A DNA stretch of 64,000 nt from Phallusia mammillata. Lineage: Eukaryota. Both the position numbers and the translations under genes were made by a program. Positions 1 through 64,000 of the stretch are shown here, piece by piece (within the stretch, counting starts at the first letter, position 1; each line of letters starts with the position of its first letter). A model generated the notes under the pieces. The model was not told the origin of the DNA and searched no databases. It was given only the letters and a program-made list of their open reading frames with translations. The stretch is taken from positions 28,644,001-28,708,000 of the forward strand of contig OZ281496.1 in the NCBI GenBank assembly GCA_965637545.1. The letters run 5' to 3'.

Positions 1-173
1 CACAAATATTATTTCTTCAAAATTAAAGTTTGGAAAATTTGGCATTTTCGGGGCCTTAAACGGATGAACAACAAAGAGGAAATGGTAAACATAAAGAACA
101 GAGTAAATAGACATGTATGTCCACTTCTGGGCAGGTTACTACAAACTTTGGAAGTTTAATTTCCTGCTCTTAC

Positions 174-3100
174 CTGGAGTAAGGAGGGTTCCTGTTCTTC
201 TTGTTGCTCGACTTTCTGCTGTGACGAGGGCGGTGATCCTGCAATGCTACTTGCTCTACTTGCGTTGGCTGAAGCCAGGGCTTGTGCAGCTGCCTGTGCA
301 TTGAGCTGCATGATCATGTTGTGCTGTTGTTGGGCGTGTATTGCTGCCACTGTAGCCTAAATGAAAATATTAAAAATGTAAAAGTTGCAAGTGCACTGTT
401 TAGCCTCTTATGGCATTGTCGATGGAGATATAACAACGTCACATTTATATGACCTAACAATGAGTTTGGTCGCTGTATTTTTTATAGATGACAGTTAGAG
501 TGCAGACGAATTCGGTTAATCGCATAACCAATTTGTCAAGCCTTTTGATGTGATTCACCGGACTATTCTCAACAACTAGCTAAAGTTGGAAATTACAATT
601 CATATGCAATTGAGTTGTATGCGGTTAACCGGATTCGTCTGTACTTGAAAAACGTAGCTCACTCAGTTAACCGGATTTGTTTGTGCATGAAAGACGTGTT
701 AACAGAAAAAATTTGACATGTAAATTTCAAATCCTCGGTCTGACTTTAGCGCAATATTTCAAAACCATCCACATTACGTAATGATATTACATAATCATCA
801 CTTCAGTACTAAAATTAGCGGCACAATCTATAGCTATTACAGAACACTAATTCACACAAACATAAACACTCCGGAACTACATTTGTCCGTTCCATTGATG
901 TTGGAAAGTTTAACTGGGAATTATGCGATATGTTTTGACGCAATGAAGCAGCTGAGATACCGTGTAGTCTGGGCTTCATACAGACTTAATGGCGTAAAAT
1001 ACCGCAACATTGAACTTGTGGGAAAAATCTTCTGAGCGTGGTACTATAATGTAATGTAGCAGACCGGAATTACTGACAATACGCAATGCTGATATAATAG
1101 GAATAAATTAGGAACAGCTCCTTGTGTATACAGATGTAAGATGCCGCATCGAAGAGAGGGTAATTACACCGATATTTTTAAACAGATTGCGGAAATGGTA
1201 CGGCCAGGAATACAAAAGTAGTGTTTACATGGTTTTAAGTAATTTGATGATAGCCGCTTTGCTAGAAAAGAACGTTGATCATGTTTACATTAAAGTAATG
1301 CTTGTATTGAGGTCACTCTATTTTGGATGCGTATTATTGAATTCAAACGCTGTATAGTAAATGTATGATGAATAAAAACTGTTGATGAATAAAATTGGGC
1401 ATTGAGCAGAATTTCATTATTATGCGATAACAAAGAAAAATCAGTAAAAATCTTTTTCAAACCAAGATTCTAAATACTCATGCTAAACGCCGAACCATCA
1501 GCAATAAACGGTGCTATTACCGTCTCAAACTGTTTACGAGTCTAGAGGTTGAGTTGTTTTGATAGCAGGAACAGGCGTCTTATCTCCGACACCTCAACGC
1601 GTCAAACATGTGAAACCGTGCGTGCAAACTGAGGGGACTTCTGGCCGATGTTTACCTCAATAACGGCGCCGAGCAAAGAAAATAGTATCGCCTCTGCGAC
1701 AGTCCAAAAAAAATTTATGAACAGTGGAGGTCACGTGATGATTTTAAAGCTTCTAATTGGCGCATGAGTTCGTTTAGTCTACCACCGTGTCAAGTCACAA
1801 TTCAACTTTGTATTTAAACCAAATAACTAGGCAAAACTTGATTTAAACCAAGAGTACAAGTTACCACAAGATTCAGTTTCAAGCATTTATTAGGGATGGG
1901 CCGAGCCGAGCTAGAACCCGAGTACTCGGTACCGAGCATCGCTGTTTTTGATGCTCGGTGCTCGGCCGAGCAGTTGCACAAACTGACCCGAGCGTTAAAT
2001 TTGCGTATTCATGCCCTGCTAACATACGTAACTAGTGTTCTAAAGGGTATCCAAGAAGAAAAAAAACGAATGATTTTTCAAATGTATTAGATGGTGGAAA
2101 AACGCGTTCTTTACGGGCATGTGCACTGTACAGCTCAATAAAACACTGCCGGTGACGTAAGAGACCTTGTAGAGCTAAAACGTAGAAAGGGGATTTTTTG
2201 TGACGTCATAATGCACCGAGCGTGCTCGGCCGAGCACCGAGCATTAAAGTGAGATGTTCGGTGCTCGACCAAACAGAACATTTGTAGTTTTGGCACATCC
2301 CTAGCATTTATGGCCGGCAGCAAAATTCCACATCGTTGAGCTAATTTTTAAACTATGACCAGAGTGTTGTTTAAACAGTTGTACAAACCCAGCTCGCTTA
2401 TAAGCGATACGTTTTATAACTTCCGTAGCTAAAATCGACTTAATTGCAACGCCATCTTCATGAAGCGAAATAACTAAACCACAATTTGCAGTTAAAGTAA
2501 CAACTGTCTTACCTGTTGAGACATAGGATACGGGCTTTGTGAGGGACTTGGCATTGGACTGTGTGCCCAGCTGTTAGGAGTAGCGGGTCTGGGTATTCCC
2601 CCAATCGCCACGCCGTTTGGCGGTACAATGCCTGAAAAGTAAGTGAAAAGTTTGGGTTTGAAAAAAGTAAAGAAAAAAATAGGTATACTTCAATTAATGC
2701 CTGAGAAACACGAAATATATTTAACTGGGGAACATCACGACTGTTTTAGGCAGGGCTGCCACTCTAGATATTTTATAGCTAGATCTAGATAGTTTTGGTT
2801 AAGCCTAGATGCAAAATCTAGATGTTTCGTTTGTAAAGACCATAGGAAAGAGTACTAGCCTACAAATGTTCCACCCAGATAACCACAGAAGCTTCAACGT
2901 TATAATGTTATGACTGAAACAGAAAAAATAGAGTGATGAAAAGGAAGAAGTAAGCTTCTTTAGCATCAAATATAGATCAATTTATATTAAAAACCTTCAT
3001 ATGCGTTGTTGTTTGGCTCATATATTACATTAAATTGGATTATTTTATGTTTAGATATATTTTTGGATGTTTTGTTTTTCGATCTAGATGATTCTAGATA

Positions 3101-6100
3101 TTTTTTGAGTTTAAACTAGATTTGTTTATTCACACCAAAGTGGCAGCCCTGGTTTTAGGTTGAAATTTCCTCTAATAAGTTAAAAAGGAGTCTCTCTGAC
3201 ATATAAATATGGATGATACTTTAAAACGTGAAGGCACCGATGTTATTAAAACTTGCAATAGTTTTCCTTTAAGAGATATTAAATATAACAGTTTCCCTTT
3301 AAAACCTTTAAAACGTAAACTTTAAACAAGTTGAGCATACTAAAGTAATGTGGTTTAATGGTGTTAGGCGAAGGTGCGTGTGTGAGTCGAATAATCGGCG
3401 TTGCTGAGTTCATGCTGCCACCAGAGGGCAGTGTTAGAGGTGGTGGAGAAGCAGAGGGGGGTGGTGACTTCAGTCCTGTTGTGTTCAGTTTAAGGAGTTG
3501 TCGTCTTGCTTCGAACATACTGTAGATGTTGCGCTCAACACTTTTCACAATCACCGACTGGAAAATAGTAACAGAAGGTTACGTTTGTTTTACGGTTGAA
3601 ACCAGTGTTTGAAATGCATTGTCTAATTTTTAACTGATTTCAGCCTTGAAACAATTATTTAACTGTTTTTTTCTTCTTTTATTTGCTTAATATTGAATTA
3701 GCGTTTGGGCAGACAACAGCGTTAAGTCATTAAAAGTTATTGCTTGTTTTCTATTAAACAATTTAATTTTTGATTTATAAAGTTCTGTGGCTATACATAA
3801 CTGGATATAGTTAACCTATAATCGAGAATTTAATTTCAACGCGCAATCATTGTTTACCATAGAAAACAGACGTTTTTACATGGAAAGGTGATACGTATAT
3901 ATAGCCCAAAATAAATTAAAGAAAAAACCCTAAAATACCCTTATACCGTGACATCGAGACTTAAACGCAAAACTATCTCACGCTATGCTTTAAATGTCAA
4001 TTCAAGGTCAAATCATTCAACAGGGGCACAAAGGGGCAACAATCGAAGGCAGAAGACACGTTTTGGCGTCAAACAGCCCGCGACGGGAATCGATAATTGA
4101 ATTTAAGCATGGGTTAAAAAGCAATAATTTGAAGAGATTGGGCATTCCCGGCCATTTGTGCGTGTTCAAGGGAACGTGACGAGCAGAACCACTAAAGTAG
4201 CGATGAATGCCGAAATTGTTTTTAATGGAAATGTTTTTTTTTGCTATTGGGGATGAATTTGGTGAACGGGGGTCACATAAGGGTGGGAAATAGATTTTGT
4301 GCGTTTGGGTTCTAGACGTTTGAGTCATCTAATGTCCCTAAATCACAGCGTTCCTACCGGAAATTTAAAACGGCTGTCTGTAAACATTTTTAGTTCACTT
4401 TTTAACAGATTTGGATAAACAGTTAGACAGGATAAGATTTTTTCTTGTTTTATCAGAGTTTAATCTGCAGTAAGAGATTGTCTAAGCATGTCAATAAGCT
4501 GTGCGCAACTGCAAACATTTAATACCGTATTATGGATTGTTAAAGTGGGGTTACCGGCAAAAAATCAACAACATTTTGCACAAATTGAAAAAGCAACTTG
4601 CCGTATTATTTATAGTATAAATAGTATTTTATATCTTCCAACCTATAGTATACGCGTAACAAAAACACAACAACAATCAATATAAACCTATAGTACAAAT
4701 ATATCCTACACTGTAATCAGTACTGCAGTGCAACTTATATCTCCTAAAATCAAACAGGCCACTTCAAACTTGGCAATTACGCATTGTGCACTATGGTATT
4801 GTGATTATAACACTAAGATGAATCGGGTAGTCGGGCAGGTACTTCACTTGATCTCACCTTGCTAGGCTGTTTCGGCTTCAGTTTGATGCTTATGAAAACA
4901 TCCAAAGATTCCATGAGCTGACTGTTCTTCGCAGCCTCGTCCGAAGCGCTTTGGCTTTCGTCTTGCTTCATATCAAACATCAATACCAATGGAAGACAGC
5001 CCTAGAAATTGGCATCGTGTGTTACACTTAGCATGGTTTCATAGGTAAGCACAATTCTAGCAACAAAAATGTATTTCTGTATTGCCAAAGTTCTGATAAA
5101 TAGATAATACTGATTTTAACGACAGTGTGGCCAAGTTTATAACTAGGACTGTTAACTTACTGTCCGTTACAAAAATTTACACTAGTTTGTATTTATTACA
5201 ATTACAAAACAAACAAAAACAACCATAACCTAACATATATTTAAATATAGGCAAGGTGTTACATCAATTACATGTTAGACCAACTATAGTTTAGCCAAAA
5301 TAAAGTATCATAAAGCAGAAACATAATCGTAATCATTAGGCTTTGCTGCAAATTTTTACACGAAAGCACGTATTGTACAATGTTAATCAGTGCTTTGACA
5401 CGCATTTTGCTTAAGCATACCATGAGACGTTGTCTCGCCATAACAACTGATTCCACGGGTCCGCTGACAAATATCGTGCTTTTCTTGGGCAGAGCGTTGG
5501 GGTCAGGAAACTTGATCTGTTAAAAAACAATGTACAGAAAAGATGCATTGAAAAAATATGTAGAAACCAATGCCAAAAAAGGTTGGGATGTAGTAAGGCA
5601 AATTTGAAATCAGATTGCGCTAAGCTAGCAAGATTTAGCAGAAATTCGTCCAACAGTGGTGATTTGAACAGAATCTAACTACATACAATTACGGATCAAA
5701 ATTAAATACTTTAGGGGTAATTGTAAGCAATAGGTGTGGTAGGTATTACAATTAATCGTTTAAGTTTGAAATTGCGTGCCATTAATTCCCTACATAGTGC
5801 GTCAATTTCAGTGTACTAAATTGTAATTGTAACGTTGGAACTAATGTGATAAACAAAACAGTTGGCAATTGAAACTCCAGACAGACTGATGCGATTGAAT
5901 TACGTATTTTACAAATCAAGGCAATTTCATTTCTCTATTACTTCGGAAAATACATGGTTTCGGCTAAATAGTGGAATAGGGTTACCAAGGTTTCATCTGA
6001 TTAGTTGATATTTTAACCACAAAAGGAAGTAATAAAGAGTTAAGTCAACATATGACGATAAACGGTTACACAGTAAAGTTGGAGGTTTCGCAAAAGGCGG

Positions 6101-9100
6101 CAATATACACCGAGTATAACCTAATTCAACTTACTGCTGTTGAAGTTATTGTATTAGATAAAAATGTTCAAAAACTCCTCAAAATCCCCTAAAGAACATG
6201 ACGTTGTAATTAATTACGAGTCCTAACTAGCAATAAAAAACAGACTTAGGCCTAGTAAAAACATAACTCCTGCACAGCACAAAACGATTTGCTTAACATT
6301 AAAGCAGGTGGAAAGACAATTGAATGAAATTCAGACATTTGCATCTAAAGGCGATAAAACATGAAGATGAATTCCTGGCAAAACAGGAACAACAGGGTTT
6401 GAGGTCAACACGCGAAAGGCAGGTATCCCGAGCTTATTCACTTTTCCCTAACTGGCCATTACAGCACACATTTTTGCATCACTTACAACTGAATGTGCAA
6501 ATTAAGTCGAAAAGGTAGAAAAGCAGAAATATCACAGACTCGACGGCGTCATAAAGCTTGGCCAGAATTAACAATTAAATGGTTCCTGAAAATTCAAAAC
6601 CTGAAAAAATATGTGCAAATGCTGCAATTCAAATTTGGAAACAAAACAAAAAAATGCATTACTAGAGAGCTGTGCTGGTGACATATGCAACTGGGAAAAC
6701 ACACCTGCTTTGGTTGTCATGTTTTCGAATTACAACACACTATTACTTGATGTAGGACTCGTTAATAATGTATTAAACGAAACTATCTGTTCAAAAGCAA
6801 GATATAGTTTTACATTCAAGTTAACATTATTGTATAGCAGCGCTGGGAGCTAAAATAACATCGCTTGGTGCTTCAGGTTTGATGGTAACAAGGTATATCG
6901 TGTTACCAGCGGCTAAAGTGGAATAATACGGGTCGTTACGGTTTGGGATTGCCGGTCGAAAGTGACTCATGGTGGAGTTTGACGGCAGAGATACATATCA
7001 ATGAAATTGCTCAGAGAAACAAAACTTCGTGGGCATGACTGTCTAATGCGTTTGTGGAATATATACTACTGTGTAAAATGTCTGGAACTGCTTTGTAACA
7101 AACCCAGGTGTAAATTTAATAACACGAACTATTCATATTCCAAATCATTCCACAAGAGCAAATAGTTACACAAACCTCGTATTCTTTGCAAAGATTTGTG
7201 ACTACTTAAACTTTAGTAGTTGGAGCAAATACCAACAAAACAAACAAATGTTCAGGAAAACAATAAATCCTTTAATTAGGGGTGCATAAAGAAGCAAAAA
7301 CACGTTGTGTGTCATTTTCTCGGTCCAAAAAATACCACAAAGAGATTTAAACTCACGACATCAACGCTTTTAAAACGGTGACACGAGTGAATGCGTTACA
7401 CGCCCTAGTCTAAAGAGTCGCGATTTTATACGTAGTTTTAGTACGCGCCTTGGCTAATTTGATAGAGCATGCAATTGGGCAGTTAGATTTTTCAGTGTTA
7501 AAAATGTCTTCCTAGTTTAGGCGCAATCCCACTATACTTCGGTGCCCCACAACATGCCTTTGCGCGTTGCACACAAAGATCAAGAAACGGTTTCCGATAT
7601 GGTCATAGCGACAATAGCCCGGGTAGTGTTACATAATACGCATAACAGGTGGCTGTCGCAGTCATGAATGCTGTAATGATGTGCTTATTGATAACTACAA
7701 TGAAACCGTTTCTAGCATCTAGGTGCACGTATCACATAGTTTAAAGGTAACTTTTCCAGCCACAAAATCTGCCCGAATTTCGGAGTGAACAAAATTTGGT
7801 TTTAGCAGGCAATGCGGATGCCCTAAAATATTTTTAAACATATTTAATCAAAATATTTCAAGAACTAAAACTTAAGAAATGGTTCATGAAGTTTGTAAGT
7901 ATATGTTAAAAGTCGAAAAAAGCATTGAGAAGTAACACCATCAGAAAGAAAAGTAAATGTATTATAACGTTAAAAATCAAGATGAAATTTGAAATACGTT
8001 ACCCGGGGGGGAATTAAGAACACGAGTTAGTTTTGCAAGTTGTAAATAATAAAATTGTGTGTACCTGAGCTCCAGTACGTTGCATGATATAGTTCACGTT
8101 GGCAGCGTTCCTTCCAAGCATGTACGAATGCTGCTGGGGCGCCACCTCCATTTGTGACGTCACATGTAGCTGTATGACGTAACACAACAGTGTAAGATGA
8201 CAGATTTGTTTGTTTTTGTTTGAACTGGGCGGCGCCTGCACGACCTATAGGCGGGGTCGCCAAGCGAATTCCGCGTTCATTGCGTAGCTTGATTATGAAG
8301 TTTGAATGGATGTCATATTAATTGCTTCCTTCTATTGTGGTGTTATACATACTAACTGTAATGTGCGTGATCGCATTTTGGGTAGTTATTCTTAAATAAA
8401 CTAAAAATGTTAATTGTGACATCCGATACTAGTATATTTCTATGTGAATAGATTTTTAAAAAGACAGAAAACTAATATAAATACATATTTTAAAAAAATA
8501 ATAGAAGTGTTTTTTTGCCCATATAATGTACTCACATTAAATGACTTACGCATATAAACACCATAGTATGCGCCAAAGCATATTGACACAAAACCCTCGT
8601 TTTCATTTAAAAGTGTTTTAGAAATAATGCTGAAAAAGTTAAAAGCTCCGGGTTCCATTGTACAGTGGCATAGTGTCTCGCTATGACGCAATGCTTGACC
8701 TTCGTTGAGGCCAAGGACATAGATGTCACGACTAAAACGCGTCAATGTGGTCGCTTTTTACAATATCGCGTGAGCTTGAGATATATGATTCAGGAAATAC
8801 CACTTCAGACGTTGGCCAGGCGTGGTAAGGGCAATATTAAATATGGGTGCGTTATGTGAAATATAAAGTATAAGGGTAGAAAGTGCGCTTACCGTTGCTC
8901 CGGTGAGATGCTGCATGAGTTTCAAAGTCCCTTCCTAAAAAGCAAAACGAAAATGTAAAGGTACTATATAAGCTGTTGCAGGCATAGTATCAACTATATA
9001 GAGCTCTTCTGGCAATTGTTTTCTTACAACAATGTTTCGACGTCCTATGTAGGTCGCTTGCATCGGGGTAAATAACACTGAATGCGCGCAGTACAGTGCA

Positions 9101-12100
9101 CGATAAACAAAGGCAAAAAAGAATTGACCGCAAGTACGTCACAACACATCGAAAACACCATGCGATAATGCAATTGCCAGAAGAACTCTGTACAGTTGAT
9201 GTTAAGAAATGCCAAAACAATATAGTATTACACAACATCCTGAACTTTCAAAAGTTCGGGTTAAAATCCACTGCCAGTAGTATGTCGACAAAACGCAAAC
9301 AGTTCAAAGTTCACAATAGTAGCGTCAACTCACCACCAAGCCGGATATGTTGTCGTTGGAACCGCGAACTGTACAAGTGGTTGTGTAGTAGGCCTTGGCC
9401 CGCTGCTTAAACTGTACACTTATGTTATACATTTGAACGATTTGCTGAATAGGAGCCGAGTTCGGGTCGGGAATCACTCCAGACATGGCCAGGTCAAACG
9501 TCACAACGATTGGCAACAGCACCTGTGGAAAATACATGAATCGGGGTGAGAAATCACAAATGGTTTTGTTTTGGTAAGTATATGTATATGTTTATGTAAT
9601 TTATTTTTGTAAATTTTTCTTTTTAAATCATCACTGGATAAAAGAATCATTATTTACATATAAAACATGCTTTAGACGCTACAAACTAAAAAGTAAACGA
9701 TATTTTCGGAAAAACTAATCACCAAAACAGTTTTATAATGACAGATTTACAAATGAGTGATTGTTATGGGAATTTCCTTTGAACAAACAAAACACATTCC
9801 TGCTTTACCCTTATTTTCTCCCTTGCACTCTCCACACCAGCTGGCTGACCGGCGATTGAAACCTGCAAAAAAACAAACAATCCATCAACATAAATCGGTG
9901 TCAGAAATAATTCAGAAACAGATCTAGGGATTTCACACAAAAACAAAAGTGAAGCACGTTTCTGGTAAAAAGCAGCTTTTCTCTTTTGCAAATTGGATTA
10001 ACTGCAATTTCGAAGTAACAAAGATAATTTGCGTTTAAAGGAATAAGTAACAAACATTTTGGGGGATTCTAATGCTAAGAAAGGTAAAATGATTGGAAAG
10101 ACCGTTGTTTTATGTAAAGAACGTGACCAACTGATGGATTCTACATAACAAAGTATTGCTCATCCAGCAGGACAAAGTTTTTGTCCTGCAAGTTATGTCA
10201 TTATCCTGATGAAGGCGTCTTGTATAGGACGTCGAAACGTCGATTATTTATAATAAAACTGCTGGATGAGCAATACTTTGTTATACATTATGCCTGGCAG
10301 CAATAGCCTATTTGATGGATTCTACATTGTGTAATAGGCTCCGCATCCAACACAATGCTTTTCGAAATAAAAAGCTCCGAACCATTTAAATTCTGTGTTT
10401 ATTTCTTTAATGGAGCAATAAACGGTTGTATAATAAACCTTTAATACATAGATGAATTCAACTACAGTTAGAATCAACCAAAAACAGAAACCTGTGTGTC
10501 AAGTTAGATTGGGAATAAAATAGTTTATAAAATATACATCGTTGTAGTTGCATCGTTGACACCAAAAACCAAATATTTGAAAGGTTAATTGAAATGCCAA
10601 CATTTATAAGGAATTCGCAGTTAAACCGAAAAACAAGTTGGCAAAACCGGTTACTTGTTGGTCACAATGTGAGATTAAAATAATTTTAAAGCTTAATAAA
10701 CACAAGCATATCGAAACTGTTCGTCTGAAAATGGGCAATTTCCGAGTATTAGTCCTCTCGGTCGCTTAACGACGTCTCAAAATGAATGCCAAGTGTTGTT
10801 ACAACGTGGCGGGACCAACCAAGTACCCGGTGTGTGTGGAGGTTCCGCGAAAATAACGTACAGAGCTGAGGACGAGCAAAGCAACACACGAATGCCATCA
10901 GTATCAATGTGATGTAGTTCGCCGGGGGCGAATTTTTCAGTCAAATCCTACTGTTCTGCGCTGATGAAGATTTGCAGCGATTACAGTCGGCTAATGCTGG
11001 TCTTAAGTTAAAAAATACTAAACAATGGCTTCTTCGAAAATACGCTAGTATATGAATTTGCATATTGGATAAAATGGATGGTTTTATCATGGATAAGTTG
11101 TAACAGACCCGTTTGCCCTACATGGGGTAATTTAGGTTCGTAAAGCGAATTTATGGGCACGCTTAAATGCGCATACCACGGCGGTAAAATATTAAAAATC
11201 AGTAGGAAAGATGCCAAAATGTCTTTGAACCCGGTAAAAAAAACTTGGTAAAAGAACTCTTAATTTTGAATAAGCACTCTGCAGTCATTAGTATGCGACC
11301 TGTGACAAAATACACCTCATTAGCAGCGTACTACACCACGTGAAGGTTATTATACCATGTTTTACCTGATTGCTCTTTTCGGCCGTACTGTTTCGATTAG
11401 AATCAGGAAAATGAATGTGACATCCCGTCTCCTCCATAACCCGTCTAATGTTGTTTCCACCTGCGCAAGGGGATTTAATTAGGACCTTACGGTTACACAA
11501 CTGTGTTCCTGCTTAGGACGTATCACAGTCTTAAGATTTTGACTTGGTGTGAAAATTACATCGATTGTTTTTGTACAATATTTGTGTAGAGTCTAACATA
11601 ACGATTTCGTTGCTATGCATCTTGGCTTTAAGCAAGTTTTTTTTTCTCACAGTTACGTTTGTAAAAGTCTCATTTTTTTCCTTTACTTAAGTGTATTTTT
11701 ACATTGAACAAAGATAAATATTTGGCACGATAAATTATAAAACTGAACCAATCAAATCACCTTTTCCGATCACGTGTGAATGCTCGGTGTGTGATACGTC
11801 CATTTTCAATGTTACTCTGGTGCACTTGGTGTCTAGAACCCTCATGGTAAGATCCTTGGCTTTCATAACGTCCGCCTGTTTTCCACTAACTTTTATATGG
11901 GGATCTGCACAAGAATAAGAATAGTATTTGAAATTACAAGTAAACATTCTTATAGGACATGAAAGTAACGTTGTCAATTTTGACCTTAGTCAATTAATCA
12001 AATGTTAAAAAAAAATTTTGACCTCAGTCATTTAATCAAATGTGAAAAATTTAATGAAACGTCTTTTTTGTGCAAGAGGTCTTAACAATCAATGTTGTCA

Positions 12101-15100
12101 TCATCAGTGCAGGTTGTATTCAATACAAACAAGCTCTATGGCCGCTATGCTTTTGGTTAAATTACTTTTTAGGTCAATGTATAGTGTTCCTAACCTAAGT
12201 TGACCTAAGTAATTCCATGAAATCACTGTCATACACATAAAAAACACTAAGATACCCTGAAAATGTAATTATTCTCATAAACAAAAGACCTTATCAGGGC
12301 AGTTTAACATTTGCGGAAACAAAAGAAAAAAACAAAAAACATACAGAAGAGACCACAAAGCCCTTGCACATATAATTGATTGATTTGCTGACACATGGTT
12401 ATCACACACGTGCTGCGTCATTACTCAAGGTTAAGTGTTTTATATTTCCTATTATGTGTGCATAAGCTGCTGACATATTTTCCAATCACAAACCAGGCAA
12501 ATAAAGGAACAAACACAATGCAAAGATTTGTCCAGATAGAGATAGATGTGTTTCTCAATATATGAGGAAGCTGTCAAGGATAGATAGCAGATCAATATGT
12601 TTATTTTGTGGAGAAATATTGGCTCTGTCACATTTTATGGATCCGTAACACAAAGCCCTGTTAACTGATTGTAAGCCTATCACTGAAGCAAAAGGAAGTG
12701 GCAAACATATAACAATAGCTAGGTAAACAAATCGAAAACATAACAAGTCAATACCTGTATAAGCACTGTCAACGTCACAATGGTCACAAATGAGATATAG
12801 GGACCTTTAGGACAAGCGTTTAAAATATGTGATGTCATAATATATTCATAGTGAGCCACTTGGTTAAAAAATAAAAGTGGTATTTTTTCATAAATATGTA
12901 TATTCCTATAATATATTTATAAACAAGTATTGCTCTACCAGCAGATTTATTATAAATTCGACATGTGGTTTGTTGCAATTTGCGCCTGATACGAAATTTG
13001 TCTTGCAAGGTATGCCATTATCCTTATGAAGGCATCTTTCATGGGACGCCAAAAAAACTGCAGAAAGAGCAATATTATACATTATGCCTGGCAGCAATAG
13101 CTTACTTAAATAATTTATTCATTGGTCAGTAACAAATACAATGACAAATCAAATTGAATATAAAATTTTGCACAATTAAAAAATGAAAAAGCAACCAGCA
13201 CGACAAACCATCAACACAACCACAGGAATTCTATGGGTCATTTTTTAATTACAACATATTCAAAAGTTTTCAATGTTGACATTCATAACAAATGGCACAA
13301 AGTCTTTTGACTTTCAGGTCCGCAATACACAAATATGTAACACCATATAAAGCAAGCTCATAAAAAGTCAAGCCCTGTGTGCCTTTGGAAATAATGCCCA
13401 AACATTGTGCAAGTTAAACTAGAAGAAAGACTTTTCAAAGGGACAAAAGCAAACTATATTGATCAATACGACACTTGCCCAAACTGGACAAATGACTCTG
13501 GGCTATCGACTTATTCACTGCACTTGTACCATAACCAATTCATCAATTGTGCCCATTGTAAGGTAAAGGAACTAAATAAATAGCTTGAATAAAGGAGGAC
13601 ATCCCAAACCCAGATTTGCCAATACAAACTTATTTCAACGTTTTCCAGAATTTAGTTCGCCAAAGCTTAAAGATATACCAATGTGAAAGCCATATGGTCT
13701 CCAAGTCAAACCAAAAAAATGAGAATGAAACACAAATTCAGAGATTTTTCTTCTTGTATGTTTAAAACACATAGTTTAGTTCATTTTAACACAGACATAC
13801 ACAAAAAAATGTCCAACCAAGAGGTGAAAAAAGTAAAACAAAAACATATTTCTTTAATTTGGATACATTTTTACTTATCTACAATAACTTTGATGATTAG
13901 GATTTTTTAAGCATGTCCTATGGTAAATACAAATGCATACAATGGGATTACAAACTTCTAGTTTTGTGTTGTGTTCTTATAAGATCATAAAAAATATGAC
14001 TGCACTTCAATGCCGATTTTGCGGTTGTGAGTCATTGCTTTCAAAGTCAAGTCGTTGTAAGCACATGACAAAGAAAACATATATGAGGTGATAATATAAC
14101 ATGTACCACATAACAGTTGGTCCTAGTGGGTACTTAAGCAGCAAACCTGTAGTGTTGTATGCTGTGTGATACCACGACATATTGGTGACATAAAGCAAAC
14201 GCTACTGATGATAATAATTAACTGAAAACCCAATGTTTGGGCTGTGATTTGTGTTCCTAACACCTCACATGCGCAGATTCAACAAAACCCAAGGATGGAT
14301 AGTAATCGATAAAAAGGATGCGGTTTCTAGAAAACAAATCTATACGTACAAAATTTCCAGGCTATGACGTGGTTGATACATCCAAACAAATAACTGGTAA
14401 ATTAGGCACAAGTACACTGACGCATTTGGGCATATGGTACGACAAGAATTTCCTCAACAACTGAATTTGCTTTCTATCGTGCTACAACGACCTTGGGTTA
14501 AAAAAACGGGAAAAAGAGCTTCTAATAATTCATGTATTGCACATATTAATGTCTTAAATTTCGTTAAAGCCGAAGAATTCGTATTGATACTCTTGTCACT
14601 TTAACGAGGGTAAATCTGGGTAACATAAAATGCTGTTTTGTTTTAACGATTTTGTTAATGATTTGCACGTCATTCTGCCGTGTGATGAGGCCCGACAATA
14701 TGTTTTAACGACCTGACGAACGCTAAAAAAATATTTATTCTTCGCATGCTTTTTGGACCATAAAATTCTTGGATACATGACGTACAAAGGTTACTGTAAA
14801 AGCATATTTCTGTGACCAAAGGTAATCGGTATAATACGATTTTCAAACATACAAGGTCTAATTCTGGCCTTTAATTCTTCGTGGCCTAACAATAATTTCA
14901 ACCTTTAGTCATTGATTGGATACTAGCAGTCTGCAACGCTAAATTATCTTAGAAAAGAATGAATCAGGGTAAAATATAAGCACGTAAACTGAAGCAAAGT
15001 GCGTGGGTATCTATATTCTTCAGTGTTCATTACAACCGAATTCTTCGAAAACATTGATTTTTGAGTCGGTCATGGCGTTATGCTTGGTCAAGCAGATGCA

Positions 15101-18100
15101 TGAGCGTGAATGCGTGAAATAGCCACGCGGTCGCTAGCGTTCCGGCTCGAAATTTATGTCGGTAAGCCGATTTAAGATGTGATATACCGACTTGCTCAAA
15201 GTTGCTATGACACACAATACGAGTTTCGACTTATTGGGCTTCCAAATACAACCATGACTCAAATCGTATCCTTGTAGCTGATTTACACTTTTCGTGTAAG
15301 CCGGTTGTTTACAAAACGACCGGACGACTATAATGGATTGACAAGCAGTTTCAGTGGTCATTCCTAGAACACAAGGCGCATACATATGGTTAAATTGTAA
15401 TTGATGACAAATGCATAACTGTTACTTGTTATTGACTGGCCGCTACAGTCATAAGAAGGACTCATCATGTGGAATTAAAACATGCCTACACCAATCTAAG
15501 TGGATAGGTATAGTTTTCATACAACACCCGAACATAAGTGATAGGATTTTTTACAGATTGAATTTCGACGCCGAAAACGAAATGTACATACCAAAAGAAA
15601 CTATCGCACACATTAAGAAACAAATACTATTTTGCAATTTGTCTACACAGTACTAAAGTACTTTGAACTACAAATATATAGAATAATATACATTAAGGAT
15701 TCGTGTAATCACTTTAGCACTACTTCACATTTAAATATACCTATACATTTTGTGCATTCTTTGTGTTTTTACAGCATCTTAAAAATCCAAATAGGGGCGA
15801 TCAAAAAACAAACAAATACTTAAGCACGTACTATGGGCGTTCAACGCGTCTTCCGCCGTCAACACTAGCCAGAGTAGCAGCCTGACGGTCGAGGTCCATT
15901 GGCAGCGATAGTAACCGTAAATATAAGGGCTTGACTGTGGTCAGGTACAGAGAGGGACGAAAACAAAGACAAGGGACCGATTTCAGGCAAGCGTGATGCG
16001 AAAAAGCTACTTCACTTTGGTTTTAGTGGAGTGGAAAGCCAGGTGTGCGTCCACGTACGTGGGTACTCCAAAAAATTCGATTGGGAGTCTTGTTTTTGTT
16101 TGTTGACCGGCGTTAATTCGTTACAAGACTGTGGAAAGTCGCTGACAATGTTCTGTGAAGTGCCCAAGAAGAAATATGCGACACAAGTATCTGGAAAGCT
16201 CTTGACAAATAAATATGACAGTTTTAAAAGCTCTCCACATGACGAGTTAAAAACAAAACATTTTAAGAACTTTAAAGACAAAAAATTAACGAAAGTTGAC
16301 GTTTTAATCTTTGAAAGACTTTGCTGGCCCATATACTTTTTGATCGCTAGATGTTTCAAATGCTTGCAAAGTAATCAGTGATTGCACCAGACAACGTAAA
16401 ATTTGGCATAACAAAGCCTTGAAATATGGGTAAAACACGAACCAAGAACAAACATACATTCATGACTTTAAACCCGTCACTGTTTCATTGATAAACTTGC
16501 ATTTCGAAAGCACATAGACGAATAAAAGACATTGTAACTTATGTTTGCAGAAATTAAATTCCAAACGAAGAATACTTAATTTCGGTTTGCAAGTTGGTGG
16601 AAAACTTTCTAAAGGCTAGTGGAACAAAAACCCAGGATTACAAAGTTCAATGATTGTGACAGAAATAATATTCACACAAACATATACCAAGAAGCTTTTC
16701 ACGGTCCATAGGCAAGTCATGGGCCTCAACTTTCAATGGTTTAGTTCGAGTGAAGGGTGCTTGCCTATGCACAACAATCGCCCTTTCCACACTCTTGCGG
16801 TGGAAGCCGTCACGCGCGTCACCATGGCAACCGAAACACTGTCGACGAAGCGTGACCGCTGCAAGTGCGTTCGCTGACTCTCGAAACGCAGGTGCCAAAA
16901 TCAGGCCAATGACGCAATTGTTGGCTCCCGTAATGATTGCTAGGGATATGTAATAGCGATTCTGTGGCTTTGTTTGTTTAAACCGCTGTCGCGCGGCACG
17001 TATTAGGAGAGAGGTTGATATTTATCGGTGTCGGCTGTTATTACTGTGACGAACTCGCAACTTCAGGTCACAGCTGAGTATGTTTCTGAAGGGTTTACAG
17101 CACCTAGGGTACTGGGACAATGGTAAGTAATGACGCTTTGGCAAAACGCTTACACAAACCAACATCAGTTTTTTGGGAAAATCTCCATGTATGGTTTAGT
17201 TTTTTTGCCATCCTCTGCCACATTGAAATGCTTGGGAGACAAGCTGAATTCAGTACGGACAGTTACTTGTTGTCAATGTCAGAAAACATTCTTTTTTTAG
17301 TTGCTTTGAAACATATTCAGATTTTTATCGTATCAACAATAAAAAGTGCCACACCAAAAATGTCAGATCGTCAATTTAATAGGGGTGTGAATCCTAAAAC
17401 CTCTTTAATTTCTTTTGAAAAACAAACAAAACCATGGTCGATTAATTGGCCTGCTCGCTAAAAGACAGTGTTTTGGAGCTACTGTAATGGCAAATTACCA
17501 ACTACAGACATACCACAAATACCACAACATCACAACAGCCAACAAATTAGCTACGCTTGAAAACTGACGGCAAAACTAGGCACGTTTTACCAACTATACC
17601 GTCTGACATAAAGGGAACTCAAGTTTCATGCACAGACAAGAAACTGTGTTTGATTTTCAACCCGTTGAAGTGTTACCGTAAACATCATCATATGGTTTAC
17701 TGAAAAAATTATAGCGCACGCAACAGCACACCTTCAATCCCACTACACATAATAGCGGCGAAGCGAATTGTTAAGTACATCATTGAAATTTGCAAAATAA
17801 ATTTGGAATGACTAATAAGATCTGGCGAATAAACGTCCAAGTTTTTTGACCCTAAACCATTTTGCTAAGTATATTAGTTGTAGGTCTAAAGCAAAATTTG
17901 GAAACCCCAGTAATACAGAAATCCCCAGTAAGCGACATTAAACTATTATTGGTATCGCAAAGATATGCTTGGACGTAGTGAAACACTATGGCGAACACCA
18001 AGTTTAATCCTAAATTCGAGATATCTTTGAGAGGTAACGTCACCAACAAAATGCCCTAAATAGTAACTTTTTGCCTTTGTCAACGCAAACGAGCGTTACG

Positions 18101-21100
18101 TCATGGGCACAGTAACTCGTCACTGGTCAGTCGTCCAATAATTTGCAGCACGAGTTTCAGTGGCAACTTGACACCGCAATTTGTGAAGGTTTGCGTCTTA
18201 TTGCGGAACAATCGAACCATGATTGCCCTCTTGAAGGAAAAATACCGACACGAAAAGGGCTATATTAGCAAGATAAAATTGGGGAAGGCGGTTACGAATA
18301 GAACGACCGCTTCATTAATAAAATGAAAAATATTTATTTTCTATTCACGGTGTTAAGGATTCTTTGATTTGAATCATCTAGCAATCATTGTCACGTCCGA
18401 AACACATTGAAATAGTTATGAATCATCAGTAGGTAAGTTCGGATATTGTGTGATGATTTTGAAATCCGAAGTTATTCAAACAAAACAGGCAGACCAAAAA
18501 AACAACAGTGCTCCAATTTTAATGTTTGCAACAACAGCAAAAGATGGTACATGAAAACTGAATTGTAACATTAAGATTAAAACAGCACGTAGCAGTACAT
18601 TCCAAAATCCAGTACAAAGATTTACATCTTTGAAAATGGAATTCAACTTCTATCTCTCCTTTACAACGATATCGTTGACACAATGCATTTAAGATATCGA
18701 TAGACAGACAGAGACAGAATCAGAAATGCATCCCATGTGTTCGGTGTCAACAAAGATAAGCGTGCTCTTAAGGCAGGTAATCTGATGATGTCTTAATCCG
18801 CGACACCAGGAAACTATAATACGTTGCTTTGACAGATTGGGTTAAAGCGGTGTGCGGATATAATGCTATTGTGGTCAAACTGAATTCTTTTACTTATTTC
18901 TTGAGTTGTGTAGTTGCAATGTAACCTACCCGATGTAGTGCATTTTAGATAAAGGGTAAAAGATTTTTCTAAGGTGGTGAACTGACCAACACGAAGGGTA
19001 TTTTTTATTTTAATGTGCTGGTTACAAATAAAAGTTTAAAAAGAAACTCGTGTATCTCATTTTGCCGGTCAATTGATAAACATGGCAAGTTTAAAGAGCT
19101 CTTCTGGCAAATGTGATTTTATTCCGACGTTTCGACGTCCTATACAGGTGATAAACATGGCAGTTTACTTGTAGATGATTGCTACAGATCAAGATTACAA
19201 TCAAGTCGCACGATAAAGCTACAAAAAAAACGGGAAAAACATTTTTTATGTTACTGGTTAAACAAGGCAAGTCATTTTGAAAATATAGGTTCTGGGAAAC
19301 GAACACAAAAAACGTTTTTCATGGTTGTAAGACTTACAAGCGTTAAGTGGATTATAAAAAATGTTTCAGTTGCTAGAGCTGCAGCTAAGTTTCTCCGCAA
19401 AAACGCAAGCACGCGGTTTTTGGGCAGCTCGAACATATTACCTCATTCCCCCGGGGTAAACCAAAAAATTACGTCACCTGCATAGACTTGAATGAAGCGC
19501 GAGAGCAAGAAAAAAACATGAAAGGGAAAGAAATCGGCCTTTTCCGATCAGTAAAGACGAGTCGCACTTTAAACAAAGGCAACCTTATCGATTAATCGCT
19601 AGATCCCGGAACTGTACAGATTCGCCTAAGGGGCAGAAGGGCATGTGAAAGCACGTAAACATGTACATTTGTATGGTGGACTGCATATAAGTAAGGCCTA
19701 TATTGGTTTCATGTTTGCCAAAAACACATTTCAGGAGTTTACTGAGGAAAAATATTGGCCGGAATAGACTTAAAATCGACGAGCTTTATTCACCAAACGA
19801 ATGCCACCATCAGCGAGGAGGGGCGACATCAGTTAAGCCCGGTTGTAAACACTTAAGCCGCATAAAAGATTGAACTTATGAACAGATCCGTGTATTCCAA
19901 AGTACAATTCAGGAGTTATGATTTTTAAAAGTCCAATATTATATCAAGTATTGTGAAATATTAATTATGTGATTAAACAAGACACTTGCTACAGTAGCAA
20001 TTCCGTAAAATTCATTTGCTGTACAATGCAAATAGCGAATTTGTTAGGTACACTTGGATTTTGCAATGTACGTTGACTGACAAGTGCCGATTTGACTCAA
20101 CGTCGCATTAACCCCCACTTTAAAGCACTTGAACTGTTAAGTTTATTTAAAACGATTTGGAATGGGTAATTTCCAAATTTCAGACCACTCGCGAAACCAG
20201 ACAATTTGTCTCTCATGTCTGTCAACCCATGACTACCTGAAGCATAACGAATTTATTTGTAGATAGAAACACTGCGGCTTTGGTCTGGTTTTGGGGACCC
20301 TAAGGTTGTGTTTAAATTCAAATTAAGACTAGGCATTGGGAAAATGTCACTATTCAATTTAAAAAGTCAGTCAATAAACTACACAGAAAGAAGTTACATG
20401 AAGCATAACTGTTGATACATATTCTGAAATACGCACTACGTTTTAGATAGAACTTCAAAGATGGGGAAACAACTCGTCTGATTTAGTGCTAATGTACTTG
20501 CCTGCCTAGTTAAACACGTTGCGGTTTTAGGTGGTGCACCTTTCACGTGTGATAAAGAAAGAATACTAAGCGGTGTTTAAGTTTGTAAACCACATTAACC
20601 TGCCAGGCAGCAACTATAGGGACGATGAATCATTGCAAATACCATTAAATATATCTTTGGAATTTTCCTATGAACGAATTTCGACGTACAAGCAGTTTGT
20701 TTATGATCGCCTGAAGCACTTTGATAAACCAGAAACAATATGTTGAAGTCGGACAAAAAACTCCAAGGCATGTGTTTCGACAAAACTGAGTCAAAAGTAC
20801 TTTCCAATTGAGATTCAATTTGTTGTTAAAGACGATTGTTTTGCATAACAAGAGTTTCATTTTGGGACAAAACAAAACACTACACAGAAAATTGCATTAA
20901 TCATCAAACCTAAGTTTGTTTTAGCACTCTTCAATTAAAGTAGCAAGTTTGAAACGTTTGTTACATGTAAAAATTGCATGTCTAAACCGAAATTAGAGCA
21001 ACAGTAGGTTTGGATATAACTTTATGATCAAGAATCTAATAACTATAAACAAAAACCGTGAATATATCTCCCTAAAGCAGGAGCATTTTGGCCCGTGAAA

Positions 21101-24100
21101 CACTGTCCATTGAAACAAAGGTGACAAGATGTGGCACAACAGATCTACCGAGGCATCATCTTACATCATCACTGACAGCAGAGAGTAGCGCAAAACAGCG
21201 GTGTAATAATTCTCGAGAACGCCTACAACGGTTTCGTGTTCCCAACGCGCTAGGACAAGCATGGGGTCGCGATGGCTTGAAATACTTCAAAGCGGTAAGA
21301 ACGGCCTTCGAGGTGTTAATTGAACAATCAGGCGAGGGACTGAACCACGCTAAGCCGATACGTGTATATGTGTTTGCCCATCACGTTGGAAACCACGGTG
21401 GACTCGGCGAACAGGTGTTCAAGCCTTACGATTAAACTTTGATTTTTAAGAAGTAGAGATACAATAAAATAGCCCCTCGACATCACCGTGAAAAGGCAAT
21501 ATTATGCTGTTTAGCATTAGCTTTGGTGATAAGGTTCCAGATTTAATGCACGATTCAAGGAAATCTAAATAGCGTCCCTTTCCAGTTTAGTAATCGTAAA
21601 AAAACGAAACTATAAAAGACTTAAAAAGAACTTAAATTCAATCTGATTGAATTGATACGAATTATTACAACTCCACTATAAACTATACAGTACTACGAAA
21701 TAATGAGTTTTGACAAACACCTTCGAAAACCACCCAGAACGACCTTTTCCGCGTATTTGGGTTCAAATTATTTTTGTTCACGTGAACAGGAGAGGATACA
21801 AATTTCTGCATTATAAAACGGTTTAAATGTTAAGGGGAACTCGTAAGGACAGTTCTACAGGTAAAATTCTGTCTTCGGTTCACATAGGACACATATGACA
21901 CCTTTTATTGTCCAGCTAAACGCTCCGATTATTTGAAAAGCCAAAGGTGTCAGTTTACGGCGAGTCGACAAAATGTTGACCAACCTTAGGTAGCTATCAC
22001 CTCGCGACGTCGGCTAAACAAAAGTGAAACAATGGAGGACGGGTTGGAAAAATGTGGTTCTGGCTCTTCAGGATATAAATCGGAAGTCAATAAGCAAGGA
22101 ACAAAGGAATTAAGTTCGACTTCTAAGAAACAACGCGCGAGCTCGGACGGTGACTGGTTTAGGAAACAAGAGATTAGGTGAACGAAACATCAACGAGGTG
22201 TGAAAAATTTGAATCAGACAATATACAAAAGAATGTAATGACATGAGAGTAAACAGCGTCAACACCAAAGACGCCCAACGGTTACTAAATAAGTAGAGTG
22301 AATACAATTTTGCATTACTTGTCATAAATATCAAAGTATTAGACAATTCCACAAGCAAACGAATTTGTTTTAACATTTGTCTGCTCTTTTTCTCTCTGGG
22401 CCAATAGTGAAAACGAACAATACATGTTTATAAAAGCAATGAACCGAAAATCACAATTAGTGGCATTGGGGCAACATCTGACAAAGAACGTTAAAAATTT
22501 TTATTTTAACGTGTATTGCGGCGATGATTTTAGTTCACAAAGAAGACAATATTGGCAAATCAGTCTAGTTCTGCAGCAAGCAGTGTTGCATCATCACGTA
22601 TCAAGGAAGTCAACAATTTCCTTAGTACCCGTAAAAAGCTAGGAACAAATCCGCGAAAAATAGTCACACCCAAGGCAACAACGTACAAATAATTGCTAGT
22701 TTCTGGTTTCTCGTGTTGCAACCCACAATTAAAAGTTAGATTGCCAACAAACGTGATGTCATGGAAAATTCGCAGTTTTTTGACAATGATCGCTGACTCG
22801 GGCTTAAAATCAACAGTAATCTCATAAACTGGGCAAACATGGTTGTTAAATTGACGATTATGTCTTATTGACTGATCCTGCATATACTGAAATTTATTGA
22901 AAAGGTCAAAACATTTAATTGTTAGTAATAAGTGAGAATAAATATACAAACCATTTGCCTTTGTACGTATGAGCAAAGCTAGCTTTCCATAAAACAAGAG
23001 AACTATACGCAAGTTTATGCGCAAATTTTATAATCAAGTTAAGTTTACCGAAAAACAGTTTAGGCGAAACGTACTTTGTTTTTTAGACTAATCCAATTAC
23101 AATTTTGTTTGACTACTTTTAAGTCCGTATGATGTCATAGCTAAAAAGAAAAAGATGAAAAAGCCCCAAGGAAAGACAATACACGCCTAAAAGCACGTTT
23201 AATCAATTCAAAGAGCAACAACAACAATAAGATAGGGCTTCGTTCGGGCTAACAATTACCAACCATTGAACGTGATGATGTGGTCTGACAGCACTACAAG
23301 AAAACACGAGGTGTGACATAACCGCTAGTGAAGTGCCGGAAAGTGTTGATAGCAATTTGTAGTCCGCAATTCAAAACTCAACTTGATCTGTTCGCTGTAA
23401 ACAAGCAACTGCGCAAGGGTAGCGTTTAAGTCTGACCTAACTGCCGGTGTCAATACGAAGGTAATTGTTACTTGGCGCTGACATTCTCGAGGTTTTTCGT
23501 GGGCATCGCAGATGTAAATTACAGGGAGTGCAAAGTGATGTTTTTGAACTGTAATTGCTGCCACAGAGCAGGTTTTTGTGTGAAAAGGTGCAATGTTTGT
23601 TCTTAAATGCGACGGGACACGGTTTAGAAATCGACTTTATAATGCAGTATGAAAGGGTGAACGTGCAATTACACGAGGCAAATAATATTTTGAGCGAACG
23701 TGTATCCAACGGTTAAAACAATAGTTTCCTTGCAAGTATAACTCACAAATGTATAATACAGGAGAGATACAGACATTACAAGCTTTAAGACGTAACTGTG
23801 CTACTTGGTTACGGCGCATAAGGTGACACGCCAAAACGTCACATTATTGGTTTTAAAATAAATTTTGGCAAACGAACGTCACTCTGCCCTCAAGACTTCC
23901 TCTTCAAACGGGTAAAACTAAATCTAACCTCTTTAATCGAGTTTCATGCAGCTTCTACAATCTATCCACATACAAAGCTGCAAATTAAACACCAAAACAA
24001 ATGCCTCTCGCAAGCCAGGAATACTTTAGTTATAATCTATGACTCAGCCAGTTCCTCGTTTATTACAGGGTTTTCATTGTACAACATCATCCCTTTCCTG

Positions 24101-26658
24101 TTTAGCCCGGGTTTGCACAACAAGAAACAGGTAAAGTTGAGCAAAAAAGCGTGCGCTCCGTCATGAACTCAAGAGCATATGTTTGACAAAGCACGTGCTG
24201 CAAAAATGCGACGCAGTTTACAACGATTTGATTGTATCAAATTCAATCATCCTTAAAACCAAGTTTATATTCTGCTGCAAAAAAATCCTAACAGTTAATT
24301 ACACCAACTGCTAAAAGCAAAAACACTATTCGACAAATGCTTTAAGGCAAATCATGTAGAAAACATAGCCTTACCCGCCTTTGCCATGAGCTAAGACTAA
24401 TTAGTTCTGCCTGTCCGTACACAACAACAATGCGCTGTGAAGCGTAGAACAAAACTGACATCAGAAATACATGATGAGGGTTCGGGTGTTTGTGTGCGCG
24501 TTCGCTCGAAACCCTCACGAAAACAAATTAAAAAAAGACATACCCTTCTTCGACTTGGCTCCAATCTTTAGTTTTGACGGCCACGTTATTTCTGTGTTGG
24601 TTTGGGCCATAATCTAAAGACAACGTTGGCATTAAAAAGACAAAATACATTACTGGGATTGTAATAGCTATTAAGGGACTTATTTGAATGGACTGCAGGA
24701 CCCGATGTTTAACTATAAATAGGCCCTGCTCCTAAATACTTCACAATGCGTAAATAACGTTGCAATTGGTCGAGGTTTCGTTGATCGGCATAGCTCGCTT
24801 TTACATTACCACAAAGGCGTTTTGCTGCAAACAAGATTGCCATAGTCAGACCTACGCTCACCGCATTAAAGAATTCCTCTCCAGTTTGTCCCTTCCCATC
24901 GGTAGCAGCTGAAATCGCAAAACAAACTCTTAAGCAATTGTCAACACCATTGGACCACACATAGCTAACACAGCCACCAAATAAACAACACACTTGGTCT
25001 GGAGTGTGGTCAGCTACTATGATGTGGATGGTAAAGACAAAAAGCCACCAATAAGAAACAATGTTTAAAATAATGTCACACAAGATACCATAAACTTTTA
25101 AAGTATGATGCGTCTGACATTAGTCTATTAAACAAAATTTGACTCAATTTAAGATTTCACTGTAGCTCTTACTATCAAGCTTTTTGCACTACAAAGAAGA
25201 TAATGTAAAAACAGTGTTGTAGTTAAAAAAGCACTGATGTAGCAAGCATTATAGCATGTTAAAAGTTTATGATTCCCCAAAAAATCATTAAACTACCATC
25301 AGAGAAAACTCAAAATCTATTAGCAAAAGGCCATAAGTTAACAAAGTAAACTCTCCTAAAGGTCTACATGTACATTTATCTGTAGTGGTGAAAAAAAAAC
25401 ATGTATTTATGAATGGTTAATCACAGAGTTTGGAGGTATTGTTATGATCAAGGTATTTGACTTGGGAGACACACAGTTTAACACCTAGCAGTTTCACACA
25501 ACACAAAAGTCTCAATGTTTTGTGTTCATGCCACCCTTTGAATGATGAAAACCAATCTGTCCATAGCCAAACGTTTAATTCACATCTAGCCATCAATTCA
25601 GATTCACAATGATATCACCTTGCTGTATGACAAAGGGTCTATTGTGAGCTAGAATTTTAAGAATAGCCAACTCTGTTTCTCACAACATATCATGAATTGT
25701 TTGAAACTGACATAACATACCAGTGTATACACATTGGCTACAGATTTTTTGAAAATATATGTCTATACTTTAAATGACAAGCAAGTATTATTAAAGTGTA
25801 CAAACTTTCAAGCAAAAATCTGTTCTAAATGGTGTGGCAAACTTATATATATAAGTTGAGAGTTGAATGTAAACAACCACACAACCAAACACATTCCAAG
25901 TGCTACCTATGTTTTGGAAACATATCCACACTGCTAAGGTATTATGCTATAGTCACAGGGCTGGTAATTTGTGTTGAAGTTTTTCCCATACCTTGCAACA
26001 TTTGTTCCAATTTTCTTCTGTCAACACGAAACCTCTCTTCGGTGAGTTCAGGATCAACAACAACATCATCTTCACCATTGGTGGAAGGGTCATCTTCCTC
26101 TTTGGATTCCTCGCTAGGTGGTCTCTTCTGAATCTTAGTAACTGTCGGTACATCAGTTTGAGCAGCTGTATTTTCAGGTAAAGTTTCATTGTCAGTTTGT
26201 AATATTTCTTCAGTGCTTTTCTGAATGTTCTCTACATTTTCGTTGACATCAACTTGTGTTTCAAGGTTTTCATTCACTGGGTCTTGTGAAGGTTCAACTG
26301 GATGAACATTAATTACAATGTTGCTTGTAACTTCTGGTATAGATGGATTTGATTCCTTCATTTCCTCTCCACTGTCCTTTTCAACGTGTTCAATTGATTC
26401 AGCAGGCATTTGCGTCAAAACCGTTTCACAACTGATATTGTTGCTGTTGTTGTTATTATTATTGTTGTTGTTTACGTTATGGTTCTTGTCCAGCCGGGTA
26501 GGCGAACAGCTTTTGTGATTAGGGCTGAAGAAAATAGGTTCTTCCGCAGAATTTAAGACTGCAGTGGTCGTCAGGCTTTCTTCACCAGTAATGACGCTTT
26601 CTTCGGTTCTGCTCCAAGCAGGCTTTTCGTCAAATAAATTGCAAGAATTCACCGCCAT
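174..26658 (-). CDS. bicc1: Bicaudal-C homolog (KH-domain RNA-binding protein); 14 exons in window, 3' part including the SAM domain lies left of position 1
   Basis: Exons in transcription order: 26658-25992, 24908-24862, 24613-24544, 11904-11761, 11460-11366, 9862-9809, 9522-9334, 8934-8893, 8169-8065, 5516-5421, 5001-4858, 3557-3341, 2631-2513, 356-174. All are GT-AG and phase-compatible. The joined protein reads RVDRRKLEQMLQAATDGKGQTGEEFFNAIMAQTNTEITWPSKLKIGAKSKKDPHIKVSG...RVTLKMDVSHTEHSHVIGKGGNNIRRVMEETGCHIHFPDSNR...GCLPLVLMFDMK...DVFISIKLKPKQPSKSVIVKSVERN, which I recognise as the BicC/BICC1 KH region. The start Met and the donor at 3341 are less certain. Confidence 0.95.
499..645. repeat. 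Degenerate inverted repeat, possible old MITE
   Basis: agtgcagacgaattcggttaatcgcata (499-526) matches the reverse complement of tatgcggttaaccggattcgtctgtact (618-645) at 25 of 28 positions. A third partial copy lies near 665-685. No clean TSD. Confidence 0.5.
1891..2303. mobile_element. Non-autonomous hAT-type MITE
   Basis: TIR TAGGGATG...CATCCCTA; perfect 8-bp TSD GCATTTAT (1883-1890, 2304-2311); subterminal CCGAGCA/TGCTCGG repeats at both ends. Confidence 0.9.
2751..3151. mobile_element. Non-autonomous hAT-type MITE
   Basis: 13-bp TIR CAGGGCTGCCACT...AGTGGCAGCCCTG; perfect 8-bp TSD GTTTTAGG (2743-2750, 3152-3159); subterminal CTAGAT repeats. Confidence 0.92.
8997..9075 (-). mobile_element. 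Degenerate copy of the hammerhead-motif repeat
   Basis: Minus strand reads cccgatgcaagcgacctacataggacgtcgaaac...ttgccagaagagctc. It shares ataggacgtcgaaac with the 10147 copy and the gccagaagagctc 3' end with the 19094 copy; the catalytic core is mutated. Confidence 0.6.
10147..10312 (+). mobile_element. 166-bp non-autonomous retro-element (Penelope-pLTR/retrozyme-like) carrying a hammerhead motif
   Basis: Flanked by the 15-bp direct repeat tgatggattctacat (10132-10146, 10313-10327). Perfect 26-bp inverted repeat (10145-10170, 10259-10284) encloses the ribozyme motif. Confidence 0.7.
10199..10248 (+). ncRNA. Minimal type I hammerhead ribozyme-like motif
   Basis: CUGAUGA at 10206-10212 plus one extra A; 8-bp helix II GGCGUCUU/AGGACGUC with GUAU loop; GAAA at 10234-10237; palindromic ACGU as helix III (pairs only in a dimer); GUC triplet ending at 10241; helix I cattatc/gattatt pairs at 5 of 7 positions. 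Confidence 0.6.
11976..12047. repeat. Short two-copy tandem duplication (about 38-bp period)
   Basis: aattttgaccttagtcaattaatcaaatgt is followed by aattttgacctcagtcatttaatcaaatgt. Confidence 0.8.
12919..13100 (+). mobile_element. Second, decayed copy of the 10147 element
   Basis: Shares aagtattgctc..cagcag, cattatcc(t/c)(t/g)atgaaggc and atacattatgcctggcagcaatagc with the 10147 copy; the ribozyme core is mutated and partly deleted. Confidence 0.75.
19094..19148 (-). mobile_element. 5'-truncated 55-bp copy of the hammerhead-motif repeat with long TSD
   Basis: Minus strand cctgtataggacgtcgaaacgtcggaataaaatcacatttgccagaagagctctt, flanked by tgataaacatggca(a)gttta at 19074-19093 and 19149-19167. 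Confidence 0.75.
26437..26472 (-). repeat. Coding AAY trinucleotide repeat (poly-Asn) in BicC exon 1
   Basis: Translates as NNNNNNNNNSNN in the BicC frame. Confidence 0.85.
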
Positions 26659-27214
26659 CTATATAGCTGTGTCAACTGGCAACGCACATCGGCATTTTTG
26701 CGCCAGGCTACCCTTCTCGCGTGTAGTGATTGTCAGTCGCTGTGTTCATGTTCCAAATGCAGTCGCGATCGCGAGAAAAAAACGAGAGAGCCCTTTTTTC
26801 TTTTTCGCAGCTGGAATTTTATCCTATGCTACTAGGTATGAAATAAAAAAGAACTCTCTCTCGCTCGCGTGTTGTTTTTGTTGTTGTCGCAGAATGGGTG
26901 AGCAAATACTATTGTTTACGCAATTTGGTTAATTATCCACTCAATAGTTGTGCAAAAGATACACATCAGGTCAATTGTCCAATACGACCCGATCTTATCA
27001 TCTTTTACTCAGTAATCACGTTACCCATACCTTTTTTACCATTCCACGCATGGCGATTTGTATATCTTTGAATGCACAACATATATAAAATGCTAGAAAC
27101 CGTGCAATGTATGTTAAATTTAGAGTTTACATTGCAGAGTTCTCGCACATCGGGTCTGGTTCAGGCTTATGTTCAGATAAAAGGGGCTTGATTTGGATTG
27201 ACATCACCCTTGGC

Positions 27215-27424
27215 CAGTGATGGGATTCAAATTTTTTGTCAGCCGGTTCTATCACAAAAGTCATATTTTTCAGCCGGTTCTATCACAAAAGTCATATGTT
27301 TCATCCGGCTCTGTTACAAAAAGTCCATTGACAGTAACCAGTAATGCTAAGCGGTTTGCTGATCTCATAAAATTTCGTGACCCGGTTCTATAGAACCGGT
27401 GCGAACTGCTGAATCCCACCACTG
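27215..27424. mobile_element. Non-autonomous hAT-type MITE upstream of BicC
   Basis: TIR CAGTGATGGGATTCA...TGAATCCCACCACTG; 8-bp TSD CCCTTGGC/CCCTTGCC (7 of 8 match); internal tandem of about 31 bp containing agccggttct. Confidence 0.85.
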
Positions 27425-30400
27425 CCCTTGCCTAATTTGTGCCGCATTTTAAGCCACTTTCCGGTCTAATCCGGGCGTAATTGTTTTTAGTCAGGTAGAA
27501 TAAGGAATCCATTTTGGACCCGCTAACAAAACGGCCGGGTTGCAAAATAGCACACTTTTGTATTTACTGTTGCAAACAATACAAGATAAATGATTTCGCA
27601 GCAAAGTAAATACTTCTAGAGTGAGTTTGTAAAGTTTGATTGGCGCTAGTGGGCGGTATAGAACTGATAAGTGATATCTACCAAACAAGCCCACCAAGCA
27701 TCGAAACAGATCAAGGGTATACGGTCGTGCTTCCACTTGCAATAAAGTAAGGCCCTGAGTCGACGCAATGTGTCATTAATACCACGGTATTACATTTTTG
27801 GCAACTGAAATAGATCATGGGAAATTCAAAGTTTTGCAGACTTGTCCACTAAATATTATTTGTTCACCAATATATAGTTTAAACGGGAATGTGTGGGATA
27901 AACATTTTTACCAATCCATGAAATTAACTTGGAAAAGTTAAATATATTGCCATAGTCAATGACATAACCCAGCAGGGGCCCTTACATGATGTTGAAAGGT
28001 GACAAAAAGATTACCGCCTTTTCTTGAAAGTTCCGATTCACCGCAAACCATTATGTGAACGGTGATGTCATTTTATGGATTAAAGTAATGCCCAATTAGG
28101 GCTGTTTCTTTGCTAATATATAAATATTTAAACAGTCTCGCAAGATCGAATAGACGTCATCATTCAATCTTGTGTAACGCCATGGTTTGTTTACATCACC
28201 AATGTGGGTATTGTGATAGCTAATCACGGCCAATTCGTCGGGTAAATTGTTTATTATCTCTGTGTAAAATAAATACAAGTTCACGAAAGTTTGCTGAAAT
28301 CAGCAGAGCAAAACACAACATAAAAACAACGGCAACTCGAAGACGTACAAACAACAGTGGGTTCAATGGTCAAGCATAAATAAGTTTCACAACTTCGTTT
28401 CTATTTCACCACAAAGTCAGGGTCGTTATATGGAAGAGCCGGGCTCAGCATGCAACTGTAGCGGGGACGAAATTGCTCCCCGAAAACTGGGTACATTGAA
28501 GGATCCGTCAGGCGCTCAAGCAAAGTGAAGAGTAACGTCTTTCGCTGAGCAGACATTTCGGTGACAGAAGTGACATTTGCGTTTGTCTGTAAAGCAAATC
28601 GAGAAGTGAGTATGTCGTTTATAACAGAGGCAACGTAGGTGGTCTTCTGAAGAGCGGACAAAAACGTTGAACACTTTACACCGCCGTTCGCCCGAACACG
28701 ATTTGTCTAAACATGCGGCCAAATACAGTCCAAGAATCGGTAAAAATGCGGCACAAATAATGTCAAGTGTGGATTTACGCCCGAATCAAACTGGTTTCAT
28801 TCAAACTTAAGCCCCCACCCGTTCCAACTTACAACTCAGAGTTAACCCCTATATATACACAAGCCAATAGGGCTTAATTACTTTGAAAAAGCGATATCAG
28901 TAGTTTGATGTGATCGAGTAAATTATAAACGGGTGGCACTTGGGTCTGACTTGAGTTGAAAACTTTTGGAAGCAGATATATGTTTACATGTTTAGTGCGT
29001 TCTTACCTCTTGAGTTCCTGTATTCCGAACAACCTTTTGACGGACAGTACATCCGTTGGCATTGAACAAGAATTCTGAACAACGTACAAAGGCGCTTCTT
29101 TCGAGCTGGGCATTTCTACGAAGAGTAATATAAGTGTTAACAGAACTGTTTTTTTCTTGTTTAGTTGTATTGAACTTTGATAGCGTTTGTATTAAGTTAA
29201 CTGAGCGGAACAGACGTGTATATAAGCAGGCTATGTATGTGCTTTCTAATAATACTTTGAATGTACAATAAAAAATCATATGTGCAAAAATGTTACGAAC
29301 CTTTTTGGGAAGCATAAATTGTTGAATGTGACGTCTACTTCTGTCTCCAAGTTTATAAATTCTTGCGATTCCTAGAACACAAAAAACGAACCACGTTAAA
29401 AAATGGTTGAAAGCTTTCAGATCTTATCAACTGGTTGCAAGTAAGTCAGCAGTAAAGGGCAGAGCAAGCTTTTAAGCTGGCGAACTACACATTTGTCGAA
29501 AATCGTGGCGAAGAGGGTCGACCTTTTGGCGATAAGGTCTTTGATTAACACAGCGATAAACGTAATTGCAAACTTCACGCATATTTTTGCCAGGGTCATA
29601 TACAAGCTATGCTTGCAATACTTTTCTAGCAGCGAAGTACACTAACGTCAGGAGTTGCGCAAAAAAACTTATTGTAGCAGGCTTTGGAAATTACTTTCCA
29701 GTGCGATAAATACCGCAAAAACATGTAGATTGTGTTTCGCGCATGCTCCAAATAGACGGCAAAATAGCTACACGATTCGGCTTCAAGATTAGCAATCCAC
29801 AGGCGATGTTTGTTTTTAAAAGTTTTAAAGTGGCACGTTTTATTAAACACGATCTATTATCTGGGTTGTAATTGAGTTTTAAGTGATGTGCAGAATGCGC
29901 CACTAGTTCAAGCTTTAATTTAACGCGAAGGTTTCAACAGAAAGCAAATTATCTTCTCGTGTAAGCCTGGCGCAAAAAAAAATTGAAATATTCTGTGACG
30001 AAATTCCGACTCACAGCAAAGCCAACGAAACCATTTGTCCAAATAACATTTTTGCTCGCAGTGGTGCGAAATTGTTTGCTCAAGAAATTAGTTTTCGAGC
30101 GACTTAGAGACCGATGCAATGATTGGTGCTCTACAAAAAAATCTATGATTTATTCTTACCTTTGGTACTTAACGATTTAGTAGACCTGAAGCTTTTTGCA
30201 TCAGATTCAGTAAAAGACAAAACTCCCAAAACAAGTAGAATTGCAATCCATTTTGAGCAGGCAAAACAAGACATATTGAGTTTTTTGATACTTTGTAAGT
30301 CACTTATAACACAAGTCGATATTTTCTGAAACAAAAACGTTCGTTTAGTGCTGTGGTTAAGTAATTCTGGTGTTACATAAGTTCCATTAACTATTTAGGC

Positions 30401-33400
30401 ATTGCAAATTTTTATAAGTATCCAATGTTCCTTCACCGTTGAATATTTTAATGTAGTTGGCATCCACACAACTCGTGCTGGACTCAAAATGCGACAAATC
30501 CTGGCGGCGTGTCTTATTTATAGCAATGAAAACGCACAACGCCCCCCATTCAGCTTGTTTTTCTCGAACAGACGCTCACGTCCACTCGAGAGAAGAGCGC
30601 ACAACAGGTTCGTTGTGCGGGAAGCCGGACTTAAAAGCCCGGCGCCCCCTCACTCCTGGCGGCACCTTCAAACTACGTTTACGGACCAGCGAACACGTGA
30701 TCACTCTTTGATGTAATTTTCATCTGAAAGCATCGGTAAAAGTTTGTTAAGAGGTAAAAACTTTACTGGCTGTGCCCACAAAACTGAACGTGCAGGAAAA
30801 TTATCCTGGAGTGACAGCGAAGGTCACAACCGCACGACGACCTCGAACCAAGCAGGCTAAAAACTGTAATGACGCAGCGCTTTGGTTCCACGTGAGTGCG
30901 TCAGTAAACACGTTATGAGTTCGCTATTTCTGGATTCTTGAAGGTGACGATCGCTACTAAACAGAGCAAGGCATTTGGCCAGCGGATGGAGGTAATAAAA
31001 GTTAAATGCCAGGCGTTTGCGAACGACGAAGGACGCTTTGCAGTGGCATTGACCTGTAACTAGGCGAAATGGTAAACGTGCCCGGCACTTTGCACCCCGC
31101 GGTTCCCAGTCCTGTATTTAGAACGACTGTTAACGTGGCGCCATTCGCCACATAATGAGGGAAACGTCATCCTACGTCACGAGTTCGTCATCCCAACCGC
31201 AAGAGGTGAAAACAAGTCAGTCACATAATGGATTGGACTTAAGGCCCTTAACAGCAAGAGCTTTTAGGCATTAGGGGTCATCGAAAAAGTAAACTGCGTC
31301 TGTGTGGGAAATTGCTTAAACGAAAACAAAGATTCCATTTTAAGCAGGAATTTGACCCTGAAAGTGTGATAGATGGAAAAAATGTTGAAAACCTTAAGGT
31401 CAAGTTCAAAGTAGTGGTTTAATTCCCCGAAAAATGCACGCTGTAAGCTTAAGCAGGAAGCATTCAAGCTGTTTGTGGGGAAACACTTTTCACCGCAGTG
31501 GCCAAATTATCCAAAAATGACGACAAAAACATCTTAAAAGGCGTTGGCGCGACAAAACCGGGCCTACAAAAACATCAACAAACGACCTTTAAACGACCAA
31601 ATTATGATCGATCTCGCGTTGGGTTTCATTAGAAAGTGTGTGGCGCAAAGCCGAGATAGCAACCTATGGAATTCAAATTGCCAAGGAGACGCAGCTGATT
31701 GAGCCTGGCAAGAATTTGGAGGTCTGAACCCAGGCTCGACCTTAGCATCAGCAAAACAAGACGCCGGCTAATCACCTTATCGCACTTGTACAGAGGGTCG
31801 GGATACAGATCCTAGGCTACGTTGATCCTCTTTGAATATCGGGTTTCAATTGCTGACCGGACCAACGTTGATGATAAAATCGCCGTGGCGCAGGTGGAAG
31901 CACTTCACGTCTCCATCGTCTCTGAAGTCTGGTCCGTTGTTTTCGAAGAGTCTGGGAACGGTTTTTCGTCACATCTCTCTGTGCGTCAAGAGGCAATCAA
32001 ACCATCGCAAGCGTTTATTGAAATCGACACCTTGTGCGCAGTAAGCCTCGTTACGCGGCAAACAAACGCTGCAGTGTGGTTTACGGCCACTAGAGAGTTG
32101 TTTTGCGCAGTTGTTTGCGGTGGAATATAACCAGGGATTGGTTTTAGTCGGGCTGGTCCCGTTCTTTTGACTTGTTCGTGAGATTTTTTGAGTTCTTGGG
32201 ACCCATTGTCAAAATGGCTGCATTCCATTTATGCCTTATAGTCATACCAAGAAGTATAAAGTCACATTAATTTAGCAATTAAACGGGTTTCAGAACGTCA
32301 ACGGATAAACACCGCACAAAGGTTAACCATAACAGGTTTAGACCAAGCAGTGTTTTGTCGATATATTTTTGGTGTAGTTCAATTTACAGTTTTCCTTACT
32401 AACTAACACATCTTCATAAGTTCTAAATTAAAACCATAAAAAAGCTCACAAAGAATATAACCGCTTCGCATTCCCAAGGTTTCTTAACGCCACCTCAATC
32501 AATGCTACTTAATCCAAAGTTTTACTTGACGCACCAATCTGGTTTAAAATGAAAACTGAACACCTAATTATTAGAACGGCCTATAGGTTTGAGAAAGTGA
32601 CCTTGGTTTATTTTAGTTTAATGTTATTCCATACGCTAAACTTACATTTTATAACCTCTGTAAGCTGGGTGGGTTGAGTTACCCACAATATTGGTAAGAG
32701 ACCTGATCAACAACTCCAAGGGAATTATTTTCCAGTATGACTATTTAAAGAATTTACGTATACGATTCGAAAGCAAGAAGTGAAAATTTAGATGTGTTTC
32801 TGAAACAAATGAGTTTTGTATCGGCATAACCTCTTTCAATAACAACATATAGCATGAAAATGTCATGGAAGTGTTATATTCTTTTCTATGGTCATACAAC
32901 AGCCTACAGGCACCTTTATAGTTTAGAATCTGGGTACATTTCGGATATTTTGAACTGAACAATATCCATTAAATGTTTTCTGCATACGCCAACTTTTCGA
33001 CAGGGGCCATATAGAGCAACCTACACCGAAAAACAGAATCTTATAGACAAATCTTAATCTATTACTTTGTACGTCGGAACTTGGTTAGACACGAACACAA
33101 AACATTGGAAAAAAGATTCCACAATGGGTGTGTTTGCATGATAGGGCGAGCCAAATCCCGTTGGATGATCCAGGGTGCCACCTAAGATGTGATGACACGG
33201 TTTTCGTCAAGGAAGTTATTGTGCGAGGAATTGTAAAGCATTGATCATTCCCTGATGCTTGTACGCGAATGAGGAGATTGATTTCATCCCAAATATGCAA
33301 AGTCTATGACTCTGTTAACACAAGACAACACCCGCCAGAAATAAACTTTACGTCAGGATCTTGCAAACCCCAAAGCAGTGGCTTATCATTTTTGGTGTAC

Positions 33401-35680
33401 GTATATAACAGGAACTTTATAAAATGTAGTGCTGAGCACCATTTGATCACAAGCAATTAAAACGTCGACTTCATAAAAGTTACCGGTCACTTTATCCTTA
33501 TAAGATCATTCTTCTGAACAGACCATAATTTAACATATAAAAGTCGCAAAAAGGGCGGAAAAGGGCAAAATGATGATTATATGTAAGAAAAAAGTTTCAA
33601 CAGTGATTTTCGACGGTAATTTGAACATGAATTTTTTTGTAAAAGTAATGATAAAAGCTTGGAGACAAAAGTTCTTCAGTTGTCACTTAGTAAATCAGAA
33701 ACCTACATTATGCTTCTGTTCATAGTTTCGTAATTGATTGCATTTAAAAGAACCACCGACAGAGTGTAACAACTTCAGGTTGTTTCTACTTTTCGGCGAT
33801 GGCGATAACAAGAACAACACCTTAACACTAATAAAACTGAATCACCATGATTAATGCAACGTTGGTCTGTATGTAAGACAGAGGCGTGATTTAAAGCCAT
33901 TTCCATCAAGTTGTGAGAAAACAAAACTAACACCGGACACGAACACTTCAAAAACTTGATCAGCTGTTTGTACGTCGTCTTATTTTGGGTTGGTGGGCTT
34001 GTGTGGTTGTTGTAAGCCCATTAAAGGTCTTCAACCCACAACCGGTATATAGAGCACCATGCCCAGCAGTTTAAGCGCAGAGGTCCTTTGCGACAAACAA
34101 AACCATTGAGATTGAAAAAGTTTATACTTGAAAACAAGTGCAATGACGTCATGATCACATGGTAAATGACGTCACCCTTACTGAACCAAGTGTATTGGTC
34201 TGGTTTGTGTTTTTCTCGTAGTTCACATAACGCCATAGCACACCAAGTATTCCTGAATAATATAAGCTTGCGTTTTTGAGGTTTAAAACCCAGGCATGTT
34301 TAATTTCACAGTAATTGCAAACCGATGTGGACATATCGGCATGTAGGTTTTGAGTTTTGAGAATTGTGAGACGTGGGAAAGGTTAGACTCACAAAACTCA
34401 ACAAATGTTGCTTTGGGATTTCAATATCGACCGAACGCGGATACGTTAACAATTATATCCGTTTTAGATATCAATCGCAAACTTGTCATGATCATGAACT
34501 TCAAATATCTACCTTGTTATGGTTTTGTGACGTCAAAGGGGCGTTTTACATCAAAGCAACTTGAAGCTAGGATCGGTGTGCGGACAAAACGCAATTCTAT
34601 CACATCATGAAAAGTGCACGAAAAATGGTTGGTGGTGTATTGAAAACGTCATGATGGTTGTGTGAGAATACTTGCGAGTACTTTTCCTTACTCGATTGTA
34701 GAGATAGCTTTATAATATTTTTTAGGAACATAAAGCATGTTTTTTCTTGTAGATTTAGGTACCTGTATCCGATTCTCAACAATTTTAATGTAAACCAATA
34801 TATTAAGGTATTGTGTGTCATTGCGACAAAGATTTTATGTGTTTTAAAATGCAACCTTTATAGGTTAAATGTTAGTAAACACGTAAAGAGTCGATACAAG
34901 TTTAATGTGAATAAAATCAATGTTAAAGCAGGCTAAAAATTCGTTTAATCGAAACCGATTTACGCCCGGAATGTGGCAAAATTGCGCATAAATGAAACCG
35001 CATTTAAAGACATGTCCGAATTAAACCCGCTTTACTCAAACACAAGCCCAAAACAGCCCGAACCAGTCCATAAACGAAATTTAATTCGGAAAAAAATTAT
35101 TGGGATTTCAGTTGCACAAACGGCCGGTAATTCCACCGTTTACCACTAATAACCAACGGAAAAGATGATCCTTGTGTTTACAGTTCTTACTACAACCCAG
35201 TTTAGATGAGTTTAGTCGGCGGCAAAAATAGGCACGAGTGCACTTGAAGGGTCGCCAGCCGAACCCTCGGAACTAAATCCACGAAGCTGGCCGCTAAATC
35301 TACGGAATTTGTCGTATCAACGGAGGTCTTAAACGGCTTTGCTGATGTAATGGGGCTTTGCAGAGGCAACAATAGAAGCGTTGATGAGAAAGTCGTGTGG
35401 TTTTTCGTCGCTGGGTCGAATCCTCCACACAGGAAACATTGTGAGCACAGTTACTTACAAAATTAGGCTTTCTGGACCAGTGGAGAGTAACCAGTGTATG
35501 TACATAGACTTGAATTATGCCTTAAACCCAAAACCGCTAAAATTTTAAACCGTTAGCATTTTAGGTTTAAAGTTTGTGATTACCGTTGAAAACAACACTA
35601 AAGATCACATCACAACAATAAACGTTATTGCAATGTATTTAGAAGTGTAGATTTGTCTTGGTGGTAATACGTGTATATCT

Positions 35681-38175
35681 GTATATGGTATGAGTTATCG
35701 CTAACGTAAAAATGGATCGCGGGTAATTACAGGTGTTACTGCGACCTGTTGATATTTTTTGTTGACACTTTACAAACAGTTTTTAAAAAATACATGATTA
35801 TGCAGAGCGTTAACAGTTTGCTATAATATAATCCGATTTAAGTGCCTCTCTTTTGACAGATAATCCAGAAAGCTTTTAATGTAAACTTCCATTAAAATCC
35901 GATGGATTTTAATCAAAAATTAGGGTAAGGGCAGTTTGTCAATAATTCAAACTGTCCAGCAGTTTGGGGCTTTTAACAAATGGACAAATAGGTCAGACTA
36001 GATACTTCATATTTTTAGGTTTCTAGTTTCTTGAGTCATGCTATCAGGGTACAGTAAAAAAGTGGTAAAGCTCAAATTGTGCTGGAACAAACCCATTTGT
36101 TGTAGTTAGGAGAAATTACCATCTTGCGGCGATGCATCGATAAACAGCCCATGATCAGGTTTCTATTAACAGACACTGTAGAAGAGACTATGCGGCCACT
36201 GCGGTGTGTATTATCGCTAAAGATGATTGTAATCAAATCCTGATGTGTGTAAAGATAGCAACCAAAACGACTTTAAGCACCAAAGCCGTGCTTACGTATT
36301 AACCACATTGTGATAGAGTCATCATGGCATTAATGTTTAAATTTAGATGCTCCAGACAAGAAAAGCGTTGAATGTACTTTGGTGCTTGTTTTATTAGCAG
36401 AATTGATAGATATATATTAATTAATTGGCCAATATATCGATTTATATGGATTTGTTTTACAGTTAACACGCAAAAACCTACCTAGTTGCTTCAAATTTTA
36501 AGCAAGTAAAATAATGACTTTCCTGTGCATTAATCATGGAAAAATCCAGCCTGTGGTTGGATTCGAACCGATGACAGGAGTTAATGAATTTTTGTTTATC
36601 TTTCCTGTACAGCGTCATTTGAAATGCACCACAACAAATTTTATGAGTTGCAAAAGTAATTTTTACTGTACGGGTATTTACAATTGTATTCAATTGGGTC
36701 CACAAACATACATCTGTTTAACTGTCATTTGAATTGCACATGCATCTATTTTTTTCTGATTTTTAACTCCATGGTTTTCAATGAGTAGTAAAACCCACGA
36801 AAAGGCTCCCAGCAAACACCATCGGCATATGAGTTATGCGGACCACCAAAGTAATAACCATTGGGATTGCCAGCGTGGCAATGTGTGAACCATCCACCAC
36901 CTTTGTAAGTCTGAGCACAATTTCCTAAATCCGTATCTTGATCTCTGTCCTTTGTGGAGAATCTAGTACCAGTGGGTTCCAACCCATTACCTTTAACAAG
37001 TTGCAATCCATTACCTTGCAGTATGACAACAATCATCATGATTATAGGTAAAAATATTTGAGTAAAAAAAAATGTACCTGCTGGCCCGGAAAAATGTTCT
37101 TGTGTCAAGGTGTAATTGTTTCCAGAACCCACAGAAAAGTTCCTACAATAATTGAAACACGTTGTAGTTTGTGACATAATACCCTAAAAAACTCAAGCGC
37201 ATAAATATACCCGTAATATGCATAGGTTTGGTTTCCCTCAAAGTCCTCCATGTCAATTCTCATTTCATAATCGCCACTGTTTGTTAACAAGTGTAAGTTT
37301 TCAAGACCTGTAAAGCAAACGAGGTTCGCGACAATGTTGACAGGTTGAATACTCCACAACTAGCAAGTAGGTCGCAATAACAACGGTAAAATGAAAGTAG
37401 AGGTAGTAGTGAAGTAAATCCAAAGTAAGCCTCAAATGAGCCAAACTTGATGTCATTTTAACTACTTACAAGACGTATAGACTTAAAAACAAGAAATGCA
37501 TGTGGACCTGTCCAAGAAACGCTATCCGCAAGCTGATTGAAAAAAAAAACAGCCGAATTGGGCAAAGAAAAACTTTGTAACTTTGGCACTTAGCTGTGGT
37601 AAGTTATTTGGCGAGCCATTAAAATGTTGTGGCGGCGATTAGCCATATTTCTTTTTTAGACCAGTTGCATTATCATGTTTTTCACTTGGTTGTTTAAAAA
37701 ATAATCCACTGCCTCAAGTTGTTGGACAACACAGTGGAAGAAAAACCGCAAACAATTTAGAACATTTAGTCGACGGTTGTTGCACGTGTTTTGCTTTTCA
37801 ACACTCACCCAACCAGAATTCGCCATCTAGTTTTCCAAATCCGTTTACGTATTCATCCCATCCACGATCGAAGTTTTCTGAACCATCTTTTCTTTTCTGG
37901 AAAACCTATACGTACATTTTCTTCTTTACGATATGATTGTTCATGATTAATTCATTTACCCTACCAGCCATCCGCCACCGTCTGTCGCCAAATCACAGTA
38001 AACTTTGACTCCCTGACGCCCTCCAGCGAGCGGGTAAATCGTATAAACGCCACCGGTGTCGTTTGCATATCGAGGTGAAACATCTCGACAAGATTTTGGA
38101 TTGATAGCAGCTGAACATAAACGATGAAAAAAGGAAATAGTTACTGGACAAGACAGTTGATTTTTTTGGCTTTAC
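35681..38175. repeat. Segmental duplication, copy 1 (partner about 45507-47910, same orientation)
   Basis: About 1 kb of non-coding 3' flank plus the five FBG exons and most of their introns align at high identity by eye with the gene C region. Confidence 0.92.
36545..36585 (-). repeat. tRNA B-box-like fragment (possible SINE relic); duplicate at about 46371-46410, similar motif at about 35410-35435 (+)
   Basis: GGTTCGAATCC followed by aaccacagg; no A box or cloverleaf found. Confidence 0.3.
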
Positions 38176-40009
38176 TTGACAAAAATATGCAGTAGAGCTG
38201 AAGGTTGAGATATGCATCATTTGATAAAGTTTACTTCAAACAGATTAAAGCATTTGTTGAATGTTTCCTGAATAAACTGTCAACATGTTGCTCCATTTTG
38301 ACAAATTTCGATATTTTGCGTGCAATAGTCAGGAACTGAACAATATGAAAAAGCTCATTTGAAATAACCATCAAGTATTCAAATATCATTTTGACATGTT
38401 GAGAATGAAAATAATTGTCAGTTACCGCATTGTCTGCCATTTCCTGTGTAGTTTGCGTTGCATGAACATTGGAAACTACCCACTGTGTTATTGCAAGTTG
38501 CGTATTGGTGACAGTTGTGTGTTCCACTCATACATTCGTCGATGTCTAAATAAAAGTTTATTGCATGCATAACAATCTTCGTGCAACACTGAACTACTGA
38601 AAATAATTGTCAGCTACCGCATTGTCTGCCATTTCCTGTGTAGTTTGCGTTGCATGAACATTGGAAACTACCCACTGTGTTATTGCAAGTTGCGTATTGG
38701 TGACAGTTGTGTGTTCCACTCATACATTCGTCGATGTCTAAATAAAAGAGTATTGCATGCATAACAATCTTCTTGCAACACTGAACTACTTTGCTTACCA
38801 ATTTCACAGTCCTCTCCTTTGGTCCCTGGTAGACAGGAACAGAATTCCGCATCGATTCCCGACAAACATTGACCTTCGTTTTGACAGCTTCGAAAGCAAG
38901 TTTCTTCCTCTGAAAAATTGAAACAATAGGATTGTGAGTTTAACTTCTTTGTGAAACTTAGTATTGTAGCGTTGTGTAGTAAGCCAGCCCATAATATTAT
39001 TAATGCTTTGTTAATAAAAATAAAATCTACAAAAACATACCAACAAAGTTAAAAGAACTGCGCAAAATTCCACATGGCTGCGTTCCTTTACTTTCACGCA
39101 AGTAAAAGGTCACCGCCCCTCCCCTATCTGAAAGCAAATTGAATTTTAATTTTTTGAAAACAAACAAATAATAATCTACAAACCAGTTAAAACCCCTGCA
39201 TTAATAGCAGACGCACAGACAGAGGAATTGCTGTTGTACAGGTTTGTCCCACACACGTAGTTGGAACGACAACCGGAAGGACAAACCGCATGAGTGATTG
39301 AAAATTCGGAGTTCCCTTTTGTGCTGCATTTCACTATTCGCACAAGCAAACAAATTATGGTGTTTGCCTTGTAATGTAGGATATGAGAAATCTTACTTTG
39401 AAAAGAATATGTATTTGAGACAGAATCACATGATTCGCTGATTACGCCAAATCTTGTTGTGCCTTCATACTTGGGAAGTGGGTCGCTTTGAAACACTTCA
39501 AAATATCCTCCTTCCACTAAAAAATAGTTTTAACACTAATCAAAGTTGTATTTGTTACAAAGCAAATGTAAGATAAACACGATAAAAACACACTACTTAA
39601 CACAAACTTTGCATGTGTTTCAAGTTGTAAGACAATGTACGGGTTCACTGTGGGCAACACTCCGATCAAATGAGACGACTTACTGTCTATCAGTCCAGCG
39701 TGCATCGCAGCAAGACACAGAGGACCGCTGGCGTAGTCGTCAGTCCCACATAATTCTGCATGTTGCATCCAACAGCCGCCGGGACAAATTACTTTTGTGA
39801 TCGAGTGTTTCAAATCCGACAATTTTGTGTCGCATGTGGCTAAACACAAGTTAAGTCTTTCAATTCATCATGCCATATAGTGTGTAGAAAAATATTACAG
39901 CGCAGTTTTTACAGTGTAACTTTGGCAACTTGCGTGCACTACATAAACGTACCTTCATGCAGAAACATGTGGAAACTAACAATGCGAAAGCGAAAATAGT
40001 TTTATGCAT
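36746..40009 (-). CDS. Gene A: putative secreted LCCL-LCCL-EGF-cbEGF-cbEGF-fibrinogen-domain protein (first junction unresolved)
   Basis: Exons: 40009-39953 ([19 protein letters not shown], signal-like; phase-0 donor does not fit the next exon); 39839-39684 and 39516-39397 (LCCL1: [44 protein letters not shown]); 39333-39184 and 39127-39041 (LCCL2, shortened); 38909-38799 (EGF); 38737-38618 and 38545-38426 ([17 protein letters not shown] cbEGF); FBG 38110-37965, 37905-37809, 37307-37211, 37142-37078, 36990(or 37014)-36746. The frame is open from 39839 to the stop. Confidence 0.85.
38407..38790. repeat. 192-bp tandem duplication of a cbEGF exon plus intron
   Basis: The two 120-nt exons are identical; the flanking intron parts differ at only a few bases. 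Confidence 0.95.
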
Positions 40010-40522
40010 TTTTGGTAAACGTGCTTTGCAAGGAATACTACCTCTTGTGTAGAGCATGTTTGTACACATATGGTGCCTAGTATAATTTCATACAGGCGGT
40101 ATTTTTATCATTAATGTGATAATGTAATAAGTCAGTCAAAACGATCAACTAATGGATGGATTCTTTCTAATGGATTCTTTGAATAAACAATTACTCGTGT
40201 ATGACGTAACATAAGGTATAGATTAAAAAATGCAAAAAGGTTTGCAACAAAACAAAAATAAAACAGAAAAGTCATAGATAAACAAGGCAGTGAAACTAAT
40301 AATAAAGATTAACACAAGTACATTGAAGAGGCCTTAAATGCACACGAACCTGGAAGCGAGATTTAAAATGAATTGTAAAACAAATAACAAACAAAGCAAA
40401 TTGGACAGTAACCTTATCGTCTAAACGTCATTTTACAAAAGAAAAAACTAGTTCATATTACGACTGTACATATTCTGAACAAGAATATACCTATATTTCT
40501 ACCGATGTGCAAAAGTTTAAAC

Positions 40523-41000
40523 CAGGGTTCTTCAACGGGGGCGATTTCGTCCACCGAGGGGGCGATGTTGACAATTTGTGAAATTGGGGGGCGATTTTAC
40601 TTCAAAGGGGGGCGATTTCAACATTACTGATTGTATAAATACGTATAGAAAACTGTAATACGTATAAAAAACTTTAACTTGCAAGCAAATTTTATTCGTC
40701 TTGCAAACAAACACCAGGGACAAAGGGTGCATCAGCTTAAACATGCTGTTATTGAAATATATTGTTTTTACCGCCGATTGTTTGTATTTTTTGTGATCTC
40801 GAGAGCAAGGTTTGGCATTCAATTTGTTATTTGACAGAGAGGACACTTTATTAAGAAGCTTTCGTGTTGCTAGGTGAATCTAACCGCCCACATCTGCTCA
40901 AGTAGCAGAACTTTTATCCAAATAACAGTATCACAGGAGGCGATTCTGAGCCAGTCCCTTAAAAAGGGGGCGATTTCGTCGAAAAGGTTGAAGACCCCTG
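40523..41000. mobile_element. hAT (Charlie/Buster-like) MITE
   Basis: TIR CAGGGTTCTTCAAC...GTTGAAGACCCCTG; perfect TSD GTTTAAAC (40515-40522, 41001-41008) with central TA; subterminal gggggcgattt repeats. Confidence 0.92.
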
Positions 41001-42132
41001 GTTTAAACATTACCTGTTGTTGTTATAATAGGTTAAAAAAAGAAAAAAAGGGTTACTTGTTTTTTATTGTACCTTGCAAGGATACACTTCCTTGAAAATG
41101 TGATAAAATCCGCACCAGCAAAACGTAAAAACCAATAACCCAATTCAGTGCCTTATCCATTATGAAAATTCTGCAGTCTTAAAATGACACAAATGTATTA
41201 GTCTAAAATTCTACTTAAAATATGTTCAGTCAAGTCTTAGTGTAGCCCGGCAATATCTTGTAAACAACCTTGATTCTACGAGTTGCTAATTGCAGGTTGG
41301 TTAACACATAGACAGGTTAAGCAAATTATTTTTGGCTTATCACACGAAAATGTTAAGTCCCTTAGACATTTTCCAAAACAAGTAATATAATAATCCTGTT
41401 TCTGAAAGCAATTTAAAGCTAACAATATTTACAGAAGCCAAGTATCTTACTGCACTGCTGAGATGCGACCGAACAACAGTAAACATGATTAATAAGTGAT
41501 GAGCATCGAGTTTAAGACCAACGTCTGTTGAAACAACGATTTAATGTTTATGACCAACGTCAGAAAAAAAAAACGATTTAGTTAAACGCCATTCGGGCCA
41601 TAAGAGTTAAATGTACTTTTATAGCTTATGATCATGCTACTTTACTCTACATATAAATGCAATTTGGCAGTTGGTTAGGTTTAAAGCAGTGCATTTGCTA
41701 TTTGAATGTCTGACGTAAGTAACTAACAACGGAAGTCAACAACTATATTAACTCTTAGTACAGGTTTAGTTTGTACTAAAAAAATTACAGACAGGTAATT
41801 TTTTTTTGTATTTATTTTACTGCCCAAGAAATACAAAACGTGCTTTATAATGGCCGAAGGTTTGTAAAATTAAATTGCAATATAATTAAGGCTTATTTTG
41901 TAGGTAGCAAATGTACTACAAGTTGGAAAGCAAACAAAGTCACAAATAAACAGAAAACTGAGTTGATGTGGATTGGTTCCCAGGTTCACATTTAAAAAAA
42001 ATGTCGGACATTTATATTAGCTGAAACCTTTTTCGTCGAACGTATCGCCAACTTTATAGAAACAAGTTAATAATCAACAAATGAGTTTTGTGTTTTGCTT
42101 AGCAACGAACGAGAAAGTCGAAATCGTCTTAC

Positions 42133-42232
42133 TTTGAAACGAGTAGGTGAATGAAGCAGAAAAGCATGCTTCGCTGGTCACGCCGTAACTGGATGTGCCT
42201 ACGTATTTGGACAGTGGATCACTTTTGAACAG
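42133..42232 (-). pseudogene. 5'-truncated LCCL C-terminal-half exon relic
   Basis: Translates LFKSDPLSKYVGTSSYGVTSEACFSASFTYSFQ followed by an A|gtaag donor; paralogous to gene A exon 39516-39397 ([33 protein letters not shown]). No acceptor; it is fused to gene B sequence on the other strand. Confidence 0.8.
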
Positions 42233-44078
42233 ACGAGCCAAAAAGAGATGGTCCCAATGCAAGTCTGAAAACCTTCTGCGTTTTAAGGACTCTAATTCAT
42301 TGGGTCAATAGTTGGCTGTTACGTTTTGGTAAGAATAAATTTTTAGTTGTAATTTTATGTAAAAACACTATTTTTAAATTCATGTTGACCCAGGTGTTCA
42401 CCACGAAGCCAAACAGCAATCTCGGTAAGTTTGGGATTATTATTTTTTACAAATTGTGAATTAAAAAAAATGTAAAAGCTTCATGGTTTAAGAACATTAA
42501 TATGTTCATCAAAACAGTAATATATAATGTGGAGTTTAATACATCTGTAAAGATTTAGGTGAAAAAGAATTAGAACAACTCGCGACGGAGTTACACAAAA
42601 GATTAAATCAAACAGAAGGTGAGATTTGCATTTGATTTAAAAAATGTAAGCTAATGGAATGGAATGTAACAAAACCCTGTTAACGCTGTTTAATAGGTCC
42701 AAGCAATGCGGCGGAACAATGCGAATGTGATGTAGAAATCGAACTTCAAAACAAGTTGCAGCAACTCCACGCAAGACTTGCCAAAGTTGAAGGTAAAAAT
42801 TGTTTGCAAATTAATCCATGCCAAAAATATTCATATACGTTTTGAACATTTATGCCCAGCTTTCATCAACCCAACGTCTTGTCGGGATGTTGCACCTCGC
42901 CATGCATACGACACCGGCGGCGTTTATACGATTTATCCACTTACTGGAAGGCGTCAGGGAGTCATAGTTTACTGTGATTTGGTTACAGACGGCGGTGGAT
43001 GGCTGGTAGGGCAAATTTCTTTTTTAATAACTTAATAGATACAAAAGAAACTTCGTAAAGTGAAATTGAATCAACAGGTTTTCCAGAAAAGGTAAGATGG
43101 CTCAGAAAACTTTAACCGCGGATGGGATGATTACGTCAAAGGATTTGGGAAACTAAATGGCGAGTTCTGGTTGGGTGAGTGACAATTTTTTTATTATTTA
43201 GGATCGATGTAATTTCGCGCGTGAATAGAATCGAACTGCTTATGTTGAGTTTTTTCATGTAAATTTATTGTTTACAAAACTTTCACAAATATTTACCATT
43301 TTCCGGTAGTACGCTAACGCGAGTTAATTTTTACGTACCAATGTCAATATTTCTACACAACGCAAACCTTGACCAATTTAAAGGAACCCAATTTGCTTTA
43401 CAGGTCTTGAAAACTTGCACTTGATAACAAACAGTGGCGATTACGAAATGAGAATTGATATGGAGGATTTTGAAGGGAAACAAAACTTATGCTCATTACG
43501 GGTAGCAATGCAAAATTTAAAACGTGATGTTTAAGAGTGACCAATTATCTTCCATTTTATTAGAAAATTTTCCGTCGGTCCAGGAAGTAATTATACCTTG
43601 ACACAAGGCAGTTTTTCCGGTCCAGCAGGTAACTTTTTTTCTCAATCATAAAATTCATACTTTGTCAACGTCAAAAACATCTACCTGTTTGAACCACTAC
43701 AAACAATCTTTTGTTATGTCAAAAACAATTTAACCGTTGTTGAAACATGCCTTAAGATTTTTATGCTTATCTAACAGTTAGTTTTTGTCTGTTTTTCTAT
43801 GCATGACGTTTTGGATTTTTACCTTTTATGAAGGTAATGGTATGCGACCCACTGGTGCCAGATTCTCCACCGAGGACAGAGACCAGGACACATGGCCAAA
43901 AAATTGTGCTCAGTCTTACAAAGGGGGTTGGTGGTTTACAAATTGCCACAGTGGAAATCCCAATGGTTATTACTATGGTGGTCCGCATGACTCATATGCA
44001 GATGGTGTTTGCCAGAGTCCGTTTCGTGGGAATTACTACTCATTGAAAACCATGGAGATGAAAATTAGAAGAAAGTAA
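42227..44078 (+). pseudogene. Gene B: type II membrane FReD pseudogene (collagen-less subtype)
   Basis: Exons about 42227-42328, 42394-42424, 42553-42618, 42697-42792, 42860-43005, 43078-43174, 43404-43501, 43564-43628, 43834-44078. Lesions: 5' truncation, 11-nt deletion in the TM exon (after 42297), in-frame TAA at 43093-43095, and a +1 frameshift near 43475 (98-nt exon versus 97 in paralogs). Confidence 0.9.
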
Positions 44079-44400
44079 CTGCATGAGTAGCTCCAACAAA
44101 AGCTAAAAGCGATATTTTTTTAATTTGGTAGAGTTGGTGTTATATTTTATATCTGTCGACTGTAATAAAAATCTTTCCAAAAATGTTTTTAATATTTTTT
44201 ATTACTTGTTGTAATTACAAACACATCTGTGGTGTTCTTAACTGTTAACTGTTTCCGACAACAGTAATAGCTTTGTTTTGTGATGTTGATGTGTTTTGAT
44301 GTAAATGTTGTCTGATGAACAAAATGTTATGGATTTTTAAAAATAAAGTGTCATGAGTACTTGCAAGAATGTACTTGTATGGGAGCAGGTTGATGTACAG

Positions 44401-44824
44401 CAGCGGTTCTTAAACTGGGGTCCGCGGTCCTTTAGGAGCCCGTGAGGCAATTTTGGGGGGACCGCGAAGGGGTTAAAGTAATTCTATAATCTTATTTGGC
44501 GTCAGTTTGTGCCACTAAATAAGTTTAATTCAAAGTGGAATTGAGAATCGACTGTCTCCATTGCTAAACAATAGCCTTTATTGAAAGACAACTACCAAAA
44601 ATGCAATTGTTCGCGCACACTCGTAATGCTTTTTTTGTATTGTCTGTGATGTCGTAAGCTGTCTTTGGATGATTATTATGCGCAATTTTGTATAACCAGC
44701 TAAAATCCTGCAATCAACTTTCGTTTTTATGAAATACACATTTAGGCTTAAGGACCGCGAGCCCTCGAAATAATGTCAAAGGGACCGTTTTAAAAAAAAA
44801 TATGAAAAAGTTTGAGAACCACTG
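44401..44824. mobile_element. hAT (Charlie/Buster-like) MITE
   Basis: TIR CAGCGGTTCTTAAACT...AGTTTGAGAACCACTG; TSD ATGTACAG (44393-44400, 44825-44832). Confidence 0.9.
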
Positions 44825-44832
44825 ATGTACAG

Positions 44833-45360
44833 CAGGGCTGCAACTCCTTGGGATTTTTCCCAAGATCTTGGGATTTCAGTGCTGAGCTTGGGATCTTGGG
44901 AAAAACTTTTTAAACCTTGGGATTTTTTGAAATTCTCCGTTTAATACGTTTGAGATGCAAATATTATTATTGTTGCGAACAAAAATTATCCTTTTGCAAA
45001 AATCATCTTTTTATGTAACGATTCTTTGTGTTTAAAGCCGTGTAAGTTGATTGAAATTCGCTGTCAAAACTAGTGAGTCAGGCCAGTACTACAGGCTTTT
45101 CGATGTATCATGTGCCAGTAAAAAAAATGTCCAAAAAAACTTATTTTTTCTTTTGTATTTTTCTGGTATTTCTTATCACCTTTTCAAAGGTTCGTGATGG
45201 CTGGGACCTGGTGTAACTATAAAGATTATGTTTGCCTGCTCCAGCTAGGATTTAAACTGTGTATTTGCCATTTTTTGGTTATCTTGGGATTTTTGGACAA
45301 ACCTTGGGATTTTTAGTGAGGGAACCTTGGGATATCTTAAAATTCTCAGTGGCAGCCCTG
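44833..45360. mobile_element. hAT-type MITE abutting the previous one
   Basis: TIR CAGGGCTGCAACT...AGTGGCAGCCCTG; TSD ATGTACAG (44825-44832, 45361-45368); subterminal cttgggat repeats. Confidence 0.9.
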
Positions 45361-45506
45361 ATGTACAGGAACGTTTGCAGAAATTAGTAAACTTTAACTT
45401 GAGTTTTACTGCTAAAAAGTTTGAGTCTCTAGAATAGGTAAACATTGTAAAAATCATTAAATGTCCAAAGGAGAAGCTACTGCATCGTTAACGGACTTAT
45501 AATACG

Positions 45507-47910
45507 TGTATGGTAAGAGTTATCGCTAACGTATGAATGGATCGCGGGTAATTACAGGTGTTACTGCGACCTGTTGAAATTTTTTGTTGACACTTTACAA
45601 ACAGTTTTTAAAAATATCTGATTATGCAGAGCGTTAACAGTTTGCTATAATATAATCCGATTTAAGCGCCTCTCTTTTGACAGATAATACTGGAAGCTTT
45701 GAACATAAACTTCCATTAAAATCCAATGGATTTTAATCAAAAATTACGGTAAGGGCGGTTTGTCACTAATTCAAACTGTCCAGCAGTTTGGGGCTTTCAA
45801 CAAATGGACGAATAGGCCAGACTTGATACTTTATATTTTTTTGGTTTCTAGTTTCTTAAGTCATGCTATCAGGGTACAGTAAAAAGTGGTAAAGCTCAAA
45901 TTGCGCTGGAACAAACCTACTTGTTGTAGTTAGGAGAAATTACCATCTTGTGGCGATGCAGCGATAAACAGCCCATGATCAGGTTTCTATTAACAGACAT
46001 TGTAGAAGAGACTATGTGGCCACTGCGGTGTGTATTATCGCTAAAGATGATCGTAATCAAATCCTGATGTGTGTAAAGATAGCAACCAAAACGACTTTAA
46101 GCACCAAAGCCGTGCTTACGTATTAACCACATTGTGATAGAGTCATCATGGCATTAATGTTCAAATTTAGATGCTCCAGACAAGAAAAGCGTTGAATGTA
46201 CTTTGGTGCTTGTTTTATTAGCAGAATTGATATATATATATTAATTAATTGGCCAATATATCGATTTATATGGATTTGTTTTACGGTTAACACGCAAAAA
46301 CGCACCTAGTTGCTTCAAATTTTAAGCAAGTAAAATAATGACTTTCCTGTACATTAATTTTAGAAAAAAACAGCCTGCGGAGGGATTCGAACACATGACA
46401 GGAGTGAATGAATTTTTGTTTATCTTTCCTGTACAGTGTCATTTGAAATGCACCACAACAAATTTGAGTCGCTAAAGTAATGTTTACTACGGGTATTCTC
46501 AATTGTATTCAATTGGGTCCACAAACATACAGTCGTTTAGTTTTTATTTGAATAGCACATGCATTTATTTTTTTCTGATTTTCAACTCCATGGTTTTCAA
46601 TGAGTAGTGGTAGCCTCGAAAAGGCTCCCAGCAAACACCATCTGCATATGAGTCATGCGGACCACCATAGTAATAACCATTGGGATTGCCACCATGACAG
46701 TTTGTAAACCACCAACCACCTTTGAATGACTGAGCACAATTAGATGAGTAAGTATCCTGGTCCCTGTCCTTGGTGGAGAATCTAGTTCCGGTGGGTTGCA
46801 ATCCATTACCTTTAACCAACGTATAAGTTTCGTTAATGAAAACCTAGTTTCGTGAACCTAAAATACAAATCATTCTTCATTGCAGTATGACAACAACCAC
46901 AATGATTATAGGTGCAAAGAGTTGAGAAAAGAATATGTACCTGCTGGCCCGGAAAAATGTTCTTGTGTCAAGGTGTAATCGTTTCCAGAACCCACAGAAA
47001 AGTTCCTAGAATAATTGAAACACGTTGTATTTTATGACATAATACCCTAAAAAACTCAAGCGCATAAATATACCCATAATATGCATAAGTTTTGTTTCCC
47101 TCAAAGTCCTCCATGTCAATTCTCATTTCATATTCGCCACTGTTTGTTATCAAGTGTAGGTTTTCAAGTCCTGGAAAGTAAACAAGGTTGGTGACAATGT
47201 TGACAGGTCAAATACTCCACAACTGCGAAGTTAATCCCTAAATGAGCCAACATTTGATGTCATTTAACTGCTTACAAGACGCATGCATGTAAAAACACCA
47301 AAAACAGTCGGCAACTCGATCTTAGAGATCCTAGCCTAGTTGAGAAAGAAACTGCCACTTTGGTACTTAGTTGTGGTAAGTTCCATTACGTTAGAGCCAT
47401 TAAAACGTTACGGTAGGGAATATTCATGCGTCTTTGATCAAAATCAACAATTTTTAGCTGTTGCATGGAAAACAATAATCAAAATGAATTTAGAACATTC
47501 GGTTTGGCGGTCGTTGCACGTGAAATGCTTCTAAACTCTTACCCAACCAGAACTCGCCGTCTAGTTTCCCAAATCCGTTCACGTAATCATCCCATCCACG
47601 ATCGAAGTTTTCCGAGCCATCTTTCCTTTTTTGGAACACCTGTACGTACATTTTCTTCTTTACGATATGATTGTTCATGATCAATTCATTCAACCTATAC
47701 CAGCCATCCGCCACCGTCTGTCACCAAATCACAGTAAACTTTGACTCCCTGACGCCCTCCAGCGAGCGGGTAAATCGTATAAACGCCACCGGTGTCGTTT
47801 GCATATCGAGGTGAAACATCTCGACAAGATTTTGGATTGATAGCAGCTGAACATAAACGATGAAAAAAGGAAATAGTTACTGGACAAGACAGTTTATTTT
47901 TCTTTTGACT
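45507..47910. repeat. Segmental duplication, copy 2 (partner about 35681-38175)
   Basis: Same non-coding and FBG sequence as copy 1; homology ends in the intron upstream of the first FBG exon. Confidence 0.92.
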
Positions 47911-48542
47911 TGACAAATAACTGGTTTCTGAATTAACTTCCAACCACCTTCAGCTCTTGCAAGTCTCTCTTCAAGTTGCTGCATCTTGTTTCGAAGTTCG
48001 ATTTCAGAATCACATTCGCATTGTTTCGCCGCGTCGCCTTTATCTCCCTTGGGACCGGGAAATCCTCGTGGACCTGTCAAATGATTATGTTTACTAGCCG
48101 AGTGCTTGTCTTTCCAAATAATGAGATTGATAGAAAAGTAAAGTCAAAATAAGTTTAAAAAACTCCTCGTGAAATCGGCCATAGTTAAATCGCAAACATA
48201 TGCTGGTCACCAATCAACAACTACGTGTTTGATTATTGAGACATAATTGTTAATCACACTTTTGTTGCCTTTTGTATGTTGCGAAATGCTTGGAGGGCTG
48301 ATTTAGATTCGGTTTACTCATCTTGAAGCATGTTGCTATATGTTTGTCTTACCTCTTTTGCCTGGTGGGCCTCGACCAAAGCTTGACATTGTGCCTGTAT
48401 TTGATTGATTATTCGATAAAGATCTTTGAAACACTTCATGCAAACTTCCACACTGAAAATTCACTGAACATGATTCCAAGTTAATGTGACCGCTTGCAGC
48501 AGCGAGAAACAACAAAACCAGCAAAAAGTGTTTGGGAGCCAT
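46565..48542 (-). CDS. Gene C: secreted ficolin-like protein (signal peptide, Cys segment, short collagen, CEC/coiled coil, FBG), about 321 aa
   Basis: Exons 48542-48353, 48073-47948, 47846-47701, 47639-47543, 47170-47074, 47005-46941, 46809-46565; 966 nt, open frame. Signal [18 protein letters not shown]; collagen [21 protein letters not shown]; FBG motifs [42 protein letters not shown]. Confidence 0.92.
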
Positions 48543-49067
48543 TTCAACGTTTAACAGAAAGTCAAGCACAAATGCTGCATCTTTTATCACAGAGGGACAA
48601 TTTATACAGTGGCGATGAGCTGTTTGTGGAAAACAAAGTTGACTCGAGGGAATTTCGTAGATGAGAATGTCACGTACCGAAACTGGCTTGGCAAAAACAA
48701 GTGAAGCAATTTAATTTGAAATGGAAATTTTCCCAAGCGCTTCCAAGGTTATGTTGTTGCCATATCTAAACATTTGTAACAAAATTAATCGCCCGTTTAA
48801 GCTATACTGTAGTTTCAAATCTCCACTCATTACTATTTTTATCAAAATTAAAGTAAAACATCAATAGCAAAGCAAAAACGATGTTTTAAACCAACTATTT
48901 ATAGCCTTCTGGATCTTGAAAAATTCGGGGCCTTTTGCCAAAGCACTGAATTCATATGAGCCAATTGCAACAAACCTGGTAATAGTTTTTAGCTTCTTAT
49001 ATCCGTAATATGTTCTATTTATGTAACTGTCTTGTAACTGTGGAGAATAGGAAATGTTGTGCTGATA

Positions 49068-49300
49068 CAACCCACTGGTACTAGATTATCCAACAGGGAC
49101 AAAGAACAATTTAATATTTGTTCGAATGGTTGTGCCCAGAAATACATAGGTGGTTGGTGGTTTCCAAATTGCCATGCTGGAAATCCCGATGGTTATTACT
49201 ATGGTGGGCCGCATGAATCATATGCCGATGGTGTTTGCTTGAGGCTGTTTCGAGGCTACAATTACTCATTGAAGACGATGGAGTTGGAATCAGAAAAAAA
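49068..49300 (+). pseudogene. Orphan FBG terminal-exon fragment
   Basis: QPTGTRLSNRDKEQ...GGWWFPNCHAGNPDG...YADG; no acceptor or upstream exons; frameshift just before the usual KIRKK end. Confidence 0.88.
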
Positions 49301-50177
49301 TGCGATTGCAGCTTTAATGATAAAATATTATCAGTTTTAATGAAAAATTAATGGAAACGTGTCAGTTTATCGTATGCTGTACGATGTGTGTATACAACCA
49401 ATTGCATATGTGATATGTTTTTATAATGCGAGACTACGGCGGACGTTTTAGCTGCTGGTCCTTTTTGAAGTTTCAAGTAATTTCGTTATTTTTTTATCAC
49501 TCTCTGTAAATGCCGAATAAATAAATTTTTGATTTTTAGACGGTTTAGATTTTCATGACACTCCACAATAATATGACGGAACGGCGGCGAAACGTGATAT
49601 CATTTGCTTAATGTATTTCGTAACAATTACTATTTAAAACATTAGTTCAGTCAAATGACATGTTTTGCAACTGGTGTTTTAATTAGAAAAACCAAGAAAA
49701 AACCAAGAGATGCATTAAAGAAACATAGTAGGTGTTACCAACATGGTTATCAATACTATGGACTTGTTCTGACAGCTTTCGCTATTGACCATCCATCAAA
49801 CAGCATTGGTAAGGTATGGCTTTTTAGCCTGTTACTTCCAACAAACTGGAGTGGCATGCCGTTGAATGGCTACACTATAGCCAATACGGCCGATCTCTCG
49901 TCCCCAGCTGCATTTATGAGATTTATGAGACCTTATAGGTCAAAACAGTATGCAAGTCCGCAGTTTATCATTTATTGGATTTTTGCTTTTGTAACTAGAT
50001 ATCATGGAACTAAATAATTTTGAACAATCTAGAGTTATTGTCAAATCATTTACAAAGTGCTTTTGTATTCACATGAGCTCACGTGCAAAACTTAGCGTAG
50101 GTCACAGCTTTGAGCAAGCTGTGTTTTTTTAAAGCAATGCCAAACCCACTGGACTATAAGACGTTGACGGAATCGTG

Positions 50178-52567
<2,390 letters not shown>

Positions 52568-53160
52568 TTGCACACATACTTGGGAAAAAAAGACAACGTA
52601 CTTCTATATATGGTAAATAATATGCGCATTTACGTGATTTATACAAGAGATTTCAAATAAAAGTGACAATTACACAAGTTGTTTTGCAAACAAACTACGA
52701 TTTCAAACATATTTGGCCACCAGAAAACAACAAAACGAGATAAAGAGTTATATAAATGTTCACCAGAAACCTAAAATAGCATCTTAAAGTGACTTCGCGT
52801 AGTGATACGGAACGGCGGCGAAACGTGATATCATTTGCTTAATGTATTTCGTAACAATTACTGTTTAAAACATCAGTTGTATGAGATCACATGACGTATT
52901 TTGCCAACATAAAACAAAGAGGTGTATTAAAGAAGCGTAGTAGGTGTTACCAGCAATAGCGTTATGAAAACTATGGGCTTGTTGCGACAGCTTTCGCAAT
53001 CGGCCATTCATCGAACTGTATTGGTGAGGCATGGGTTTAGCCTGTTACTCCCAACAAACTGAAGTGCCGTTGAATGACCCACCAGGCAATACGTCCTATC
53101 TCTCGTCCCAAGCTGCACTAATGAGACCTTATGGGTCGAAATAGTGTCCACTGTCCGCAG

Positions 53161-53650
53161 CTAAATTACCACATCGTCAAGGGAAAATTCAATGACATCC
53201 TCGACCCTGACGATGCTTTTTTAGTTTCGTCACCAACCCCAACATCTTCAATGGCTTTGGTATCATAATAACGACATACCATAAACAGAGTCGCCACTTG
53301 CATTTTTTCGGATAAAAAACATCCATGCAAGCACTTCCAGGTTTTCAGACGACAAGTTCGATGATGGTTCATTTGAAACATGCTTTACAACTAGATATCA
53401 TTTGACTAAATGCTTTATAAAGCCTACCTGCTGTCATCGCGTTACCGTCAACGTCTTTAAGTCCAGTGGGTTTGGCATTTCTTAAAGAAAAAAACACAGC
53501 TCGCTTAAAGATGTGACATACGTTACGTTTTGCACGTGAGCTCGTGTTAAAACAGAAACACGTTTGTAAAAAATTTGTAAATAACTCCAGATTCCCTAAA
53601 ATTATTTTTTCAATCATATCTAGTTGTAGCTCATTAGGTAGCAAAAAAGT
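53161..53650 (-). pseudogene. Inverted 5' remnant (upstream block plus MTA first exon) of a lost FReD paralog
   Basis: ATGACAGCAG|gtagg at 53437-53428 on the minus strand, with upstream sequence homologous to about 49980-50190; direct-orientation homology stops at 53160; no FBG exons follow. Confidence 0.7.
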
Positions 53651-54085
53651 CGTTCCATTACTGTTCCGACGGTTGGACTAAATTGGGACAAACATGACTG
53701 AACAAATTAATTTGGGCAAAATTAAGTTTGACTAAACGCAAACACATGATCTTTACCTTCCATGCAATGTAGTTTTCAAAATTGGTGAAGTCCATCATAT
53801 TCGCCAAAGATATTTTTTTTTAACAGATGACTTGCTTAAAAGGCACGGAATTGTGACACCAATAAACCAACATATTTGGTAAACAACTTCTATTTAAAAA
53901 AACACGTACTAAAGCGTGGTGTTACCTGTGTGCTACAATTATAGAATAAAGGAGGCGTATTGAGTAACACAGTAGGTGTTAGCAATATGTGGCAAGAGAG
54001 ATTGTTCTTATATTCTTGCTTCGACCAATAAACAGCTATTGGGTCTGGGACTATTGGAAGGCAAACAATTATCATTTGCTGCAAC

Positions 54086-56219
54086 ATGATGAATATTTAC
54101 GAAACGCCGGATCTAAATGGTATAAAGTGGTTTTGTGTTTTGTATGAGCGCTTTAAAATCAGAACGAATTTTGTTTTGGGGTATGATGAAATGCATATCC
54201 GAGGCGTAAAATTCATAAAAAATGTCAAATTTATAAAAAATAATGTGCGAATTTTCCAAAAAAACGTACAAAAAGATTAGACAATAAACTGAGTTGATAA
54301 TATTTTTAACTATAGGTGAAAAGGGTCAACCAGCAACAGAGATTAAAAAAGAAGGTTACATTCCAAGTGTGTCAAGCCCATCCAAGTCAATCAAGTTCGG
54401 CGTTATGATTGCTGTTGTCTTGTGCGTTGTAATAGGGTTGGTAGTTGGCAGCTACGTTTTGGTAACTATACTTTTTTAGTTTGCAATTATGGATGGAAAA
54501 TTATAATTTAAAAGTTCAAAATTGACCCAGGTGTTCACCGCGAAGACTAAAGGCAATCTCGGTAAGTTTAAGAAAATTTACAAATTATGTGCTTAAATCC
54601 GATTTGAATCAATAAAACAATTTGACAACAATAATACAGTGTCGGGTTCAATACATCTGCAAACATTTAGGTGCAAGAGAATTAGAACAACTAGCGACGG
54701 AGATACAGAAAAGATTGAATCAGACAGAAGGTAGGAACTTGTATTTAACCTGAGAAATTCAAGCTGGTGGCAAAAAATAACCTTTTGACACTGTTTGACA
54801 GGACCAAGGGGATTTCCCGGTCCCAAGGGAGACAAAGGCGACGCAGCAGAACAATGCGAATGTGATTCTGAAATCGAACTTCGAAAAATGTTGCAGCAAC
54901 TACAATGGAGACTTGCCAAGGCTGAAGGTATTTGGGAAGATTGTTCACAAAGTAATGTCTGCTATTACATGCACGCTTTACGTTTTTTAACATTCATGTT
55001 TAGCTTCCATCAACCCAACGTCTTGTCGAGATGTTGCACCTCGCTACGCAAACGACACCGGCGGCGTTTATACGATTTATCCACTCACTGGAGGACGACA
55101 GGGATTCAAAGTTTATTGCGATTTGGTGACAGACAGTGGCGGATGGCTGGTAGGGTGAATGTCTCTTTTATTAACCAAATAAAACGAAATTTTACTTAGT
55201 AAAGCAAACCTGAATCAACAGATATTCCAGAAAAGGAAAGATGGGTCAGAAAACTTTAACCGTGGGTGGGTTGATTATGTGAACGGATTTGGGAAACTAG
55301 ATGGCGAATTCTGGTTGGGTAAGTGGGCATGCTTTTTCAGTTGGAATCTGTAGTGTTTACAATTAAATGATCTCTATGTAAACAGTATATCACGTGACCG
55401 TATGTGACCACGCCGTATCTATGAGCGCGAGCAATAGCGAAAGCATATAAACAAACATTTTGTGTTATGCCTATAGTCTCTAACACAGCACTAGGCAGCA
55501 GAACGTGTGTGAATGGAATGGAACTGCTAATGATAATTTTTTTCATGTAAATTTATTGTTTACAAAAACCTACAAAAGTATTTAACACTTTATTGCACCA
55601 CTCGTAATAGTTTCTACCTACTGCAAACCCTTGACCAGTTTACAGCAAACTAATTTGCTTTCCAGGTCTTGAAAACTTACACTTGATAACAAGTAGTGGA
55701 GATTATGAAATGAGAGTTGACATGGAGGACTTTGAAGGAAACAAATCTTTTGCATATTATGGGTAAGGGTGTGATTTTACAACATGAATAATACTTTGCA
55801 CTAAAACCTATTTTATCATTAGGATTTTTTCTGTCGGCCCAGGAAACGATTATGTCTTAACACGAGAACATTTTTCCGGGCCAGCAGGTACATTTTTTTT
55901 TACTCAAATATTTTTACCTATAATCATGATGATTGTTGTCATACTGCAAGGTAATGGATTGCAACTTGTTAAAGGTAATGGGTTGGAACCCACTGGTACT
56001 AGATTCTCCACAAAGGACAGAGATCAAGATACACATTCAGGAAATTGTGCTCAGACTTACAAAGGTGGTGGATGGTTCACACATTGCCACGCTGGCAATC
56101 CCAATGGTTATTACTATGGTGGTCCACATGACTCATATGCTGATGGTGTTTGCTGGAGGCCATTTCGTGGGTATTACTACTCATTGAAAGCAATAGAGTT
56201 AAAAATCAGAAAAAAATAA
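54086..56219 (+). CDS. Gene E: type II membrane FReD with Tyr-containing cytoplasmic tail and collagen, about 348 aa
   Basis: Exons 54086-54119 ([11 protein letters not shown]; inferred first exon), 54316-54461 ([22 protein letters not shown]), 54531-54561, 54671-54730, 54802-54927, 55004-55149, 55222-55318, 55666-55762, 55823-55887, 55975(or 55951)-56219; open frame. Confidence 0.86.
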
Positions 56220-57212
56220 TTGCACATATAGTATGATAACGATTAAACGACAACCTACTTCTATATATGGTATATAAGGTGCACATTAAGCGATTTATAC
56301 AACCGATTTTAAATAAAAGTGACAATCATACAAGTTGTTTTGTGAACAAACTACGATTCCAAACATAATTGGCCGCAAGAAAACAAAAAAACGAGATAAA
56401 CGTTTAAGAGTGATTTTGCCAGAAATCTAACATAGCATCTTGAAGTGACGTCGCGTAGTTTTTTGGCTTAGATTGTCAAGGTGCGGCAAACTAAAGGCAA
56501 TCGGTCAATTATATTGGGCATTAAAAACAGGGGCAACTTTACCATGAAAATTTGAGTAATGAAGAATTTACTGTCTGAAATAGAATGGAGCCAGATTCGC
56601 AAAATTATAAACCTTTCGTAGGTAGGTATTAGACATTGATAATAAATTTTCAGCCTTTATCCGAACTGACACCAAGATTTAGCTGCAAACCTATTCACTC
56701 TTTTAACAGAAGTACCACACACCGCATTACAAACTGTGCAGCCTACTCATTTCCGTTCTATATCGTGCGTAATTTCCGTTGCTACGTATTTTCATGGGGA
56801 ACAAACTCAAATAACATTACGCTTGTGTTGCGTTTATCGGATAAAAGTGGTAAATCATGAAACAGAGGTGGTATACATGGTTTTTAAGCCTGTTACTCCC
56901 AACAAATTGGATTGCCGTTGTATGACTCACCAGGCAATACGACCGATCTCTCGTCGCCTCAAGCTACACTTTACAGACCTTACAGGTCGAAACAGTGTGT
57001 ACTGTCCGCAGTTTATAATTTATTAGCTTTTACGACTAAATATCATTGAACTAAATAATTTTGGGGAACGTAGAGTTATTACCAATTTTTTACAAAAGTG
57101 TTTTTACAATAACATGAGCTCACATGCAAAACGTAGCGTATGTCGCAGCTTTAAGCGAGCTGCGTAAGAAATGCAAAAACCAACTGCACTGAAAGACGTT
57201 GACGCAAACGCG

Positions 57213-59465
<2,253 letters not shown>

Positions 59466-59990
59466 TTGCAAACATAGTAGGATAATTAAACGACAACCAA
59501 CTTATATTTATGGTATATAATATGCGCATTTAGGTGAGTTATACAACCGATTGCAAATAAAAGTGTATGTGTACAATGTGCAAGATTTAAAAACAATTAT
59601 ACAAGTTGTTGTGCAAACAAACTACGTTTCCAAAGATATTTGGTCGCCAGAAAACAACAAAACTAGTTAAATGTTTAAGAGTCATATAAATGTTTATCAG
59701 AAAGCTAACATATTATCTTGAAGTGACTTCGCGTAGTTTTATAGCTTAGATTTTTAAGGTGTGGCAAACTAAAGGTAATCGGTCCAGCTTATTTGCCATT
59801 AAAAACAGGGGCAACTTTCCCATGAAAGTTTGGGTAATGTCGAATTTACTGTCTGAAATAGAATAGAGCCAGATACACCTTTTGAAGGTAATTAAGTATT
59901 ATACATCAATGATAATTGTTTAGCCTTTATCCAAGCTGACACCAAGGTTTAGCTGCATAACCACTTACTCATTTAACAAAAGTACCATGT

Positions 59991-60245
59991 GGAACAAACT
60001 CAAATAGCATTACGCTTGTGTTGCGTTTACCGGATAAATGTGGTAAATCAAGAAACAGAGGTGGTTTAGCCACGCACATTTCTTACTTGCAGGCCTGTTC
60101 TGAACTGTTCCCAACACGGAACGAACTCAAATAGCATTATGCGTGTGTTGCGTTCGCCGGATAATAGTGGTAAATCAAGAAACAGAGGGCTCAGCCAACA
60201 CGCACATTTCTTCTTGCAGGTCTCTTCTAAACTGTTCCCAACACG
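59991..60245. repeat. Two-copy tandem repeat (about 127-bp unit)
   Basis: aactcaaatagcatta..gtgttgcgtt..ccggata..gtggtaaatcaagaaacagag..cacgcacatttc..ttgcagg occurs twice; related sequence at about 56800-56870. Confidence 0.85.
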
Positions 60246-60693
60246 AATATTCATAACTGTTTGGTCCGACATGATAAACAGAAGAATTACAAATATTCGT
60301 TACTGCAAAACAATCCGCAACTAAAACGTAGATGAAAAAATAAATAGCGGTGATCAAAAATCGAGTTTCCTTTTTATCCAAGTTAATCACACGTACGGAG
60401 AAGAAGTCATCGGCGTATTTCTGTCTGTTTGGAAGAACTCGGGCGGACGATTGAAATAATTTCGGCAAAGGTTTTGATACATAACAAAGCTCAAAATATC
60501 TAAACGAATTTCTAGTGTACAAGGAAATAACAAACTGAGCCCGTTGATAAGCGGTGGATAAAGCAGTTGGTGTTGTCTGTTACAGGAAAAGAGAATACAT
60601 GCATTAAAGGAACGTGGGAGGTTTGACGGGTCCCACCAATGTTTTTGCCCAAACCAGCTGACGAGTCAAACAAGTGTTTTTCGTTTTAGAACG

Positions 60694-63188
60694 ATGGAAG
60701 TTAATTTGTCAAAATCAATTGGTACGTTGTTACTTTATTATTTCAGTTTTGTACTTTCAGGTTCTAGTCTACGTTTTTGGCATGTTGGAGTTTAGGACAT
60801 TTGTTAGAATGTTAGATTAAACCTATTATGCCAAAAACGATTATTGGGAAATGACAGCAGCAATGATTTAAAAATTAACCACAGGAAAAAAAGCTGCAAA
60901 TTTAGAAACATTTTTAATTTTAGAAACAAAACGTCATTCACCACCAACAGAAAAAAAGATGGATTCTACAAGTCTAAGAAAATTTGACGTTGTCATTGCT
61001 CTTGTTATGTGTGTTGTAATAGGATTAATAGTTGGTGGCTACGTTTTGGTAAGAACTGTTATTTTCATTTCTTACCATTACGCGTAATAGAAATGTAAAC
61101 ATAGTTTTTTTTATACACAGATGTTTAACGGAAAGTCAAACAATTTTCTCGGTAAGCTTTCGTGCCAAATTAACTAAAACCTCTTAGTTAAAATATTGTA
61201 ACTAGCATGGCTTATTATTTTAGGTAAACAACAATTGCAGCAACTGGCAGCTGAAACTCAAAAAAGACTAAATCTATCGAAAGGTAAAGGGTATTTGATT
61301 CCAAAAAATTACCAATAACTTTCAACTAACGCAAATTCTTGAAATAATATAGATCAACAAGAACTACGTCAACTAGCAGCTGAATTGCAGAACAGACTGA
61401 ATCTAACAAAAGGTAAAAAGTCTTTGAAACCAAAACAATTACAACATTTTACTTAATGCAACGTTTTGAAATGCTGCAGGAGAACAGGAATTACAACAAC
61501 TAGCGGCTGAATTGCAGAAAAGATTGAATCTGACAGCAGGTATAATTCATCTTAGATTTAAATGACACAATTCTAAGAAGTCGATTGAAACAAAACGTTA
61601 CGACTTCAAAATATAAATGTGACGAGTTTAGTCAAGTTGAGAGCGGGAAAATCTGTAAATCCATCGTTTTCATTGTAGTGGACATAAAATGACCTACCTT
61701 AGTTACTTTCTCCATTTGACAGGTCCACGAGGATTTCCCGGTCCCAAGGGAGACAAAGGCGACGCGGCGAAACAATGTGAATGTGATTCTGAAATCGAAC
61801 TTCAAAGCGTGACTCAGCAATTACATAAGAGACTTGCAAGAGCTGAAGGTGGTTGAAAGTTAATTCAGAAACCAGTTAACAAGATCTCATAACGATGTTA
61901 ATAAATTTATTGATCCCGTTGGAATTTGACTAATAAAAGTTAAAATATCCGAGGCCGAATTCAAAAGAATACTTTTATTTGGTCAAGACAAAAAGGCAAT
62001 TGCCTTGTCCAGTAGCTATTTCCTTTTTTCATTGTTTATGTTCAGCTGCAATCAACCCAAAATCTTGTCGAGATGTTGCACCTCGCTATGCAAACGACAC
62101 CGGCGGCGTTTATACGATTTATCCACTCACTGGAGGGCGACAGGGAGTTAAAGTTTACTGTGATTTTGTGACAAACAGCACCGAATGGCTGGTAGGGTGA
62201 ATGCTTGTGCATTGAGTATAAAGGAAAAATACAAAAAGTAAATCAACAGGTGTTCCAGAAAAGGAAAGATGGGTCAGAAGACTTTGAGCGTGAGTGGGTT
62301 GATTACGTGAACGGATTTGGAAAACAAGATGGCAAATTCTGGTTGGGTAAGAGTTTCGCCATAACGTTCTCAATGGCTCTGATGTAATGAACCTTACCAC
62401 AGCTACGTGCTAAGTAGGCAGCAAGTAGGCAATTGGCTGGGTTCTCACTTTAAGTTGCGAGCTGCGTTTTGAGAGGGGCAAAAAGTTACTTTTGTTGCAC
62501 GTGCATGCATCTCGTAAGCCGTTTAAACACTTTTATCTCATCCGCATTTTACCGTTGTTATTGCGACCTACCTACTAGTTGTGGAGTATTTGATCTGTCA
62601 ACATTGTCGCAAACCCCGTTTGCTTTCCAGGTCTTGAAAATCTGCACTTGATAACAAACAGTGGCGATTATGAAATGAGAGTTGACATGGAGGACTTTGA
62701 TGGAATAAAATCTTATGCGCATTACGGGTGTAAGATTCGATTTTACAACAATCATGGTATTTAGACTAACCTGTGCCTGTCGCAACTATTTCAGGATATT
62801 TTCTGTTGGCCCAGGAAACGACTATGCTTTAACACAAGGCAGTTTTTCCGGACCAGCGGGTAAGTAAGTAAATAACTAGTTTTATTTTAGAATGTGCAAA
62901 TGCGTGCACCAGTTATCTAAAAACGAGGGAAATCAAGTTTGTTATTTCTTGCAACCCACTGGTACAAGATTCTCCACAAAGGACAGAGATCAAGATACAC
63001 ATTCAGGAGGGAATTGTGCTCAGTCTTACAAAGGTGGTTGGTGGTTTACAGATTGTCATAGTGGAAATCCCAACGGATATTATTATGGTGGTCCACATGA
63101 CTCATATGCTGATGGTGTTAACTGGTATTATTTCCGTGGTCACCACTATTCACTTAAAATAATGGAAATGAAAATCAGAAGAAAGTAA
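60694..63188 (+). CDS. Gene G: type II membrane FReD with triplicated coiled-coil exon and collagen; last acceptor doubtful
   Basis: Exons 60694-60721 (inferred first exon), 60924(or 60885)-61048 ([22 protein letters not shown]), 61121-61151, 61224-61283, 61353-61412, 61480-61539, 61723-61848, 62046-62191, 62250-62346, 62631-62727, 62795-62859, about 62938-63188. The usual aag|GTAATGG start of the last exon is gone; the only in-phase AG found is a weak caag at 62937. Confidence 0.78.
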
Positions 63189-64000
63189 ATGCATGTGCAG
63201 TTTTAAATAAAACGTTGCCTAGGCTTGTTTGTTTATTGTGTTTATGCTGCACGAACTGTATATATATGTATTTAATTGTGTTGAAACATGTGTATGAAGT
63301 ATTCAACTTGACAATGTTTGTAATATTGTAAGACTTTGGCTTATTTACTGCTGGTAAGTTCTTAAATTGTATACACCGTCTTTATGTTAAAAACATGGAC
63401 CATGAAACACATATATATTAAAATGGCGATTGGCGGCTATTTACGAAACACCTGGCATTATGCTTTAGTTTGTTGCTTGTCGGTCCGGGGAAAAATGCAT
63501 TGAGCAATAAATTCGTTGTGAAAACTCGTTTAATGCGTTTCATTTCTCCACCACAAAGCACTGCAGGTCTAAACAACGTCAATTTTTAGGGAAATATATA
63601 TGATTTCTACCAGACGCATAGCATAAACATTTTCTTTCACATGCGTGCAAACGTTTACAAACACGGTTGTCCAAACCCCACAAGATTACATTTGCTCTTG
63701 TATCAAGTGGATACAATGAAAAGCTTGTAAAAAGTTTTTGTAACTTGACTTTTAGGGGCGTTATAGTTTCAAAAACGTTGTTAACTTCGTTAATGACCAG
63801 TAGTAGGGATTGTCATGAAAGTATCACAAAACTCCTTAATCACAATTACTCCTCAGTCTTTTTAATTTTTCCTCACAACATAATATAGTTTGATGAATAT
63901 TTAATTTTTCTGAATGAAAATTAATTAAAGCAAGCACTACAAAGGGCGTGGTGTGGAAGTATAGCTTAGCTTAAAATGAAAAATAAATGAAGTAATCAAA

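What the first reader, a model, noticed from the sequence alone, without database searches (positions are those of the whole stretch)
36746..39839. LCCL-LCCL-EGF-cbEGF-cbEGF-FBG chimeric protein
Seen: an open frame links two LCCL domains (the second lacks the Y-x-G-x-x-R-x-G loop), three EGF modules and an FBG domain whose exons and introns are near-copies of gene C. Homology to C stops in the intron at about 38175, so the collagen/coiled-coil half was replaced by LCCL-EGF exons. Established: LCCL occurs in Limulus factor C and cochlin and is linked to microbial-ligand or sulfated-glycan binding. Inference: a recently assembled two-headed recognition protein. I do not recall LCCL combined with FBG in a characterised protein.
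Basis: partly seen in the sequence, partly recalled or inferred. Interest (0 to 1): 0.8.

Follow-up and report, generated by a model that had tools for sequence, protein, structure and literature searches.

The report
Young LCCL-EGF-fibrinogen chimeric lectin gene
In what is probably a sea-squirt genome, the front half of an LCCL-EGF gene was joined to a copy of the neighbouring ficolin-like gene's sugar-binding head; it is a clear case of exon shuffling, but the design already exists elsewhere and this copy is not shown to be expressed.

Summary
The DNA observation holds. On the minus strand, 13 GT-AG exons (41160-36746) give one 541-codon frame: signal peptide, two LCCL domains, one EGF, two identical calcium-binding EGFs and a full fibrinogen-type (FBG) head.

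The head lies in a 2.5-kb duplicate of neighbour gene C (35681-38183 matches 45506-47917). Homology stops in the intron 73 nt before the first FBG exon. The last intron and exon instead match gene E, which indicates gene conversion.

- The gene starts at 41160, not 39839.
- A relic fourth-EGF exon (38335-38280) sits between the EGF and FBG exons. It has a good acceptor and an in-frame TGA, so the fusion protein needs this exon skipped.
- LCCL-LCCL-EGF-FBG is not unique. Two Phallusia mammillata 'ficolin-2-like' entries and one amphioxus model carry it, and this scan noted the family before on other pieces of this genome.

RNA-type contigs from four runs came from 95-99% similar paralogs, in which the cbEGF exon is spliced to a relic-like exon. 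None lay on the FBG exons.

Verdict: a real, young genomic fusion and a new member of an unstudied family. Expression and function are unproven, and interest is moderate.

The parts
41073..41160 (-). Exon 1: start codon and signal peptide (29 codons + 1 nt, donor AAG|GTACAA, phase 1)
   Evidence: This is the best hydrophobic ATG exon in phase with exon 2 (sequence). The exon that a paralog's RNA contig carries upstream of exon 2 aligns to its last 30 nt (21/30, same end ...TGCAAG).
39684..39839 (-). Exon 2: first half of LCCL domain 1
   Evidence: Pfam LCCL E 7.5e-7. 63% identical to the same place in Phallusia P0016. The exon 2/3 junction is used in paralog transcripts.
39397..39516 (-). Exon 3: second half of LCCL domain 1 (holds Y-E-G-T-T-R-F-G)
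   Evidence: Pfam LCCL E 0.021, profile positions 61-93; phase 1-1.
39184..39333 (-). Exon 4: first half of LCCL domain 2
   Evidence: Pfam LCCL E 1e-8.
39041..39127 (-). Exon 5: shortened second half of LCCL domain 2
   Evidence: No Pfam hit. It aligns to LCCL second halves with a 4-5 residue gap and no C-terminal strand, as in Phallusia LCCL2.
38799..38909 (-). Exon 6: EGF module with six Cys, not calcium-binding
   Evidence: Pfam hEGF/EGF hits at E about 1e-3, below the cut-off. Paralog contigs show the same exon borders.
38618..38737 (-). Exon 7: calcium-binding EGF
   Evidence: Pfam EGF_3 5.5e-13 and EGF_CA 8.8e-12.
38426..38545 (-). Exon 8: second calcium-binding EGF, from a 192-nt tandem duplication of exon 7 plus its intron
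   Evidence: 193-nt repeat at 97.9% identity. The exons are 120/120 identical, and all 4 differences lie in the 73 intron nt.
38280..38335 (-). Relic of a fourth EGF exon: intact acceptor, 17 codons, then an in-frame TGA and no usable donor
   Evidence: Translation. 26/28 nt identical to the exon that follows the cbEGF exon in paralog transcripts. Using its acceptor stops the frame after 335 aa.
38184..38279 (-). About 100 nt between the relic and the C-like block, holding the recombination joint; origin unknown
   Evidence: No match to gene C or anything else in the window.
35681..38183 (-). Duplicate of neighbour gene C (45506-47917): last 73 nt of its stalk/FBG intron, the FBG exons, introns and 1 kb of 3' flank
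   Evidence: blastn 85-95%. Per segment: exon 10 99%, introns 92-96%, flank 90-95%. Alignment of the border.
37965..38110 (-). Exon 10: start of the FBG domain (phase-1 acceptor, compatible with the EGF exons)
   Evidence: Pfam Fibrinogen_C 2.2e-6, profile positions 2-44. 145/146 identical to gene C.
37809..37905 (-). Exon 11: FBG
   Evidence: Pfam 1.8e-10.
37211..37307 (-). Exon 12: FBG
   Evidence: Pfam 4.5e-6.
37078..37142 (-). Exon 13: FBG
   Evidence: 98% identical to gene C; in frame.
36746..37014 (-). Exon 14: FBG P subdomain with calcium site and acetyl pocket, then the stop codon
   Evidence: Pfam 1.2e-20. Best solved relative is tachylectin-5A, 1jc9, E 7e-24, with pocket residues conserved.
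36746..37077 (-). Gene-conversion tract shared with gene E (55888-56219, + strand)
   Evidence: Intron 13 is 63/63 and exon 14 95% identical to E, against 84% and 86% to C.
42128..42235 (-). Solitary decayed copy of an LCCL second-half exon, upstream of exon 1
   Evidence: tblastn 61-63% aa identity and blastn 73% nt identity to exon 3. No other LCCL/EGF relic is nearby.

Best explanation
This is a young, locus-specific member of the LCCL-LCCL-EGF-FBG family also seen in ascidians, made by exon shuffling at the DNA level.

Origin. The 5' part of an LCCL-EGF paralog was joined to a 2.5-kb duplicate of the neighbouring ficolin-like gene C. That 5' part runs from the signal-peptide exon through two LCCL domains, one EGF and the cbEGF exon, up to the first third of a fourth EGF exon. 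The joint lies in the intron between C's collagen/coiled-coil stalk and its FBG head. All LCCL/EGF exons are phase 1-1 and C's first FBG exon has a phase-1 acceptor. So splicing exon 8 directly to exon 10 keeps one 541-codon frame.

Later changes. The cbEGF exon was duplicated in tandem. The last intron and exon were overwritten by gene conversion from gene E.

Inferred function. If the relic exon is skipped, the product is a secreted, stalk-less lectin. Its FBG head keeps the calcium site and the tachylectin-5A-type acetyl-group pocket. A rigid cbEGF spacer would link it to a tandem LCCL module. Having lost the collagen stalk, it would not oligomerise or recruit proteases as ficolins do. It would more likely act as a bivalent bridging or agglutinating molecule.

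What is shown and what is inferred. Shown: the exon structure, domain identities, duplication borders, conversion tract and relatives. Inferred: splicing past the relic, secretion and ligand binding.
For: Gene model: 13 exons with canonical sites and a 1626-nt frame with a single terminal stop.

Domains: Pfam hits on the separate exons.

Block and border: the C-like block and its border at 38183. Gene C itself has a signal peptide, 7 Gly-X-Y triplets and a coiled-coil exon upstream of the border.

Head origin: the head sits inside the local cluster (100/100 clade, 90% aa identity to C). It is apart from the Phallusia LCCL-FBG heads.

Paralog transcripts: they use the same exon borders (1|2, 2|3, 4|5, 5|6, 6|7, cbEGF|relic-like), so the 5' half is a copy of an expressed gene type.

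Module homology: 39% identity over 222 aa to Phallusia P0016, E 3e-40.

Integrity:
- There is no stop or frameshift in 541 codons.
- The cbEGF exons are 120/120 identical while their introns differ at 4 of 73 nt.
- Against C, exons 10-13 show 13 synonymous and 6 non-synonymous differences, omega 0.12.

Pocket: D198, D200, C206, Y210, C219, H220, Y236 and A237 of tachylectin-5A are identical here, and Y248 is F. The residue roles are from my memory of Kairies et al. 2001.
Against: - In four RNA-type runs no contig lay on any FBG exon, and no contig matched the LCCL/EGF exons at 99% or more for over 34 nt.
- The relic exon keeps a good acceptor only 90 nt after exon 8. This gene's introns are mostly 56-167 nt, so the relic may be spliced in. 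That gives a stop after 335 aa and probably nonsense-mediated decay.
- Changes specific to this copy's FBG are 8 non-synonymous to 5 synonymous (omega about 0.4). My hand estimate of a binomial test gives p about 0.12, so this is not distinguishable from neutral drift.
- The low pairwise omega could come from gene conversion with working paralogs.
- The ten differences from the paralog transcripts in the LCCL/EGF exons are 7 non-synonymous to 3 synonymous.
- The joint was not checked against independent DNA reads.
Confidence: 0.6

Rival explanations
1. The fusion is dead or dying. The locus is transcribed, if at all, as a truncated LCCL-LCCL-EGF-cbEGF-cbEGF message that ends in the relic exon. 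The FBG exons behind it are untranslated remains of a partial duplicate of gene C, and the long frame is only conceptual.
For: - The relic exon has an intact acceptor and an in-frame TGA.
- The paralogs do splice the cbEGF exon to the relic-like exon.
- No RNA contig lies on the FBG exons.
- Copy-specific FBG changes are compatible with neutrality.
- Neighbour gene B has an in-frame stop, so dead copies occur in this cluster.
- An earlier scan note says about half the copies of the family elsewhere in this genome are dead (I did not check this).
Against: - There is no stop or frameshift in any of the 13 exons.
- The phase of the joint is preserved.
- The cbEGF exons stayed identical while their introns diverged.
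- All ligand-pocket and calcium residues are kept.
- Absence of contigs is not absence of RNA.
Confidence: 0.3
2. This is head replacement, not a first fusion. An older LCCL-LCCL-EGF...-FBG gene already sat here, and its own head was overwritten by a long conversion or duplication tract from gene C. The architecture is then old and only the head is new.
For: - The architecture exists in Phallusia, with a homologous LCCL-EGF module placed directly behind the signal peptide.
- Gene conversion is active in this cluster.
- A decayed LCCL exon at 42128-42235 shows that LCCL sequence has been at this place for longer than the present copy.
- An earlier scan note describes another copy that 'took its head from the ficolin-like gene next door' (I did not check this).
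Against: - The tract is 2.5 kb, runs 1 kb past the gene's end, and starts beside a truncated exon. That looks like a duplication or deletion joint rather than conversion between aligned paralogs.
- No relic of an older head lies downstream.
- What follows the relic-like exon in the paralogs is unknown.
Confidence: 0.2
3. Assembly artefact: two unrelated loci were joined in the assembly near 38200.
For: The joint lies in non-coding sequence between repeated gene families. It was not checked against raw DNA reads here.
Against: Two DNA-like runs hold 0.67-0.81 of the sampled words of both the whole gene and its 5' half, though they may be the assembly's own source. The phase-compatible arrangement, with the relic exon in the right order and strand, is not what a random misjoin would give.
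Confidence: 0.03

Closest known systems
Phallusia mammillata 'ficolin-2-like' proteins (UniRef A0A6F9DDD3 = P0016, A0A6F9DDK6 = P0087)
   Same: Same order: signal peptide, LCCL, shortened LCCL, EGF, FBG (Pfam PF03815+PF00008+PF00147). The LCCL-EGF part is 39% identical over 222 aa, and 63% in the first LCCL exon. Like this gene, they are uncharacterised.
   Different: They have one EGF and no calcium-binding EGFs. Their FBG starts only at Pfam position 41 and has a shortened P subdomain. Their heads form a separate clade from the head here, so the heads were acquired independently or swapped.
Branchiostoma lanceolatum 'ANGPTL1' model CAH1224589.1 (P0081)
   Same: Two LCCL domains followed by an FBG domain.
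   Different: There is no EGF and no clear signal peptide, and the FBG is cut at profile position 123. It may be an imperfect gene model. Its LCCLs belong to the multi-LCCL repeat type. None of the 119 other best LCCL relatives listed carries FBG.
Ficolins and tachylectin-5A (FBG lectins for acetylated ligands)
   Same: A full FBG head. Exon 14 hits tachylectin-5A (1jc9) at E 7e-24 and ficolin-1/-2 at about 1e-21 to 1e-19, with the calcium site and acetyl pocket conserved. The parent gene C has a ficolin-like layout with a short collagen stalk.
   Different: There is no collagen-like stalk or coiled-coil neck. So there is no ficolin-type oligomerisation and no protease-binding site. The N-terminus is LCCL-EGF instead.
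LCCL proteins: Limulus factor C, cochlin, vitrin/akhirin, CRISPLD, DCBLD
   Same: LCCL fold signature (Pfam PF03815) in a secreted multidomain protein.
   Different: Those join LCCL to protease, vWA, CAP, or CUB/discoidin domains, and none to FBG. The LCCL ligand is not settled for any of them (my background knowledge).
Plasmodium CCp/LAP proteins
   Same: These are characterised proteins that combine LCCL with the NEC module. Their authors equate NEC with the N-terminal subdomain of the fibrinogen globular domain and propose sugar binding (PMC2211786).
   Different: They carry only the NEC part, not a whole FBG. They have different partner domains (discoidin, ricin, levanase), come from protists, and are not related by descent to this gene.
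Mollusc FREPs and EGF-FBG proteins
   Same: The same evolutionary theme: one FBG head put behind varied N-terminal modules in tandem, diversifying clusters. Atlas look-alikes of P0016 are EGF+FBG clusters from molluscs.
   Different: The N-terminal modules are IgSF or EGF only, with no LCCL.

Membership tests
FBG-domain (FReD) lectins, PF00147 | Complete fibrinogen C-terminal globular domain | tested here: met
   Four of the five FBG exons hit PF00147 (exon 13 was not submitted). The hits cover profile positions 2-109 and 148-219 of 221.
FBG-domain (FReD) lectins, PF00147 | Calcium site (D-x-D) and acetyl-binding pocket as in tachylectin-5A and the ficolins | tested here: met
   In the alignment to 1jc9, D198, D200, C206, Y210, C219, H220, Y236 and A237 are identical and Y248 is F. 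The residue roles are from my memory of the literature. Binding itself was not tested.
Ficolins (strict sense) | Collagen-like stalk N-terminal to the FBG domain | tested here: not met
   The stalk exons of parent gene C have no counterpart here, because homology ends at 38183. LCCL/EGF exons take their place.
LCCL domain proteins, PF03815 | LCCL domain above the Pfam threshold | tested here: met
   Exon 2 scores 29.7 bits and exon 4 scores 35.6 bits against a cut-off of 22.6. The second half of domain 1 scores 15.4 bits on its own, and the second half of domain 2 has no hit.
Ascidian LCCL-LCCL-EGF-FBG family (Phallusia 'ficolin-2-like') | Signal peptide, two LCCL, EGF and FBG in this order in one frame | tested here: met
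   A 541-codon spliced model, valid only if the relic exon is skipped.
Ascidian LCCL-LCCL-EGF-FBG family (Phallusia 'ficolin-2-like') | Sequence homology of the LCCL-EGF module | tested here: met
   39% identity over 222 aa, E 3e-40. LCCL2 is shortened in the same way in both.
Ascidian LCCL-LCCL-EGF-FBG family (Phallusia 'ficolin-2-like') | FBG head of common descent with the family's head | tested here: not met
   The head here groups 100/100 with the local ficolin-like cluster. The Phallusia heads form a separate 99/98 clade.
Ascidian LCCL-LCCL-EGF-FBG family (Phallusia 'ficolin-2-like') | Expressed as one transcript | tested here: inconclusive
   Four RNA-type runs gave contigs of paralogs only, and none on the FBG exons. 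Contigs cannot show absence.
Calcium-binding EGF, PF07645 | D-x-D-E-C start, six Cys, Asn and an aromatic residue at the consensus places | tested here: met
   EGF_CA scores 45.5 bits against a cut-off of 27. The motif D-I-D-E-C...[10 protein letters not shown] is visible in the translation.

The most novel reading that the evidence does not exclude
The LCCL-LCCL-EGF cassette may be a recurrently shuffled N-terminal module in ascidian genomes. All its exons are phase 1-1, so it can be grafted onto different lectin-type heads: local ficolin-like FBG heads here, and other heads elsewhere in the genome according to earlier scan notes. On this reading the present copy is transcribed with the relic exon skipped and works as a two-headed secreted recognition protein. 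That would be a combinatorial way of diversifying innate recognition, distinct from mollusc FREPs.
Probability: 0.2. Interest if true: 0.6.

Novelty: new member of a known kind. Interest (0 to 1): 0.35.

Why it matters
If the fusion protein is made, it is a natural experiment. A ficolin-type acetyl-binding head has lost its oligomerising, protease-recruiting stalk and gained a tandem LCCL module whose ligand is still unknown in any animal.

The joint is young enough that both parents and the leftover half-exon are still readable. That makes it a good textbook-grade case of phase-compatible exon shuffling.

Together with the other copies the scan noted in this genome, and with the Phallusia entries, it points to an unstudied lectin family in the closest invertebrate relatives of vertebrates. 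It does not reveal a new principle.

Tried and rejected
1. First-exon candidate at 40009-39953 ([11 protein letters not shown]...). It looks like a signal peptide, but its strong donor is out of phase with exon 2. I rejected it for the exon at 41160-41073, which is in phase and resembles the paralog's upstream exon.

2. RNA contigs as evidence for this gene. They differ by 1-6%, continue into sequence unlike this locus, and come in at least two variants, so I read them as paralogs. Divergent alleles cannot be fully excluded.

3. Search for the donor LCCL-EGF gene in the window. There is none, only one decayed LCCL exon.

4. Looking for this organism's own annotated protein:
- The representative search with exon 2 gave nothing above 63% identity.
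- The word search with a mixed alignment found only Phallusia.
- The exact look-up of the exon-14 ORF was not on record.
- No fetched protein matched the window closely.

5. An alignment of all 86 LCCL hits failed in the tool. I replaced it with a local phmmer screen.

6. A cryptic donor (CAT|GTTGAC) just before the relic's stop would keep the frame as a 51-nt mini-exon. It is too weak to rely on.

7. The full spliced protein could not be given to the search or folding tools without typing it, so I did no whole-protein search and made no structure model.
Full report
**What is there.** The window is AT-rich eukaryotic DNA (GC about 0.37) with short introns. The nearest protein relatives of the exons are ascidian: Phallusia at 63% for one LCCL exon, and Clavelina at 76% for one FBG exon. 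So the source is probably a sea squirt, and earlier scan notes say the same. This is an inference, because the run names are coded.

**Gene model.** On the minus strand I built a model by hand from the three-frame translation and checked every border.
- Exons 2-8 lie between 39839 and 38426, and exons 10-14 between 38110 and 36746.
- All have AG/GT borders.
- The seven LCCL/EGF exons are multiples of three and all phase 1-1.
- The first FBG exon has a phase-1 acceptor.
- With the first exon found later, the coding sequence is 1626 nt, or 541 codons, with one terminal stop.

**Domains.** Pfam on the separate exons gives:
- LCCL for exon 2 (7.5e-7), exon 3 (0.021) and exon 4 (1e-8);
- nothing for the short exon 5;
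- weak EGF hits for exon 6;
- EGF_3/EGF_CA at about 1e-12 for exon 7;
- Fibrinogen_C for four FBG exons, down to 1.2e-20.

Exons 7 and 8 belong to a 192-nt tandem duplication. The exons are 120/120 identical, and all four differences lie in the 73 intron bases. By my hand calculation the chance of that is about 0.02. The second LCCL is a shortened form and not loop-less. It lacks 4-5 residues including the Tyr and Arg, keeps both Gly, and lacks the last strand. LCCL2 of the Phallusia relative does the same.

**First exon.** The signal-like ORF at 40009 has a strong donor that is out of phase with exon 2. A scan for ATG exons ending in a phase-1 donor gave 41160-41073, with a hydrophobic core and donor AAG|GTACAA. 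In one RNA contig from a paralog, the exon upstream of exon 2 ends ...TGCAAG. It aligns to the last 30 nt of this candidate (21/30) in the same frame, H-F-Q-R-C-A-S-M-Q against H-F-Q-G-S-V-S-L-Q. I take this as exon 1, so the gene spans 41160-36746.

**Origin of the FBG half.** The window holds seven more FBG genes or gene remains.
- The chimera matches gene C (minus strand) from 38183 down to 35681, corresponding to 47917-45506 in C. The match includes introns and 1 kb of 3' flank at 95%.
- The alignment of the border shows near-identity from 73 nt before exon 10 and nothing upstream. In gene C, the upstream sequence is the exon for Gly-X-Y triplets and a coiled coil.
- In a tree of FBG heads, the seven window heads form a 100/100 clade with the chimera next to C (90% aa identity). 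The Phallusia LCCL-FBG heads form their own 99/98 clade elsewhere.

**Origin of the LCCL-EGF half, and the relic.** Between exon 8 and exon 10 lies 38335-38280. It has a good acceptor, then 17 codons ([18 protein letters not shown]), then TGA.

I laid contigs from four RNA-type runs on 36400-42300.
- They touch only LCCL/EGF exons.
- They are 94-99% alike.
- They run on into sequence that resembles, but is not, this locus.
- After the cbEGF exon they continue with [10 protein letters not shown]... or V-P-D-F-C-A-Q-N-N-K.... The first of these is 26/28 nt identical to the relic.
- One contig has at least three cbEGF repeats.

So expressed paralogs exist with the same exon borders and an intact fourth EGF exon, and the relic is what is left of that exon here. 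The break therefore lies between about 38306 and 38183. No other LCCL/EGF exon is in the window except one decayed LCCL second-half exon at 42128-42235.

**Is the fusion protein made?** This is not shown.
- No contig lay on any FBG exon in the four runs, although contigs cannot prove absence.
- The gene's introns are mostly 56-167 nt. The relic's acceptor sits only 90 nt after exon 8, so it may well be used. The frame then stops after 335 aa.

Evidence for integrity:
- There is no stop or frameshift in 541 codons.
- The cbEGF exons are identical.
- Against C, exons 10-13 have 13 synonymous and 6 non-synonymous differences, omega 0.12.

Caution on that evidence:
- After polarising the changes with the other paralogs, changes specific to this copy are 8 non-synonymous to 5 synonymous. 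That is omega about 0.4, and my hand estimate of a binomial test gives p about 0.12 against neutrality. Gene C's own changes are 1 to 4.
- Conversion from working paralogs can mimic constraint.
- The ten listed differences from the paralog transcripts are 7 non-synonymous to 3 synonymous.

**Likely function if made.** Exon 14 is closest to tachylectin-5A (1jc9, E 7e-24), then MFAP4, FIBCD1 and ficolin-1/-2. In that alignment the two calcium-binding Asp, the Cys pair and the acetyl-pocket residues Y210, H220, Y236 and A237 are identical, and Y248 is Phe. The residue roles come from my memory of the tachylectin-5A structure paper.

I infer a calcium-dependent head for acetylated ligands, a rigid cbEGF spacer, and an N-terminal LCCL pair of unknown ligand. 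The protein would lack the stalk that lets ficolins oligomerise and bind proteases. The mature protein has 35 Cys, an odd number.

**Comparison with what is known.**
- The search of 1.84 billion representatives with exon 2 gave 86 LCCL proteins. A local screen found FBG in two of them.
- P0016 is a Phallusia mammillata 'ficolin-2-like' entry with the order SP-LCCL-LCCL-EGF-FBG. It is 39% identical over the module and has a sister entry, P0087.
- P0081 is a Branchiostoma lanceolatum model with two LCCL domains and a cut FBG.
- Of the 120 best-listed LCCL relatives of P0081, only P0081 itself carries PF00147.
- No Atlas cluster of 50 or more members shows LCCL with FBG.
- No paper in the library joins the two domains in animals.
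- The Plasmodium CCp proteins join LCCL to the NEC module, which their authors equate with the N-terminal FBG subdomain (PMC2211786).
- The scan's own notes report the same architecture several times on other pieces of this genome, including another copy said to have taken its head from a neighbouring ficolin-like gene. I did not test those notes. I had found the Phallusia entries before reading them.

**Verdict.** This is a real, young genomic fusion with readable borders. It is a further member of a rare, unstudied ascidian family, with its own head, extra cbEGF modules and a leftover half-exon that may spoil it. Expression and function are open.

Noticed in passing
window 36746-37077 and 55888-56219: Intron 13 and the last FBG exon of the chimera are 63/63 and 95% identical to gene E on the opposite strand, while the rest of the gene follows gene C. 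This is a gene-conversion tract over the ligand-binding subdomain.
   Followed up: partly
window 43078-43173 (+): The FBG gene at 42860-44078 has an in-frame stop (V-F-Q-K-R-*-D-G-S) in the exon equivalent to exon 11, so this neighbour is probably a pseudogene.
   Followed up: partly
window 42128-42235 (-): A lone decayed LCCL second-half exon (61-63% aa identity to exon 3, with about 45 nt of matching intron) lies upstream of the chimera's first exon and beside the 5' end of the + strand FBG gene. No other relic of that older copy was found.
   Followed up: partly
window 39953-40009 (-): A signal-peptide-like ORF ([17 protein letters not shown]) with a strong donor lies inside intron 1, out of phase with exon 2. 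It may be a dead alternative first exon or a chance ORF.
   Followed up: partly
window 42230-42900 versus 57648-58354, 50706-51301 and 54442-55044: The 5' region and stalk exons of the + strand FBG gene at 42.3-44.1 kb are 70-78% identical to the 5' regions of three other + strand cluster members. So the cluster grew by whole-gene tandem duplication.
   Followed up: no
RNA-type contigs of runs X15, X16, X19 and X8 laid on window 38426-39841: At least two expressed paralogs of the LCCL-EGF half exist in this species. One has three or more cbEGF repeats, so the cbEGF copy number varies within the family.
   Followed up: partly

Follow-up and report, generated by a model that had tools for sequence, protein, structure and literature searches.

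A probable birth-and-death cluster of ficolin/tachylectin-5-type lectin genes in Phallusia mammillata, with one fibrinogen-related head on secreted, membrane and LCCL-EGF stalks

Introduction

Among invertebrates, tunicates are the most closely related to vertebrates, and the origin of the vertebrate lectin-complement pathway has been inferred from theirs. The fibrinogen-type domains of ficolins, tachylectin-5 and FIBCD1 are recognition modules, and FIBCD1 is a vertebrate chitin/acetyl receptor. Type II anchors are also found in CL-P1 and the class A scavenger receptors, followed by a coiled coil, a long collagen region and a C-type lectin or SRCR head. In ascidians, ficolin transcripts have been reported in blood cells (PMC5465252). 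FIBCD1 is a known membrane form among fibrinogen-related (FReD) proteins, and it consists of a cytoplasmic tail with a tyrosine, a type II anchor, a helical region and the FReD (PMC6153955).

Here, a window of 64,000 nucleotides from the Phallusia mammillata genome was analysed in relation to these systems. The locus is probably a birth-and-death tandem cluster of ficolin/tachylectin-5-type lectin genes, in which one five-exon, phase-1 FReD head is carried on three kinds of stalk assembled from phase-compatible exons. These stalks would be secreted (C and H), type II membrane (D, E, F and G) and LCCL-EGF (A), and the heads would bind acetylated or glycan ligands as parts of secreted opsonins and anchored receptors.

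Results

The window harbours six intact FReD genes between 36.7 and 63.2 kb, along with a single pseudogene, an isolated copy of the last exon and inverted relics. Just beyond the end of the window lies an eighth gene.

36746..40009, minus strand: gene A, 524 aa, with a signal peptide, two LCCL domains (four exons), one EGF, two identical EGF_CA exons and the five-exon FReD cassette (Pfam and exon model, canonical AG/GT, open frame)
42227..44078, plus strand: pseudogene B, a membrane-type copy without collagen, with a truncated TM exon, an in-frame TAA and a frameshift
46565..48542, minus strand: gene C, secreted ficolin-like, 321 aa, with a signal peptide followed by two Cys near the N-terminus, seven Gly-X-Y triplets with PGKRGP, a helical neck containing Cys-x-Cys, and the FReD head
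50359..52567, plus strand: gene D, type II membrane FReD, 346 aa, in which the head follows exons for a Tyr-motif tail and the TM segment and then exons of 31 nt, 60 nt (helical) and 126 nt (triplets and neck)
54086..56219, plus strand: gene E, type II membrane FReD with five triplets, 348 aa (spliced model)
57406..59465, plus strand: gene F, type II membrane FReD, 332 aa, with a 96-nt neck exon and the triplets lost (spliced model)
60924..63188, plus strand: gene G, type II membrane FReD with a diverged head and a 251-nt last exon (spliced model)
64176-66175 in extended coordinates (L001:176-2175): gene H, the eighth gene, signal plus collagen, in the sequence past the window

The window contains no N. 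Searches with pieces of gene C (tblastn) recovered eight last-exon copies and seven full cassettes within it. Head exons of 146, 97, 97, 65 and 245 nt with phases 1-0-1-2-1 were recovered in A, C, D, E and F by a scan requiring strict AG...GT borders and open frames. The cassette with its phase-1 entry is exact in these five genes and in H, whereas G departs in its last exon and B is broken; the initial annotation, which assigned the same five exons and phase-1 modules to seven paralogs, is thus exact for A, C, D, E and F but not for G and B. Pfam identified Fibrinogen_C (PF00147) in the last exon (9.5e-21) and the first head exon (4.4e-06), as well as two LCCL domains (8.2e-12 and 1.4e-07) and EGF_CA (3.3e-12) in the stalk of A, confirming in a canonical open model the two LCCL and three EGF modules proposed for this gene. 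Uninterrupted open reading frames and canonical splice sites characterize the spliced models of A, C, D, E, F and G (approximately 360-372 aa for the last). Phase 1 is used at every junction between an N-terminal module and the cassette, and the exons for LCCL, EGF, helix and neck all have symmetric 1-1 phases. These spliced models were compared in scripts only, and the family, homology and structure searches were run exon by exon.

The first coding exons are candidates. D and F have two each, with an alternative upstream first exon at 50178-50187 in D and a candidate upstream exon at 57171-57222 in F. A search upstream of G for a Tyr-motif first exon found none, and its translation probably begins at the internal ATG at 60959. 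The donor of exon 1 in A is ambiguous, as the strong GT leads to phase 0 and phase 1 requires the weak GT at 39948-39947.

Sixty-five PDB matches were obtained at <=1e-8. For the binding exon, the best solved relative is tachylectin-5A (PDB 1JC9, 3.6e-26), followed by MFAP4, ficolin-1 and FIBCD1 (5e-22), and the head scored 94 bits against tachylectin-5A, 82 against ficolin-1 and 81 against FIBCD1. In E, the positions that correspond to the two Ca2+ Asp of 1JC9, and to its Cys pair, His, Tyr-Ala and two Tyr, are conserved, and we take their roles in the pocket and the Ca2+ site to be those seen in the tachylectin-5A structure. Among the paralogs, Tyr is replaced by Phe or His at three pocket positions. 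Like tachylectin-5A, ficolins and FIBCD1, the heads would use a Ca2+-dependent pocket to bind acetylated or glycan ligands.

The N-terminus of C and H is hydrophobic (19-residue hydropathy 1.5-1.6), corresponding to a signal peptide predicted by hydropathy, and is followed by two cysteines. Seven uninterrupted Gly-X-Y triplets are present in C and H and five in D, E and G, with none in F and A. The signal-plus-collagen architecture suggested for C was upheld, but the modules described as collagen amount to only five (D, E, G) or seven (C) triplets, a run far shorter than in known ficolins that may fail to form a stable triple helix. The sequence P-G-K-R-G-P spans the exon 1/2 junction in C and H only and is missing from the membrane forms. 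Relative to the MASP-type motif, defined as Gly-Lys-Xaa-Gly-Pro (PMC3179595), Xaa is here Arg instead of the usual aliphatic residue. The secreted forms may act as oligomeric opsonins, with MASP recruitment through PGKRGP as a possibility.

In D-G, the tail carries a conserved Tyr, there is no N-terminal signal peptide, and a single hydrophobic segment with a conserved GxxxG lies at approximately residues 15-66, centred 23-60 residues from the N-terminus. Kyte-Doolittle maxima over 19 residues range from 2.3 to 2.9 across these genes (2.32 in D and 2.92 in E), and N-glycosylation sequons and disulfide-bearing domains are located C-terminal to the anchor. This predicted topology is that of type II single-pass surface proteins with the head outside the cell. 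Behind the tail and the signal-anchor helix come one to three 20-residue helical exons, the three of G being tandem 60-nt exons (61224-61283, 61353-61412 and 61480-61539), and then the neck and head as in C and H. The tail, TM and coiled-coil architecture claimed earlier is found in D, E and G with triplets and in F without them; the further case, B, is a pseudogene. The anchored forms could function as FIBCD1-like uptake or signalling receptors.

This layout raises the question of whether the membrane forms are FIBCD1 orthologs inherited from the chordate ancestor, with the secreted forms derived from them and the anchor no local invention. FIBCD1 shows the same order of Tyr-containing tail, type II anchor, helical region and head (PMC6153955) and ranks among the top solved relatives. 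Nevertheless, D-G share 74-91% head identity with their secreted neighbours, reaching 91% between E (membrane) and H (secreted), and FIBCD1 is no closer in bit score than tachylectin-5A or ficolin-1. D-G also carry the Cys-x-Cys neck and triplet exon common to C and H, and TM-type exons occur in the genome only in this cluster and in one decayed dispersed copy, L004 (C3 29.84 Mb). Descent from an ancestral FIBCD1 is thus very improbable, and the anchor appears from these comparisons to have been acquired within this tunicate subfamily.

Signs of gene loss accompany the intact copies.

42127..42231, minus strand: inverted LCCL exon relic adjoining the truncated TM exon of B (73% identity to exon 3 of A, blastn)
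49065..49325, plus strand: orphan last head exon, stop codon lost, without companion exons (tblastn, blastn)
53411..53628, minus strand: inverted relic of the upstream region common to D and F (80-82% identity, blastn)

In B, head exon 2 contains the TAA at 43093-43095, head exon 3 is 98 nt long (+1), and the TM exon has lost its 5' end to the inverted LCCL relic and bears an 11-nt deletion; the open reading frame at 42074-42262 overlaps this relic. The relics anticipated between the genes are represented by these fragments, but the pseudogene is B itself and not an addition to the seven paralogs. Among the survivors, dN/dS was 0.09-0.27 in all 21 pairs, indicating purifying selection on all copies. 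Variable sites are not in excess in the binding exon (42% vary, compared with 41% elsewhere, p=0.89), and no sign of positive or diversifying selection was detected among the cluster copies. Birth-and-death evolution, as originally suggested, is supported by the tandem copies, pseudogene B, the orphan and inverted fragments, the decayed L004 and the purifying selection on survivors. Trees built from head exons 1-4, from the last exon and from the neck resolved only the grouping of A with C, and we claim neither an order of duplication nor a direction between secreted and membrane forms.

One DNA run from the same study showed no large rearrangement at E-F. Variants at 54035-54129 in DNA run X2 were considered as alleles and rejected, as they match the paralog L004 and are read as cross-mapping.

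A search of sequencing runs returned only two DNA runs and low-share, presumed RNA runs. In three of the latter, no exon coverage was seen over E and F, where only repeat fragments mapped, which is no proof of silence. No close spliced protein was recovered from the protein collections, and an exhaustive search with the binding exon of E returned nothing above 64% identity. A word search with a 143-aa open reading frame of A, uninformative on longer proteins, gave no match, and a metagenome scan yielded only relatives at 53-56% identity.

A non-immune role in recognition, such as gamete self/non-self discrimination or matrix or cell adhesion, is also conceivable. The self-sterility system of Ciona uses as ligands two fibrinogen-like proteins of the vitelline coat, v-Themis-A and -B (PMC7018956), and the second-best solved relative, MFAP4, is a matrix protein. 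However, the v-Themis genes show high polymorphism and have polycystin-like partner genes, whereas dN/dS is low here and a search for a polycystin-like neighbour identified only a BicC1-like gene. The architecture, moreover, is that of a ficolin, from the N-terminal Cys, collagen-like run and neck to the acetyl-pocket head and the MASP-type motif, and ascidian blood cells express ficolins (PMC5465252). We therefore regard a non-immune role as unlikely and favour innate recognition that pairs soluble and surface sensors of related specificity. Given that no RNA evidence was found, this immune function is one that we infer from sequence.

Gene A combines parts of different ancestry.

35681..38183, minus strand: C-derived segment of A, including part of the pre-head intron, the five head exons and approximately 1 kb of 3' flank (blastn against C at 45506-47917)
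38183..38284, minus strand: recombination breakpoint interval in the last stalk intron of A, resembling the LCCL-EGF-C-type-lectin paralogs upstream and the gene C intron downstream
36870..37075, minus strand: gene-conversion tract in A, 97-100% identical to E (sliding identity and informative sites)

Over approximately 2.5 kb, the C-derived segment is 89-92% identical to C, and its 3' flank is 93% identical over 746 nt (blastn). The stalk shares 80-94% identity with LCCL-EGF-C-type-lectin genes at C3 26.65 and 28.46 Mb, and C-type lectin domains form the C-termini of the closest paralogs of A. Upstream of the breakpoint, the LCCL-EGF-family-derived part of the last stalk intron holds an EGF-like pseudo-exon that is degenerate and contains an in-frame TGA; a search near A for a C-type lectin relic found none. 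No second place in the assembly spans the stalk/head junction of A. By sequence, A is an LCCL-EGF gene in which a 2.5-kb copy of the 3' half of C has taken the place of the C-type lectin head, with the break falling within an intron. The previously suggested diversification by exon shuffling finds support in this intronic breakpoint and its donor from C, together with the phase 1-1 stalk modules.

The conversion tract takes in the intron that precedes the last exon, together with the first half of that exon and hence the Ca2+ site and binding pocket, and has C-like flanks. Last-exon dS is 0.108 between A and E and 0.639 between A and C. Judged from these sequences, gene conversion from E to A is clear, and approximately 200 nt of E-like sequence overwrote the binding-site region of A after the head swap.

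On its own branch, the head of A has accumulated five nonsynonymous and five synonymous changes, compared with one and eight on that of C, which indicates relaxed constraint on the A head. This could mean that segmental duplication produced A, and perhaps the divergent G, as by-products that are recent, silent or without function; the locus would then offer secreted and membrane forms only. The out-of-frame donor of A exon 1 unless the weaker site is used, the dead EGF-like exon, the loss in G of the ancestral last-exon acceptor with alteration of conserved head motifs, and the lack of RNA evidence are all consistent with this explanation. Conversely, A and G retain fully open frames with canonical AG/GT at each junction, dN/dS of G against the others is 0.16-0.27, and A has undergone EGF exon duplication and conversion since the swap without acquiring a stop. 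On balance, the by-product explanation is rather doubtful, and we continue to treat A as the representative of a third kind of stalk.

Discussion

The cluster shows at base-pair resolution how one recognition head has moved among secreted, membrane-anchored and mosaic stalks through intron-located recombination, exon duplication and short gene conversion, including a swap between lectin classes from C-type lectin to fibrinogen-type. If expressed as modelled, the genes would provide a natural matched set for the effect of presentation format on one binding pocket, and a FIBCD1-like surface receptor would have arisen a second time, independently. At the level of sequence, the locus is a well-documented but ordinary instance of immune-type gene family dynamics.

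A more ambitious proposal is put forward only tentatively. A tunicate ficolin-type lectin may have independently evolved, at one locus, the ficolin/FIBCD1 division of labour. Complement activation would fall to the secreted copies, which retain the MASP-type motif, and uptake or signalling would be driven at the surface, behind a Tyr-motif tail, by sister copies whose pockets are nearly identical, such as E relative to H. A third copy would graft the pocket onto the LCCL-EGF stalk of a C-type lectin family, with gene conversion keeping the pockets matched.

Compared with known systems, C and H are closest to ficolins (vertebrate FCN1-3 and those of Halocynthia roretzi and Botryllus), which they match in signal peptide, N-terminal Cys, Gly-X-Y run, neck and FReD head with an acetyl-type pocket; they also carry a MASP-type Gly-Lys-Xaa-Gly-Pro sequence. 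They differ in having seven triplets, compared with dozens in the nearest full-length database relative, P0142, and in the Arg at Xaa. Tachylectin-5A has neither the collagen stalk nor the membrane anchor of the cluster proteins. FIBCD1 shares the tail, anchor, helical region and FReD order with D-G, but its polycationic region, which lies between the coiled coil and the FReD, is absent from them, and the ficolin-type triplet/Cys-x-Cys neck exon of their secreted neighbours stands in that place. The membrane collectin CL-P1 and the class A scavenger receptors, compared by layout only, correspond to D, E and G, although their heads differ and their collagen is longer.

The 150 top-ranking relatives of the binding exon include predicted membrane FReDs from amphioxus (P0055, XP_002593674) and from the jellyfish Rhopilema (P0048). 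Similar to D-G, they have an N-terminal hydrophobic anchor, a coiled-coil or collagen region and a C-terminal FReD; however, they contain additional C-type lectin or Ig domains, are 55-57% identical in the binding exon and are not orthologous. Snail FREPs and other expanded invertebrate FReD families share tandem expansion, modular N-termini and gene conversion with this cluster, which, unlike snail FREPs, lacks IgSF domains, gives no sign of somatic or hypervariable diversification and is under purifying selection. The suggestion in the initial annotation that this combination had not been described at one locus was too strong, given the precedents of FIBCD1, the predicted amphioxus and jellyfish membrane FReDs, and the LCCL-EGF-FReD genes on C2 and C5 of this genome, which unite an LCCL-EGF stalk with a FReD head as A does. 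The LCCL-EGF-C-type-lectin genes of the same genome have a stalk like that of A, and in A alone is a ficolin-type head joined to the stalk of that subfamily.

The head cassette and its stalks

Gene models were obtained by reading exon coordinates off the sequence and splicing them in silico, and searches were run exon by exon; the window, which contains no N, corresponds to positions 28644001-28708000 of C3 in an assembly of 240 Mb. A tblastn search of the window with pieces of one gene as queries identified eight last exons between 36.7 and 63.2 kb, seven of them in complete fibrinogen-type heads and one standing alone. Pfam confirmed the Fibrinogen_C domain, a pair of LCCL domains and calcium-binding EGF. 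A cassette scan of both strands, for AG-exon-GT intervals that stay open when read in the expected phase, recovered head exons of 146, 97, 97, 65 and 245 nt with phases 1-0-1-2-1 in genes A, C, D, E and F. The initial annotation had assigned this five-exon pattern to seven paralogs; it holds for these five, but not for G, whose head reads 146/97/97/65/251 with several conserved motifs altered, nor for B, which is broken. Its phase-1 module junctions were borne out: each signal or tail exon ends in phase 1, although exon 1 of A reaches it only via a weaker donor, and all exons for LCCL, EGF, helix and neck in the cluster models are phase 1-1. All gene models are open frames with canonical splice sites. 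Since a secreted relative at 8.93 Mb on the same contig (L007) has the same head exon lengths, the exon pattern is a trait of the subfamily rather than of the locus. A more distant cluster on contig C8 has head exons of 137/97/97/?/248-251 nt.

Architectures of the fibrinogen-related genes in the cluster
Gene A, minus strand, 524 aa: signal peptide, two LCCL, one EGF, two identical EGF_CA exons, head
Gene C, minus strand, 321 aa: hydrophobic N-terminus, two cysteines, seven Gly-X-Y triplets, Cys-x-Cys helical neck, head
Gene D, plus strand, 346 aa: tail, TM, 31-nt exon, one 60-nt helical exon, 126-nt neck (five triplets), head
Gene E, plus strand, 348 aa: tail, TM, 31-nt exon, one 60-nt helical exon, 126-nt neck (five triplets), head
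Gene F, plus strand, 332 aa: tail, TM, 31-nt exon, one 60-nt helical exon, 96-nt neck without triplets, head
Gene G, plus strand, at least 360 aa: tail, TM, 31-nt exon, three 60-nt helical exons, 126-nt neck (five triplets), head
Gene H, L001:176-2175 (extended coordinates 64176-66175, past the window end), plus strand, 322 aa: same layout as C, intact

The secreted genes C and H carry a MASP-type motif, PGKRGP, encoded across the junction of exons 1 and 2, and no membrane form has it. The neck exon occurs at only about ten places genome-wide. H and the inverted C flank the four membrane-type genes.

Origin of gene A by a head swap

At least 118 relatives of A's first-half LCCL exon are present genome-wide, with matches at 25.5-28.9 Mb on C3, at 1.72-1.98 Mb on C8, and on C2, C4, C5 and C6. 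The closest LCCL relatives lie on the same chromosome, are 90-94% identical and belong to genes ending in C-type lectin domains (L005, L009). A FReD of a different type terminates the more distantly related LCCL-EGF genes, which lie on C2 and C5. Tandem LCCL-LCCL-EGF arrays were seen with C-type lectin heads (L005, L009) or with the different FReD head (L010, L011), and these genes look like a very large lectin-stalk family.

The head of A has another source. Positions 35681-38183 are a copy of 45506-47917 in C, 89-92% identical and including 1 kb of 3' flank. Within the last stalk intron, the first 142 nt match the C-type-lectin paralogs, and gene C's intron is matched by the final 73 nt. The breakpoint of the swap lies within 38183-38284. 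No other place in the assembly spans this stalk/head junction, and a search near A revealed no C-type lectin relic.

Inside the C-derived segment, the stretch from about 37075 to 36870 matches E at 97-100% identity and shares an intron indel with it, and dS in the last exon is 0.108 for A versus E and 0.639 for A versus C; this stretch is a conversion tract from E, and both the Ca2+ site and the binding pocket fall within it. EGF exons two and three of A (38426-38545 and 38618-38737) encode identical peptides and sit in a 192-nt tandem unit, made up of exon and intron, with 98% identity between its copies; the duplication is therefore very recent. The A branch carries five nonsynonymous to five synonymous changes, against 1:8 on the C branch, a hint of relaxed constraint.

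Membrane-type genes

D-G have a hydrophobic segment with a GxxxG; its Kyte-Doolittle score, over a window of 19 residues, is 2.3-2.9. Because this segment comes without an N-terminal signal peptide in the models, its natural reading would be a type II signal anchor that places the head outside the cell. TM-type exons occur nowhere in the genome beyond this cluster and L004, a dispersed copy.

The first coding exons of D (50359-50401), E (54086-54119) and F (57406-57436) encode Tyr-[Glu/Asp]-x-[Pro/Thr] near the N-terminus, only a few residues after the start, and the L004 copy shares this motif (about 5690-5722, minus strand). As a matter of speculation, it may be a phosphotyrosine or sorting signal of the cytoplasmic tail with a role in signalling or uptake. 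Two candidate first exons exist for D, and likewise for F; a conserved upstream block common to both contains a short ATG...CAG/GT exon candidate (50178-50187 and 57171-57222), for which a 5' UTR exon, an upstream ORF and an alternative start are all possible readings. The search upstream of G found no recognisable exon. The three tandem phase 1-1 helical exons of G (61224-61539) each contain an N-glycosylation sequon.

Birth and death

B, previously counted as a seventh working paralog, is a pseudogene, given its in-frame TAA (43093-43095, head exon 2), its 98-nt third head exon and its damaged TM exon, with an 11-nt deletion and a 5' end lost to an inverted LCCL fragment. Further relics accompany it.

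Relics of the cluster and its relatives
42127-42231: inverted LCCL relic
49065-49325: orphan last exon
53411-53628: inverted copy of the D/F upstream region, between D and E
L001:2503-2565: last-exon fragment 3' of H
L004 (G000:C3:29834001-29842000), 3209-5730, minus strand: dispersed E-like membrane-type copy, 1.13 Mb away at 29.84 Mb on C3
L019 (G000:C6:23655001-23664500), about 6609-7123, minus strand: isolated secreted-type signal and collagen exons, with no head within 6.6 kb downstream

In L004, head exon 3 carries a deletion, and a poly-T/tRNA-like (SINE-like) insertion sits where head exon 1 starts; the copy is thus a decaying duplicate. Apparent variants at 54035-54129 in X2, a DNA sequencing run covering E-F, are accounted for by its exon 1. 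Pairwise dN/dS of the heads is 0.09-0.27 at dS of 0.3-0.8; the surviving copies are old enough and constrained.

Two intervals, 55288-55471 and 56944-57127, reach 25-30 times the surrounding depth in X2, and a presumed RNA run matches only there; both are probably pieces of a transcribed, high-copy repeat. On the minus strand at 25945-26658, an ORF weakly resembles the first KH domain of BICC1, below the Pfam cut-off; the gene next to the cluster on its upstream side appears BicC-like.

Likely function

The best solved relative of the binding exon (the last head exon) is tachylectin-5A, followed by MFAP4, ficolin-1 and FIBCD1. E keeps the residues aligned to the Ca2+ ligands and acetyl pocket of tachylectin-5A, and the paralogs vary among Tyr, Phe and His at three pocket positions. 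A search of sequencing runs gave two matching DNA runs, along with presumed RNA runs that share next to none of the query words; three of these RNA runs gave no exon coverage of E-F. The protein collections searched contained no close spliced relative, the binding exon showed no excess of variable sites over the rest, and trees of the head and neck exons supported no grouping beyond A+C. For these reasons, an immune function, matched specificities and soluble/surface pairing are put forward as what we infer. The genes might instead serve to recognise gametes or tissues; the v-Themis self-sterility ligands of Ciona are fibrinogen-like (PMC7018956).

Comparison with known systems

Expansion and modularity are familiar features of FReD families. 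Vertebrates have a membrane FReD, FIBCD1, others have been predicted in amphioxus and a jellyfish, and LCCL-EGF-FReD genes occur elsewhere in this genome. The initial annotation knew of no such combination of architectures at one locus; this can be kept for the particular set, but not for its membrane and LCCL-EGF-FReD components, which already exist. FIBCD1 has the order tail, anchor, coiled-coil and FReD (PMC6153955), the same as D-G. The cluster heads are much closer to their own secreted neighbours than to FIBCD1, which leads us to read the membrane anchor as a putative local acquisition and the likeness as convergent. What is new is the set of architectures at one locus, a ficolin-type membrane form that apparently arose in one subfamily of a tunicate, and the replacement, mapped precisely, of a C-type lectin head by a fibrinogen-type head.
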